From Schizochytrium sp. TIO01 (Eukaryota; Protista; Bigyra: Labyrinthulomycetes), in NCBI GenBank assembly GCA_004764695.1, contig SMSO01000012.1, forward strand, positions 1 through 60,536: 60,536 bases of DNA. Reading direction: 5' to 3'. Shown one piece after another: positions 1 through 60,536 of the stretch. A model generated the notes under the pieces. The model worked only from the letters and a program-made list of their open reading frames with translations, had not been told where the DNA came from and ran no database searches. Every line of letters starts with the position of its first letter. Within the stretch, counting starts at the first letter, position 1. The position numbers and the translations under genes are program-made.

Positions 1-2
1 GG

Positions 3-604
3 AATCGCGATGGTATTTTGCGTCGCCTCACTACCTATGAGCCGGACGAGATCTTGGAGGCAATGCAACACATTGCAGCAGCAATCTCTCTTGCCAGAGA
101 ATCACGAGACCGAGACAGAATTTAAGAATGGTGAGGTTTCAAAGAAAACGCTCTCGATGTTATCGTTTGTTCGGTCTTCTCGCAAGGTCGAACCTAAAAG
201 ACGTTCTCGGATCTGAGGTTTCGCCACCTCCTCTAAAAGGTCTGGTAAACATGCCACTCTCAGTGTATTCTGACTTTTTAAAGGAACTTCAGAGCATCGA
301 GCTGCAGCCCACAGACGAGCCAGACTCTATCCTATTGACCTCACCTTTCGAGTCCGGCATTGCGCTTATTCCAGGCAAGACCAAACCTGACGGAACACCA
401 GTGTGTCATCTTATTGATATTTACTCGATGCCGATGGGTTACTATCACAGCATACTTACAGCCAAAGACCTCGAGGAGAACGACGGTCAGCTTGTGAAAA
501 AAATGATGTCCACCAACATTGAACTCATGTGGAAACTTGCACTTCAAGATGACGCCTTGCAGGATCCTGCTATGGCGTATGCGTCTTTGAACTCAGTACC
601 ATAA
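3..604 (+). pseudogene. 3' end of a 12th bZIP-cluster paralogue (C-terminal domain only, cut by the window edge); apparent frameshifts in the first ~200 bp
   Basis: ORF 128..604 'SGIALIPGKTKPDGTPVCHLIDIYSMPMG...DLEENDGQL' matches the family C-terminus (copy 10897: 'GYTCVPCEPAIDGTPRCHVILIFSAMLG...QNGSL'). Frame 3 from nt 3 'NRDGILRRLTTYEP' matches 'DGVRRTIEPF/DGVKRTVEAF'. Frame 1 'SSRKVEPK' joins frame 2 'DVL' across an A-run near nt 197-200. Could be a pseudogene or indel errors. Confidence 0.75.
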
Positions 605-817
605 TTATCACTCCACACAACACCCCAGGAAAACCAATTACAAAGGAAGGCAAAATAATAGACTAGATTATTGTACGACCTCGTATGTGCACATTGGCTT
701 TTCCAACAATTGGACAGCTCTGGAATATAGCCCCCATCTTTATTTTCTGTAACAAATTAAGGCTTTGCATGAATCAAATTTAATATTGTATAATTTTTTA
801 GCTGACTTCTCATTTTC

Positions 818-1710
818 TTAGTATCTATAAGAAATTTTGTATTTGTAGAGTAAGTCTGTATAAAGTGGTAAATATGAGATTCCATCAGTATCATAGATTG
901 CGAGGTAATCTTTGAGGTTAAAGAAAATATATTCAGCAGTAAATGTCTGATAGAACATTTCAAAGTTGTTTTCTTCCTTATCGAAGTATTTATTGAAAAG
1001 CCTTCGCCACGATTCGCTAGGAGGTTACATCTTTCTGATCCATCAATTCGTAACCTTTAATGCGAGCAATAATTTCGTTGAAGTTGCCTATCTTTTTGGA
1101 TTCAATGTCTTCAATGACTATGTCGATGTATTCGTCGAAGTCACCGCCATAGGACGCGAATGATATTTTTCAAAAACTCATCATAATGATCGTGACGGGT
1201 GCCAAACTCATTCGTATTGGATGGCGTAGTTTGCCATCTTAAATTTGTGGCAATGTGATCTGGTGGAGCGTGAAGTGGTAAAATTGAAGTACATTTGGAA
1301 ACGGATTCGAAGCAACTATTAATCATGCAATAAACGTGGGCTGCAAACTTCATTAACCATAAGGAAATTATCAAGATTTGGAAGTCCTAATTTCTCTTTT
1401 GTGTGGTCTTTTGTGGTTGCCCAAACCATAATCATAGCTTCAATGTGTTGTAGCTCGCTTAGAATGGATTGGAGACTAACATTTGTTGGCATTCTTTCGT
1501 CGTTGTCAATATGTTGGAGATCAGATAATGTATAAAAGATGATATTGAGGATCTCCCAAAATTTTGAGACTGTTAAATTATGGAGAATAATTTGTGAAAA
1601 CTGATTTGGAAAGTAGTGTTTGGTTAAAAGCTTCTCAATGCATGTAGAATGGAATGTAGTTTGTCTATATCTTTAAGAGGTGCGAATATTTTGCGGAACC
1701 CAGAATCAGA
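818..1710 (-). pseudogene. Frameshifted AT-rich coding remnant, unknown product
   Basis: Manual minus-strand translation gives consecutive protein-like open segments in changing frames ('...IEKLLTKHYFPNQFSQIILHNLTVSKFWEILNIIFYTLSDLQHID...', 'FASYGGDFDEYIDIVIEDIESKKIGNFNEIIARIKGYELMD', 'SWRRLFNKYFDKEENNFEMFYQTFTAEYIFFNLKDYLAIYD...RY*'). Confidence 0.5.
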
Positions 1711-1844
1711 CCTTGATCAGTTGTTTATTTTTGAAAATCGCGTAAGTCAAAGGTTGTGCAGACAGGCAGAGAGGTAGAAGAAGAAAGAGAGAAGAGAAGA
1801 GCTATTCTAATAGAGCTTGACGAGAGACATCATGGGACGAGTTA

Positions 1845-3560
1845 ATGAACCAAAATTTGACATTCAACAGACCCGAATCTAACTTTGACAAGATGGATCA
1901 GTCGGTTCAAGATTCGATTTATCGATTACCTAGTGTCAGGAATACAGAGCGAGATTGGATTTCTAATGTTGTTACTTTCATTGAAGATATAGAACCAGTA
2001 TATGCTTCAGATGCAGAACTCCGTGATGCTCCTATTTTTGTTGCGGAACGCTTCTTGCGCAATTTGTCTGCTTCTACAGAAGATCCTGAGTATTTTTTGA
2101 CCCTGAATGACGTTTTTCCCATGACTTTGAAAGACCGTATTGTTTGCCGGCCTTCGCCAACTTTTGACACTGACTTCCAGTATGTGATTTCCCCTCTGAC
2201 AGAAGGTTCTTTCGAATCGGTAGAAAGGTTTATTCGTGGTATCTATAATGGCGTTGGTAGTCCGCAGGTGATGGATCTTGAGACTTTTTTGACGCAAAGG
2301 ATCACAGACGGATTCTGTTACGCATGGTGTTTTCTAGTTACACATATGGTGTTTGCTCCAGTTGATTTTACTAATGCTAAATCCAAAGTAGGATTCAGAA
2401 GAGTATTTGGAGAAGCTTCTGATGAAACTTCTTTGCGTGACAGGTTTGACATCACTGCCAAAAGTTTTGAACCTACTCTTCTTTTCGATCGATTTGTGAA
2501 TTTCCAAAATTGTTCAGGCGAATTTATGGGGCAAACTTTGTTGCGCTTCGCTAGTTTTATTGCTAAATATGATTAAACTGTCACTCGGGAACTTGCTGTC
2601 TTTGGCGATCCGATAGAATTTGATGAGGGTGACTCTAGAACATTATCTGAAGCGCTCATTCCTGTCCGGCTGACTTCATTGATAAGTCCTTACTTTGAGC
2701 ATGTTGAAATTTTATCGACTAGAATTCTATTACTCTGGGAAATGCTGTTTCCCCCCCCCCCAAATGTAATCGATATATTGTCTCATTCAGTCCGCAACGA
2801 TTCAGTTGAAGCTCCATGGTCCTTGTCTCGTTATGCACAAATGGTCATCGTCATAGGTCAGCATGCTAATGCTCTATTGTACTTGATGCTTTCTCCGCGA
2901 AAGAAGCAATTTTGTATTCAATTTACCTCCGTTAGTCTCTTGCAGCGCACTCCTATCGATGAAAGTCTTGATCGAGAAATTGAAAACTATGGTAAGGGTA
3001 AATGGAAGAGACAAGTGTTAGATGTGAAACAATTGATTCCAACTAGTTCAATAGTTACTGGTTTTACATTGAATTATGATTCCTCGAAATTAACCACTAT
3101 TGAGCGTCATTTCCTTTCCATTTTATTGCAAGTTTGGTTGTTTTATATTGTTCACATTTTGAATCCTCAAGTCGATGGTGGGAACTTGTTAGAAATGGAA
3201 AAGTTGAAATATGCTTTTAAAAAGGCGTTTAAATCAGACAGATTTAAGATGCTCTATAGGTTCAGGAGAAGTGCCTTTTCAATATATAGTGAAACAATTC
3301 ACTTTATGAATTCACTAAGGTTTAGCTGCTGTTGCGATTGCTACAGCTACTACTGTTCTGCTTATCCTGCTGCTTGGCATAATCATGAATGTCCGCTTTC
3401 CAAAATCAGTTCATCGAGGTTGGCAGTCACCCGCACTAGGCTATGCACACCTACGATAGGGGCCCACCAAAATGCTCAAAGGCTGATGGTCCATAAACAG
3501 TTGACAATGTTGAACCACTCATGCATATATGCATTCGCCCTCCATCCAATCGCGATTTGA
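1845..3560 (+). pseudogene. Hypothetical protein gene interrupted by one in-frame TAA (2574-2576)
   Basis: ORFs 1845..2576 and 2679..3560 share a frame, and the 34 codons between them (TVTRELAVFGDPIEFDEGDSRTLSEALIPVRLTS) are open. No recognisable domain. Confidence 0.55.
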
Positions 3561-4405
3561 TTGGTTTTATGGTCACAAAGTATGCGCAGTGTATTGAGCT
3601 CTTTTGAAGAGTTGGACATGCCAGTAGTTACTAATTAGCTCCTTAATAAAATCACTGTACCCACACCAAGGCTCCTTCTATCTGGGGTTGTAAGTAAGTT
3701 GGCAAAACCAGCTGTTGCCTCCTCCAGGCCAAGTCTCGATGAGCTTTGTCTTCAAAGAAATCAATGCTTGCTCTCTCGAACTCCTCCAGCGAATGCTGTC
3801 AGTTTCTGAATTACAAATGAACAAAAAAAATGGACGAAGAATACTTGTTGATTTCGGTAGAATACAGGAAAAAGTGGTAGAATAAATGAACAATTAAATG
3901 AACGTGCTTCACAGAACACGCAGCAAACCAAATGACACTTTTCTTCTAGTGCGTTTTTTATTGAAGCAAACCTGGTTGACACTTGTCGTGAATAAAGCAC
4001 GCGTGAGAGAGTGTCCTTGGCCTGCGGTGAGGCTGTAGATGTTACTGGTAATTTGTTTTCAAGTGGTCCCATACCGTCTTGGTTTGACCTTGTTTTAGTT
4101 TTGCCTTGTGAGCAAACTCTTGTTCTTTCTATAAAACTATTGTTTTACATAGAAAGGTGGTATATATAAAAATTTGATGTGCTTATGTTACAAAAAGAAT
4201 TTCAATAAAAGTTCATCGCAGCGCCAAAGCGGGATCTCTCTCTCCAAGCAACTGTTGTAGGACATTCTCGCGAGCAGCTTGCTCGCTTGCTGAAGCACTT
4301 GCAGATCCTTGCTAGTCTGTGTGCAACTGGAGTGAGGCATGAGCAAGCAAGGCCCTGCTGCGAACTGTTTATCTTGCAATAGCAGTGGCAAAGGTCTCGG
4401 CAACA

Positions 4406-6040
4406 ATGCAGCGGGAACAGCAACAGCGGGAGCAGCAACAACGACAGCAACGTGCAGCAACGAGCAGCAACGGCAGCAGCAACAGCATCAGCAGTCAGAG
4501 CTTTGTTGCGCTAGGGCAGCCCTGGCCAGCGAAAACATATAATTCATTTACGAGAATGGTGGGCCTGAATGAAGGCGAGATTGGAAAACAGGTCATTGCG
4601 GAGATTGAGACAGGCGTGCACATGCCGGAATACTTCAGGCCTCACGCTGATGATGATGGGGAGCACTCGCACGAGAAACTACAACATACGGGCCTCCAGT
4701 CTCTTTTTGCAGGAAATCAACCTGAGGCTACAAGCCACGATTCCGACGAGATCAAATGGTCTAAACTCAATGGAGACATCGACGGATTGTTGAGAGCAGA
4801 TCTTGGCGCCCAAGAAACTCCTGTATCTTCGAAAGTATCAGATTCGCGCAATGCAGATGCATGCCGTCGTAGTCGGCTTAAGCGAAAAGCTGATATCAAA
4901 GACTTAAAACATCGCAACGCAGAATTAGAGAGACGAAGAGAAATATACTTAGAGCGAATTGCACAGCTTCAAGTGGAGGTTGACGCGCTAAGACATGCTA
5001 ACTGTATTGACGTCGCAAAAGAAAATGAACTTCTCCGCGCTGAGATTGAGAGACATAAAAATTTCATCTCGCGCATCATACATGCCATGGATGAGGCACC
5101 TAATATGGTTCCTGAGGAGAGAGTTCGGCTCTTGAAAACAGGTATCGAAAGTGCGCAAAGTCAGGTCATAGGCATGCTCTACACGTCTACTTGTTGGCAG
5201 CCCATCTCACCAATCAAACTAAATGGAGGTGTTGAAATTCTTTTCTATTATCAATTTTTACCTGTAAATGCGGCTCCTCATGAAATAAAGCGATGGAACA
5301 TGCGCTGCGAGATTTATAATATCAATGTCCCGCCAGCTTATTTAAATTCTGAAGCATGGAAGAAATGCGGCGATCTTGAAACCCTTCGAAGGCTAGAGAA
5401 AGACCGTTCCAGTCTCGATGGGGTTCGTCGAACCATCGAACCGTTTCTGGCTCCGGCGTTCCAAGAGGCCCGAGATATGCTCCCGGGCCATCTTGAAGCA
5501 TTTCAAATAACTGAAAAGCATCCTCTCTCGAAGCGTTTGCCTTCTGGTGTATATCCTCCAGATGCGTCTGTTCTGCGCTTTTGGGTTGCCGCCACAATGC
5601 GTGAAAATGAGGTGTACCCTCGTTCATTCATATGTGCAGAAAGATCAAGGTCAGATTGTGTGAAGACCATTTCTGCGGAGTTTTCTGATCAGCCTATCAA
5701 ATGTAAGATTACGACCTATACAGAAGTTGGGCGAGCGTTGGTGAGCGCAGGCATTGTTCCTTCGCAAAAGGACGTCCCGAACGTTCGTCATTTAAACTCA
5801 TCGGCTCTCTCAGGGCATATCGTCATCCCGTCCAAGCAGGGGGCGTCATGCCATGTAATCTCTGTCGGGTCCGTTCCCATTGGTACTTTGGGTACAATCG
5901 GAAAGCCAGAGAATCTGGTCAATCATGATGGCTCTCTAACGAAATCTTGCTTAGAGCATCTTCGTTTTCGCACCAAGCTTTACTGGGAGGATAGCATAAG
6001 AGTTGCGCGTTTGCGTGCGCAAGACGGCGTATTACAGTAG
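4406..6040 (+). CDS. bZIP transcription factor with putative START/SRPBCC-like C-terminal domain (copy 1)
   Basis: Basic region RNADACRRSRLKRK, heptad leucines, 'KENELLRAEI' and the family C-terminal motifs. First in-frame ATG is 4406; alternative ATG at 4556. Confidence 0.9.
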   Translation: MQREQQQREQQQRQQRAATSSNGSSNSISSQSFVALGQPWPAKTYNSFTRMVGLNEGEIGKQVIAEIETGVHMPEYFRPHADDDGEHSHEKLQHTGLQSLFAGNQPEATSHDSDEIKWSKLNGDIDGLLRADLGAQETPVSSKVSDSRNADACRRSRLKRKADIKDLKHRNAELERRREIYLERIAQLQVEVDALRHANCIDVAKENELLRAEIERHKNFISRIIHAMDEAPNMVPEERVRLLKTGIESAQSQVIGMLYTSTCWQPISPIKLNGGVEILFYYQFLPVNAAPHEIKRWNMRCEIYNINVPPAYLNSEAWKKCGDLETLRRLEKDRSSLDGVRRTIEPFLAPAFQEARDMLPGHLEAFQITEKHPLSKRLPSGVYPPDASVLRFWVAATMRENEVYPRSFICAERSRSDCVKTISAEFSDQPIKCKITTYTEVGRALVSAGIVPSQKDVPNVRHLNSSALSGHIVIPSKQGASCHVISVGSVPIGTLGTIGKPENLVNHDGSLTKSCLEHLRFRTKLYWEDSIRVARLRAQDGVLQ

Positions 6041-9000
6041 AGTTACATCTACTACAACGTGCTTCTTTTTTCTTTTCTTTTTTTCCAATTACTAGCTGTC
6101 CTGTTTGACATATTTCGTTTTGTGCAAAATTTTGTGGGAAAGGTCTCTTTTTCTTTATTTCTAGGCCACATGTATATTGCGCTATTCGCTACTGCTTATT
6201 CGCTTTGCATGGTTTTGCATGGTTTGTCAACATATTACATTAGTATAAAGATACATGACACTCGAACGAAAAAATCCACCAGTCTTGGATTTTGCATATT
6301 GTTTGGGTCTGTTAAATAACTTGATATATCCTGACTATCATGCTTCTTTCTTAGAGTATTTGCAAAATCATCTCAAGGTACTTGGGATTGTCACTCTTGT
6401 AGCACATTTATATTATTATTAGTCAATTCGCTGTTTTCCACTCCTTCTTTTTCTTAACACGATGTTCATTTGACCTCTCTACAACACATTATAAAGATCT
6501 CTTATCTACAAATGATACATTGACTAACATAAAATGTTTTTGACACATTGAGCGGGGATCTTCTTTATACATATGATCAATCAGGTATTCCTCTACTTAA
6601 CACACTGTAGAAGAAGGAGGAGGAACCATTGTCTCATGGTAAGTACCTACCATGGTAAGTATAGATGTGGAGGTATATAGTAGTAGTATTTCCCCCCAAC
6701 CCTCATCCTAGCCAGGTTCAAGTTTCTAACCTGGTATGCACAGATTTCTAAAAACCAAAACTGCACTGACTAGGTACGTTAGTATAGTCTACTACCCGAC
6801 CCCGACTCCCATCTTAGGTGCAGTTGCTACCGTTTCTACCGTTGCTACTCTTGCCGTTCCTGTTATGCCTGCTTTTGAAACCCGAGGCCACTTCACGTGT
6901 TGACAGCGCTAGAGAGGCACCAGATAACAACAGCTTTCATGGAGACATTGGCCAGCACGCAGTAGTTCAGTTCAGAGAGTGTTTCTTGTGACACCAATCG
7001 TTCTGTCCCTGATGCTGCTGAGAACTCAGCTGCAACGCTGCCCGTTGCTAAGTGCAAATTGATTTGCGCATATTTGTGCCAGCCGTGACCAAGTCTACGA
7101 CCTTTGCATGGCCACTCCGGAAGAGTCTTCTTCCACATCTAACTGATGAGAACCCGCTCCGCATCTAGTTCTCGAGCACTTGTGGGCTTACAGCTACTTT
7201 TTAAAGAGAGTGAATCCAACGACCATCACTCATGGCCTGCAGCACTCAGGCCTATTGAGCATATTCTCTCTGCAAGCTCTGATCGCTGTGAAGACATAAA
7301 AGCTAGGGGAAAGGGGGTTTGCACGGGCGTCTCTCCTTTATAGCATGGGTTTGTTGCAGGACTGTAGAATCTAACAACCCCTCGATTAAGCCCAAATTCA
7401 TTTCACTGAAGCTGCACGGACGCCTTATCTTGTCTTGTCTTGTCTTGTCTTGTCCTGTCTTGTCTCGTCTGCGTTGCAAAGCACGCATGCCTCTTCATGC
7501 ACCTCAACCCATGTTGTGTCCGCACAAGCCAATCACACGACTCCATAAAACGGGAGTGAGTGTGTCAAGAGTCTGGAGGCTGACATGAGGGAGTCTTACC
7601 GTATAGTATTGATAAGGCGCGATGAAACACAAGCGTCCACCCTGTTGTCCCACTATGTGACAAAGACAACTCAGGGTTATGAAGCTCTGTTCGATGTCTT
7701 CAGAGGAGTACAACTGTAGTGCAAAGGTGCTTTCGCTCGTGTAAAGCAATTCATATACCTAAGACGTCGTACGTGAATATATAGATATCTATATATAACT
7801 ACTCACTGCACGCGTCTCAATTTAGTGCAATGCGGACCAATTTGACCCCGAGAGACTCCTTCATCATGCGCGGACGCCTCGAACGACGCGATTAAACCAT
7901 CGATCAGCAAATTTGATTTGTATAAGATCTCTCGCAGGATGTCACAACTTGTACACTCGACTTGTACACTCGAAGCACAAAGGAAGAGGTTTTCCGTTGT
8001 CTTTCTGTTCTTCCCTTCAAGTTGTTCCTGTGGAGGTAAACAGTATCACTTAGGTACCTACACAGCGCAGAGTGAGAGAAAGTACAGTAAATCGCGCTCC
8101 TTCATGTCCCCCAACCGAGTCCACGCCGTCATGCTTGTCAACAAAACCTGCATATCGCTCACCCTCGCTAGCTGCCATTTCGATTGTTGTCTCCGTCCAT
8201 TCAGAAAGCAGCGTCGTCGATTCTTTCACTCGAACCTGACCTGATAAGCTTTCGATAATCTCGTAACCTTCGATCCATCCCATCGGAGCTGCGGAGACTG
8301 AGTGACCTTCGTTCCTTTTCTGCTCCGCGTTCTTCAATCGAGTGTTCTCTGGCGCCAATACTTTCATTACCCACTCAATCACTCATTCACTCATTCACTC
8401 TTTCCTTCCTCTGTCCATAATGTGATGGCAGAAATATGTGCCTTTATAAAAAAAAAAAAAAAAAAAAAAAAAAGACTTGAAGAAATAACTAACTAGCATG
8501 GATATGCACAGCCTACATAATTACAAATTACTTTTAACCAAAGCAGCACACAGAGCGAAACTCGTTCATTTCAACGCCAAGCTCATTTCTCGTGCACGAG
8601 GTATGCAGGACCGCGTCCAGATGGGGCTGGCTGTTCCTTCTCGTGGTTCTGTCTTGAGGTTGAGATTGCCAGGCCATTTCGAGGCACGCGGAGCAAGTCT
8701 TCCCCACAACAGCTGTGACTGAGAACAGAACTGAGTTCGTTCCCGCCTGAGCGACGACTCCACTGCCCCTACCGCTGCCTAACTAGGTGCTACTGCCTTT
8801 CCAACGAGTCTACGATCAACTTCTATTCATTCATTTAGTTTTAAAATTAATTTATTTAGTTTTAACATTCATTTATTTATTTATTTATTTATTTATTTAG
8901 TTTATGTATTTAGTTTATGCACTTAATTTATCTGTTTCCCCCCGAAGTCTTCGATTTCTTCACGAATTCGCCCATGAACTTGAACATCGCCAAAACCCAT

Positions 9001-10896
9001 TCGCTCGCGCACGTTCTCGTTTTAAAAGGCGCCTTAGAAGAAGAAGAAGAAGAAGGAGGAGAAGAAGAAGAAGCCAGCCACAGCTTCCTCCCTCCCCACA
9101 GAAGGTTTTTCTTGGTCCTGCTCGCGGATAGAAGCAAAGAAATAAAGTACTGAACGCGTCTCGAGCCAATCAAATTGAAAAGGCCGCTCGTCTCCGCTCG
9201 GACCGCCCTCCACAGATGAAGAAGTCTCGTGTTGATTGAAGCGGCGAGGAGGACCGCGCGTCGCGAAAGCGGAGGCTAGCTAGGTTTCAAGCTAGGTTCC
9301 ACGGGCGCGAGGGCGATTGGGCAAGTGGACTGACTGATTGACTGACTGACTGACTGTTAAGGCTCCATAAGTATTTGCAGCGGCAGTAAAGTAAAGTTCA
9401 AGTTTTAATGACCTTAGTTTTTTATTAAAATAAAATATTAATTTGTTGTTGATTTTAACTAATTGACAATTAAAAAACCAATATCGTATTGAAACAAAAA
9501 AGTAAAAAAGTAAATGAATAAAGTAAATGAATAAAATAAACATATTGTGAACTTTTTCATCTTCTTTGAGATGACAGGCGAACTGGGCATCGAGATGGAA
9601 ATAAATGAAATAAGCAAGCTCTGGCCTCACTTACTTACGTATGCTTCCTGACGTGAGGCAAACCAGTGCTGACCAGATAAATCATTTGTGAAATTGGGAA
9701 GAAGAGACCAAGGTTGCTTGTAAAAGGGCAATCTACAACATGAATGAAATGCACACTGTTCACTCACTCTCTATCTAAGTACGACTACAACGTCCTCTTC
9801 TAGCTCGGTAACGTGCACTTTGGCGCTCACTTCGCGTCTCGCGGCTGCAAGTGAAACAAATAAGGTGTTACAAGTGAACTTTTATTCGGCACAAGTAGAG
9901 TATATGCATGTAAAGTGGAGTATTAGCCAGAACAAGTGCAGCAAACGGTCGCCTCGCCAGTCTCCTCTGAAGAGAAGAGACGGAAAGGAAGTTGGATGGT
10001 TTAGTTAGTGAGTTAGTGAGTTAGTTAGGTGATGCAAGAAAAGAACGGTCGCTCGAATGGGACAAAAGAACTCAGAGTACCAGCTGCTTAAAGTTATTGG
10101 GTGATGTGGTGGTAATCAGCGTTGATGTCAGGTACAGTGAGGGAATGGAAGGCGGCCATTTCGAAGAGCTAAGCCTTTGGTGACTTGCTTTAATTGCCGT
10201 TGTTCGCGTGGACCATAAGTTGCTTTTCATGTTTTTGTTTTTGTTTATTTAAAACACCTTTTTTTATAATGTGTAACTATAAATAAATTTTAGAGAAAGT
10301 TTATTTATATCGAAGTTCAGGCACATAGCACATATAATGATTGTTGTTATTCTTTGGAAAAGATCTCTGAATGTGATTCCTATTTTGGTTTAACCTGTCG
10401 CGATCGCTGAGCACTCACGAATTGTATGTTCAATCCATACTTGAGAGTACCTCTGCGCAGGTATACACGTGTTTTGATGATTCCTTCGAATGATAACTCC
10501 GAGCTGGGCTGGAATTTTGACAAATCATAACTGGTCATAACTCCCTTCTTTCATTTTCTGATAGAAAACTAAAGAGAAACTTATTGTTTCTTTGTTTTCT
10601 TTCTAATGCAGAAAAGAACACAAAAGGAATTAGAAAGAAACCACGAAAAGCAAAGCCGCAACACTTCCGAAGAAGACGCTTCGCTGCAGAACACTGCCGT
10701 TCGCGCGGTCACGCGGCCGGGAACTCCGGAACTCGCTGGGGAGGGGCTTCGGAGAAGCCCTCGCACCAATTGTCCTTCGTCCTCGACCTCTTTGACGGCG
10801 AGTCTTGCTCTCCAAGTCTCGTCTTCGTCATCTTAGTCGTGTTCTTTGCCAAAGTAGGTCTCCAGCCTAAGTTGACATAACCTTGGCGCCAAGGAG

Positions 10897-12303
10897 ATGT
10901 TTGCGAATGGCTATGAGGAACGCGTGGGCGTGAGGGACTACGTTTTCGCTGCTCTGGATGAGTCAAGTGCCATCGCCTTCCTCGACGATCCCTGGTTGCA
11001 CGCTGCGAGACCAGAGGATGCGGCAAGTCGATCGTCAGGAGCACACAGCAAGTCTAGCAGCGAAGATGCTTCGGGACTCACGAGTTGTGTGCAAATTGGA
11101 AATGCTGAGGACGATGACATTGACCTTGGTGGTACCCAAGGTGATAGGCAAAAACGTAATGCAGAGGCCTGCCGGAAAAGTCGCCGGAAACGCAAAGCTG
11201 CAATGGAAAATCTGCGTAAACGCAACGAAGAACTAGAAGAGGCTCGTGACGTCTATCTCGAGCGCATTGCAGAGCTGCAGCTCGAGCTCGGGTCGCTTCA
11301 ACACGGAACTAGCGTGGACATCGCTCGGGAAAATGAATTGCTTAGGGCCGAGATCAACAAGCATAAGGCATCGATTGCGAGAATCTTAAGAGCCACACAG
11401 AAAGCCCCAGAAATGCTGCATGAAGAACGAATCAGGCTCCTAGAAACCGGCATTGAAAATAGTCTTGGGCAAATCCTTGGACTCACACACGTATCTTCAG
11501 GATGGCCAATGCTGCCTGTGTACAAGTCAGACCTCGGCATCGAGGCATTTGCACGACAGCAGTTCTTTCCGGAAAACGTGCCTGTTGACGAAATGAAGCG
11601 CTGGAGTGCTCGAATCGACTTCTGTAATTTGCCTGTCGAGGCAAGAGATCTTCATGAACAACTCTGGAACGCAGAAATTAATCCTGAAGAAAAGAAAAAA
11701 ATCCACGAGGGTGATTGGTGTGATGGTGTAAAGCGTACTGTCGAGGCATTTCCCGTGCTTGACAACCAGCCCGATATCAGGAGGGCTTTTGGAAATCGGC
11801 TGGTGTTTACCAAGTATACTGAAACCGCTGCAGATGACCCTGGCCCAACTGACTTTATCACCATGCGTTGCAGTAACACAAGGGCAACGAAGGTCCTCGT
11901 ACCACGCGCGATCCTCCCAGACGATCAGGAGTGTCTTCCCTTGCAACAGGTATATGATGAGCAGCCTGAGGGCACGCGCAGTTGTTATGTAACTTCAACA
12001 ACAGAATTCACCAAAGACTTGCTTCGCGCAAGACTTTTGCCGACCGTCAATGATTATTCAAAAACTGGTCTCATCTGGGGATACACCTGTGTTCCATGTG
12101 AGCCTGCCATCGATGGCACCCCGCGCTGTCACGTCATTCTCATCTTCTCTGCAATGCTTGGCCACCTGAGCCACATGGATGGTGCGGAACATCTAATGCC
12201 GCAGAACGGATCTCTCCCGCCAAACTGGGAGCGTTTCATGGACTATAATGTTGCTGCAATTCATGATCGAGTCTCAAAGGTGTTTGAAATTCATCAGATG
12301 TAA
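10897..12303 (+). CDS. bZIP transcription factor with putative START-like domain (copy 2)
   Basis: 468-aa ORF with RNAEACRKSRRKRK, zipper and conserved C-terminal domain. Confidence 0.92.
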   Translation: MFANGYEERVGVRDYVFAALDESSAIAFLDDPWLHAARPEDAASRSSGAHSKSSSEDASGLTSCVQIGNAEDDDIDLGGTQGDRQKRNAEACRKSRRKRKAAMENLRKRNEELEEARDVYLERIAELQLELGSLQHGTSVDIARENELLRAEINKHKASIARILRATQKAPEMLHEERIRLLETGIENSLGQILGLTHVSSGWPMLPVYKSDLGIEAFARQQFFPENVPVDEMKRWSARIDFCNLPVEARDLHEQLWNAEINPEEKKKIHEGDWCDGVKRTVEAFPVLDNQPDIRRAFGNRLVFTKYTETAADDPGPTDFITMRCSNTRATKVLVPRAILPDDQECLPLQQVYDEQPEGTRSCYVTSTTEFTKDLLRARLLPTVNDYSKTGLIWGYTCVPCEPAIDGTPRCHVILIFSAMLGHLSHMDGAEHLMPQNGSLPPNWERFMDYNVAAIHDRVSKVFEIHQM

Positions 12304-13216
12304 GACCACACTTCCACGTCTGAAAGCACCGTGAAGCTTAATGTTTGTTTTCAAGCCTCACCTTATTATCACGCAACACTCATTCGTTCCTGTGCCCTGA
12401 TTTGCGCGAATGGCCACTTCAGCTCTCTTCTCATATAGCTCGTTCTTCTACAGATCTGCATCTCCTCTTGTTTAGTCCCATAGCGACTACAGCAAGATTA
12501 TTCTGAGCTTGTTCTTTCTCGGTCCGTGTGCTCACAATGTACTTTTATCCTTCTGGTGCGCGGAGGCTGATCGAAGGCGAAGAACAATATTTTCCCCTCG
12601 CATGCACCATTTGTCTAGATTTATCTTGACAGACATATCGTTGCAGCAATTACGGCGAGAGCCTTACGGTTTAATCTTTGTTTTTTTATTCTGCCGTTCT
12701 AACAAACTGTTCCCTTAGCCTTTACCTTCAGCAATCATCATTATTACTTTGACCAAATCTTCTGATACTATAGTTTATTGATCTACAGATTAATTGTGCA
12801 CAATTTTCGTCATATTTTAGGTTCATGGAGTCCAAAAATGTTAAGAATAGAATATTAGAACCTGAGAGTTATCAACAATCAAACATGAGGGTGTGCCACT
12901 GCTCCAACTCAAACGAAAGCATATTATGGTTCCCGCGTTCCCACAGCTAATATTTATGCTCCACAATCCTTTAGCCAGCCAACTTTGAACACAAGATTGT
13001 AATGAAACAGTTGATGTCTCAACAGACCTAGGCTATTTTCTATATGCCATGCTCAAGTCACGATGTCAGAGAGCTCTAGATGTTAATAAGTGCAAAGTGG
13101 GATTTGGCATTAATAGCATTCGATCTCATTTTGTTTTTGTTTCTTTAGAAATATTGTTGGGTCAGGGCTTTCGCGTAGCTTAATTAGCTTCTTCTCAAAC
13201 AAACAAATGTTCTATG

Positions 13217-13279
13217 TATATGTACGGTAACCTAGCACCATTAAACTAAATATGTGGAACATTATTGTAATTTGATTAT
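13217..13279 (+). promoter_or_regulatory. Conserved upstream element of copy 3 (TATATGTA..GTAACC..TAGCACCA..TAAATA..TTTGATTAT)
   Basis: The same blocks occur in the same order upstream of copy 4 (15793-15859). Confidence 0.45.
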
Positions 13280-13469
13280 CTTGGCTCTTGGCTTTGGGAA
13301 AGAGCAGGAGCATTTAAACAGTACTGATTAGGGTGCAATGTGTAAATTCTTTATTAGGGTTTCTGGTAGAATTTGCTAGCATGACGAATAGAGAAGAATC
13401 GCGTGCTCGTTCACAGCACGTTCTACCTTGCCAAAGACTAAACAAAGAACTTGACAACTACTTTTGATC

Positions 13470-14999
13470 ATGGGAGACCTTCACGCACTCGACAGTCTAC
13501 TTTCTCAGCCCAACTTGAGCCCTCAAGAAGTCTCGTGGCGAGGCATGCAGAATATGAAACACGTATTAACGCCACCCTTGCCCCAAGATGAAGATGGCAC
13601 CAGACTCATCGACTTCTCGCAAACAGATCCTCTCTTAATTGAGGGTGATCTGGATGGGTTTTGGGACAATGATTTCGCAAGTGACATCCCCATCTCAAGA
13701 CAGCAGAACTCAGCACCAGTGATTGCACCAACTGCAACGAGACTCAGGGGATACATGGTACCAATACCGAAAACCTCATCTGAAGAAAAGGGCCACAACG
13801 TGCCAATCAAAGTCGCACAGAATAATGAAGGCAAGAACAATGATTCGTGTACCACATTGGCTGCAAGTAAGCGTAATGCTGATGCGTGCCGTCGCAACCG
13901 GCTAAAACGCAAGGCTGACGAGGATAATCTTCGCAAGAGAAATGAAGAATTGGAGCAGAACCGGGGTTTCTTTCTTCATCGCATCGCAGAACTGCGATTT
14001 CAGGTTGATGTTTTACGCATGGCAGGTTCCGTTGACTTGCGCAGAGAAAATGATCTTCTTAGGGCTGAAATAAGGAGGCACAAAGCTTATCTAAAGGATG
14101 TGGTGCAAGTAGTAAAAAAACATCCTCGTATCTTACTTGAAGAGAAGGCGAGGCTCCTGCAGTCGTGTCTTGACGACTGCATGTCACAAGTAATTGGTCT
14201 TACATATCATTCAAGGCAGTGGGCTCGGCTCCACACAATTCGTCGTGGCAACCTTTCGATGAATATTTACTATGATATGCTACCCAAAAACGTTCCTCTT
14301 AGTGAGGTAAAGCGGATCAATCTTAGATACGAAGTTTTGAATGCTCCTGCTTCTGCAAAAACCTTTCACCACGTTTTGAGGATGTTCGACGACAACAATA
14401 CGCAGAACAACCGATTAAAGGAGATTGCTGAAGCAGAAGTATGCTCACGCTGGCAGGTCAATCAACTCGTATCTCCTGAACTTGAAGAGACCCTTGCTGT
14501 GTTGTCTCCTGAAGGCAATGTACAGATCTCCACCTATTCTGAACATCAAGATGATAAGGCCCGGATACAAACAACGGTGATTGCCTGTTCTTTGGAGGAA
14601 AGAAAGAAGCTTGTACCTCAAGCCCTTTTTGAGAAACATGAGGAAGATATTGTGAGGTGTAATATTATTGAACGCATGTCAAGTGAAGTTGTGCCTGTTT
14701 ATATGCACGGGATGACGAATTGTGACAAAGAGTTAGCACATGCGAGGATTCCCTTTCAAACTAGTGCAGAGGTGAACTTCACCAAGGGCCATATAATTGT
14801 TCCCCATCCTGACGATCCGAACGCATGTCACGTGATTGCCGTTTCAACAATCCCAATTGGCAACTTTCCTAAGCTCCTCTCACCGAGCGATTTTATCACA
14901 GAAGATGGTCGGTTGGCCGATGCGTATGCTCGTCTATCGGCTCAACAATTTGATTTTTTTGTTGAAGAGATGGCTTCATATAATGAAACAGTGGAATAA
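13470..14999 (+). CDS. bZIP transcription factor with putative START-like domain (copy 3)
   Basis: RNADACRRNRLKRK plus zipper. ATG 13470 aligns with the N-termini of copies 4-6. Confidence 0.92.
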   Translation: MGDLHALDSLLSQPNLSPQEVSWRGMQNMKHVLTPPLPQDEDGTRLIDFSQTDPLLIEGDLDGFWDNDFASDIPISRQQNSAPVIAPTATRLRGYMVPIPKTSSEEKGHNVPIKVAQNNEGKNNDSCTTLAASKRNADACRRNRLKRKADEDNLRKRNEELEQNRGFFLHRIAELRFQVDVLRMAGSVDLRRENDLLRAEIRRHKAYLKDVVQVVKKHPRILLEEKARLLQSCLDDCMSQVIGLTYHSRQWARLHTIRRGNLSMNIYYDMLPKNVPLSEVKRINLRYEVLNAPASAKTFHHVLRMFDDNNTQNNRLKEIAEAEVCSRWQVNQLVSPELEETLAVLSPEGNVQISTYSEHQDDKARIQTTVIACSLEERKKLVPQALFEKHEEDIVRCNIIERMSSEVVPVYMHGMTNCDKELAHARIPFQTSAEVNFTKGHIIVPHPDDPNACHVIAVSTIPIGNFPKLLSPSDFITEDGRLADAYARLSAQQFDFFVEEMASYNETVE

Positions 15000-15776
15000 A
15001 TGAATTGTGAAACACATAATATCAATAAATGTTAAATTACACAAACGTTTTCTTGAAAGCCACAAACTAAATAGATTTTCTGTAGAACAAAGGTTTATTA
15101 TCTTCTAAATTCTTATTCGACGAATAGCTTGCAAGCCATTTTGGCAACCTCCTCGCGATACATGAAACACGTATTCCTATGCAATGCGTGTGGATCCCAT
15201 TCTTGATTTTCAAGATGGTACGTTATTCCTTTTTCCATGAATTGCATCGAGCTCACGCTATTCAAATAGAGCTACCATCAATTTGATCTAGGACAGCACC
15301 ACGAAGCCCTAAGCTTCTTTCATATGCATTTTTTTTTTCCCTGTACATATTGCTGGCATAATCCAGGAAGGGTACTGAAGTTGCATATAAAAACCCAAAT
15401 TAGGAAATATAATTATATGTGCATCTCATCTCACTTCGTGGAGTGCTGGCCACAGAAAAAGAATGCAGCGATCATGTTGTACCGGAAATCTTTTAATACA
15501 TGGAGCTCAAGTCACCTCCTAAACCTAAACTGCTCAGATATGGCACTGTTATTATGTTACATTTTTTTTTCTCTTATGAATGACCTCTTGCTGATATTTC
15601 CGAAATTCTGCAGAGCACGTCATTCTATAATTCTTTACAACATTCAACTTCTTACAGTTTGACCCTTCGCACATCTTATCATTTATTCCAGGCAGGTACC
15701 ATATTATTCGTGTTTACTTCGACTCCAAAACTCAGACTATATCTTGGCTATCCCTTGCAAAATACCATACTTGCAG

Positions 15777-15859
15777 CCGCTGCGTGTTGAACTATATGTA
15801 ACCATGTGTAGCACCACCGTAAATACACTGGACAGTCCATTTGGACACACTTTGATTAT
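15777..15859 (+). promoter_or_regulatory. Conserved upstream element of copy 4 (CCGCTG-N10-TATATGTAACC..TAGCACCA..TAAATA..TTTGATTAT)
   Basis: Blocks are shared with the copy 3 and copy 6 upstream regions; ~150 bp before the ATG. Confidence 0.5.
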
Positions 15860-15943
15860 ATGAATTTAGTATTGATCTGGCAGTATGGTTAGTCCCTTCC
15901 TCTTTACCAACTCAGAGACAGCAAACTCTATCGCAGATCCGTG

Positions 15944-17500
15944 ATGGAAGACTTCGACAGCTTGGATGACTATCTCTTGCAACCGGAGATGGGCTTTGAC
16001 GAGCTCTCATGGCTGCGAGCGTCTCCTCACGGGCGGGGGGAGCCTCCATCTATAGAGTCCTCGATGTTGGGCTTAATTGAGTCATTTGCGGAAACCACGA
16101 AACCGCGTACCTTGAACGAGTTTGGAGACCTCAGCAACAGCGAAACGACTGAAGGTTTCGTTGAACAAAAGCTCGGTACAAGTCAAAGTAAACTTGGGCC
16201 CGAGGGTAGCTTTGGCGATATTTTGGCAAGCTCACAGATGGTTTTGGGATCTCGCAGATCAACGCATAGTAGCACGCAAGGTTCTTCATCGAGCCAGAAA
16301 AGCTCAAATTTCCAAGCAGATAATTCAAATGAAGGAGCACTGATATCTGTGAATAAGAGGAATGCAGAGGCATGTCGCCGCAACAGGCTTAAACGCAAAG
16401 CAGACGAAGAGAACCTGCGAAAGAGGAACGAGGAACTGGAGGGGAACCGAGGGTTCTTTCTGGAGCGCATTGCGGAATTGCAGTTCCAGGTGGATGCGCT
16501 GCGTATGGCTGGATCGATTGATTTACGCAAGGAAAATGAATTCTTAAGGAAAGAGATCGCCTTGCATAAGTCATATCTAGATGATATGGTGAAAGCCGTT
16601 AAGAAGCATCCAAAAATTTTACTTGAAGAACGCGCAAGGCTGATTAAAACCTTCCTGAACGACTCCGTCGCCCATGTTGTTGGTCTTGCATATTCCTCGG
16701 CAGGGTGGCAGTACTTGCATACTACCCGGCATGGAATTTTCTCTATGCGAATGCACTATGATGTACTGCCAAAAAATGTTCCTCTCAGCGAAGTAAAACG
16801 AATTAATATTCGTTGCGAACTTTTGAACGCACCTGCGGGGGCCAAAGCTTTTCACAATTTTGTGTCAAGCTTGTGGCATGATCAAGGTCGAATGCGTCGG
16901 TATAAGGAAGCGCTTCAGGTTATGTCCGAAGCTGATTGGAACATTGATACTACTAATATGTCCTCAGAGCTCAAGGAGGCCTTATCAGCGTTGCCTACGG
17001 AGGACAATGTACGCATTGCTACCTGCACAGAATACGAGAACAACCGAATTCAGCTACAAACTACAATGTCTGCATGTTCTGCCAAACAAAATTTGGTCCC
17101 GCGTGCTCTCTTTGCTAAAGACGATAAAGATGCAGAACGGGACTTAGTTATCGATAGTATGACAAGTGAAGCAAAACCAGCATTCATCCATGCAATTACA
17201 AATTGTGACCAAGAACTTGCCGAAGCAAAAGTACCAACCCCTTACATCGCTCCGTTTAAGTTCACAAATGGTCATGTGATTGTTCCTCATGATACTGATC
17301 CGAATTCGTGCCACGTTGTTGCCGTCTCGACGGTTCCTATTGGGACCTTCCCGACATTACGAACTCCAGCTGATATGTTTACAAAGGACGGACTTCTGAC
17401 AGACATGTACATTGAGTCTTTCAGTGCCCAGCTCGAGTTTTTCATGGAGGAGGTTACTGCATTTTGTGAAGCGCATGCCTATAATGTAAACGTTGGTTAA
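15944..17500 (+). CDS. bZIP transcription factor with putative START-like domain (copy 4)
   Basis: RNAEACRRNRLKRK plus zipper; closely similar to copy 6. Confidence 0.92.
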   Translation: MEDFDSLDDYLLQPEMGFDELSWLRASPHGRGEPPSIESSMLGLIESFAETTKPRTLNEFGDLSNSETTEGFVEQKLGTSQSKLGPEGSFGDILASSQMVLGSRRSTHSSTQGSSSSQKSSNFQADNSNEGALISVNKRNAEACRRNRLKRKADEENLRKRNEELEGNRGFFLERIAELQFQVDALRMAGSIDLRKENEFLRKEIALHKSYLDDMVKAVKKHPKILLEERARLIKTFLNDSVAHVVGLAYSSAGWQYLHTTRHGIFSMRMHYDVLPKNVPLSEVKRINIRCELLNAPAGAKAFHNFVSSLWHDQGRMRRYKEALQVMSEADWNIDTTNMSSELKEALSALPTEDNVRIATCTEYENNRIQLQTTMSACSAKQNLVPRALFAKDDKDAERDLVIDSMTSEAKPAFIHAITNCDQELAEAKVPTPYIAPFKFTNGHVIVPHDTDPNSCHVVAVSTVPIGTFPTLRTPADMFTKDGLLTDMYIESFSAQLEFFMEEVTAFCEAHAYNVNVG

Positions 17501-18482
17501 TTCTTCTGTTGCTTCCTATTTAATGCCCTTCTTAAATGTGCTCTCATCAGTTCAGTTAATGCACTCCTTGGAAGATTGTTTCCATTGAACTCATCCTTGT
17601 ATTTGTGAGCAAATCATCGGATTGATATTACAATCATAAATGATAATAGATTTTCAATTTCTGCATGTAGCAAGGTTCGCGTTTCGCAGATGTAAGGGAT
17701 TCATCGTTAAAGCTATTGATATTATAGCTGAGGTTTGTGCCACTTTTTAAAATTCGTTTTATAGTTGTGGTTGCATGCCTCTCGCTTCAAATCATGATAT
17801 CATTAGGAGTTGAACAGCTTAATCTAATTATTCAGGTATATTGAGGAATTAGCTGATCAAACACTCCGGGTGATTTTGTACAAGATTGATATCTGGTGAG
17901 TCTGTGGAGTCAATTTCTTATGCTTTGCATAGAAAGCACTTCTGAGCTAAGAGGCGTCTCATAAGCTATTGTTTCCTTCAATCTTGCAAAGTTACGCTCT
18001 TACTAAATAAATTGTAGCTACTGGACAAGAGAAGCGTCCAGAGCGCTGAGACAGACTTGTGACCCTTGAACTCTCTTGGTCTAATCGTTTTGAAATTGAT
18101 GATAGTTTTAATTTTTAACTACAAGTTTGCTCGCTCCATTCTCCTTTTCTGATGGTCATTGTTTCAGCTTCAAATTTAGCAAAAGTCTTCCTTTATTCGT
18201 GCATTTTAACTTTTTTCTACCTGTTTCCTTGCAAATTTATCACTTCAGTTTCTTCATTTGTGTAACTCCATGTCGTATACTAATTACTAAACCCCTTGGT
18301 TTGATCACATTCTTCTGGCCATTTACGAACGATTTGGATTTCTTAAACAATTTCAGTGTATTACTTTCTATAGTAAATAATAGTAATAGTAAGTGTGTAC
18401 AATTACAATAGTATCAACATGCACATCAAGTTGACTGTAGCACTGGAACAGAAAAGAATCAATCTCGAAGTGAGGAACCACA

Positions 18483-20123
18483 ATGGAGGATCTCGACAGC
18501 GTATTCGACGATATTGTATCTCTGCCAGAGCTAGGCCTTGATAACCTCTCTTGGCTTCAGGCTTCTCCGCAGCCTCGCGGAACTACAAGTTTTGAAGATG
18601 CTGGAGGTGCCAGCTGCTGCTCCGAACAGCCGAATGAATCCTACACGAGAAGTAGCAAAAGCGAAAGTATTCTCGATGGCAGCAGCAAGACCGGTCACCC
18701 TAATACTAGCGGTATCAGCAGCAGCAGCAGCAGTAGCAGCAGCGATAGCAGCAGTAGCTTTTATAATGGTTGCAACAGCTCCAATAGTAATAATATCGTA
18801 CTAAATGGCTGCTTTGGCAATGTCTTCTCAACTTCAGAAATAGATTCACAGCAGCTCCCAGTAAGTGTCTTAGCGTCAGAATTACCGCGGAGAAATAGGA
18901 ATAAGTCGTGTGCTAAAGCATCTGTGACACCGCTGCAATCCTTGTCCAAACCAAACTCAAGCACCGCGTCATACTTGAACAAACGCAACGCAGAGGCTTG
19001 TCGACGCAACAGACTCAAACGCAGGGCCGAGGAGGAATTTCTTCGTAATCGTAACGAGGAACTGCAGCAAAATCGCGCTCTTTATATGCAACGAATTGCA
19101 GATCTGCAAAATCAGGTAGATGTCCTATGCATGGGTGCAGACACTATTGACTTAAGAAAGGAGAACGAGTTCCTGAAGGCTGAGATAGTACAACAAAAGG
19201 CATACCTAGATGGAATGGTCAAAGCTATCAGAAGACACCCATCTATTTTACCAGAGGAACGAGCAAGGTTACTGAGGTCTTGTTTAGAAAACTCTGTAGC
19301 ATACGTGGTTGGACTGGCCCATTTATCTACTTCATGGAGACATATTTATTCTGCTCAATTTGAGAAGTTTTCTATGAACTCGCACTACGATACGTTGCCG
19401 AGAAATGTTTCGCTTGGTGAAGTACGAAGAATCAACATCCGATCGGAATTTGTAAATGTTCCTGTTTCAGCTTCAAAATTTCATGAAATTATGATATCTA
19501 TGTGGAACGATAGAAACCGGGCATCTAGGCTTTCAGCAGCCCTTAAAAGAACCTCCCACTGGGATTGGCGTGTAGACCCATTGAGCTCCCCAGAACTTGA
19601 CGAATCTATCTCAAATATGCCCCCAGATGAGAAGGTATGTATATCTCGCTGTCTAGAAATTCAGGAAGGTACTTATGAACACAAGACAACAATGTCTGCA
19701 TATTCAACGAAAAAAGACCTTATTCCACGTGCAATTTTCAGACAGGATGGGGATGGAGATAAAGCAGACGGGTGTACAGCCACTTCCCATTTGGCTGATC
19801 AACATGTTTCAGCATATATCCATGCGATGACAAACTGCGATGCGGAACTGGAACAAGCCCAAATCCCCACAGGAATCAAGGGTCACTTCAAGTTTACCTC
19901 TGGGCATGTCGCTATCCCAGACCAAAATGATCCGAACACATGTCATGTGGTTGCTATTGTTTCTATTCCAGTTGGGGAATTTCAAACTGTTCGTTCGCCT
20001 TATGACATGATCACAGAAGAAGGAACTCTCACTGAATCATATGCGCGACTTTATCACGCTCAGGTTGAGTACTTTTTGGAAGAGGTTTCAGGTTTGTGCG
20101 AGGCAACTGCAGTTGAATATTGA
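18483..20123 (+). CDS. bZIP transcription factor with putative START-like domain (copy 5)
   Basis: 546-aa ORF with RNAEACRRNRLKRR, zipper and a poly-Ser N-terminal tract. Confidence 0.92.
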   Translation: MEDLDSVFDDIVSLPELGLDNLSWLQASPQPRGTTSFEDAGGASCCSEQPNESYTRSSKSESILDGSSKTGHPNTSGISSSSSSSSSDSSSSFYNGCNSSNSNNIVLNGCFGNVFSTSEIDSQQLPVSVLASELPRRNRNKSCAKASVTPLQSLSKPNSSTASYLNKRNAEACRRNRLKRRAEEEFLRNRNEELQQNRALYMQRIADLQNQVDVLCMGADTIDLRKENEFLKAEIVQQKAYLDGMVKAIRRHPSILPEERARLLRSCLENSVAYVVGLAHLSTSWRHIYSAQFEKFSMNSHYDTLPRNVSLGEVRRINIRSEFVNVPVSASKFHEIMISMWNDRNRASRLSAALKRTSHWDWRVDPLSSPELDESISNMPPDEKVCISRCLEIQEGTYEHKTTMSAYSTKKDLIPRAIFRQDGDGDKADGCTATSHLADQHVSAYIHAMTNCDAELEQAQIPTGIKGHFKFTSGHVAIPDQNDPNTCHVVAIVSIPVGEFQTVRSPYDMITEEGTLTESYARLYHAQVEYFLEEVSGLCEATAVEY

Positions 20124-20879
20124 CAATGACTTGGTGATTTTTTACTGGAGGTGTCGCTTCCCTTGCCTGGTTGATCTAATGATGTTTGGTTATCGTCTCC
20201 TTCTCCATCTCGCCGTAGTGGTATTTCTGCGGTATGGTTTGCACGGATTCGTCCCAACGTTCTTGATCTCTTCAGATGGAGAGGATTTGACTTGCAAGAT
20301 AATCAAAGAAATGAATATGAGGGTCTCATCTTAAGAGTTTTACTGCCACTTTAAATTGCTGTCTTCTTGCTAACAAAAGGTAGTTCCCTTTTCCTTTTCC
20401 CTTTGACCGCTCACAGGGCAGTGGCCACCCTAGCAACATTTACTTAAGCTCCTGCGATACGCTTTCTAAGATTCTGTCATAAGAGCAGAAATTGAGTTAT
20501 GTATTCTATCACCATGAGCGATGGTAAAATTTGTATGCATTGTTAAAAATTAAATACGGATAGAAGGTTTCAAAATGGCACCCGTTAGTTTCTTCTTCAA
20601 GTTTCTTCTCTCAAGAAGTATTTGAGAACCAGCAATCATTTAAATACTTGGTCTGCCCACCCAAGGACAAAAGACCGTCTCAAGACAGATTTTCTACCCC
20701 TCGCGCAAAACTAATATCCAACAAAGCAAATATCCTTTGCTACACATTTCTCGCCACGTCGACCTAAATAGTTGAAGTCTACAAGAACTCCAGCATGCTC
20801 CAGCGCACAGCACCTCGAATTTGGTGTAATGCAGTAGATAGCTACCTGCCTCTAGCTAGTAGAAATGTACTCTCAAACA

Positions 20880-20912
20880 CCGCTGACTGCAGCAATATAT
20901 GTACAGGGTTAC
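20880..20912 (+). promoter_or_regulatory. Conserved upstream element of copy 6 (CCGCTG-N10-TATATGTAC..GTTAC)
   Basis: Same motif and spacing as 15777-15800. Confidence 0.45.
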
Positions 20913-21107
20913 AAGGACTAGTAGTAATACCCCTACTTCTTGCTATTCTTAAGAACATGTCCAACCCTTCCCTACGTTCTTGGTATCTAATCCTATGGTG
21001 ACCTCGAACCTCTCAATTACGATGAAAAGAAGTTTGCTTGATTTCATTTGATGTGTCTCAGCACCAAACTCCAATGCTGCGGGCGCCGTGGTGCGTGCAA
21101 AGCCACC

Positions 21108-22661
21108 ATGGATGCGCTGGATGAGCTTTGGGAGCCCGATTTGGGGTTTGAGGACCTCACGTGGCTGCGTGCAGCGCCACAGGCCCGGTCCGAGCCCCGC
21201 GTGAGCGTCGGGAGATCATGTATTCGGATCCAGGCTGATGACGACTACGATGAGGATCACATGTACGAACAAAACAAAGTTAAAGGCGCCGCGTTCTCAG
21301 GCAATAGAGAATATGGAAGTTTTCCGACGTTTCGTGTCGATGCCCATATGCGTGGCAATGAAGTTACGTTTAATGGTCGTTTTGGAGATGTTTTCGTGTC
21401 CGCTCAAGGTGAAGTGCCAAGGTACAGGCCGACAACACTTGCCGAGAGAGCTGAGGCTGTACAAAGGAAACGTCTCGAAGTAACACAAACACCAGAACCT
21501 ATGGGAGTTAATATACGTAATGCAGAGGCATGCCGCAAAAATAGGCTCAAGCGGAAAGCAGATGAGGAGAACTTGCGAAAACGGAACGAAGAGCTTGAGG
21601 AGAACCGTGGTTTCTTTTTGGAACGAATCGCCGAACTGCAATACCAGGTCGACGCCTTGCAAATGGCAGGGTCTATTGACTTACGTAAGGAGAATGAACT
21701 TTTGAGGATTGAGATCAGCAAGCACAAGGCTTACTTAGATGATATGGTCAAGGCTGTCAAGAGACACCCGAAAATTTTGCTAGAGGAACGTGCGAGATTG
21801 CTTAAGACATGCCTTGATAATTCTGTGGCACACGTGGTTGGACTTGCGCATCGGTCTACATCATGGCGCCATTTGCATACAACACGGCGTGGAGAGTTCA
21901 GTATGCGCACGCATTATGACGTGTACCCGAAAAATGTGCCGTTCGGTGAGATCAAAAGAATTAATATTCGCTCGGAGCTATTGAACGTGCCTGCACCTGC
22001 TGGAGTTTTTCATAAGTTTGTCAGAACTATGTGGCAGGACAAAGAGAGAATACGCAAATTCAAGGAGGCCATGTCGTCCCTGAACGATGTAGACTGGGAA
22101 ATTGATGAATTCAGATCGCCAGAGCTTGACGAGACACTTTCTTGTTTTCCGCCTGAAGACCAGGTTCAATTGGCTTTATGTACCGAAATGGAAAACAACA
22201 ACGTGCGTTTGAAAACGACTATGTCAGCGTGCACAGCCCACCAAAATCTGGTTCCACAAGCACTCTTTGGAAATGACGACTCAGATCCTGAGAGAGAAAG
22301 GACCCTATCAGATATGCCAGATGTTGCTATTCCAGTTCATATCTATACCGTGACAAATTGTGACGAAGAGCTGGTGCAAGCGAAGATCATTACTGGGCAT
22401 ACTTCCTCTGAACGGTTTAAGGTCACAAACGGTCATGTTGTTCTGCCAAATGAGAAGGATCCTAATTCATGTCATGTAGTAGCTGTCTCATCTATTCCGA
22501 TCGGACACTTCCTACCGCTGCGTACGCCGCATGATATGATGACAGATGACGGGGTTCTGACTGAGAAGTATATCAATATGCTGAACGCACAGCTCGAGTT
22601 TCTAGCTGAAGAGGCTACTGCCTTCTGTGAAGCAACTGTGTACGCCACAAGCCTTGAATAA
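21108..22661 (+). CDS. bZIP transcription factor with putative START-like domain (copy 6)
   Basis: RNAEACRKNRLKRK plus zipper. ATG 21108 sits in a GCCACCATGG context and aligns with the paralogue starts; an upstream in-frame ATG is at 21051. Confidence 0.92.
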   Translation: MDALDELWEPDLGFEDLTWLRAAPQARSEPRVSVGRSCIRIQADDDYDEDHMYEQNKVKGAAFSGNREYGSFPTFRVDAHMRGNEVTFNGRFGDVFVSAQGEVPRYRPTTLAERAEAVQRKRLEVTQTPEPMGVNIRNAEACRKNRLKRKADEENLRKRNEELEENRGFFLERIAELQYQVDALQMAGSIDLRKENELLRIEISKHKAYLDDMVKAVKRHPKILLEERARLLKTCLDNSVAHVVGLAHRSTSWRHLHTTRRGEFSMRTHYDVYPKNVPFGEIKRINIRSELLNVPAPAGVFHKFVRTMWQDKERIRKFKEAMSSLNDVDWEIDEFRSPELDETLSCFPPEDQVQLALCTEMENNNVRLKTTMSACTAHQNLVPQALFGNDDSDPERERTLSDMPDVAIPVHIYTVTNCDEELVQAKIITGHTSSERFKVTNGHVVLPNEKDPNSCHVVAVSSIPIGHFLPLRTPHDMMTDDGVLTEKYINMLNAQLEFLAEEATAFCEATVYATSLE

Positions 22662-22998
22662 TTTGGATCTTCTAGTTGCAGATTTCGTGCTGATATTCTA
22701 TTCCTTATGGACTGTCCTACTCTCGAAGCAACATTTCAATAAATTAAATGATGGACATAGTAAAGGGGTACGAGAGTGATGTTTTTTCTTCTTCATTATC
22801 TGCCTAGTTTTATCTAGAGATCATATGGTTGCTTAATACAATGTCGGAAGACTACATTGCACTAGCACTCAACTTGAGTTTGTCCAGCCCTGAGGATACA
22901 ATGGATTTTGAGTAGACCTAGGTGAGGCGCATCTTTAGGCGTCTCAGCATGGCAGTCACAGACTGCCAGAGTTGCGGTGAGAGATTATAGTGAGGTCA

Positions 22999-23349
22999 AT
23001 TCGCGTTTGGAAGTATTCTTTCTAAGTTTCGCTATTACTTCTAGATCATTATGTATATCTATATATTAATATTTGTAATCTAGACCAGATTTCTTTTTGA
23101 GCTGTATGGCTGTCTTCTAGCTTTCAATCTACATCTTAGGAACGATCATTGCAGTGAAATCCATTCGCGTTTGGAAGTGTTCTTTCTAAGTTTCTCTATT
23201 ACTTCTAAATCATCATGTCATTATATATTATTTATTTAGATAATTTTATTATTATATTTTTTTGGTAATCTACTACTAGTAGATTAGATTTCTTCTTGAG
23301 CTGTATGGCTGTCTTGCAGCTTCCAATCTACATCTTAGGAATGATCATT
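22999..23349. repeat. Imperfect tandem duplication, two units (22999-23150 and 23163-23349)
   Basis: Both units run ATTCGCGTTTGGAAGT.TTCTTTCTAAGTTTC.CTATTACTTCTA...TTGAGCTGTATGGCTGTCTT..AGCTT.CAATCTACATCTTAGGAA.GATCATT. Unit 2 has an AT-rich expansion. Confidence 0.9.
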
Positions 23350-24243
23350 TGTTGAATTTTTCTTTTCTACATCGCTGGCGTATGGACCTCATCTCGTCAT
23401 TTCTAGTAGCCAAAACATTCAGTGCTTGCATACAGATGGCCAAGTCTCTTTACCTCAAACATGAAAGCGTGTGCATATGACAGACACGTTCGAGCTTGTC
23501 TCTATGCTTGCGACAGCTTGATGAAACTACTCGCGTTACTTAGCGCGAGGTCGAAAACATCGAGTCTCAATACAAGAGCTTGTTCAGTTCAGTCTAGTAA
23601 TTACATTGCTCCTCTCAATGGCACCGCAGACGGTCTATCTATGTCCACCCGAGCTCGTCATCAACGTGAGCAGAGCATCCCATGCAAACAACTCGAACTA
23701 GGAGGAACAAGCATGAGAGTGCGAGATTTTTTTTTGTACCTTTATTTAGGGCCGCCGAGCGCGTGCACAACCACGTGCGAATTCATTCAACCCGTTCTCT
23801 TCCGTACATTCTCCTGCAGCTGATTATAGTAGGCAGGCAGGCACATACATGAGATCATCTCGCCACCCCCCCAAAAGAGCTCTTGTCGCACCTCCAGCTC
23901 GCTGCCCACCATCCACTCCAGCTTTGCCATCGCCCAATCCACCACCAACTTAGTCCAAACTTTCTACTACAGCTCACAGCCTGTACAGTGTGCGCCCTTA
24001 CGACATACCTAACCTAAACCATAGCACTCGGCCTTCATCTGTTGCATCCTTCGTAGCTCCTACCGTTGTCCATAGCCATACTGACTAGCAGTCACCTTAG
24101 CACTTGGCTACCTGTGAATAGCCCAACTGGGAGATTCATGGGTACTATCTATGAGTACCCAAACTGGGTACCGATGGGAGCGAGAGGAGCCACTTAGCTA
24201 CGGCGGTCCCTGAACGCTAAGAAAGAGGAAAGAGGACCTTTGA

Positions 24244-24450
24244 TGAGAATGAATGATTCAATCAATCAATGTCAATGATGAATGAATGAATGAATGAATG
24301 ATCGATTGATTGAATGAAGGAATGAAGGAATGAAGGAATGAATGAATGATTCAACCTATGAATGTCAATGAATGAATGAATGAATGAATGAATGAATCAA
24401 TGAATGATTCAATCAATTAATGTGAATGAATGAATAAATGGAATGAATGA
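24244..24450. repeat. Compound (GAAT)n/(CAAT)n/(GAAGGAAT)n microsatellite
   Basis: Seen directly in the sequence. Confidence 0.85.
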
Positions 24451-24608
24451 AGGAGCCAATCCACCCCTGCCGGGCGTGAGGAAAGCCATAGGCCAGGCAA
24501 GGAGCTGGGGCAGCGCCCGTCGCGTGGCCCTGTCTGTGCCAGCTTCCCGGCAGAGGCCCGTGCTGAGGAGCGTGCACAGGTCTTGGCACTAGGTAGTAGA
24601 AGGAGTTC

Positions 24609-24609
<1 letters not shown>

Positions 24610-24639
<30 letters not shown>

Positions 24640-24682
24640 CTTCTTCTTCTTCTTCTTCTTCTTCTTCTTCTTCTTCTTCTTC
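24610..24682. repeat. (CTT)n microsatellite
   Basis: Perfect trinucleotide run. Confidence 0.95.
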
Positions 24683-27424
24683 GATTTTCATCTATGTCAC
24701 GGTATGAATGTCATTTGAAGGTTTTTTTTTTTTTGTTTTGTTTTTTTTTTTTCGACGGTCTGTCTGTCTGTCTCTAGTCTATGCTAAAGCTAGCTAGTAG
24801 GCAGGCCGTTTTCTTTCTCTTTTTCTACTCTTTCTGCGAATCTTTTAAAAGAGATAAAATTGAAGTAAAATGATCTTTCATGCTTGTCTGTCTTTTGCAA
24901 GTAGAAAGTTAATAAAAATAAATAAAAGTAGTTTTTAATGTAAATTTATTTAAAACTCATCAGTACTGCTTTCTCCAACCGAAAAAAATAAAATAAAATA
25001 GATACAAAGACAACTTGCGATGAGCCCTAAGTTCTTCGAACATGAATAAAAAAATACAATAAGAGGGCCATCCTCTGCATAAATCATCGCCCGGGCCACG
25101 GACGAGCTTCTTCAAAGGCCCCCAAGCACGAAAATCCAAGCGTCTCATTTCGATCTCGAAGAAGAACTGAGTTTCCTGACGTTCAACTTCAAATAATCGC
25201 GCCCCGAAAGGCCTCGAAGGCCTGCAGAGCGCTCAAATAGCAGCTCTGAGTATCTGCCAATCGATCTGTTCGTCTATCTACCTCAGAAGCGAACGTCGGA
25301 ACTCGCCTTCATCGCGAAACAATCGACGAAAATCTCATAACCCATGCAGAAATCTCGAGGGAATCTCGCAGCGAGCCAAGCTCGCAGATCTATCAGATGC
25401 AAAGGGCCCCGTCGCAGCAAAAGAGTTCCCTGACTCCGCCGTCGAAACCCGTGGCGCGGGAATCGATCCGCGGCCGAGCCACTCGCTTCGACGAACTGTC
25501 CAGCCGGAGCCAATTCTGAGGAATCGAACGTGAAATGTCGGTCGCCGTATCAAGAAATTCCAAGCTCTTGAACCTGCAAAACCCGGGGGTTCCAGGGTTA
25601 CGCAGAAGGACCCCGGGGGTTAGCGCTCGCTCTTGGTTGCGTGTGCATGCCGCAAATCGAAGTCATTGAACAATGTCAGAGGGACATGCATGCTCTGCTG
25701 GAGATCTTGAACGATGCAGAGGTGGTCTGCGGGAGATTAAATCAGGAGCGGGCCGCTGGGAGGACGCTCCGCAGCCATGTTTGTGCGGACCTCGAACGTC
25801 ATATGACGATTTTGAAGAAACCAATCCACGTGCCATGACATGACATGGCATGAGATGAGATGTTCTCTTTTCTCTTTTCTTTCCAAGCTCCAGTTTAATT
25901 TTAAAATCCAAAAAGTACGCTTTCCAAGGAAGGAGATTTCAAGTTTTTAGAAACTTAAAAAACAAAAAAAAAGAGATGCCATCATTTAAAATAAAAATAA
26001 AAATAAAAATAAAAATAAAAATAAAAATTATAACTATAACTATATATTTCTTTCTATACAGAGTGAACAACAGACAACAAGCGAAAAATAATCAGTAACA
26101 AAACGTTGGTGAGAGTCTCCTCGCACTTGACGAGAACATCAGTCTCTCGCATACATCCATCAGAATATGGGCAGACATCGAAAGTTTTGCCTCCGCCCGC
26201 TTCGAGAGGACCGTTGTTTCCTTGAGCGTTTCCCAAATCTCTCTCATCCTGAGCTGAGTTTTCAATTAAACTACATATTCTCTTTCCCTCGCTTCCAGAA
26301 TCCATCGTTCAACGCCTTCTCCTCGCAACCTTGTCATTCATTCCAATGCGGGAGGAGAGGGAGCGGTGCCCACTCGCCCCACACCACCTTTGATTCGGGG
26401 GTATCCAAAGCAATATGCGCGTGCCGACGGGCACCTTCGTCGCTCGCTGTGGTAGGTGTCTTCCACCGCCAGGACGATGGAGGACCCACAGTGACCTTCC
26501 GAGGAAGGGGTTCTGCCTGTGCTGAGTGCTCTTCCCCCCAGACAGAGCGGCACTTCATTTCTGCTATTTACTACTTCATCTTCATCAATTAATCGCTTCA
26601 TTTTCAAGTTTAGTTTACTGATTTATACATCATGATATACATTTATTTGCTTATGCATGTGCTCTGAAAAGGCAAAATCCAAACAAAACTACGCGTGTGT
26701 ATGTATATCTTCTATCTATCGATCTACCTATCGATCTATCACCGTAGTAGGTCTCTCCGCGCAGATTCGGCGCAAGGCAGGAACAGCTTTCGAGAGCTCT
26801 GAAGAAAGAAGGGGAAAGAGACAAAGACCGTCCCTGTGCCGAACCCTCTCTCCAACCTCAGCAGGTGCTTCAGGTGGGAGCTCTGATGGTCCATCGTTCC
26901 ACTGACTGCATCAAGAGAACGAGCGACTCATCGAGTGAGTGATTGATTGACTGAGTGGTTGATTGATTGATCGATCGATTGACAGACAGAGTGACTGAGC
27001 GAAAGCAAGAATAAAGAAACTTAAAACAGACGGACGCAGCGAGTCTTTCTTTCTCTCTATCTTTCTTTCTCTTTTTCTTTCTTTCTTTCTTTCTGTATAG
27101 TTCTTTCTAGATCTTTCTAGATCTTTCTAGCTAGCGATCTTTCCTCCTCACTTGATTGCCCCGCAGGCGCCTAGCGGGCAGGTAGTGACTGGTAGCGTAT
27201 CGAAAAGGCGTTGCGCACCTCGCGAGATTGAGTCGGGGACAGGATGGAAGAAGCAGGCAGCTCCGCAGAGAGGACCCTGAGCCCCTTCAGAAGCTAAGCT
27301 TAGCTTGGCTCAGCTCTGCTTTTCAAAGCAAGCTCAGCGAAGACCCTTCAGGAAGAAAGACGCGGCGCCTGAGAAATCCTCCGCAAAAGCACCCACCGAT
27401 GCAGGAGTTTCTTGCTTTCTTTCG

Positions 27425-27527
<103 letters not shown>

Positions 27528-27986
27528 CTTCCTTCCTTCTGCTCGAGAGAGAAATGCGCTCATTTCGTGCTCTCCCCCCATACAAAGGCAGGCCCCCCTT
27601 TCTTTGTCGGCGAGAAGCCGTGAACGCAAAGGGGAAAAGGACCTCTTTCGCGTGGCGGAATCTGCGATCGAGGTTCGAGCCCAATGTACGTGTTGGCCTT
27701 TCAATTTCAATAGTTATTTATTCAACATAAATAATTTTAAAAAGAAAGAGAAAAGAAAAAGAGCAGGACAGCTCTAGTTTTCCGTCTTTGTCTTTGATTT
27801 ACTTTTCTAATCAAATAAGCCAAACAAAAAAAAAGGCAAAGCAAGATTCGCAAGATTGCATTGGAGGCACCTCCACGAAGTAACCCGGCTCTCCAGCAGG
27901 TAGAGGAGGCGAGGCAGGCGCTTCGGACGCTCTCCAGAGACAGATTCCTCAACGCCCGCGCGGCGATCCCAGAACTGGCCAATCAG

Positions 27987-28162
<176 letters not shown>

Positions 28163-28553
28163 CAAATTCATAATGGAGTTGTGAGATCTCAACTATGGTG
28201 GAAAAGGGGAAAAGCTCTGCGTTGATGTGTGGAAGCAGCTTTGAGAGAGCTTTTGGTGCACACTCTGAATGAATGAACCAGAGGATGGAAGCATCGATGG
28301 ATCAATCGATGGTGCAATCGCTCACGAAGGCAGACGAGGCAGACGGACAATTGGGTGCATGGACGAGAGGCGGGTGGGTGAAGAAACCTGCACACGGTGC
28401 GAGAGATGGAAAGAGCACTGTCGCAGTCGGTTTGCTGATTTATTTCATTCATTTTCATTCATGCAGTCGCTGGTTCTACTCTGGCAGTTATAGGGCACCA
28501 GGTACTAGTAGTCAGAGGTAACGAGCTGACGTCTTTTAGCTACTTTGGTAGAG

Positions 28554-28647
28554 AAACAAACAAACAAACAAACAAACAAACAAACAAACAAACAAACAAA
28601 CAAACAAACAAACAAACAAACAAACAAACAAACAAACAAACAAACAA
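28554..28647. repeat. (AAAC)n microsatellite
   Basis: Perfect tetranucleotide run. Confidence 0.95.
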
Positions 28648-31185
28648 TCACCTCTTACTGCTGCTTAGATTTTCGTACTCTTAACATTTCTATATTTTTA
28701 TTTTATTTTATCTTTTAAAGCTGTGTTCAATTAAGCAGTTAAACAATGAAGCTCTAAAAATAATAATCAAGCTCCGAAGATTGGAAGTGAACAAATATGG
28801 AAAATCGAGCGAAGGTCTGTGAAAAAGCAATAATGCGGGGAAAGCGAAATGACAGACAGAAGGATCGAACGGCCAAGAGAAGGCTTCGAGGAGGAGGCCT
28901 CGAGCGCAGCGCTGTTATTCGTAGAAGCTCAGTGAGCGGCGCCGCTTTGGCCTAACTAAAACAGGAACTCGCGCCTACCTCTTCATGCACGTAAAGGCAG
29001 TTTCTAAAGAGGAGGCTCATCGACGAAGAGACGCCGTGAAAGCGATCAGAGGTCCTTTGCTCATTTTTGGTACCTCTGCGCCTGATTATTATTTCTCATT
29101 TATTTTATTTTATTTTACTTTATTTATTTATTTGCGTATTTATTCCCGTAGTTTTACAGTCGCTCCCGCATACTCTAAACCAAACTTGAAGAACTGCTCC
29201 AATTGTTGACTAAAATGGCAATAAATAATAGAACCTCAGTTCAACATAGGACACTGGCGAAGAGAAAAAAGAACGGCTCCGCAGTTAGGCAGGAGCTATA
29301 TAGGGCTTATGAAAAGAGAGAAGAGAGAAGAGAAAGATAGGCCACCTCAGCGTGAATCTCTTTGGCAAGACCGTGTGTGCTCTTGAAATATCCCCTCTCG
29401 AGCCGCGGGCCCTGTTTCCGGAGGCAGGGAGGCTCTTCGAGGCCCCGTGCCTTCGAAAGCTTGCCCATTGCCTGGCACTTCTGTTGGCCTTCTTCGCTCC
29501 TCAAAGTTCAAGTTTACGCATCAAGACTGTCTATCCTTCTATTCCACTGGGCTGTTTATTATTATTTCACAACTAAAAGAGAAGATCGAGAGATTGGAAA
29601 ATTATATATAACTTTGAAAGTGAAGAAAAGTAGCATTCATTCATGCATTCATTCATTCCAACCAATAGAAGGCTGAAAGATTGCAAAATGCGAAGCAACT
29701 CGAAAGAAAAGTAGAGCTTACTTGAATAGTTTGGCTTCTGGTTGGACGATACGCGTGCCTACGCAGGTGCTAGCCAGTTAGAATCCGCCGCTTTCCTCAG
29801 CACAGGTGCGCGATATGGCGAAAGCAGCGGAAAAGTTATTAGAAGATCTAGCTGGGGGAAGCAAGATAGATAGATAGATAGATAGAGATAGATAGATAGA
29901 TAGATGGATTTCTTTCCCTCCTTCCACTCAAAGGCGCTGCGAGTCAATCAATCGATCGATCGATCGATCATTGGACTCCGTCTCTGAGAAAATGCACGCT
30001 TTGGGCTCTTTCTGTTGGTACTTGTGTTCTGCGAAGAAGTCTCGAGCTTCAAACAGCCCAATGCCAACCAAGATCTGCATGCATTCGATGCCTTGCGTGC
30101 ATCCATCCACTCGTCTCAAGACGGCGCAGAGCGAGCGAGCGAGGGAGAGAGCGAGAGAGCCAAGGCAGAGCTGCACTGGCACTGGGACTCGAACCGGTTC
30201 TACTCGCTTGGGGTCGAGATCGAGATCGACGTCGAGATTGGAATTGCGAAGGTTGGAATTCATCGCGATTCGCCCAAAACTAAGCAAACAACGAACGAAC
30301 TAACTAACTAACCGACTGATTGACTGATTGACTGACCGACTGACTGACCGACTGACTTGCTGGATGGCTCCCGCTGCAGCAGCTTCCGCCGCAACCTGAG
30401 CTCCCGCCCCTCGCAAGCGCCTGCGAGAGCCAAGGCGTCTTGGCCTCGCTCGCGCTTGTCTGTCTGTCTGAGCCAAGGTCTTTGGCGGAGTCCACACAGA
30501 AGAAGCAGAAGAAGAAGAAGCAATCTCGCGCGTCTTTTGCATGTGCGTAGGTAGCCGCTAAGCACTCCTAGGCGTGCATGCATGCGCACGTGGGAACGAA
30601 AAGGCCATCATCGATCATCGCGGCGAGAATATGAGACAGAGACAGAGACAAAAAGGCCTCGCGAAGGCGTCCTCTCCGCCCAAGGATCCCAACCGAAGGC
30701 CACGCAGCGAAGGCCGCCTCTGCCCGGCTCCTCTCCTCTCGCGATCTCCATCTGCGTCGATTGGTGCGAAGGTAAAGGTGGGAGAAGAGAAGAGAAGAGA
30801 AAGAAAGAAAGAAAGAAAGAAGAGAGGCTCTTCGAAAGGAGAGATCACATTCATTTGAGCGCTTATTGCGCATGGCAGAAAGACACAGAGAGAAAGGGAG
30901 GCTTGGAGAGGAAGGGAAAGAAGGATGCACGGTAAGCAGGCGACTTGCTGGCTGGCTGGCTGGCTGGCTGGCTGATCAAACGAAGGGCGGTCAGCGAATG
31001 CCGGTGTAGGCTCCCTTTCTTTCTTTGCGGACTGCAGCGCTCTGGAGGAAACGGGGTCGATGCAAGTACGGTCTTGCTTGTTTCTTCATTTCTTCATTTC
31101 TTCATCTATCTATTCATTCATTCATTCATAAATTCATTAACTAACTCATTCTTTTTCATTCGTAAATTCATTCACTCATCAATTG

Positions 31186-31186
<1 letters not shown>

Positions 31187-31240
<54 letters not shown>
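31187..31240. repeat. (GATT)n microsatellite
   Basis: Perfect tetranucleotide run. Confidence 0.95.
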
Positions 31241-32000
31241 CTAATTGGTTGATTGCCGACTTGACTCGACTTCGGCGAGGCCCTTGGCGGAAGAGGTCTC
31301 GTCTCCTCTGCGAAGCCCTTGGAACTCGAGCCGCCTGGGATCGCGAAGGATCAATTGGAAGTCGTTCGGAATGCATTGTATGTTTTGTTGGCTTTTTTCT
31401 TTGGTTTCATGATATATTTTAATTCTACTTGTTAAAAAACAAAAATAAAGTTTTAAAATGCAGGTAATTGAAGTTGAAATTGAAAGTTTGAGGTATACAT
31501 GCGTGAATGGAGTGGAACAGAGGGATAAGGAGAAGAGAGAGGCCGTTTCGCTCGAATGCGGTTCGTAACAATCGCACAGTTCTCATGGAATAAGGGGGGT
31601 CCATATTCTGGGCCCTTCGCGTGGAGGCAGAAAGTTCTTCGGGTCCGCTTCCCCCTTTTTTAATCGAAAGAATGAAAGACAATTGAAACTTTTAAATGAA
31701 AAGGTTAATTGTGAAATATTTAATAAAAGAATATATATTAAAAAAGAAAAAGAAAAAGAGACGCACTCATTCGCTTCTTCCGCTCGTCGATATCTGACCT
31801 GCTCATGAATACTTACACAACTACTACCTGCTATTTTAAAGTTAAAAACAGAACAGGTTCATTGATTTGTTTATTTATTTTAAAGTTTGAAAAGAGAGAG
31901 TAAATGAAAACAGAGTGGGCACCGCCGTACCAAAAAAGCCTACCGACGGACTAACTAGAGATGTGCATGAAAATAATATTTCATTTAATTTTATTCAATT

Positions 32001-32001
<1 letters not shown>

Positions 32002-32046
<45 letters not shown>
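32002..32046. repeat. (AAT)n microsatellite
   Basis: Perfect trinucleotide run. Confidence 0.95.
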
Positions 32047-32401
32047 GAAGTAAATGGTTGTTGCTTTCGAGTCTTATCTGTACATTAGAGTTGCTTTTCA
32101 AACATAAATAACGAATCTCAAGTTAGCTATTGATTGGAAAAAAGGTGAAAAAGGAGGTACCTGCATACTTAGAGAAAAAAGGAGCGTAGGTAAGATTCCA
32201 CTAATGGGGAGACGGAGTATATACTATAGACTCAGCTTTCTATTTTTTTTCTCTGAGTTAGTTTGATGTTAGTTTTAATCTATAAATACATTTTTGTACA
32301 TATCAATCGCAAAGAAAGAAAGAAAGAAAGAAAGAAAGGGAGAAGAAGAAGGGACGAGAGAGCGAAGCAATTCCGCTCCACCTCAAGTCGGTGCGTGGGC
32401 G

Positions 32402-34612
32402 ATGAGTTGGGTGGGAACCTCGCGCGCGGCGGAGCTAACGCCGCGGCGCGTGATGATCCCCGGGTCAAGGTCGTGCCGCGGCGGCGCCGCGGACGGCTTC
32501 CTGGTGCCAGATGCCGTGCCTCTTGGAGCCTCATCGGCCGGCCGAAGGACGCCCGCGCTGGCGGCGAACACCTTGACGAACGGCGATAACGAGGAGGAGA
32601 AGGAGCGCCAAGGCGGAAACAACGACGAAGTGGAGCGCGCTGACCACAGGGCTCCGGAAAGTGGTTTCAATGGCGGCGCAGGGACTGACCCTCAGCGCTA
32701 TTACCATCAAGGGGGAAACAGCAAACCTGTCAATGGTAATGGCCGCGTCTCCAAGACCAGGTTTGGCGAGCTGATGAATATTGATTTACGTGAACTTGGA
32801 GATGGAGGAGAAGAAGTTCGCGAGCTGGGACTCTACAGCAGCGACTTGAAAGATAATCGCACTGAAGGTTTCCAACGTAACAGTATTGACGGCATGAAGT
32901 TCAAAGTCAGCAATATGGCCACGATCGGGAGCGACTACTGGAGCAGGGGCATGGCTGGGCAAGGTCTCGGTTATAATGTCCTTAGAAATAATCGCATGAA
33001 CTCAAGTTATTCGAACGCGGCATACTGCGGAGGCATGATACCTGGAGAAATCGCAAGCTCAGTAGCGGAATCTCGTAAAAGGCCTCGACCACCAACACTT
33101 GGAAACAGGCACTTCTCAGGGGAAGAAGCTGGGTTTGATTCAACAGTGGCCGGGAGTGTAGGGTCAACTGGTTTCGCAGGGTCCAGAGGCGTTTCTGAGG
33201 AGAGCTTTGCACCCCAAATTGTGCGAAGAGCAATAAAGAAAAAATCAATCCCACTTACAAAGAAATCCACTCTGGCTTCGCAATCCACACATCATCGTAA
33301 ACGCAAGCTGGAAGATCAGCAAAAGGTTACTCGTGAAGAGGAAGAGAGAGAAGAAGGCGAGGATGACGACGACGACAACGACAACGACAACAACAACGAG
33401 GATGGCGACGGCGACGGTGAGGAAGATGACACGCATACCATAAACTCTGTGTCAAGAAAAGTAAAGCAAGAGCGACTCGTGAACCGACGCAACGCTGAGG
33501 CCTGCCGAAGGCAGCGTCAAAAACGCAAGGCAAATGAAGACAACTTACGAAGACAACACCGTGAATTAGAGGCAAGCAGAGAGCTTTTTTTGAAAAGGAT
33601 TGCCGAGCTCCAGTTCGAGGTGGACACCTTATGTATGGCGGACAGTATTGATTTGCGTAAAGAGAATGAACTTTTGCGCATGGAGATTGCGAAACACAAA
33701 GAATTTATCCAGGAACTTTTGGACACTGTGCATAGGCAGCCATCTGTTCTCATGGAAGAGCAGGTTCGCGTGCTCAAGGGCGTCGCAGACAGAGCCGTCT
33801 CACAAGTGGTTGGCATGGTTCATACATCTGCCAACTGGCGCAAAGTACACGTGATTCGTCACGAGAGTATGCTAGAAATGCATATTTATTGTGAATTGCT
33901 GCCTCGCAAAGTACCCATAAACGAGGTCAAGCGCATCAACATGCGCTGTGAGGTGCTTTTTGCACCCGCTTCATCACAAACGCTGCATCGGGTGCTTGCG
34001 TCCGAGTGGGCAAGTGGCGAAATTATGCAGAGTTTTTGTGCGCCTTGGCTCGTCCCCCCTGGTCCTGCATGGGCTGTGTCCAGTCTCAACTCCCGGCAAG
34101 TCAATCACGCCATGATGGCACTGGCCAAAGATAAACTTCGCGTTTATTCTTGGGAAGAACAAACTCATGGGCAAATTACTTTCAAAGCAAGCCTTGCATC
34201 ATGTACTGCAGCACGTGAGCTTGTTCCTTCAGCTTTTATGGTACAACATGATGAACATGAACGACGTGACCAAGCCCTTGCCTTTGTTGATGAAGGCCTT
34301 GTTCGGTGCCGCGTTCACGCTGCAATGACTTGCGATGAAGCTCTGGCAAAAGCAGACATCAAGACGCTCTCTTCCTCCAAATCAAAATGTATTTATGGCT
34401 ACACAATTGTACCTACAACCACGAACCCAGCTTCGTCACACATTATTACTGTTTCATCTTTGCCAGTCGGCGAGTTCTCCAAACTCAGAAAAACGAGCGA
34501 TATGTTCTCAGAAGATGGATCTTTGACGGAAACCTTTGTTCGCGTCTTTCAAACACAGCTTGATTTCTTTGCAAACGTCCAACAACCATGTGCTGATCCA
34601 AGGTTTGTATGA
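32402..34612 (+). CDS. bZIP transcription factor with putative START-like domain, long N-terminus with acidic tract (copy 7)
   Basis: RNAEACRRQRQKRK, zipper and C-terminal domain. First ATG is 32402; the true start is uncertain. Confidence 0.9.
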   Translation: MSWVGTSRAAELTPRRVMIPGSRSCRGGAADGFLVPDAVPLGASSAGRRTPALAANTLTNGDNEEEKERQGGNNDEVERADHRAPESGFNGGAGTDPQRYYHQGGNSKPVNGNGRVSKTRFGELMNIDLRELGDGGEEVRELGLYSSDLKDNRTEGFQRNSIDGMKFKVSNMATIGSDYWSRGMAGQGLGYNVLRNNRMNSSYSNAAYCGGMIPGEIASSVAESRKRPRPPTLGNRHFSGEEAGFDSTVAGSVGSTGFAGSRGVSEESFAPQIVRRAIKKKSIPLTKKSTLASQSTHHRKRKLEDQQKVTREEEEREEGEDDDDDNDNDNNNEDGDGDGEEDDTHTINSVSRKVKQERLVNRRNAEACRRQRQKRKANEDNLRRQHRELEASRELFLKRIAELQFEVDTLCMADSIDLRKENELLRMEIAKHKEFIQELLDTVHRQPSVLMEEQVRVLKGVADRAVSQVVGMVHTSANWRKVHVIRHESMLEMHIYCELLPRKVPINEVKRINMRCEVLFAPASSQTLHRVLASEWASGEIMQSFCAPWLVPPGPAWAVSSLNSRQVNHAMMALAKDKLRVYSWEEQTHGQITFKASLASCTAARELVPSAFMVQHDEHERRDQALAFVDEGLVRCRVHAAMTCDEALAKADIKTLSSSKSKCIYGYTIVPTTTNPASSHIITVSSLPVGEFSKLRKTSDMFSEDGSLTETFVRVFQTQLDFFANVQQPCADPRFV

Positions 34613-36015
34613 TATCCGAATGGCGTACGTCCCTCTGAGCAATCGCATGCCGTTGCGTAGCCCATGCAGCATTCGTCTTTGCCCGCGTTCTGAAGTTCTT
34701 GCTTGTTTGACTAGGTCAGGACTGCTCCTGATGATCCGAATTTAAGGGACTGTTTTAGGTCATGCCTTTAATCTCTTGTGAAGTCTCCTTCTCTTCTGCT
34801 GTAAATTTTTTGCAGCTTTGCTCAAAGTGGTATTGTGATTGCTTGCCATGATGTACATTTGAAGAGTTCTTGTAGCTCACTCACGGGCTTGATGTCCATT
34901 TGTTTTCTGCTCAAAACATAGAATGTCTCATAACGCAGCTTCGAGGTTCACGTACAAATGAGAACTACGAGGAACAATACCAGCGTTACCGTCTGAGCTA
35001 TTGTAGACTTCATTCCCAATATCCGTGATCTCAATGGACACAGTTCATTGGAGCCCCCTGTGTTCACAGAGCAACTTTATCTAAATCATTTGTATTAGTT
35101 ATGTATGAAACGTTCAAGATTTTGCAACAATATGTTCTAAAGTACTCTTCCGCTGAACCTTACGATTCAAAGAAATATAAATGACATGCACATTCTACGC
35201 ATCAACACTGGTAGGTAGGTACCTTCTCAATTGATCCAAAATTTTAGAAGTGCACATGAACTAGGTAGTCATTAAGTAATCTCAAAACAACATCAAAATA
35301 AACTTCTCCCGCGACATTAACTTGATGAAAATGCTGCAAATCAACCAAGAATTTCCCATTTGATCGTTTCTGGAATCAAAACATTGGTTTAAAGAGAGTG
35401 GCGTAAATATCCTCTTATTTTACGCAGCCGCCATCAAAATTAATAATAAAGATACAGCATGCATGCACATTATCATCCTTTCGATGTAAGATTGCGATCT
35501 GAAATTGCAGGAGAAGGCAGACAAGTTGCGTTAATTCTCATAGAAATATACTTTGAACAAATTTCAGGGGAAATGAGATAACTTGCGTTGATTCTTTTTA
35601 AAAAGCGTCTCTATTTGTTTTTCAAAGTTATAGGCGTGGACCTCTTCTATATTATTACCTGAATCACTATAGCAAGCAGGTAAATGGAGACCGCAAATAT
35701 TCGCCAGGTTTTCATTTCATAGTCATAAACATCAGGACTAACAACTTCATAAATTTTCTCATAGCACTGATTATTCGCTTGCACTGTGTGTCTATTAAAC
35801 ATCAAAAGCATCACTGGGAGAATAACCATACTTGAGGAGCGCGAAAGGAATCCAAGAAAGAGGGAAATCGACGGCTCTAATCCGTTTCACCAGCCGCCTC
35901 TTTCTTTTCTTTTCTTTTCTTTTCTTTTCTTTTCTTTTCTTTTACATATTTAGGTAACAAGGTTTAGGCATGTAAAAGTCAACGTCGAGCACCCATGGGT
36001 CTATAGTGGCCTGGC

Positions 36016-37569
36016 TCAAATATTTTCAGTTTCTGCAAATCCCATGATTACATCGGCAAATATCTCGAATTGGCCCACTATTGAACGAGCGAACTCCTTC
36101 GTCAGGTCGCCACTATCAGAGACAATGTCAAAAGACCCACTCAAAGACTCAAACTCGCCAGATGGAAACGAGAATGCCATAATAGCGTTTGATTGATTCA
36201 CATCTATCTTGGACGGGACACAGACGTGTCCATAAACCATTTTGCCTTGCAAAATGTTCTCCGATTCCACTTTTGCAAACTCAAGGTCTTCGTCGCTGGA
36301 TACGCTTGCATACATTTTGCATGGTACGACTCCATCATCTACGCTTGCGCAAATCTCATCTCGAAGAAAAGGATCATCGCCAGATGCGATAAAAGATCGA
36401 GGAACTAAGTCTCGCGTTGAGATGCAGGATGTAAAAGTGAATTCAACCACTGTATTATCTTTGTTGACCTCCTGCCCTCTCAGGAAGTAGACTTGCTCGT
36501 CAACAAGAGCTTCAGTAGCTTCCTGGATCTCAGGACTAATGACAGGTTCCATTCGAAGTTCGTGCGAATCAGATGACGCCAGGGCACTATAAAAGCTTCC
36601 CATCTTTTCAGGATCTGTCCAACACGATGTCAAAGCCAGGTGAAGTGCGTTGTCCGAGAGTGGGGCGCCAAGAATCTCATAGCGAATGTTCATACGCTTG
36701 ACCTCACGTAGAGGAACACCTCGCGGCAGAAACTGTAAGCACATATTCATTACCATGCCCGATGGGTGTTGTACTGTGTAGTGACGAGTCCATTGCGAGG
36801 ATGTGTAGATCATACCAACAACCTGTGAGGTGGCTGAGTCAATGACATTCTTAAGCATACGAACTCGCTCGGACAGAACAAGGCTTGAAGACTTCTCGAT
36901 GGCGTTGGTAATGTTGGTCAAATAAGCTTTGTGCTTCGAGATTTCGACACGAAGCAACTGATTCTCCTTTTCCAGGTTGATCGACCCAGACATGCGTAGT
37001 GATTCAACTTCTTGCTGGAGCTCAGCAATACGTTTGAGATAGAGTGGTCTTTTGCTTTCAAGCTCCTGGTTGCGGGTCTCGAGCGCTTCACGTTCAGCTT
37101 TCCGTTTCGCTCTGCGGCGTCTGCATTTAACCGCATTTTTACCCATGTCAGGCCCATCTTTAGGCGCAGTTTCACCTTGGCTCGATGCCTTGGAGGTAGC
37201 TCCGGTAGTCGCTGATTTAGATAGAGCTTTAGGGGTTTCTCGAGATTTGTTTTCATCATTTTCGGAGGATTCCTCTTGAGATCTTGAGCCTCGATCATCA
37301 GACGTCAGCGTCGCGGTGACACTGTCAGAGTTGCAAGCACGCCTTTCAACCTCATTATCAGAAGCGCCAGAGATGTTCGCAGGGTTGCCGGGAGCTGTAG
37401 CATTCTCTGCATCGTTATCGTCGTCCTCCACATTCCCGTCTTCCTCAGCAAGATCCAGGTCGAGCCATGGGCCTTCGTTGTCACCAATAGCGGCTTCCAG
37501 TTGATTGCCACTCAAGAGAAAGATATCCACGAGGTCCGAACTGAAGATGTTCACATCGTCGGATTCCAT
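36016..37569 (-). CDS. bZIP transcription factor with putative START-like domain (copy 8, the only inverted copy)
   Basis: 517-aa ORF with KNAVKCRRRRAKRK, zipper and C-terminal domain. Confidence 0.92.
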   Translation of the reverse strand: MESDDVNIFSSDLVDIFLLSGNQLEAAIGDNEGPWLDLDLAEEDGNVEDDDNDAENATAPGNPANISGASDNEVERRACNSDSVTATLTSDDRGSRSQEESSENDENKSRETPKALSKSATTGATSKASSQGETAPKDGPDMGKNAVKCRRRRAKRKAEREALETRNQELESKRPLYLKRIAELQQEVESLRMSGSINLEKENQLLRVEISKHKAYLTNITNAIEKSSSLVLSERVRMLKNVIDSATSQVVGMIYTSSQWTRHYTVQHPSGMVMNMCLQFLPRGVPLREVKRMNIRYEILGAPLSDNALHLALTSCWTDPEKMGSFYSALASSDSHELRMEPVISPEIQEATEALVDEQVYFLRGQEVNKDNTVVEFTFTSCISTRDLVPRSFIASGDDPFLRDEICASVDDGVVPCKMYASVSSDEDLEFAKVESENILQGKMVYGHVCVPSKIDVNQSNAIMAFSFPSGEFESLSGSFDIVSDSGDLTKEFARSIVGQFEIFADVIMGFAETENI

Positions 37570-38471
37570 GATGATCCTTTCACCCAGAAACCCTCCGTTC
37601 GCAGTTTGCCAGTGTCTGTTGCACGCCAGACAGAACCTTGGCCTCTAGATCAGTCTTTGTGAAAAATACAAAGTCTGACTCTGTTTCATTATTTCTCTCT
37701 TTTTTTTCTTTCTTTTTCTTTTTCCACGCCCTATATTTCAGCCAACCTTTATTCTAACGCTACCTACCAAGTAACAAGAAGGAAGAAGAAAGAAAGAGCG
37801 ACTCATAATAATCGATAACGTTTTCTCAATTAGTTGGAGTTTTATTCTCCCCAGCTACTCATTTATATATATATTCCTTTTCATAAGTTCATCTCATCAG
37901 TTCCCGCATAGATTTGCAGTCATAGGCAGACATGTATATCACTTTTTATCTTTATGAAAAAGAAAAACACTTTGAAGTAGCTACCTACTACCTACTACCT
38001 ACTCACTAGTACTGGCAGCTGTTTATTTATATATTTTCTTTCTGTACTGCTGCCTTTAAAAAAAGGTTTTCTTTCTCGAGTAGGGAATGGAATGGAGTGA
38101 TTCTGATCATGGCTCATGAATCGCGCCGACGACACTCACGAGATCGCAAACAGCGAGCTACTTGGTGAGGGGGAAATGACCTGCCTGGGCGCTGCCCACT
38201 TGCTGCTTCCCAGTTGTCAAAAGACTTATTTATTTATTTATTTAGTTATTTATTTATGGATTGATTTATTCCTCGCTCGGGAGGTCTCCTGGGAAGCTCC
38301 ACGCATTTCCAGCTGTGGCCCTCTTTTATTATATGCTATATTTAATACCTGAGATATGCTCAAGCCTTCAGTACTTTGCTCACGTACGCAGTCCAATCCT
38401 CTTCAGATGAATTCCATTAAAGCATCAACGCGAGTTGGACTTAGGGACTGCAGAGCTCATGGAGATAGATG

Positions 38472-38607
38472 TCTTCTTCTTCTTCTTCTTCTTCTTCTTC
38501 TTCTTCTTCTTCTTCTTCTTCTTCTTCTTCTTCTTCTTCTTCTTCTTCTTCTTCTTCTTCTTCTTCTTCTTCTTCTTCTTCTTCTTCTTCTTCTTCTTCT
38601 TCTTCTT
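38472..38607. repeat. (CTT)n microsatellite, ~45 units
   Basis: Perfect trinucleotide run. Confidence 0.95.
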
Positions 38608-40306
38608 GCGGCACGTTATTGAGCATGTGCGTCAAAAGGAGAATTGGGCTTTAAGGTCGGGCGAGGTACCTCGACAGTGCGAAACAGTTCACTGCCGTCT
38701 GCAGCTTTTGGAATTCTGTGTACATACATACACTTGGCATGCAGTGCAGCCTTTTCGACTCCGAGTCCTTCTATAAATCCACAAATCCGCAGCTCTCTGG
38801 AAGCAGACTGCGTGCTGGAATCATGAGGTCAAGGTAAGTACGTCTCTCAATGATCACCATTAACTTGGTGGACTTTGGGTACTACCTCTGTAGCGGTGTT
38901 TCTTCACCAGAGCCAACGAATTGTGCAAACAAAGAAACGAACAAAGAAACAAACCAACAAACAGCGGTCTGACATGAAGGAGGTGAAACAACGCCTTTCC
39001 GGCTTCCGGCTTCTCGACGATCTTGGCCGACTTATCGCGGTCGACCTGCACCTCGACCTCTTCTTGAAGCAGGTACAACGACTTCAAGGTGTTTGTTTAC
39101 CTTCACTTAGACTACTTCGTCCAACCTCACGTTGCATCGGTTGTAAACCTTCTCTGCAATCAAGCACGCAGAAGGTACCTGAAGTGCCCTGCGCAGCGCA
39201 AGTTCATTGGCGTGAACCCTGGGCGACCGGGGGGTAGAGCAGAGCAGGACGCAGCGAAACTAACGCGATGGGAGATGAATTAATAAACAAATGAGTTCAT
39301 AGTTAATCTAATCTAAGAGACTTTAAAAGAAGAATATCACAGTGCTTCCTACAGAAAAGAGCAGAAGAATGAAGAACTCAGAGATTGGAAGCGAAGAAAG
39401 AATCGGCACTTCAGTCTCTCGAGCCTGGAGCTCGCTCGCATCGATGGGCTTCTTTCGTCCACTGGCTCGTGGCCAGTGCTGGCTGGAGCTGGAGCTCGCT
39501 CGGGTGCGAGCTAGCCCGTCTGCAGCTGAAGCGTGGCAGAGCAGGCTGCGCGAATCGATCGATGCCAGTGGGGTCTTGAAGACCAGCTCGGGCAAGTTGT
39601 CCCAAGTTGGCAACTACGAGCAGAGCTCAGCACTCGAGATTGCGCTACAGAGCGCAAGAAACAGCTCTGCGGCTGTCGCCAACTGTAAGCAAGCCTCGGA
39701 TCGCGACTTTTGCGAGCCACGAGTGCGCGGGTGGCCTCGCGAGGAGAACTAGCAACACGCCAAAGTCAAGCTTAAGCTCCTCAACCGCTTCGCTCGCGAC
39801 TCATCAGCGATGCCTTGGGCAACTTGGACTTGCAGCGGCTGGCTAGCTCGAGCTTGACAGCCAGACAGCCAGCCAGCCAGCCAGCCAGCCTCTCCGTCAA
39901 CGCAACCACCACGAAGCGACGCATGCACTCTCGAGTCCGTCTCGCTCGATGACCATCGGCCAAGGCCGTTGGACATAGATGTGCTCATGCCCAGGTACCT
40001 ACAGATCTCTTCACCTGAGGCAGAGTTCGTTGTTACAGTCAGTCCCCGCCGCTTCCGATTCCTGCGAGCGGCGCTGTTGCAGAGCAGACTTGCGCAGAGG
40101 TCGACGCGCAAGTAAGAACTGGCGACAAACCGCCTTTCCTCAGGCTAGTGTTCGAGCACGAAGCCTGAGACCGCCCACTGTCTCCTGCGACGATGGGGAG
40201 CGACTCGAAGTCCCCATCCCTCCCTCCCTCCCTCCCTGGTGGAGCCGCAGAACTGACTTGCTGCTCTCCACGAAGGGCTCTGCTCCAGAGCTCATGCAGA
40301 GTTCGC

Positions 40307-40307
40307 G

Positions 40308-40375
<68 letters not shown>

Positions 40376-40376
40376 G
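40307..40376. repeat. (GTT)n microsatellite
   Basis: Perfect trinucleotide run. Confidence 0.95.
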
Positions 40377-40933
40377 CAGAGCAGACGAAGGTCAGGGCAA
40401 GTCAAGTCGAAGTAAGGCAATGGGCAGCGAGAATAACCGAGTTACTCGCAGTGCATTCATGCATGGACCGCGTTGCACTCACTCACTCACTCACTCACTC
40501 AATCCCTTTCGTGGCGTGGAAGAGCTGTGAAAGGTGGAAGTCGCAGGTTGAGCAGAAAGAACAAAAGCAATTGTGGGGGTGGAGAAGTAAGGAAGTGGAA
40601 GGGTCAACGGTTCATCTTCCCCGAAGGATTCCTCGCCGCCTTCTCAAAGTGATGCCTTGGCTTGACCTGGAGCTGAGACTGGACTCGAAGCAAGAAGATC
40701 TAGCCGGCAAAGCCGCTCGTAAGGACAACTTGAGCTGGCGGAGGGAAGAGGAAGCTCAGAGGTTATGGTGCACGTAATGCAAACAGAAGGAGGGACACGG
40801 CATGGCGTCTTGATCCAGTCTTTGGGCAACGACTTGATTACTTGCTTGGGCTCTTTTGTTTGTTTATTTGTTTACTTTTTCTTTTTTCTTTTTTCTTTTT
40901 TGTAACTTTTTTATTTGTCTGTTTATGTAGTTG

Positions 40934-41049
40934 TTTAATGTTTACTTTTTAATTTAATGTTTACTTTTTAATTTAATGTTTACTTTTTAATTTGTTTGTT
41001 TGTTTGTTTGTTTGTTTGTTTGTTTGTTTGTTTGTTTGTTTGTTTGTTT
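40934..41049. repeat. Three copies of the 19-bp unit TTTAATGTTTACTTTTTAA followed by (TTTG)n
   Basis: Seen directly in the sequence. Confidence 0.9.
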
Positions 41050-43354
41050 CCTAATGGATATACCTTGTAGGTGAACGATAAGGCAATCAGTCAGAACAAG
41101 TAGAAATGCCAAAACGAAGTCCGCCAGAAGTAAAAGCGGACTAGGAATGGCCCACTAACACTATAAACCTGACCTCTCAGAGGCCGTGATTGGCGAAATG
41201 TAGCGATGAAGCACCAAATATAAAGCGGCTAGAAGTCCTCTCTGAAGTCCTATCCCCGCAAAAAGCAAAGTCCTGAGAGCTCGTGCCTAATTTCGTTTCT
41301 TAAAAGTTATAGGTACCTGCAAGGTTGAGCTAGATACCTTGATAAGCTTTGAAGTTCTTTGTGAAAGACTCTTCTCAGAGCCCTTCAGTTGGTAGTCCTG
41401 GAGAGTTTAAGCCACTATTTGCCTCAAATTATTTGTAGTGCCGGGCCCTTTTCCAGAGTTTGGGCAGCCAAGATCGTAGTACATACATACTCATTACACT
41501 GGTAAATTGTCCTGAGCGTTTGCTTGAGAAAAAGTTTAATAGGACAAGTCTCTGACTAGTGATGGTAGTACACGATTTTACAAGCTGACGAAGCTGAACA
41601 CGTCGTCATTATCTTCAATTTGACGACATCCACAACTTCCTCTCCTACTTGAAGAAGAGCAGGACTCGAATTCGCTCGTCGATGCGGACGCTGCCAAAGT
41701 AACACGAAGAACAAACAGTCCGTGCCTTCATTTTCTGCATCCCTCTCGAGTTGGTAGATATAGTATAGGTATTTGCACTATATCCTTGCTTTGAAATAAT
41801 TGCCTTTTCAAGCTTGAGATATCAAAATTGGTTAACCTTTTTTTCGAAGAAGAGGATGAAATCGATTATTTCGAGGACCCTATATCTCCTCAATTTTAAT
41901 ACTACTGAAGCGAAATTCAAGACAAAGAGTCAAGCCGAAGCCACAGCTTGGCGCTAGCTAGTGCCACTGCGCCCACGCTGTGCCACCAAATAGAAACGAT
42001 AATAGGCACTATTTTGCTCCACCAATTGAACCTCTGGACTCAGGGTGGCCTTAGTTAAGACTAATGTAAATTGGATTTAAACACGCCTTCCGCCGTCTAA
42101 AAGGCATCGCTCAGGAGGCGCGAAGACATGCCAAGATGAAGGTGTAATATATAATTTTTAAGCATTATGAAAAGAATTCATAAAGGTGGCATGGAGATTT
42201 CGACTCAACTCGCTTTTCCAAAATCGAAGGTGCTTCAAGATTTTCTTGTATATCACGACAATTTGCTCTGGAAAGTGGGAAGGGCATAAAAATTGGTCGC
42301 AGGGCGTTTCTTAATTGAAAGAACGGGAGTATGCAAGCAAAACCAGAAATCAACATATAGAAACAATTTCGCATTATTCGTACGGCGTTGGATATGACCA
42401 TCACCGACTAGAAACTTCTATTTTTTATAGTCTTTTCGAGAGACCCCATGCTGAAACGATCAGTTGAAAGTTCAACGAACCATTCGAGGATTCGATAAAC
42501 TTTACTGGCAGCATATAATCTTCAACACATCCATCCAGCTGTTCATCATTTTCTGCATTAAAAATGGGCAGGTGTAATTTTTGTTCTGATTTGTTATCAT
42601 TTTAGTTCATATCACGAGTGAAGTAATATAGCACAAGCAAATTTGCATGGTTTGCATAAGTTCGACGCTCAAACTATTCTTGGCTGAGCTTTAGTAATTG
42701 ATCGAGTTGTACCATGGATTATATCGTCATTGCTTTTCATTGGCTTTCCTTCGAACGCATGCGCCCATGTGAAACCTGAACAGATCCAAATTTTCTTGTT
42801 TCTCCCACTCCAGAAAAGAGTACGTATTTCATAGTAACCTGCTTCATACTGTCTGCCCATCATTCATCGTCTTCTTTTTATCTTTCTTTTAGATCATAGT
42901 GGCAACAATGTAAGAAAACATAGTGATAAGTTCAACCAGTTTCTTCTCTCCAATGCTTATTTGATATGACGCAGGTTCCCCAAAACTACTTTGTCATAAC
43001 ATTTGATTTCTTGACTTTAAAAGATATACTACTAGGTGGTATGCAGCTAGTATATATGCAGCTAGTATATATATAATAAACTTTGCTACGGTCGATAGCA
43101 CATGACAAGCCCTTCAGTTTAGATTAGCTATTTAACTAGATGGGAGTAGTTTTTAAAAATGATATTATATTTCAAAGAAATTGCAATTATAATAGCCATA
43201 GTAGGCCTACCGAGGTATTTAATTTAATTTTAAAAATAGAAAAAAAGAAAAAAGTACAAATTAAACACAAAAAGATTTGGAATATGGACGTCAGAGGCGA
43301 TGCCCTTGACACAGAATATACATAATTCTGGGTTTCAACAGCGAAGACCTCTCG

Positions 43355-44875
43355 ATGCACAGAGAAGGAGAAGAGAATGAAGAGGGCGAAGCTGGAAACC
43401 AAAGCGTCCTGGAGAGTGACCAGGGCCTCTTGCAGTTCTTTTGGGGGCTCGCCAGTCCACCTGGCGCAGACCAGAAAGATTCGGACGCTGATGATGGCAA
43501 CAGCGACGAGGAGAACGACAGCGTGAATAAGAAGGAAGGCTACGATGACGACAAAGAAGGCGTAATTAGCCATGATCAACAATCTTCTAATGTGGAACAT
43601 ACTAGTTTGCACGAAGGCAGCCACTCTGTCGAAAATAGCATTTCAAATGACCATAGGAAAGGTGAAAGTGGAGATGTCCTGGCAGACATTGCGAAAACGA
43701 CCACAGAAAGCCTGCAAAGTAAGCCTTTAGAGCTTCATCCAGGAGAAGATGACGACTCAAAGAGATTCAAACGCAAAGCCAAATGGAGGAATTTAAGTGC
43801 AAGAAATGAGGAGCTAGAGTCCTTAAGACCAGTCTATCTCAGACGCATTGCAGAGCTCGAACAAGAGGTTGATGCATACCGTATGGCGGGTGCAATCAAC
43901 CTTCAAAAGGAGAACGAACTTTTTCGAGTTGAGATCTTTAAACATAAGGCTTTCCTTGCTAATGTCACGCAAGCCATTCAGGACACTACAAGATCTCTAC
44001 AAGCAACTAATAGTGAGCATCTTCGATTGATCACTGAAGTCATTAACTCAAGTATATCTCGCATTGTTGGGCTGGTGCACATGTCTACACAGTGGCAACG
44101 CTTTGATGAAATAGACCACGAATCTGGTTTGAAAATGGCTGTCTCCCTTGAGTTTCTCCCCCACGGCGTGCTTCCTCGTGAGTCCAAACGTATTAATATG
44201 CGATATGAAATTTTGCATGCTCCTGTCTCCGCAGACAACCTTCATCAAATCTTGATGTCGTTTTGGGGAAACCAAGATAAAGTGAGGAGTCTGTACAGTG
44301 CCTTTGACGTCTCTTCCACCTATCAAGTGAACTATATACCGATGGAGTCTCCTAGTTTAGATGAAGCAAGGAAATCACTTGGGGGGGATACTATACAATT
44401 AATCAGGTTCAATGAAGAGAGTGCGACGGGCATCGTCACAGACTCGCTATATACTACCTGTACATCATCACGTGACCTTGTGCCGCAATCATTTGTCGCA
44501 TGTGGAAATGACGAAGCTCTTAAAGAGGAAATCAACTCGACGATAGATCCAGGCATTGCAAATTGCCAAATATTCGCTAGCATCTCAGACGACGACACGA
44601 AATCTCTTGCAGAAGTTGATATTGAGTCTACACTGACAGGCAAATTCTCTTTTGGCCATGTGGTCGTCCCCACGCATCATGCTAAGGACCTTTCGCATAG
44701 CATTATGATATTTTCTGTTCCCATGGGTTCCTTTGAAGCTATGCGAGACACAAGCGACGTTCTACAAGATGGAGGTGGGCTTCGAGGAACGTTTTCGGCA
44801 GCCTTCCACGGACACATGGAGATTTTCGCTCAGGAGATTTTATCTTTCACGGAAAATGCAGCAGCGACCGCATGA
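43355..44875 (+). CDS. bZIP-family paralogue with degenerate acidic basic region (copy 9); putative dominant-negative dimer partner
   Basis: Zipper and C-terminal domain are intact and most like copy 8. The basic region reads PGEDDDSKRFKRK instead of NAxxCRxxRxKRK. Confidence 0.88.
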   Translation: MHREGEENEEGEAGNQSVLESDQGLLQFFWGLASPPGADQKDSDADDGNSDEENDSVNKKEGYDDDKEGVISHDQQSSNVEHTSLHEGSHSVENSISNDHRKGESGDVLADIAKTTTESLQSKPLELHPGEDDDSKRFKRKAKWRNLSARNEELESLRPVYLRRIAELEQEVDAYRMAGAINLQKENELFRVEIFKHKAFLANVTQAIQDTTRSLQATNSEHLRLITEVINSSISRIVGLVHMSTQWQRFDEIDHESGLKMAVSLEFLPHGVLPRESKRINMRYEILHAPVSADNLHQILMSFWGNQDKVRSLYSAFDVSSTYQVNYIPMESPSLDEARKSLGGDTIQLIRFNEESATGIVTDSLYTTCTSSRDLVPQSFVACGNDEALKEEINSTIDPGIANCQIFASISDDDTKSLAEVDIESTLTGKFSFGHVVVPTHHAKDLSHSIMIFSVPMGSFEAMRDTSDVLQDGGGLRGTFSAAFHGHMEIFAQEILSFTENAAATA

Positions 44876-47800
44876 GCTTGATAGAACGCTTTTCTTCTCT
44901 TCTGGGATACTGGCATTTCTAAAGATTTCTCACTTGACCCAATTTAAGATTTCAAAAGCCTTGTAAAGCAATTGCGCGGTGTTGTGATCTAGAGGCGTAG
45001 TTGTTTCCATATACTCCCATGGGAGCCTATAATTGTGCTGCTTGTACACTTCAAATCCTCCTGGTTGAGCATTCATGTATGTCTTGATTCTCTCAGTGCC
45101 CATGCCACAGAGGGTCTTAACATGTGATATTTTGAGTCTCGAAGGGTCAATTTCATCGTTGCAGACTTTATACATATGATGCCAATATCTACGAACTAGG
45201 AAAGTGGTTTTCAAAGCAAACAGACATATTGGCATAGAGCAGCTCGATATTTCTGTAGGGGTACCAACTTTCTGTGTTTTCGCCAGTACGACTAAGCACA
45301 ACTAGACGCAGCCACATATATATGAAAACACCAGCATCCCACATTCAGATAATATCAATCGTAACCATCACTCATTGGGGTAGTCCAACGAGTTAGCTGC
45401 TAAAGACGCTGAAATCAGGACTTATTGGTGCTAAGAAGAAATAACGAAGTTTCCCTTTTACATTTTGAACTTACTTGGTCTTCTTGATCATTCAGTTATC
45501 TGAAGCGACTCCGATTACCCACGCAATCATAAGCTTCTGCCAAAAGTAGGTCCAAACCTGATTCATTTCATCCAAGTTAGTATAGTTGAAGGATTCCCCA
45601 GGGCATTTGCTTCTAAAGCGAACAACGAAATCCTGGCGTTATCTTTGTAACAAACGTCGTTGCTGTTGCTCTTTATTTTATGAATAAGTATTAGCTTTTG
45701 ATTGTACACAGTTCCTTCCTTTGATATTGAGAAGCTAAAGCGACAACTATGGAATGAAGTTTGGGGAATAAATAGTCAGACCTGCCATTAAAGTCAACTT
45801 TACCCCTCCTTTATCAAATCAGTAGTTTCCTTTATGTCCACAAACTACAGAACTAGAATTCAATATTGGCTAATTACTGTTGCAAACGTGGCAAACTCTG
45901 TAGCGTCTTTTTAAAGGTCAACTTAAGACTCGGTACCATGGTGTATCTAAGTACATTCCGTAGCTTTCACTTAGTTCTCAACGATGTCTTCACTACTCAG
46001 GGCTTAGGCCTTAGAAAGGCCCGAAACTATGCTGAGACTATGTAAGTCCTATGAAATACATTAACAGTTAGAGAATTAATACTTGTCACTTGAATCCTGA
46101 CCAGGCTCGCCGCACCAACAGCTGCTTCAAAGTCATTCACGAAGAAACCACCATATCAACCATGCCGTTTTACATATCCAATCATGCTCGTTGAAAGTCC
46201 GAGGCGCTTTCGAGTTCGAACCTTATTCCTCGGCAAGGTCGTGGAAGCGGCAAGACGCTCGGCACGATTGGATAGTGCATGCTCTATCTACTAGGCAAAA
46301 GCAAAAAACGCGTGGGAGCTGCTGCCAGTCTTTGAGCTTAGCTTCGTGTCTTTAGCTTGGTCAACCAAAGCATTTTGCTCAAGCTTGTGAGTAGGTGGTT
46401 TGTGGTTGCCTCAATTTTATTGTGAGACTCGAAGCGACGTGAAGTAGCTTCAAGAAAGTACACTTATGCACTGTGTGGAGCCTTTTGCTGTTGTTGCACA
46501 GGTGGAGATGATCAAGGCAGTGCAAACCACACCAGTATTGCCCAATGCGACTCGATGCAAGCAGGGCAAAATAATTCTATGCAGAGCAGAACTTGCACTT
46601 TGACGTAGTTTTAAAGATGGATTACATAGGGAAATGCTGTGCATGTCTTGGTTGTTCGCGTAGTGCAGAATCGTGCACACTAGCAAGTACGGCTTCTCAC
46701 GTAGGTTCTTGTGCTAAAATAACGATCAATCAATCTCTAATGCAACCGAGCGTATGCACAAGAACTAGTCACTGATGCCTTGTTGTCCGGGCTAGCATTT
46801 CGTTTCATTTATTCTACGCTAGCTTCTTCTTTACGGTTTTGCCGGATAAACTGAATTCAATCTACAAAGTGTTGCATTATGCATTATATCATGCTAGCGT
46901 AGGTTCAGAGATTTCAACGAAATTGGCAACTTATTAGAATGTGTCAATCAGAGAGCCGCAATGTACTTAATTTAGCCGCCATAGAGAAGCGATACCCGCA
47001 TAAAAGAGATACCTGGCCAAAGGGAGTAATTGATGGCATCATGTTCCCTCCAGCATATTTGCATCACCAAACAATTTATTAGTTGGAGCTTGTCTGTTGA
47101 TAATTGTTCATTTAAATTGATTTAGACGTAGAAATTGGCTTCAGAACTTGGCTTCAGAACTTGGCTAACCACTTTTGCAAAATCAAGGCATTTTTTCAGG
47201 ATCGAAGAATGTTGTAGCATTTTAAAAGAAAAAAACTAAGGCACGAGAAGGAAAGAGAAACGCGGCCAAATAATTTTGCAGGCACAACTGAGCTGCGTCC
47301 TTACCACAAATACTGGAAACGTTGCTTTCATATAATATTTTTTATTTCAAAAGGAGGGAACTCTCTAAGTTGGGTATGCATCTAGTAAGTCTAGAGGTAA
47401 GTCTAGAGAAGACATAACCATTGTGAAGTAGTACTCTTATATCCAATGATTATTGAAAGTACTCTTCAAGCTAAACCAACAGTGTCTCAAGTGTTACTGA
47501 GCGCAGTGCAGGCCCCTTAAAAAAAAAAAATAATAAAAATACTCACATTGTCGTGTACCACTAGATTATACCACCTCTGACATCGTCTACCCAAGCTAGA
47601 CGTGGACTGCGCAAGCTGACACGTCTTAGTATGCAGCTGTGATGTTTTTGTTGTTTTGTTTTTTCGTAAGCAGCGGCCAAGACATAAAGCCGTGGTAGTA
47701 ATAAGGTAATCAATTAACCAGGTATCTCGTTGAATATTTCTGGTTTTAAACAATCTGTTGGACACTAAGAAAACCGCATCATATTTTTGGCTGAGTTCTT

Positions 47801-50800
47801 GAGCCTCTTTTTTCGCTTAGCTATAAATTGCCGATCTCGTTCGCCATCTTAGACTCGCGAGCTCCTCCCATTAGATATTTCGCTGGCGTTTGGTATCCAT
47901 ACTTTATCGGATTGTCGAGCCAATGGCACATGTGTCACATTTTGCATTCATAGAATTGATGAATGCAGAGTTAGGAATGTCTGTGAGTGGTCCTCAGCAC
48001 TTTCGAACTTGGCAAGAACTCACAGTGTTCTTTATCCTTGTAACAGGAAATTCAGAGTGCAGACATGACTAGGAAGGGTTACCTGGATAACAGTAGTCAG
48101 GTGTCAAATAGTATGTAGTAGGTAGGTAACCTACCTACTGTTGGGTTGAACGTCCTTTCGAAAATCTGTTTCGTGGCACATATTTTGAAAATCGAAAATC
48201 CAGAACAACAATGCTTCTGCATATGGTTTTGAGTTATAACATCTTTTAGAATGCTCACTTAAATACTAATTATATGCTTTGCAGGGCAGGCGTAAGCAAA
48301 GAAATGCTCTTCGCAACTATAGGCATTTTGTTTTCACCAGCTTGCTTTGAATGATTAATCCATTAACTACAAAACTCAGCTATTTAAGTTGTAGTGAACC
48401 CCAGTTGAGACTAAAAGAAGTGCAATTGCATATGGAGAGTAGTGTAATGTTATTGTTGTTTACCTAAGTGATAGTAGAAGTTAGTAGGCGACATTCTCTA
48501 ATCGATGCAGTGTTCTTAAATCTATCTGCCCCCTCAAAAATTACAAGGGGCGAAATATAAAGAAGACAACAGACGATTGTAGGCTGAAAGGCGAGTAAAA
48601 TTGTGATGCAACTGGCCAGTAATTCGCTCTAGTTAGATTTTACTCAGCTGATATGTAAATAATGTTCGGACCCGTGCGGGCCACAGCACGACCCAATGCA
48701 AAGGTCTCTGACTCGCTGCACTCGTAGCGGATGGCATTTTACGTACATATACAATCGATCAACAACTTGGCAAATGTTTTACAAGGTCTGCTTTAGCACC
48801 AAGAAGAAATGTTGATTCGTGCCTGTACCTGCGTCGCAATCTCTACGCCGATGTTACAAATTCACTTGGCTTTTTAAATGGTAGAACTTGTTGAGAGAGA
48901 CGAGACACGTATTCTCGCTCAAGGTATAACGCAACCGTTTTATTTATGTTTGCCATAAGCATTGATTGATTCTTCTTTTAGATCTACAAGGGTTTCTCTT
49001 TAAAATCTCTTTTCTAGCGGAATGAGTATAGCATATGGGAAAATAAATTCTTAATTTGATCTTGGTGAAATCCTTTCTTGAGATCTTGAGCTTTTTAAAA
49101 TCTCGTTTCCATATGCTTTCTTTACGCCAGAATGGCCTTCAGTCCATGTTTTGCTTCTGTTGCTTGTGTTGCTGTCTACTATCAGTGATGCTGATGTGTT
49201 TCTTCGTGTGAGTGCTCAGTGGAGATGAGAGAAAAATGAAACGCTAATCCCCCACAAAGAATTAAGAATTAAAAATTAATTAATGTTTTAGGTACTGTAG
49301 ATTTTTATTTAAAACAGATATTTTTTTAATGTTTTTTAAAGTACAATATGAAAAAAAGAAATGATAAATAAAACAAATAAACGGCAGTTAAACTGACTGT
49401 GAGCGTTTCCATCGCAATATGGCGTATCGTGCCAAGAAGGCAGTACAGAGCCACATCAGCCCCGAGATGCTCGTTCCTTCCGGTCTCTCTAGCTCCGCTC
49501 AAAGCTTGCAGGGCCACAGTGGCCATGCCAGAAGAAGAGCTTTCTCCTGCCCTAGCTTGCTTGACCTGGAAACTGGCATGTGTGCGTGCAAGCAACAACG
49601 AACGCCCAACAAAAGAAGCCAAAATGTTTTTCATCAAACTAAAAATAAAAGTAGCAAATGAATCACTAAAACCTTCTTAGCTACTGTTCTAAAACGCCCA
49701 GTACTACGAGTCCAAAGCCAAAACACGCGACATTACAGAAAACACGGAGTTCCTGAGCTATGCATCATTTTGCGACCCCCCGGGTCTCGCAGGCCAAAGC
49801 TGCAGTCGGCGTTTTATCGTCTACCCAGGTACCCAGTTCTTCGTAATTTTACAAAAACAAATGGGAACATGATGCAATCAATGCATTCATGCACTGCAAG
49901 TAAATCGATTATACCTATTCGTTGTGGCGTTTGTCTGGTCTTGGATGGCAAGGCAAAGGCTGCCTTGGAGTTTTCTTATAACGCGAATACTGAATTGATA
50001 CTCAATTTTCGATGTTCGATTTTCGTCTCCAGGCTCCGAGCTTTTCAACCCGCCTCCCAAGACCTGTTGGTGATATCGCTGCCTTGAACTCTTGAAACCA
50101 ACAATAGCAAAGCCAAGTCGGACCAGGTTGGTCGAGATGGAATCCAAAACGAATGTAATGCTCGCATGATTTAAGAATCTCGATCGTTTTCATAAAACTA
50201 CAATGATAACCAACTCGATGAGTGCGAGATTTTTAACTCTTCAGGCACTACATGAAACCTGGTAAAGTGAGGAGTCCATACGTTGTTGAACTCACAACAG
50301 CCGCAAACCAAAAGACTCATACGCGTGGTAGATGGCGGAGTGCCGTCGTAGGCGTTTAGCGAGACTTTGACGGCGTGTGTGGCATACTGTCGAACCTCAG
50401 ATTTGATCTGTTTCTACCGCACCTCTTATTCATTGAATTTTTATTTTGATAGAGTAAAATGCACTAAAAACATCCCAACTCTAAACAGGTCAGCGAGGGA
50501 ACTAGGAACCCACAGCCGTCTCCATATGCTCCAGCTCACACTCTTTCATTGAAGATACTGCATACGCACGTATTACCCACAACAAGAACTCTCTCAGCAC
50601 CGGCATTGGTCTCAGTCCAAGTTTGTCGCGATGTAATGATTGCACAATATTTTAAATTAAAATAGACGCGAAGAGGTTATAACTTTGATAAATCATTATT
50701 TAGTCTTTAATTACACCTATTTTTTTAATTGATAAAAATAATAATAAGTAAATAGAGGCACTGCTGAGTTAATGCTATTCAAGGCCTAATGAGTGCTACA

Positions 50801-50897
50801 ATAGGAAAAGACTTGGGACTTATCTTATTATTTTTGTTTCCACCACGATCAACCATAATTATCGTGAAATGAAACATTCAAGAAAGGTCAAATTCGG

Positions 50898-51813
50898 GTG
50901 ATTCACGAGGGCTCTGTTGCAGGATTCCTCCAACGCCCTGTTGAATGTGAAAGAAACTTCGGGGAAGCGAGGAATGAGCCAGTTCGACAGGCCCAGATCG
51001 CTCGCGAACGGAGAGTAAAAGTCAGAGCGTGTATCAGTGTACATACACCTTTATACATGAATGAATTCATTGGATTATAACCTGGGTTGCAACACTTTGG
51101 AGTAAAGAAACAGCGGCTCTCTGCGCTAGAACGGATTGAAATTAATCAGAATCAACAACGTGAAAAGCGCGAACAGGAGGATGAAAACCAAGATCTGCAT
51201 CAGCACTCCGTATTAGTTCTTTCGCGTCTTCTAAATCTAGCACCATTGTACACGGGTGATATCGGAATTGCGTGGCCAAATTTATCGTTGCCTTTTCCTA
51301 AATATGCGCAAGACCGGGTAAAAACTTTTCTTTGTGCAAATAAGCATCAACTTCTGTCGTCAGCAAATCCCCAACGCTTGCTGCCGTTAAAGCTGGTTTC
51401 TTCAATTGCGAGATCTTCGCAAACGCAATCGACTGCTTTTAGTCCATTGCATCGCATATATTTGCACATACTCACCTACTTTCGCCATTCTTGAAGCTCA
51501 ATATTATGCACTGTCAAGGCTGATAAGAACCAGTTTGCGAGGTCATCACGGAAGTCCATCCTCCGCGAAGAGGCGCTCCAGGACAAGCTCCTCTCGTGCG
51601 TGTGCGCGTACAACGTGGCGGGAAGCTTTTCGTACTGTGTTTCCCAACAATTCCAGGGCAAACAAAATTTTAATTAATATTGAACCGGGCAGTCCCAGCG
51701 AAAAGAAAGTAGAGAACTGCGCTTCTAAAGTGGCATTCGGCCTAGCTGCATACGTGGCAGCGAGAGAATTGGGGAAGACTAACTTCGTTTGCCAGGGGCC
51801 ACCGAGGCTCTAA
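50898..51813 (+). pseudogene. Possible decayed gene of unknown function
   Basis: ORFs 50898..51080 and 51087..51494 are in one frame, split by a single TAA, and are overlapped by 51406..51813 in another frame. The composition is protein-like. Confidence 0.3.
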
Positions 51814-52073
51814 TCTTTGGGCGAATCAGGCAATCAGATTGGTTTGCGAAAGCTTGTTTCCATAAAACGAAAGACAACAGAAAACAAAACGCCTTAAAGT
51901 TTTCATTAAACAGAGGAAAAAATACATAAAAAGAACAACATAAGAAGAGTCACAAAGGAATCCCCCGAGTAAAAGTAAAAGGAGAATCAAATCGATTTCT
52001 TTCTGAAAAGCCCGGCGCGAAGCACGGCCGATCGCGGTTCCTGGCTCCGCGGCAGGCCAGTCCCGCCCTTATC

Positions 52074-54164
52074 ATGGCTTCGGGGGTTCCGATAGTGGCG
52101 TGGGAAGCCCTCGTTGCTGATGACGACGGCAGCAACTGGCGCACGGGTTTCCTTAACACGATCGTCGACGACGGCCCAAACGGAGAAGACCAGCGAGGCG
52201 AGCAACCCTGCCACGACCAGTCTCTTCATGAAACAAACAGACCTGCGAGGACTATAGGCAACAGCCAGTGCGAGCTTGTCACCCTTGGCCGCAACGCACG
52301 GAACATTAGTGACAGTCACAGCAGCAGCTTGCCGGAAACACCAGTGTTTTACCATAACGAAGAGGGCAGCGCACAAGATGGGTACTATGGCGCTTTTGGA
52401 ATACCCCCAAATCAAATGGGCTGTAGCAGTGTAATGGATGCGGACGAATCTACTGCAACCGGTGCCCTTGAGGGATTTGAGACTCGGATCAGGTCCATTA
52501 ATGAGTCAAAGTTCGAGGCTAAGGCCGTCAAAAAGACGAAGAACTTGAAAGAAAAAACTTGTTTATCTACACAAGGATCTGCATTTGAGCAGCTCAATGG
52601 ACAAAAGAATTTGTCTGCAATTGAGATGAGAACAAAAATTGGTATCAAAAGAAGAAGAACTGCATTCAAAAGAAGCAGTAGCAGCAACTCGGGGCGAAGA
52701 TGTGGTGACGGATTCAAATATCAAGGTGATGATAGTGAGGACGACGCCGAGGACGACGCCGAGGATGATGAAGACGATGATGAGGAGCATGGAAGCGCAA
52801 AGGTTGGAAAATCCAAGCCAAAACGTGTGAACAACGCTGAATCGTGCAGAAGGAGAAGACTTCGACGCAAGGCAGATGAAGCGTCGCTGAGGCGCAACGT
52901 GACGAAACTTGAGAGCGACCGCGAATTGTATTTGATGAGGATTGCGGAGCTTCAACTGGAGGTGGACTCCCTGCAAATGTCATGCGAAGTGAATTTACAG
53001 CACGAAAATGATCTTCTGAGGACTGAAATTGCGACACACAAATCATATGTAGCTAGAATTGTCCAGGCGATCTCGAAACAGCCTGGGATGCTAGTTGAAG
53101 AACAGATACGACTAGTCTCCGCTGCCACTAACGATGCAGTTGCACAGCTCACAGGCATGGTTCATGTTTCACTTGCATGGCCTCTAGTTTATGCTAACCA
53201 ACACCCAACAGGTATGGAAATGCAAGTCTATATGGACTTCCTACCAAAGATGGTCTCTACTCTTGAGAAGCAACGAATCAATATTCGCTTTGAGATTTAT
53301 AACGCACAACTTTCTGCCGAAAATCTTCACACCTGCCTATCGCAGCTTTGGCTTGCCAACGATCACTTCCCGCCCCTGCACGGCGCAAGGCTGCAATCGT
53401 CACCGGCATCGCCTTGGCAATTTTCGAACCTTTCTGCTTTTGATACAACTGTTGGTAGAATCAAGAACAGTAAAACTAGCCTGATGAAATGCTCTCGAGA
53501 TCTTCTTCCTAGAGCATCAAGTCCACTCGAGTTCACATTAGCAACCTCTCTCACCCGGTCTGATCTCGTCCCATCCGCCTTTGTTATCAGGCGCCCCGCG
53601 GGAAATTACCCCCAAATCGCTCAACAGTCTTTGTTCCAAACGGTCGACTCCACACTGTCACACCATGCAAATAAGGTCACTCTACCAGGTAAATTTGGAG
53701 CTTCAAATCAACCTTCGAAATTGCAAGCGCGATCTCTGCAGCAACCAATGCAATCAAAGCAACGGCAAAACCCTTCTTCCACGATGATATCTAAAGTAAA
53801 TTCGTCAGGAGCAAATCGGCAAGCTCAACTGCAATTGGTGGAGCCTGGTGTTGTGCGCTGTTATATCCATGCAAGCTTATCATGCGATAAAGAATTAGAA
53901 CGCGCTGGAGCGATAAACACCAGTACACTGCAAAGCAAGGTTGTTTTCGGCCACGTTGTAACGCCTGGAGCTAACCCGACTGTCTCGCATTCTGTTTCCG
54001 CCTTCTCTTATCCTCTAGGAGCCTTTTCGGATTACTTGTCAATGGACCAGGTTGTGAGACCAGACAATTCGCTGACAGATCTCAGCCGTCAAGTTTTCAC
54101 TGCTCACTTTGGGCGCATTGCACAAGAGATCTTCTATTTCACAGATTCGATGCAGTGCACATGA
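52074..54164 (+). CDS. bZIP transcription factor with putative START-like domain carrying a Q/S-rich insertion (copy 10)
   Basis: 696-aa ORF with NNAESCRRRRLRRK plus zipper, and an acidic tract before the basic region. Confidence 0.92.
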   Translation: MASGVPIVAWEALVADDDGSNWRTGFLNTIVDDGPNGEDQRGEQPCHDQSLHETNRPARTIGNSQCELVTLGRNARNISDSHSSSLPETPVFYHNEEGSAQDGYYGAFGIPPNQMGCSSVMDADESTATGALEGFETRIRSINESKFEAKAVKKTKNLKEKTCLSTQGSAFEQLNGQKNLSAIEMRTKIGIKRRRTAFKRSSSSNSGRRCGDGFKYQGDDSEDDAEDDAEDDEDDDEEHGSAKVGKSKPKRVNNAESCRRRRLRRKADEASLRRNVTKLESDRELYLMRIAELQLEVDSLQMSCEVNLQHENDLLRTEIATHKSYVARIVQAISKQPGMLVEEQIRLVSAATNDAVAQLTGMVHVSLAWPLVYANQHPTGMEMQVYMDFLPKMVSTLEKQRINIRFEIYNAQLSAENLHTCLSQLWLANDHFPPLHGARLQSSPASPWQFSNLSAFDTTVGRIKNSKTSLMKCSRDLLPRASSPLEFTLATSLTRSDLVPSAFVIRRPAGNYPQIAQQSLFQTVDSTLSHHANKVTLPGKFGASNQPSKLQARSLQQPMQSKQRQNPSSTMISKVNSSGANRQAQLQLVEPGVVRCYIHASLSCDKELERAGAINTSTLQSKVVFGHVVTPGANPTVSHSVSAFSYPLGAFSDYLSMDQVVRPDNSLTDLSRQVFTAHFGRIAQEIFYFTDSMQCT

Positions 54165-56489
54165 CCAAGTCCTGATCTGGGATGAATCTCTTTCCTTTCA
54201 TGAACTTTGTTTTCAATCCGCAGTTGTGTTGTTCCGCCCGTTTTGTTCAACATTTTCTCGTTTGCCTCAGAACTAGAAATTAATACAGGGAAAGGGTAGC
54301 CAAATGCTGTGTTTTGGTTCTCGTATCTACGATTCTGAAAGTGTGTTGTAAATTTTGTTGGATCTCTCGGAAAGGGTATGCGGTCACCCCACGAGCGGAG
54401 AGCCCTTCAGAAGTTTCGATTTTGGCCTTTGCTTTACATTTATGTATTAGAAATCTATTTGCAGATTAAGTTTAGCGTTTGAAGTGGTCAGACAAAGAGG
54501 TCTTTTCCATAGAAAACACAGACTTTCTTCTTTAGAACTCCAAAACATAGAAGCAACCCAAGTTAACATATTGTGAATATTTTTTGTTACAGGATAGGCT
54601 TTTGTCTGTCGTAATGGTTGGTTGCCACTGTTAGGGATCCCAGGAGCTCGATCCGAAAAGACACTAAGAGTGGCGCCGGCGAGAACATGCATTTTGGGGT
54701 ACACCAAGATTGCCTTTGTGGGGGAGCAACTGTGTTGTCTTTATTTGCAATCTTTCTCATGGATCCTTGATAGTTGCCTACATGCCGATATAGTTTCCTG
54801 GTTATGGAGCGAGCTCTGTAATGTGGATAAAATTATGGGAATATAAGCTGCCAAGATTTTGCTTTATCTTCTGTTTGCTCCTAGTGATCATGTAGATCAC
54901 GCTAATTCGTCAAAGGGAGGAGAGCAAAGAAAGACTGATCATGGAAGGAGTCCATGTTTGTATGGTAGTGTATGATGGGGAAATATTATCGTGTATCCAA
55001 TGTTAAGCGCAGCACAATAGCTCTGCTCCTATATTAGATGTGATCAATCGCGCCATTTTCGTTATCTTCACTATCTTCACAACTGCCGGTAGTGTGTTGC
55101 ATGTAGACCAGATGAGTTAGGTACCAACCGTTTCATCATTGTTCAAGATATCTAAAAGAAAATGTCTACTTTACCTGGCCTCATTGAAATCAGACTTTCT
55201 CGTGTCACTTTTGGTAGACGATAATCATGCCCGCATTCATTTCCATCGCGATTGTGAACCGCGAAGATGATAACAGCTATGAAATGTTTCATACAGGTGT
55301 CAGGTTCACGATACAGAGCCTACCATCCCGATGTTGCCTTATGTATTTTAAGAACTGGTGTTCTATGCTGGGAGTTAATTCTTCTTGAACTTAAACCAGA
55401 AATATTTTATTTCAAAACAAACACCAATTTCATTTTCCCCTGGTCTATTTTCTCGTTATTCTCAGGGACTATATCTTTATTTTAGTTAAAATGCACCATA
55501 TTGTATTTATAGTTAATATATTCCTATCGTAAAATGACGGTCTCACTTTTAAATTCCCTAGCCTGGCAGGTTGAAAACTCTCGTTGGTGAAGAGTGAAGA
55601 GCTCTGAGGAGGTTAATCTTAAAACCCTTTTACTTGCTCTCAATCATCGCTCGAGGTTTGTACCGTCGAATGCTCTTCTTTCGTAAATAGGATTTGTTCG
55701 TTTTACAAAACATGAAGGCTTGAACCAAAAGGGGTCGCACCTCGCTTTCACTTCTCCAGCATCCTTTGACGTCTTGCATTTGAGCTCTTGACGTCCGAAG
55801 CCATTTGCTCCCGGTGCGCTTCTTCGTCCGCGATCACTCTACATAGTTGGACTGTACACCCTCATCCCATTAATGAACACTTGTATCGCCGCGTTCATTT
55901 GAAGTGCATTCCTGTCTCAAAGTAAAGGAGACTCCTCACACCAAGAAAAAAGGCAACCACGCGACTTTAAAAACCCTGTTGAAGTTTTTGCGCTTCGATA
56001 AAGCTGCCAGGTGCCCTAAAACTCCATCTTCAAACCCTGAAGATGTCTACATCCTACCAACATCAAAGTATCCGAGTACTGTAACTTTAAAATAAAATAA
56101 TTCAATATAATAAAAAACATATAGAACGAGGAGCATATGGAAAAGTGTAAGAAAAAAGGGCCAGACTCGCAACGGAGATCTCCCCGATGCGCTCGTCGCG
56201 ACCGCGACCGCGGCCAGAGCCGCCCCATGCTCATCAAGCACCTATTTCAGTTTCCTCTTCATCTCAGTGGCCTGAATTGTGGCCGATGGCAGCAAGCGGA
56301 CACGCCACACGCGCCATGCCAAGGTTCACGACACCTAGACCGCCGTTCCTGCCCGCGGTGATGCAGCCGGGGCCACCCCAAAGCTATCCCGAATTCCAGC
56401 AACATGCTCTAAACGGCCACGCAGGGCTGATGCACCACTGAGTACCTTGGTACGGTCCTCCTATAGTGGCAGAAACCCCAGGAATCGTC

Positions 56490-58082
56490 ATGAAACATTA
56501 CAACGGAGGCAGCAATGTTGGCGTTCATAACGAGAACTTGAAAGCAAACGTGACAAAGAAACGAAGAAACTCGCCGAAAAGGTTGGCGGAGACGCATCGA
56601 ACTCCGAAAAGAAGGCGACCAGGAGACTATAAATGTATTGTGGATGCAGAGTTCTTACCGACTTCGGAATCTATGACCTGGACGACCTCTCCAACAGGGC
56701 TCAATTTGGGCCCTTCGAAGACGAAAGCGATTCCCGAAACAACGATAAGGGAAAGAAAACCAGAAACAACAATAAATCCGACGTTACCCTCAAAAGCGAA
56801 AAAGTCGTCATATTCTGTGTCTAGAAAAGGACAGGAGATGAATAAAGTGAAAAGGGAGATAACGAAAACGGTGAACTCACGAAATGCTGAAGCTTGCCGC
56901 AAACAACGTGAGAAGCGTAAGGAAGCTGAAAATGAGCTAAGAAAAGCGAATCAAGAATTGGAGGAGTCACGAGAGCTTTATCTTAGGCGCATTGCGGACC
57001 TTCAGTTTGAGGTAGATGTGCTTTCACTGGGATGCCCTATGGATCTAGTTCAACAGAACAAATTGCTGCGTAAGGAAATTCGGATCTACAAGGCAGTACT
57101 TGGCGATATTAAGAATGCTGTTGTGGATCATCCTGGTATACTTGTAGAAGAGAGTGTACGCTGCTGCAAAGGTATTATAGAAAGCTCGCAAACACAGGTC
57201 TTAGGCATGGCATGCACCTCTCGCACATGGCCACATTTATGCACAATTAGCTCATTAAATGGGATGCCCATGCGCATATCCGCTGAGCTATTACCTAAAC
57301 ATGTTGCTCACAATGAGGTTCAACGTGTTAACCTCCGTTATGAGGTCCTAAATGTTCAAGCGGAGGCATCGGATCTGCATGTGCTACTACAAAAGTACTG
57401 GCTCAACGAAGTTCTTGCTCACACCATTGACTCCACACGTGGTGCCTCACACGTGCAGAATGGCGACAAGATCCCTAACAGAGAGAAGCCTCCTCAAATG
57501 AATGAAGCAAGGAAGATGCCTATAACTTGGCGGTATGAAGAATTGGACGCTGACGCAATATTAGGCCGCGAAGTCCGGTCTGTACTCGTAACTGATAACT
57601 TGCGTCTCTTTGAAATTCAGGAGCACCATCGTGGAGTAGCAAATGGCAATTCACCCATCATGACGTCCAGCAAAAAGCTGAGATTCCAACCTGATGTCCT
57701 TTCATGTCAATCTACAAACAGCTTTGCGAACGCTCGCAAGACTCATGAACCTGCACAGATTCTTTCATCTGAAGAAAGCTCCTTTATTTACAGCAGCATG
57801 TCTTGCGCTGCAGAGTTGAAAAAAATCAATATTCCCATGAAGAACACTCTGGTGTCTAAATTTATTCATGGGCATATAACGATACCAGCGCCTTCTTTGA
57901 AAGGATCCCCTAGGTCTCATTTCGTTGCTGTGTTTTCGCTTCCTGCTGGAGAGTTTGCAATCATGCGATCTCTTCGGGACATGATCAACCCAGATGGTTC
58001 TGTAACCGAACCGTACAAGCATATTTTTCATGCGCACCTGGACTTTGTCGCTAATCAAGTTCCACGGCTCTCAAAAAAATAG
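56490..58082 (+). CDS. bZIP transcription factor with putative START-like domain (copy 11)
   Basis: RNAEACRKQREKRK, zipper and C-terminal domain. ATG 56490; the same frame extends back to ATG 56187 across a single TGA (56439-56441). Confidence 0.9.
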   Translation: MKHYNGGSNVGVHNENLKANVTKKRRNSPKRLAETHRTPKRRRPGDYKCIVDAEFLPTSESMTWTTSPTGLNLGPSKTKAIPETTIRERKPETTINPTLPSKAKKSSYSVSRKGQEMNKVKREITKTVNSRNAEACRKQREKRKEAENELRKANQELEESRELYLRRIADLQFEVDVLSLGCPMDLVQQNKLLRKEIRIYKAVLGDIKNAVVDHPGILVEESVRCCKGIIESSQTQVLGMACTSRTWPHLCTISSLNGMPMRISAELLPKHVAHNEVQRVNLRYEVLNVQAEASDLHVLLQKYWLNEVLAHTIDSTRGASHVQNGDKIPNREKPPQMNEARKMPITWRYEELDADAILGREVRSVLVTDNLRLFEIQEHHRGVANGNSPIMTSSKKLRFQPDVLSCQSTNSFANARKTHEPAQILSSEESSFIYSSMSCAAELKKINIPMKNTLVSKFIHGHITIPAPSLKGSPRSHFVAVFSLPAGEFAIMRSLRDMINPDGSVTEPYKHIFHAHLDFVANQVPRLSKK

Positions 58083-59938
58083 TGGAAGCAAGATCTCATC
58101 ATGAGCTATTGTTTTCGCTTGTATCATGCGTTGAGTTCTATTTAATGTTAAATATTTCTTATGCTGTGTTCTAGTTAATCTCACTCTCATCCTAGTACTT
58201 GCAGGGAGGAAACCCAATTGTATTACTCGTTTCAAGCAAACTCTGCTAATATGATGATCTTTCAGCATCTCATACTTGTGTTGAATGTGTTAATCTTTTC
58301 AAATGAGCTGGTTGCATGTAGGTGTTTGATATCATTTCGATGTCCTAAAATTTTTTATAGAAAATAGAGCGGTAAATTCTCATTCTATATACTTTCTTCA
58401 ATAGCATTTTAATTTCTGATATCAAAAAGGTCGCAAACGTTCATTGCTAAATGACTAATATCCATTTCCCAAGTAGAAAGAAGATCACTTTATATAGATA
58501 AATTTTTTATTTGCGAAGTTCTTGGCAAGATGGCTGATCTCTTGCAAATTTGACAGTAGGGGTGCGTCTAGCTTGAAATTGGAACCTGTATATATGTCTC
58601 GTTCACATACCACTCACTTAATGTAAAGGTATAGACAAGGCAATCCATGCTATCCTTGATTGAAGGCTTATGTTATGGCGCGGGGGTGCACTGGGCACCT
58701 ATGTTCTGGTCAGGAGCTGCGTGTTCTGAGGTGATCATAGCTTTGAATTCTGGGGAAAACAACAAGGTCCACTTCTAAGGAATACGGCCACGGAACCGCC
58801 ATCCAAAGACCAACCCTTATCAGTTGTCTGACACCAGGCGCATGCTCCACTGATCTCCTCCCACCGCTTTCTCTACAATCTACAAATTTTCTTTGAAACA
58901 AAATTTTCTGTTTATCTGCCTGTCTCCCTGTTGACTATACCACATGTGACCTGCTTGGCTAGCACGCACTCAATGAACAGAGGGAAACGAATGTGGTCTC
59001 CAATCCCACATATCGCTGGCCTCGTCCTGCAGAACCTACAGCCTGCAGCGCTGCCGTCCACACCGCGGTGCCTCCGCCACTAGCTAGCTCCTTGCTGCCT
59101 CCCATTGCATGGAAACCTCGTGCGGCATCTCACTCACTCCCTTTCTTCTCAACAGCGGAGAAGTTGGTACTACTCTTCTCCACACAACGAGACTTTCCAA
59201 GGTGAACTAACCAATAGTTTTGTTTACTTACAACAGTTACAATAGCACGCCGAATTAGCTGACCAGGAACTCAGACTTGCATAAACTTCAATCCTACGCA
59301 CTCTGTATGTACTACCCTCGGCCTAAGACGTCAAGCTTCCGTTGACTTTGTTGCCGGCTTCAGCTCTTGCTGCTGTTTCCCTCCAGGGCTGCGAGAGGTA
59401 GGCATTCACTCCTACGCCGTTTGATTATCATCATCATCATCATCAGCAGCAGCAGCAGCAGCTTTTGACTGCAGCCAAACCAAAACGTGTGGCAAGAGGC
59501 ACCTTGACAGCGACCACCGCTGGGCTCAACGGGCTCCTCCGTGTGCTGCAGGCCTTGGGCTTTCCTTGGCTGCTCGCGCTCCACGATGGTACGATTGGAG
59601 CCAACCGTACCTCAATCACTCGATTCGCGCAGGAGCACTGATTGATTGCACTCGGAAAGGAAACCTCCAAATGAAAGCCTTCAGCTCACAACAAGTAATT
59701 CATCCATTTGGTACCCTCCCATATGTAGCCAACCCCGCTGCTGCTGCGACGCCTTCTTCGGCGCTGGCGCCGTGCGATCGATCGCTGCGGCGGCAGACCG
59801 CCTCGCATTGCATTCGCCTCGCTGTTGCAGAAGTACTACAGTTGCAGTTCTTCATTTCTTGCTCATTCATTCTCATGCAACAGCGCGTGGCACAAACCCA
59901 CACTTAGTGGACCCAAACCATACAAAGATAATAGATAG

Positions 59939-60149
<211 letters not shown>

Positions 60150-60349
60150 CATCGACTCGATGAAACCTTCGTGCAAAAGGGAGATTGATTGGTACGTAGG
60201 CGAAGACCAATCAACGCACGCCGCAGCAGGGACGCATGCCACGACGGAGAGCTTTGGCTTGGCTTGGCTTGGCTTGGCTTGGGTCTGCCCGGCCTAGTTT
60301 GGCCTCGTTTAGTTCATGATGAAGGAAGAGCTAGCTAGCTCTGCGCTGA

Positions 60350-60380
<31 letters not shown>

Positions 60381-60536
60381 GGCGAAATCGCCGCCTCATT
60401 TGCTCACTCAACTGTGGAGAACGAGATTTTCCGCCGAAGGTATTCGGTGTTCTTCGACGTTCTTTGGTGTTCTTGCGTTTCGTAGAAGAACGAAGAAGGA
60501 GCGAATGAGTGAATGAATGAGTGAATGACCTAACCT

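Follow-up and report, generated by a model that had tools for sequence, protein, structure and literature searches.

The DNA analysed here (the window) is a complete contig of 60,536 nt from a thraustochytrid (Aurantiochytrium-like) genome that contains exactly 12 loci of a single gene family, as found by tblastn with the 11 long ORFs as queries and by a search of all six frames with the family HMM. This is the number given in the initial annotation, which had described a 12-member bZIP array. Eleven of the 12 copies are uninterrupted ORFs of 468-772 aa, and only w09 lies on the minus strand. No second recognisable gene was found in the window besides these paralogues, in agreement with the claim that all long intact ORFs belong to one family. 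The gaps between the copies hold microsatellites and low-complexity ORFs without Pfam matches, and one of them contains a stop-interrupted pair of ORFs (1821-3557). By sequence or prediction, each of the genes is intronless and monocistronic.

Copy 1 (3-604, on the plus strand as are all copies described below except w09) is the 3' part of a bZIP-START gene that is truncated by the contig end and broken in frame. Frame-shifting indels lie near positions 75, 101 and 196 when compared with its intact allele on contig C7 (C7:333296-334726, a frame of 477 aa), and in-frame homology extends from about 197 to the stop codon at 602-604. Copy 2 (w02; 4385-6040) encodes 551 aa from a GTG or 544 aa from the first ATG (P0013), with the bZIP at 4844-5071 and the START-fold domain at 5072-6037; it has an MMETSP transcript and an orthologue in Hondaea (P0017). 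Copy 3 (w03; 10897-12303, 468 aa), with the bZIP at 11152-11379 and the START-fold domain at 11380-12300, corresponds to the MMETSP/JGI protein P0008 and the Hondaea orthologue P0006. Copies 4 to 6 comprise w04 (13464-14999, 511 aa; bZIP 13869-14096, START-fold domain 14097-14996), w05 (15941-17500, 519 aa; bZIP and second coiled coil 16355-16582, START-fold domain 16583-17497) and w06 (18483-20123, 546 aa; bZIP 18981-19211, START-fold domain 19212-20120). Copy 7 (w07; 21048-22661) reads 537 aa from a TTG or 517 aa from an ATG (P0002), its bZIP occupying 21513-21740 and its START-fold domain 21741-22658.

Copy 8 (w08; 32294-34612, 772 aa) has a long low-complexity N-terminus ahead of the bZIP (33485-33712) and the START-fold domain (33713-34609). 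The ninth copy by position, w09, lies at 36016-37569 on the minus strand (517 aa; bZIP 36916-37161, START-fold domain 36019-36915) and matches the MMETSP transcript P0010. It is followed by w10 (43355-44875, 506 aa; START-fold domain 43961-44872), the copy that the initial annotation had numbered 9. Copy 11 (w11; 52074-54164, 696 aa; bZIP 52827-53054, START-fold domain 53055-54161) carries a Q/S-rich insert of about 70 aa within the START-fold domain, and differs from its C7 allele by 0 synonymous and 11 nonsynonymous changes. Copy 12 (w12; 56466-58082) encodes 538 aa, with the bZIP at 56877-57104 and the START-fold domain at 57105-58079. A TGA at 56439-56441 of the window haplotype is Trp in the C7 allele and in the database protein P0011; the 631-aa form of w12 is therefore N-terminally shortened in this haplotype, and its bZIP and START parts are open despite the TGA.

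The window duplicates C7:334131-393841, with which it is collinear at 96-99% identity, and is therefore probably the second haplotype of that region. The array on C7 spans 85 kb (C7:320404-405630), with one pseudogene among 15 intact genes; for 11 genes, the alleles on both contigs are intact. Copy 1 runs off the left edge of the window, as the initial annotation had said of the array. Clustering in itself is an ordinary trace of tandem duplication.

Basic region, zipper and the variant copy w10

By their sequence, the proteins are of the bZIP type. All copies display the canonical spacing N-x7-R-x9-L-x6-L-x6-F/Y-x6-L-x6-L (in w10 without the Asn), in which the first heptad leucine stands nine residues past the signature Arg. 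The basic-region signature N-(A)-x-(A/K/S)-C-R-(R/K)-x-R is found in 10 of the 11 aligned copies; position 5 is a Cys in 10 of the 11 window copies, and position 8 is variable. The zipper comprises five heptads with a core that is nearly identical across the copies (a = N-R-I-V, d = L-L-F/Y-L-L), the 'd' positions being L19, L26, F/Y33, L40 and L47 in every copy with the exception of w10, which has a Y at 47. A short second coiled coil follows the heptads and leads into the C-terminal domain, and the N-terminus ahead of the bZIP is variable and, by sequence or prediction, disordered. The register of the basic signature, the correct spacing of the heptad leucines, the Asn at an 'a' position and the mostly attractive g-e' pairs are shared with ATF/CREB, GCN4 and AP-1. 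In contrast to canonical bZIPs, position 5 holds Cys rather than Ala, position 8 N/S/Q/R/K rather than Cys/Ser, an 'a' position an invariant Arg and one 'd' position an aromatic residue; past the zipper, the copies continue with the second coiled coil and a globular domain of 300 aa.

The bZIP profiles (PF00170/PF07716), which the initial annotation had proposed to run, recognise the family in part. The bZIP_2 cut-off is exceeded by the full-length protein of copy 1 (P0007; 25.4 vs 22.3 bits), by w02 and C7:321301 when all six frames are searched, and outside the C7 array by the C33 pair and C30:9415650, but most window copies stay below the Pfam bZIP cut-offs when scanned alone as whole proteins; for w02 itself, the six-frame search gave 24.5 bits and hmmscan 20.7 bits. 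A search with nothing but the C-terminal profile gave 66 relatives, 21 of which have bZIP matches, down to E = 3e-8. A comparison of the family profile with PDB sequences gave weak matches, mostly to bZIPs (ATF-2, ATF-4, GCN4, Jun, CREB and Fos), with the basic region in register. The family accounts for about 28 of roughly 40 bZIP-like loci of the genome. The proteins probably bind DNA as zipper dimers; the upstream regions of the genes have no enrichment of a shared promoter motif or of a canonical bZIP site.

In w10, HPGEDDDS (43733-43756) takes the place of the first half of the basic region; the signature reads P-G-E-D-D-D-S-K-R and lacks the Asn, while the zipper and the START-fold domain are retained. 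The segment is identical in the C7 allele and in the MMETSP transcript P0125, and the loss of the N-terminal half that had been noted for this copy is confirmed. The near identity of the zipper cores allows cross-pairing, and it is a real possibility, short of probable, that family members do cross-pair. More tentatively, w10, without a functional basic region, might then poison its partners. A homodimer prediction for w05 (two copies of residues 135-519) gave a score of 0.22 (mark 0.32).

The C-terminal domain and its predicted START fold

The C-terminal domain is common to all copies, as previously claimed, but measures about 300 aa and not the ~270 aa given. Its assignment as START-like, also made in the initial annotation, is upheld by two independent high-confidence models, both of which are predicted to adopt a START fold. 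The AlphaFold model of w05 (pLDDT 85.3, pTM 0.85) has top Foldseek matches that are all START domains, and superimposes to the START domain of ACOT11 with a Z of 16.0 over 197 residues at 2.9 Å (VIA) and to CERT with a Z of 14.2. For w03, the most divergent copy, modelled with a different alignment from that of w05, a model with pLDDT 90.4 was obtained, with Z values of 16.4 to the ACOT11 START domain and 15.6 to CERT. For w05 and w03, the best 12 structural matches are all START domains, followed by a step down to generic SRPBCC folds at Z <= 8.9, and for w05 at Z <= 8.8. The two models have the same topology, consisting of alpha1, beta1-3, alpha2-3, beta4-9 and a long C-terminal helix, alpha4.

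The START assignment comes solely from the predicted fold. Pfam scans of the copies and their relatives gave no match to PF01852, and a genome-wide search with PF01852 identified seven other loci and no member of the bZIP-START family. The C-terminal profile had no match among PDB sequences, an hhalign comparison of the domain with the START proteins of the same genome returned a probability of 1%, and the ESM Atlas yielded no match for the domain. One face of strand beta3 bears a charged/polar motif, R-x-N-x-R-x-E, that is invariant or nearly so across the 11 copies of the window; at two of these positions, R74 and R78 (w03 numbering), the residue stays fixed or almost so in a set of 25 relatives at greater distance.

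Expression, divergence and relatives

Transcript evidence exists for at least seven copies, expression being a point raised in the initial annotation. MMETSP transcripts cover w02, w03, w09 and w10, and transcript-sized contigs fit copies 4-6, one gene each, without gaps or joints: 13444-15058 and 13456-15045 for w04, 15935-17632 and 15668-17665 for w05, and a contig from 18129 onward for w06. The RNA status of the runs behind these contigs is a guess; of the three taken to be RNA, X6 and X7 have holes between all three genes of copies 4-6, and X1 joins copies 4 and 5 in a single contig. In a DNA run of genome size the depth is even, with a short two-contig bubble as the sole break.

The 11 genes pooled have a pN/pS of 0.36 between the window and C7 alleles. 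Between paralogues the protein is conserved and synonymous sites are saturated (pS 0.8-0.87). The description of strongly diverged copies with 11 open frames stands. We conclude that the array is genuine and of old age, and that its genes are expressed and subject to purifying selection. Median pN over all paralogue pairs amounts to 0.32 for the bZIP part and 0.53 for the START domain, the closest pairs giving 0.09-0.19 and 0.25-0.36, respectively; mean column identity is 67% in the bZIP part and 34% in the START domain. The faster divergence of the START domain fits diversified inputs on a conserved scaffold for DNA binding and dimerisation, and it could also be simply a matter of weaker constraint.

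All named relatives are from labyrinthulomycetes. The four oldest members of the chromosomal array have one-to-one orthologues in Hondaea (SH-aLRT 99-100) that are partly adjacent, with neighbouring locus tags (094002/094012 and 095252/095272/095292). Hondaea retains part of the cluster, the subject of the synteny check proposed earlier, and part of the clustering is older than the Aurantiochytrium-Hondaea split. The remaining members form one strongly supported clade in which none of the sampled Hondaea sequences falls, as would fit an expansion at a later time; w07 groups with the adjacent copies 4-6 (SH-aLRT 100).

Relation to known regulators and alternative readings

The fusion of a START domain with a transcription factor is seen as peculiar to plants, where it is represented by HD-ZIP III/IV. 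These proteins have the same order of a DNA-binding domain, a dimerising zipper and a START fold, and likewise form multi-paralogue families. They differ in possessing a homeodomain in place of the bZIP basic region (no copy has a homeobox match), and HD-ZIP III proteins in addition combine START with dSTART/MEKHLA, whereas no MEKHLA domain is present here. The START part of the present family is without detectable PF01852 similarity, and its host is a heterotrophic stramenopile. An independent, convergent fusion is the most likely relationship. In HD-ZIPIII, the START and dSTART domains are lipid-binding and regulate how active the transcription factor is (10.1101/2025.07.29.667167; PMC11564692). 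There, too, a START-type domain was hidden from sequence methods.

Within the stramenopile supergroup, aureochromes (bZIP-LOV blue-light transcription factors) are the precedent for a sensor-bZIP (PMC13737086), that is, a bZIP with a C-terminal sensor of a small molecule or signal. Their sensor is of the LOV/PAS type and not a START fold; the present copies have no PAS/LOV Pfam match and no flavin-binding domain, and the named bZIP-START members, unlike aureochromes, are confined to labyrinthulomycetes. Nuclear receptors are alike in function only, in that a DNA-binding domain and a lipophilic-ligand pocket (putative here) are united in one dimerising polypeptide; their zinc-finger DNA-binding and helical-sandwich ligand-binding folds are unrelated and there is no homology. 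A literature search found no published description of the bZIP-START architecture, as stated in the initial annotation, which did not recognise a described system. We regard the array as a genuine and so far undescribed form of the sensor-fused transcription factor.

Taking the explanation as a whole, we consider it somewhat probable that the window is a haplotype of a tandem, labyrinthulomycete-specific cluster of transcription factors that act as DNA-binding dimers with a START-fold input. Judged by the predicted fold and by analogy to plant HD-ZIP III/IV, it comes close to probable that this domain is a regulatory input, most likely binding a hydrophobic metabolite and altering transcription factor function. 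The candidate ligand would be a lipid, sterol, fatty acid or carotenoid; its binding would change dimerisation, DNA binding, stability or nuclear access, and in cross-paired dimers a w10 subunit would make its partners inactive. A stronger version is doubtful, in which a labyrinthulomycete class of lipid- or sterol-gated bZIP-cryptic-START factors makes up the majority of the bZIP repertoire and cross-dimerises through a shared zipper, with differing pockets and half-sites and a DNA-binding-dead subunit included.

Rather unlikely, in our judgement, is a domain that binds no ligand and has been reused for protein interaction, second dimerisation, stability or localisation, the proteins then being ordinary constitutive bZIPs duplicated in tandem. 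Some helix-grip proteins do work through protein contacts, and the START likeness of this fast-evolving domain (34% mean column identity) resides in its fold, with no sequence signal and no match to a known ligand-contact motif. However, each of the 12 nearest matches in structure is a START domain that binds lipids or carotenoids, with an alignment of about 200 residues, the nine-strand sheet and long C-terminal helix that enclose the pocket are intact in both models, and the beta3 face is conserved in the 11 copies and, at R74 and R78, in distant relatives; buried polar residues are present in the pockets of some START domains.

It is improbable that redox is the main input, with oxidation of the position-5 Cys switching DNA binding off; FabR might, on this reading, be a family member. 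The Cys is present in 10 of 11 window copies, and a random thraustochytrid bZIP has a fair chance of membership because the family holds about 28 of roughly 40 such loci. FabR (Liu et al. 2024, PMID 38042223) is described in citing papers as a Schizochytrium sp. bZIP repressor of lipid and DHA synthesis that controls acl, fas and pks and binds DNA in a redox-dependent manner (PMC11122798). By that description it resembles the present proteins as a thraustochytrid bZIP. Against a redox input, the conserved 300-aa START-fold domain would be left unexplained. Redox and ligand mechanisms are mutually compatible.

That the array is an assembly artefact, a concern of the initial annotation, or a functionless graveyard of decaying duplicates has a negligible probability and is largely refuted: the small contig duplicates part of C7, copy 1 is frame-broken, w12 carries a nonsense change and C7 has one pseudogene, but two contigs that were assembled independently are collinear over the array, public contigs from several studies, of DNA and of transcript size, contain it, 11 of its ORFs are open on either contig although synonymous divergence is saturated, and transcripts and Hondaea orthologues exist.

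Industry uses thraustochytrids to make DHA, squalene and carotenoids. The transcriptional control of their lipid synthesis is barely known, the regulators cited being LipR and FabR, and about 28 candidate lipid-sensing regulators would be targets for knock-out, ligand fishing and strain engineering. If the stronger version given above is true, protists would have in this family their own equivalent of nuclear receptors and HD-Zip-START proteins, one by which the lipid state of oil-accumulating cells acts directly on transcription. An independent stramenopile fusion would be a second invention of the combination of DNA-binding domain, zipper and lipid pocket. The array would also offer a tractable system for how paralogue-specific START domains diversify regulons. 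START-type domains can escape sequence models and surface only in predicted structures.

Gene content of the window and the bZIP region

Twelve loci of the bZIP-START family were found in the window by a tblastn search with its 11 long ORFs, and the same 12 were recovered by a six-frame search with a family HMM, which revealed no weaker or degenerate family remnants in the window, large gaps included. Eleven of them are uninterrupted ORFs of 468–772 amino acids, ten on the plus strand and one on the minus strand (36016–37569). Copy 1 (3–604) is cut by the left contig end, and the array runs off that edge as first described. Indels near positions 75, 101 and 196 shift its frame relative to the intact allele on contig C7 of the same genome. 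These three frame changes (3–200) lie right at the contig end, and their cause may be either an error there or a broken allele.

The long ORFs are far apart in DNA with a GC content of 40–50%, and the intergenic gaps of 1–10 kb hold microsatellites and low-complexity ORFs. No Pfam domain was detected in ten gap ORFs of the window, and its Rfam and tRNA scans gave no match. The only other sizeable frames are two plus-strand ORFs of 251 and 327 codons (1821–2573 and 2577–3557) that share a reading frame, are split by a single TAA and have no Pfam match. The pair is broken on C7 too, by the same stop and by frame changes, and is probably a decaying gene of unassigned family, the sole non-family coding-like sequence in the window. 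Because the gap ORFs are of low complexity and the remaining pair is stop-split, the assignment of every long intact ORF to one family in the initial annotation is correct. The large gaps contain long perfect or near-perfect microsatellites, (GAAT)n, (TTTC)33, (CAAT)46, (TCT)45, (GTT)23 and (AGAT)56, at 24247–24451, 27408–27540, 27980–28162, 38472–38607, 40307–40376 and 59926–60149.

In the bZIP region, about 80 residues align without gaps in all copies, with a mean column identity of 67%. Ten copies carry N-A-x-(A/K/S)-C-R-(R/K)-x-R, where the signature Asn is position 1, followed by leucine positions 19, 26, 33 (Phe/Tyr instead), 40 and 47, which is the textbook bZIP spacing N-x7-R-x9-L-x6-L. 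The family departs systematically from usual bZIPs in having Cys rather than Ala at position 5, a variable residue (N/S/Q/R/K) rather than Cys or Ser at position 8, and an invariant Arg at one "a" position of the zipper. Scanned as whole proteins, most window copies fall slightly under the Pfam bZIP cut-offs. Full-length copy 1 (database protein P0007) exceeds the cut-off (25.4 versus 22.3 bits), as do copy 2, C7:321301, the pair on contig C33 and C30:9415650 in the genome-wide search. Among relatives gathered through the C-terminal domain alone, 21 of 66 have bZIP matches, the best at 3e-8. A profile of the region gives weak matches to PDB sequences, mostly ATF-2, ATF-4, GCN4, Jun, CREB and Fos along with a few unrelated coiled coils, and aligns the basic region in register with the PDB bZIPs. 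The Pfam evidence is mixed. From these sequence comparisons we accept that the family is bZIP, as had been proposed.

The zipper core is nearly identical across copies (a = N-R-I-V; d = L-L-F/Y-L-L), with g-e' pairs mainly Arg-Glu. No feature of these sequences forbids cross-pairing between copies, which is speculative. The fifth heptad is followed by a short break, M-A-G-S-I-D, and then by a further conserved amphipathic helix, K-E-N-E-L-L-R-x-E-I-x-x-H-K. The complex prediction for two copies of w05 (copy 5; residues 135–519) scored 0.22, the mark being 0.32, and counts neither way. Copies 4–7 share a short acidic-hydrophobic N-terminal motif, D-x-L-x-x-P-(E/D)-(L/M)-G-(F/L)-(D/E)-(D/E)-L-(S/T)-W-L (13476–13540, 15950–16015, 18490–18560 and 21110–21170), outside which their N-termini are unalignable; the motif may serve in activation or in binding a partner.

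The exception in the basic region is w10 (43355–44875), in which the first eight signature residues read H-P-G-E-D-D-D-S; this copy still has its K-R-F-K-R-K tail, zipper and START fold. C7 and an MMETSP transcript of a related strain carry exactly the same replaced segment. A fair reading of these sequences is that the canonical DNA contacts are lost; the inhibitor role initially suggested for this copy, acting as a dominant negative, is speculative. No w10 orthologue was found beyond this species complex, and the loss of the basic region is therefore evolutionarily shallow.

Fold and possible role of the C-terminal domain

The C-terminal domain comprises about 300 residues with a mean column identity of 34%. 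An AlphaFold model of copy 5, built on an alignment of 11 paralogues (pLDDT 85.3, pTM 0.85), shows the element order α1, β1–3, α2–3, β4–9 and a long α4. Its top Foldseek matches are all START domains, namely STARD10, the silkworm carotenoid-binding protein, CERT, MLN64 and StAR. A structure search of 48,161 chains, independent of Foldseek, aligned it to the START domain of ACOT11 (Z 16.0, 197 residues, 2.9 Å) and to CERT (Z 14.2). The first twelve matches are all START, and the next, at 8.8 or below, are generic Bet v 1/SRPBCC folds. The analysis was repeated on copy 3, which diverges most among the window copies, with a separate alignment of 25 mostly non-window relatives. This model (pLDDT 90.4) gave Z values of 16.4 and 15.6, with the same twelve START entries in the lead and the same drop after them.

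By contrast, all sequence methods were negative. PF01852 matched no copy or relative, and its genome-wide search returned seven other loci, none from the bZIP-START family. The domain profile had no match among PDB sequences, an hhalign comparison with aligned START proteins from the same genome gave a probability of 1%, and the ESM Atlas returned nothing useful for this domain. The START assignment is thus supported as a fold, on two models, and does not extend to membership of the sequence family. The two-domain architecture as first described is otherwise right. Strand β3 (copy 5, 16790–16822) has the pattern E-V-K-R-I-N-x-R-x-E, in which E70, R73 and R77 are invariant in all 11 copies and N75 and E79 nearly so. 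The alternating residues R-x-N-x-R-x-E would share one face of the strand and form a candidate polar site within the pocket.

We infer that the START-fold domain would provide the regulatory input of a DNA-binding dimer. The analysis shows the family's architecture, predicted fold, transcription, constraint and history; ligand sensing by the modeled domain and combinatorial pairing among copies are speculative. By analogy, the best precedent is the plant HD-ZIP III/IV proteins, in which a homeodomain and zipper precede a START and a cryptic second START domain, and whose START domains bind phospholipids and govern activity and nuclear access (10.1101/2025.07.29.667167; PMC11564692). The present family has no homeodomain and is not a member. 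Aureochromes provide a stramenopile precedent for sensors fused to bZIPs (PMC13737086); the family lacks their LOV domain and does not belong to them either. A second compatible input would be redox, through the conserved Cys of the basic region. The thraustochytrid bZIP FabR represses acl, fas and pks, with redox-dependent DNA binding, as reported in PMC11122798. FabR is the sole thraustochytrid bZIP found in the literature, where no description of a bZIP-START/SRPBCC fusion in labyrinthulomycetes was encountered. We rate the family among sensor-fused and START-containing transcription factors, this bZIP fusion being a variant of those. Its interest lies in an architecture convergent with that of plants and in its bearing on how industrial thraustochytrids control their lipids.

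Probable second haplotype, genomic array and age

The window is the complete contig C11 (60,536 bp) and is collinear with C7:334131–393841 at 96–99% identity. Coding identity is 98.9–99.7% and both contigs keep the 11 genes intact, so that C11 is most likely an alternative haplotype of part of C7 rather than a separate locus. The blocks of lowest identity coincide with microsatellite regions. An assembly artefact is excluded, since the stretch is present in public assemblies of both DNA and transcript size that come from ten studies, and the array is real as originally described. In copy 12, a TGA at 56439–56441 replaces the TGG (Trp) of the C7 allele and of P0011, a database protein of 631 amino acids. 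In the C11 haplotype, copy 12 consequently lacks its first ~93 residues unless translation restarts downstream; the TGA may represent either a genuine nonsense allele in a heterozygous state or an error of sequencing.

The C7 array is larger, with 15 intact genes within 320404–405630. Outside the window-equivalent part, a pseudogene of two short fragments (HMM positions 147–240 and 451–499) lies between intact members at C7:399307–400547. Two additional members on C7 (516064 and 594570) and those on C32 (five), C33 (two), C30 (three) and C4 (one) bring the family to about 28 distinct loci, out of about 40 bZIP-like loci in the genome. Distant members form two more tandem clusters, at C32:2453473–2470590 with 2527506–2529083 and at C33:2700509–2705411. 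Their Hondaea partners are P0022 for the C32 group and P0066 for the C33 pair, and the window's domain profile matches only part of the C-terminal halves of these members.

Among 1.84 billion representative proteins, only 105 match the domain profile with E ≤0.001. Nearly always, these are proteins of 450–600 amino acids with the domain located 150–300 residues in. All members named in 30 cluster look-ups are labyrinthulomycete (Hondaea, Aplanochytrium, Mucochytrium and MMETSP thraustochytrid transcriptomes); among named proteins, the closest are "BZIP domain-containing proteins" from Hondaea fermentalgiana, and near-identical proteins occur in JGI and MMETSP data. Metagenome contigs searched with one family alignment gave 599 pattern matches and no confirmed relative.

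In a maximum-likelihood tree, the first four array genes (C7 320404 and copies 1, 2 and 3) have one-to-one Hondaea partners with SH-aLRT values of 99–100. The remaining array members and C7:516064 form a single clade (support 100), within which the adjacent copies 4–7 make up a sub-clade. The Hondaea orthologues lie together on shared contigs, where their locus tags are neighbouring (094002/094012 and 095252/095272/095292). Judged by these tags and contigs, which are the basis for synteny here, the core of the cluster arose before the two genera separated, and the other array members look like a later local expansion.

Transcription and selection

Public contigs were aligned to window positions 13400–19399, which cover copies 4–6; that the transcriptome-sized runs are RNA is a guess. 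Two transcriptome-sized runs from different studies (X6 and X7) yield separate gap-free contigs at 13444–15058, 15935–17632 and from 18129 onward, each with its own depth, and leave the intergenic DNA bare or thinly covered. A third transcriptome-sized run (X1) has a single contig across copies 4 and 5. In a genome-sized run, depth is even throughout the stretch except at a short two-contig bubble (15438–15554). The separate contigs fit intronless, monocistronic mRNAs with very short leaders, and no spliced gene model was needed. MMETSP transcripts correspond to copies 2 and 3, the minus-strand copy w09 and w10; on these and the transcript-sized contigs, the family is not mostly unexpressed. 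In the 600 bp upstream of each gene, the sole words found were A-rich and no more frequent than chance, and palindromes of the ACGT-core, AP-1 and C/EBP types were absent; this search gave no evidence of auto-regulation.

Between paralogues, synonymous sites are saturated (pS 0.8–0.87), for which reason dN/dS is not estimable and pN is compared with saturated pS. Over all pairs, the bZIP part has a median pN of 0.32 and the START part one of 0.53; in the closest pairs the values are 0.09–0.19 and 0.25–0.36. Frames that stay intact despite this saturation imply purifying selection on the family, as judged from the coding sequences. Between the alleles of C11 and C7, the pooled pN/pS is 0.36 (46.5 synonymous and 57.5 nonsynonymous differences), away from the value near 1 expected of unconstrained copies. 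Unlike every other copy, the alleles of copy 11 (52074–54164 versus C7:385994–388072) differ by 11 nonsynonymous and no synonymous changes, with 12 gap columns. Relaxed or diversifying selection is a possible cause, as are alignment effects in the Q/S-rich insert.
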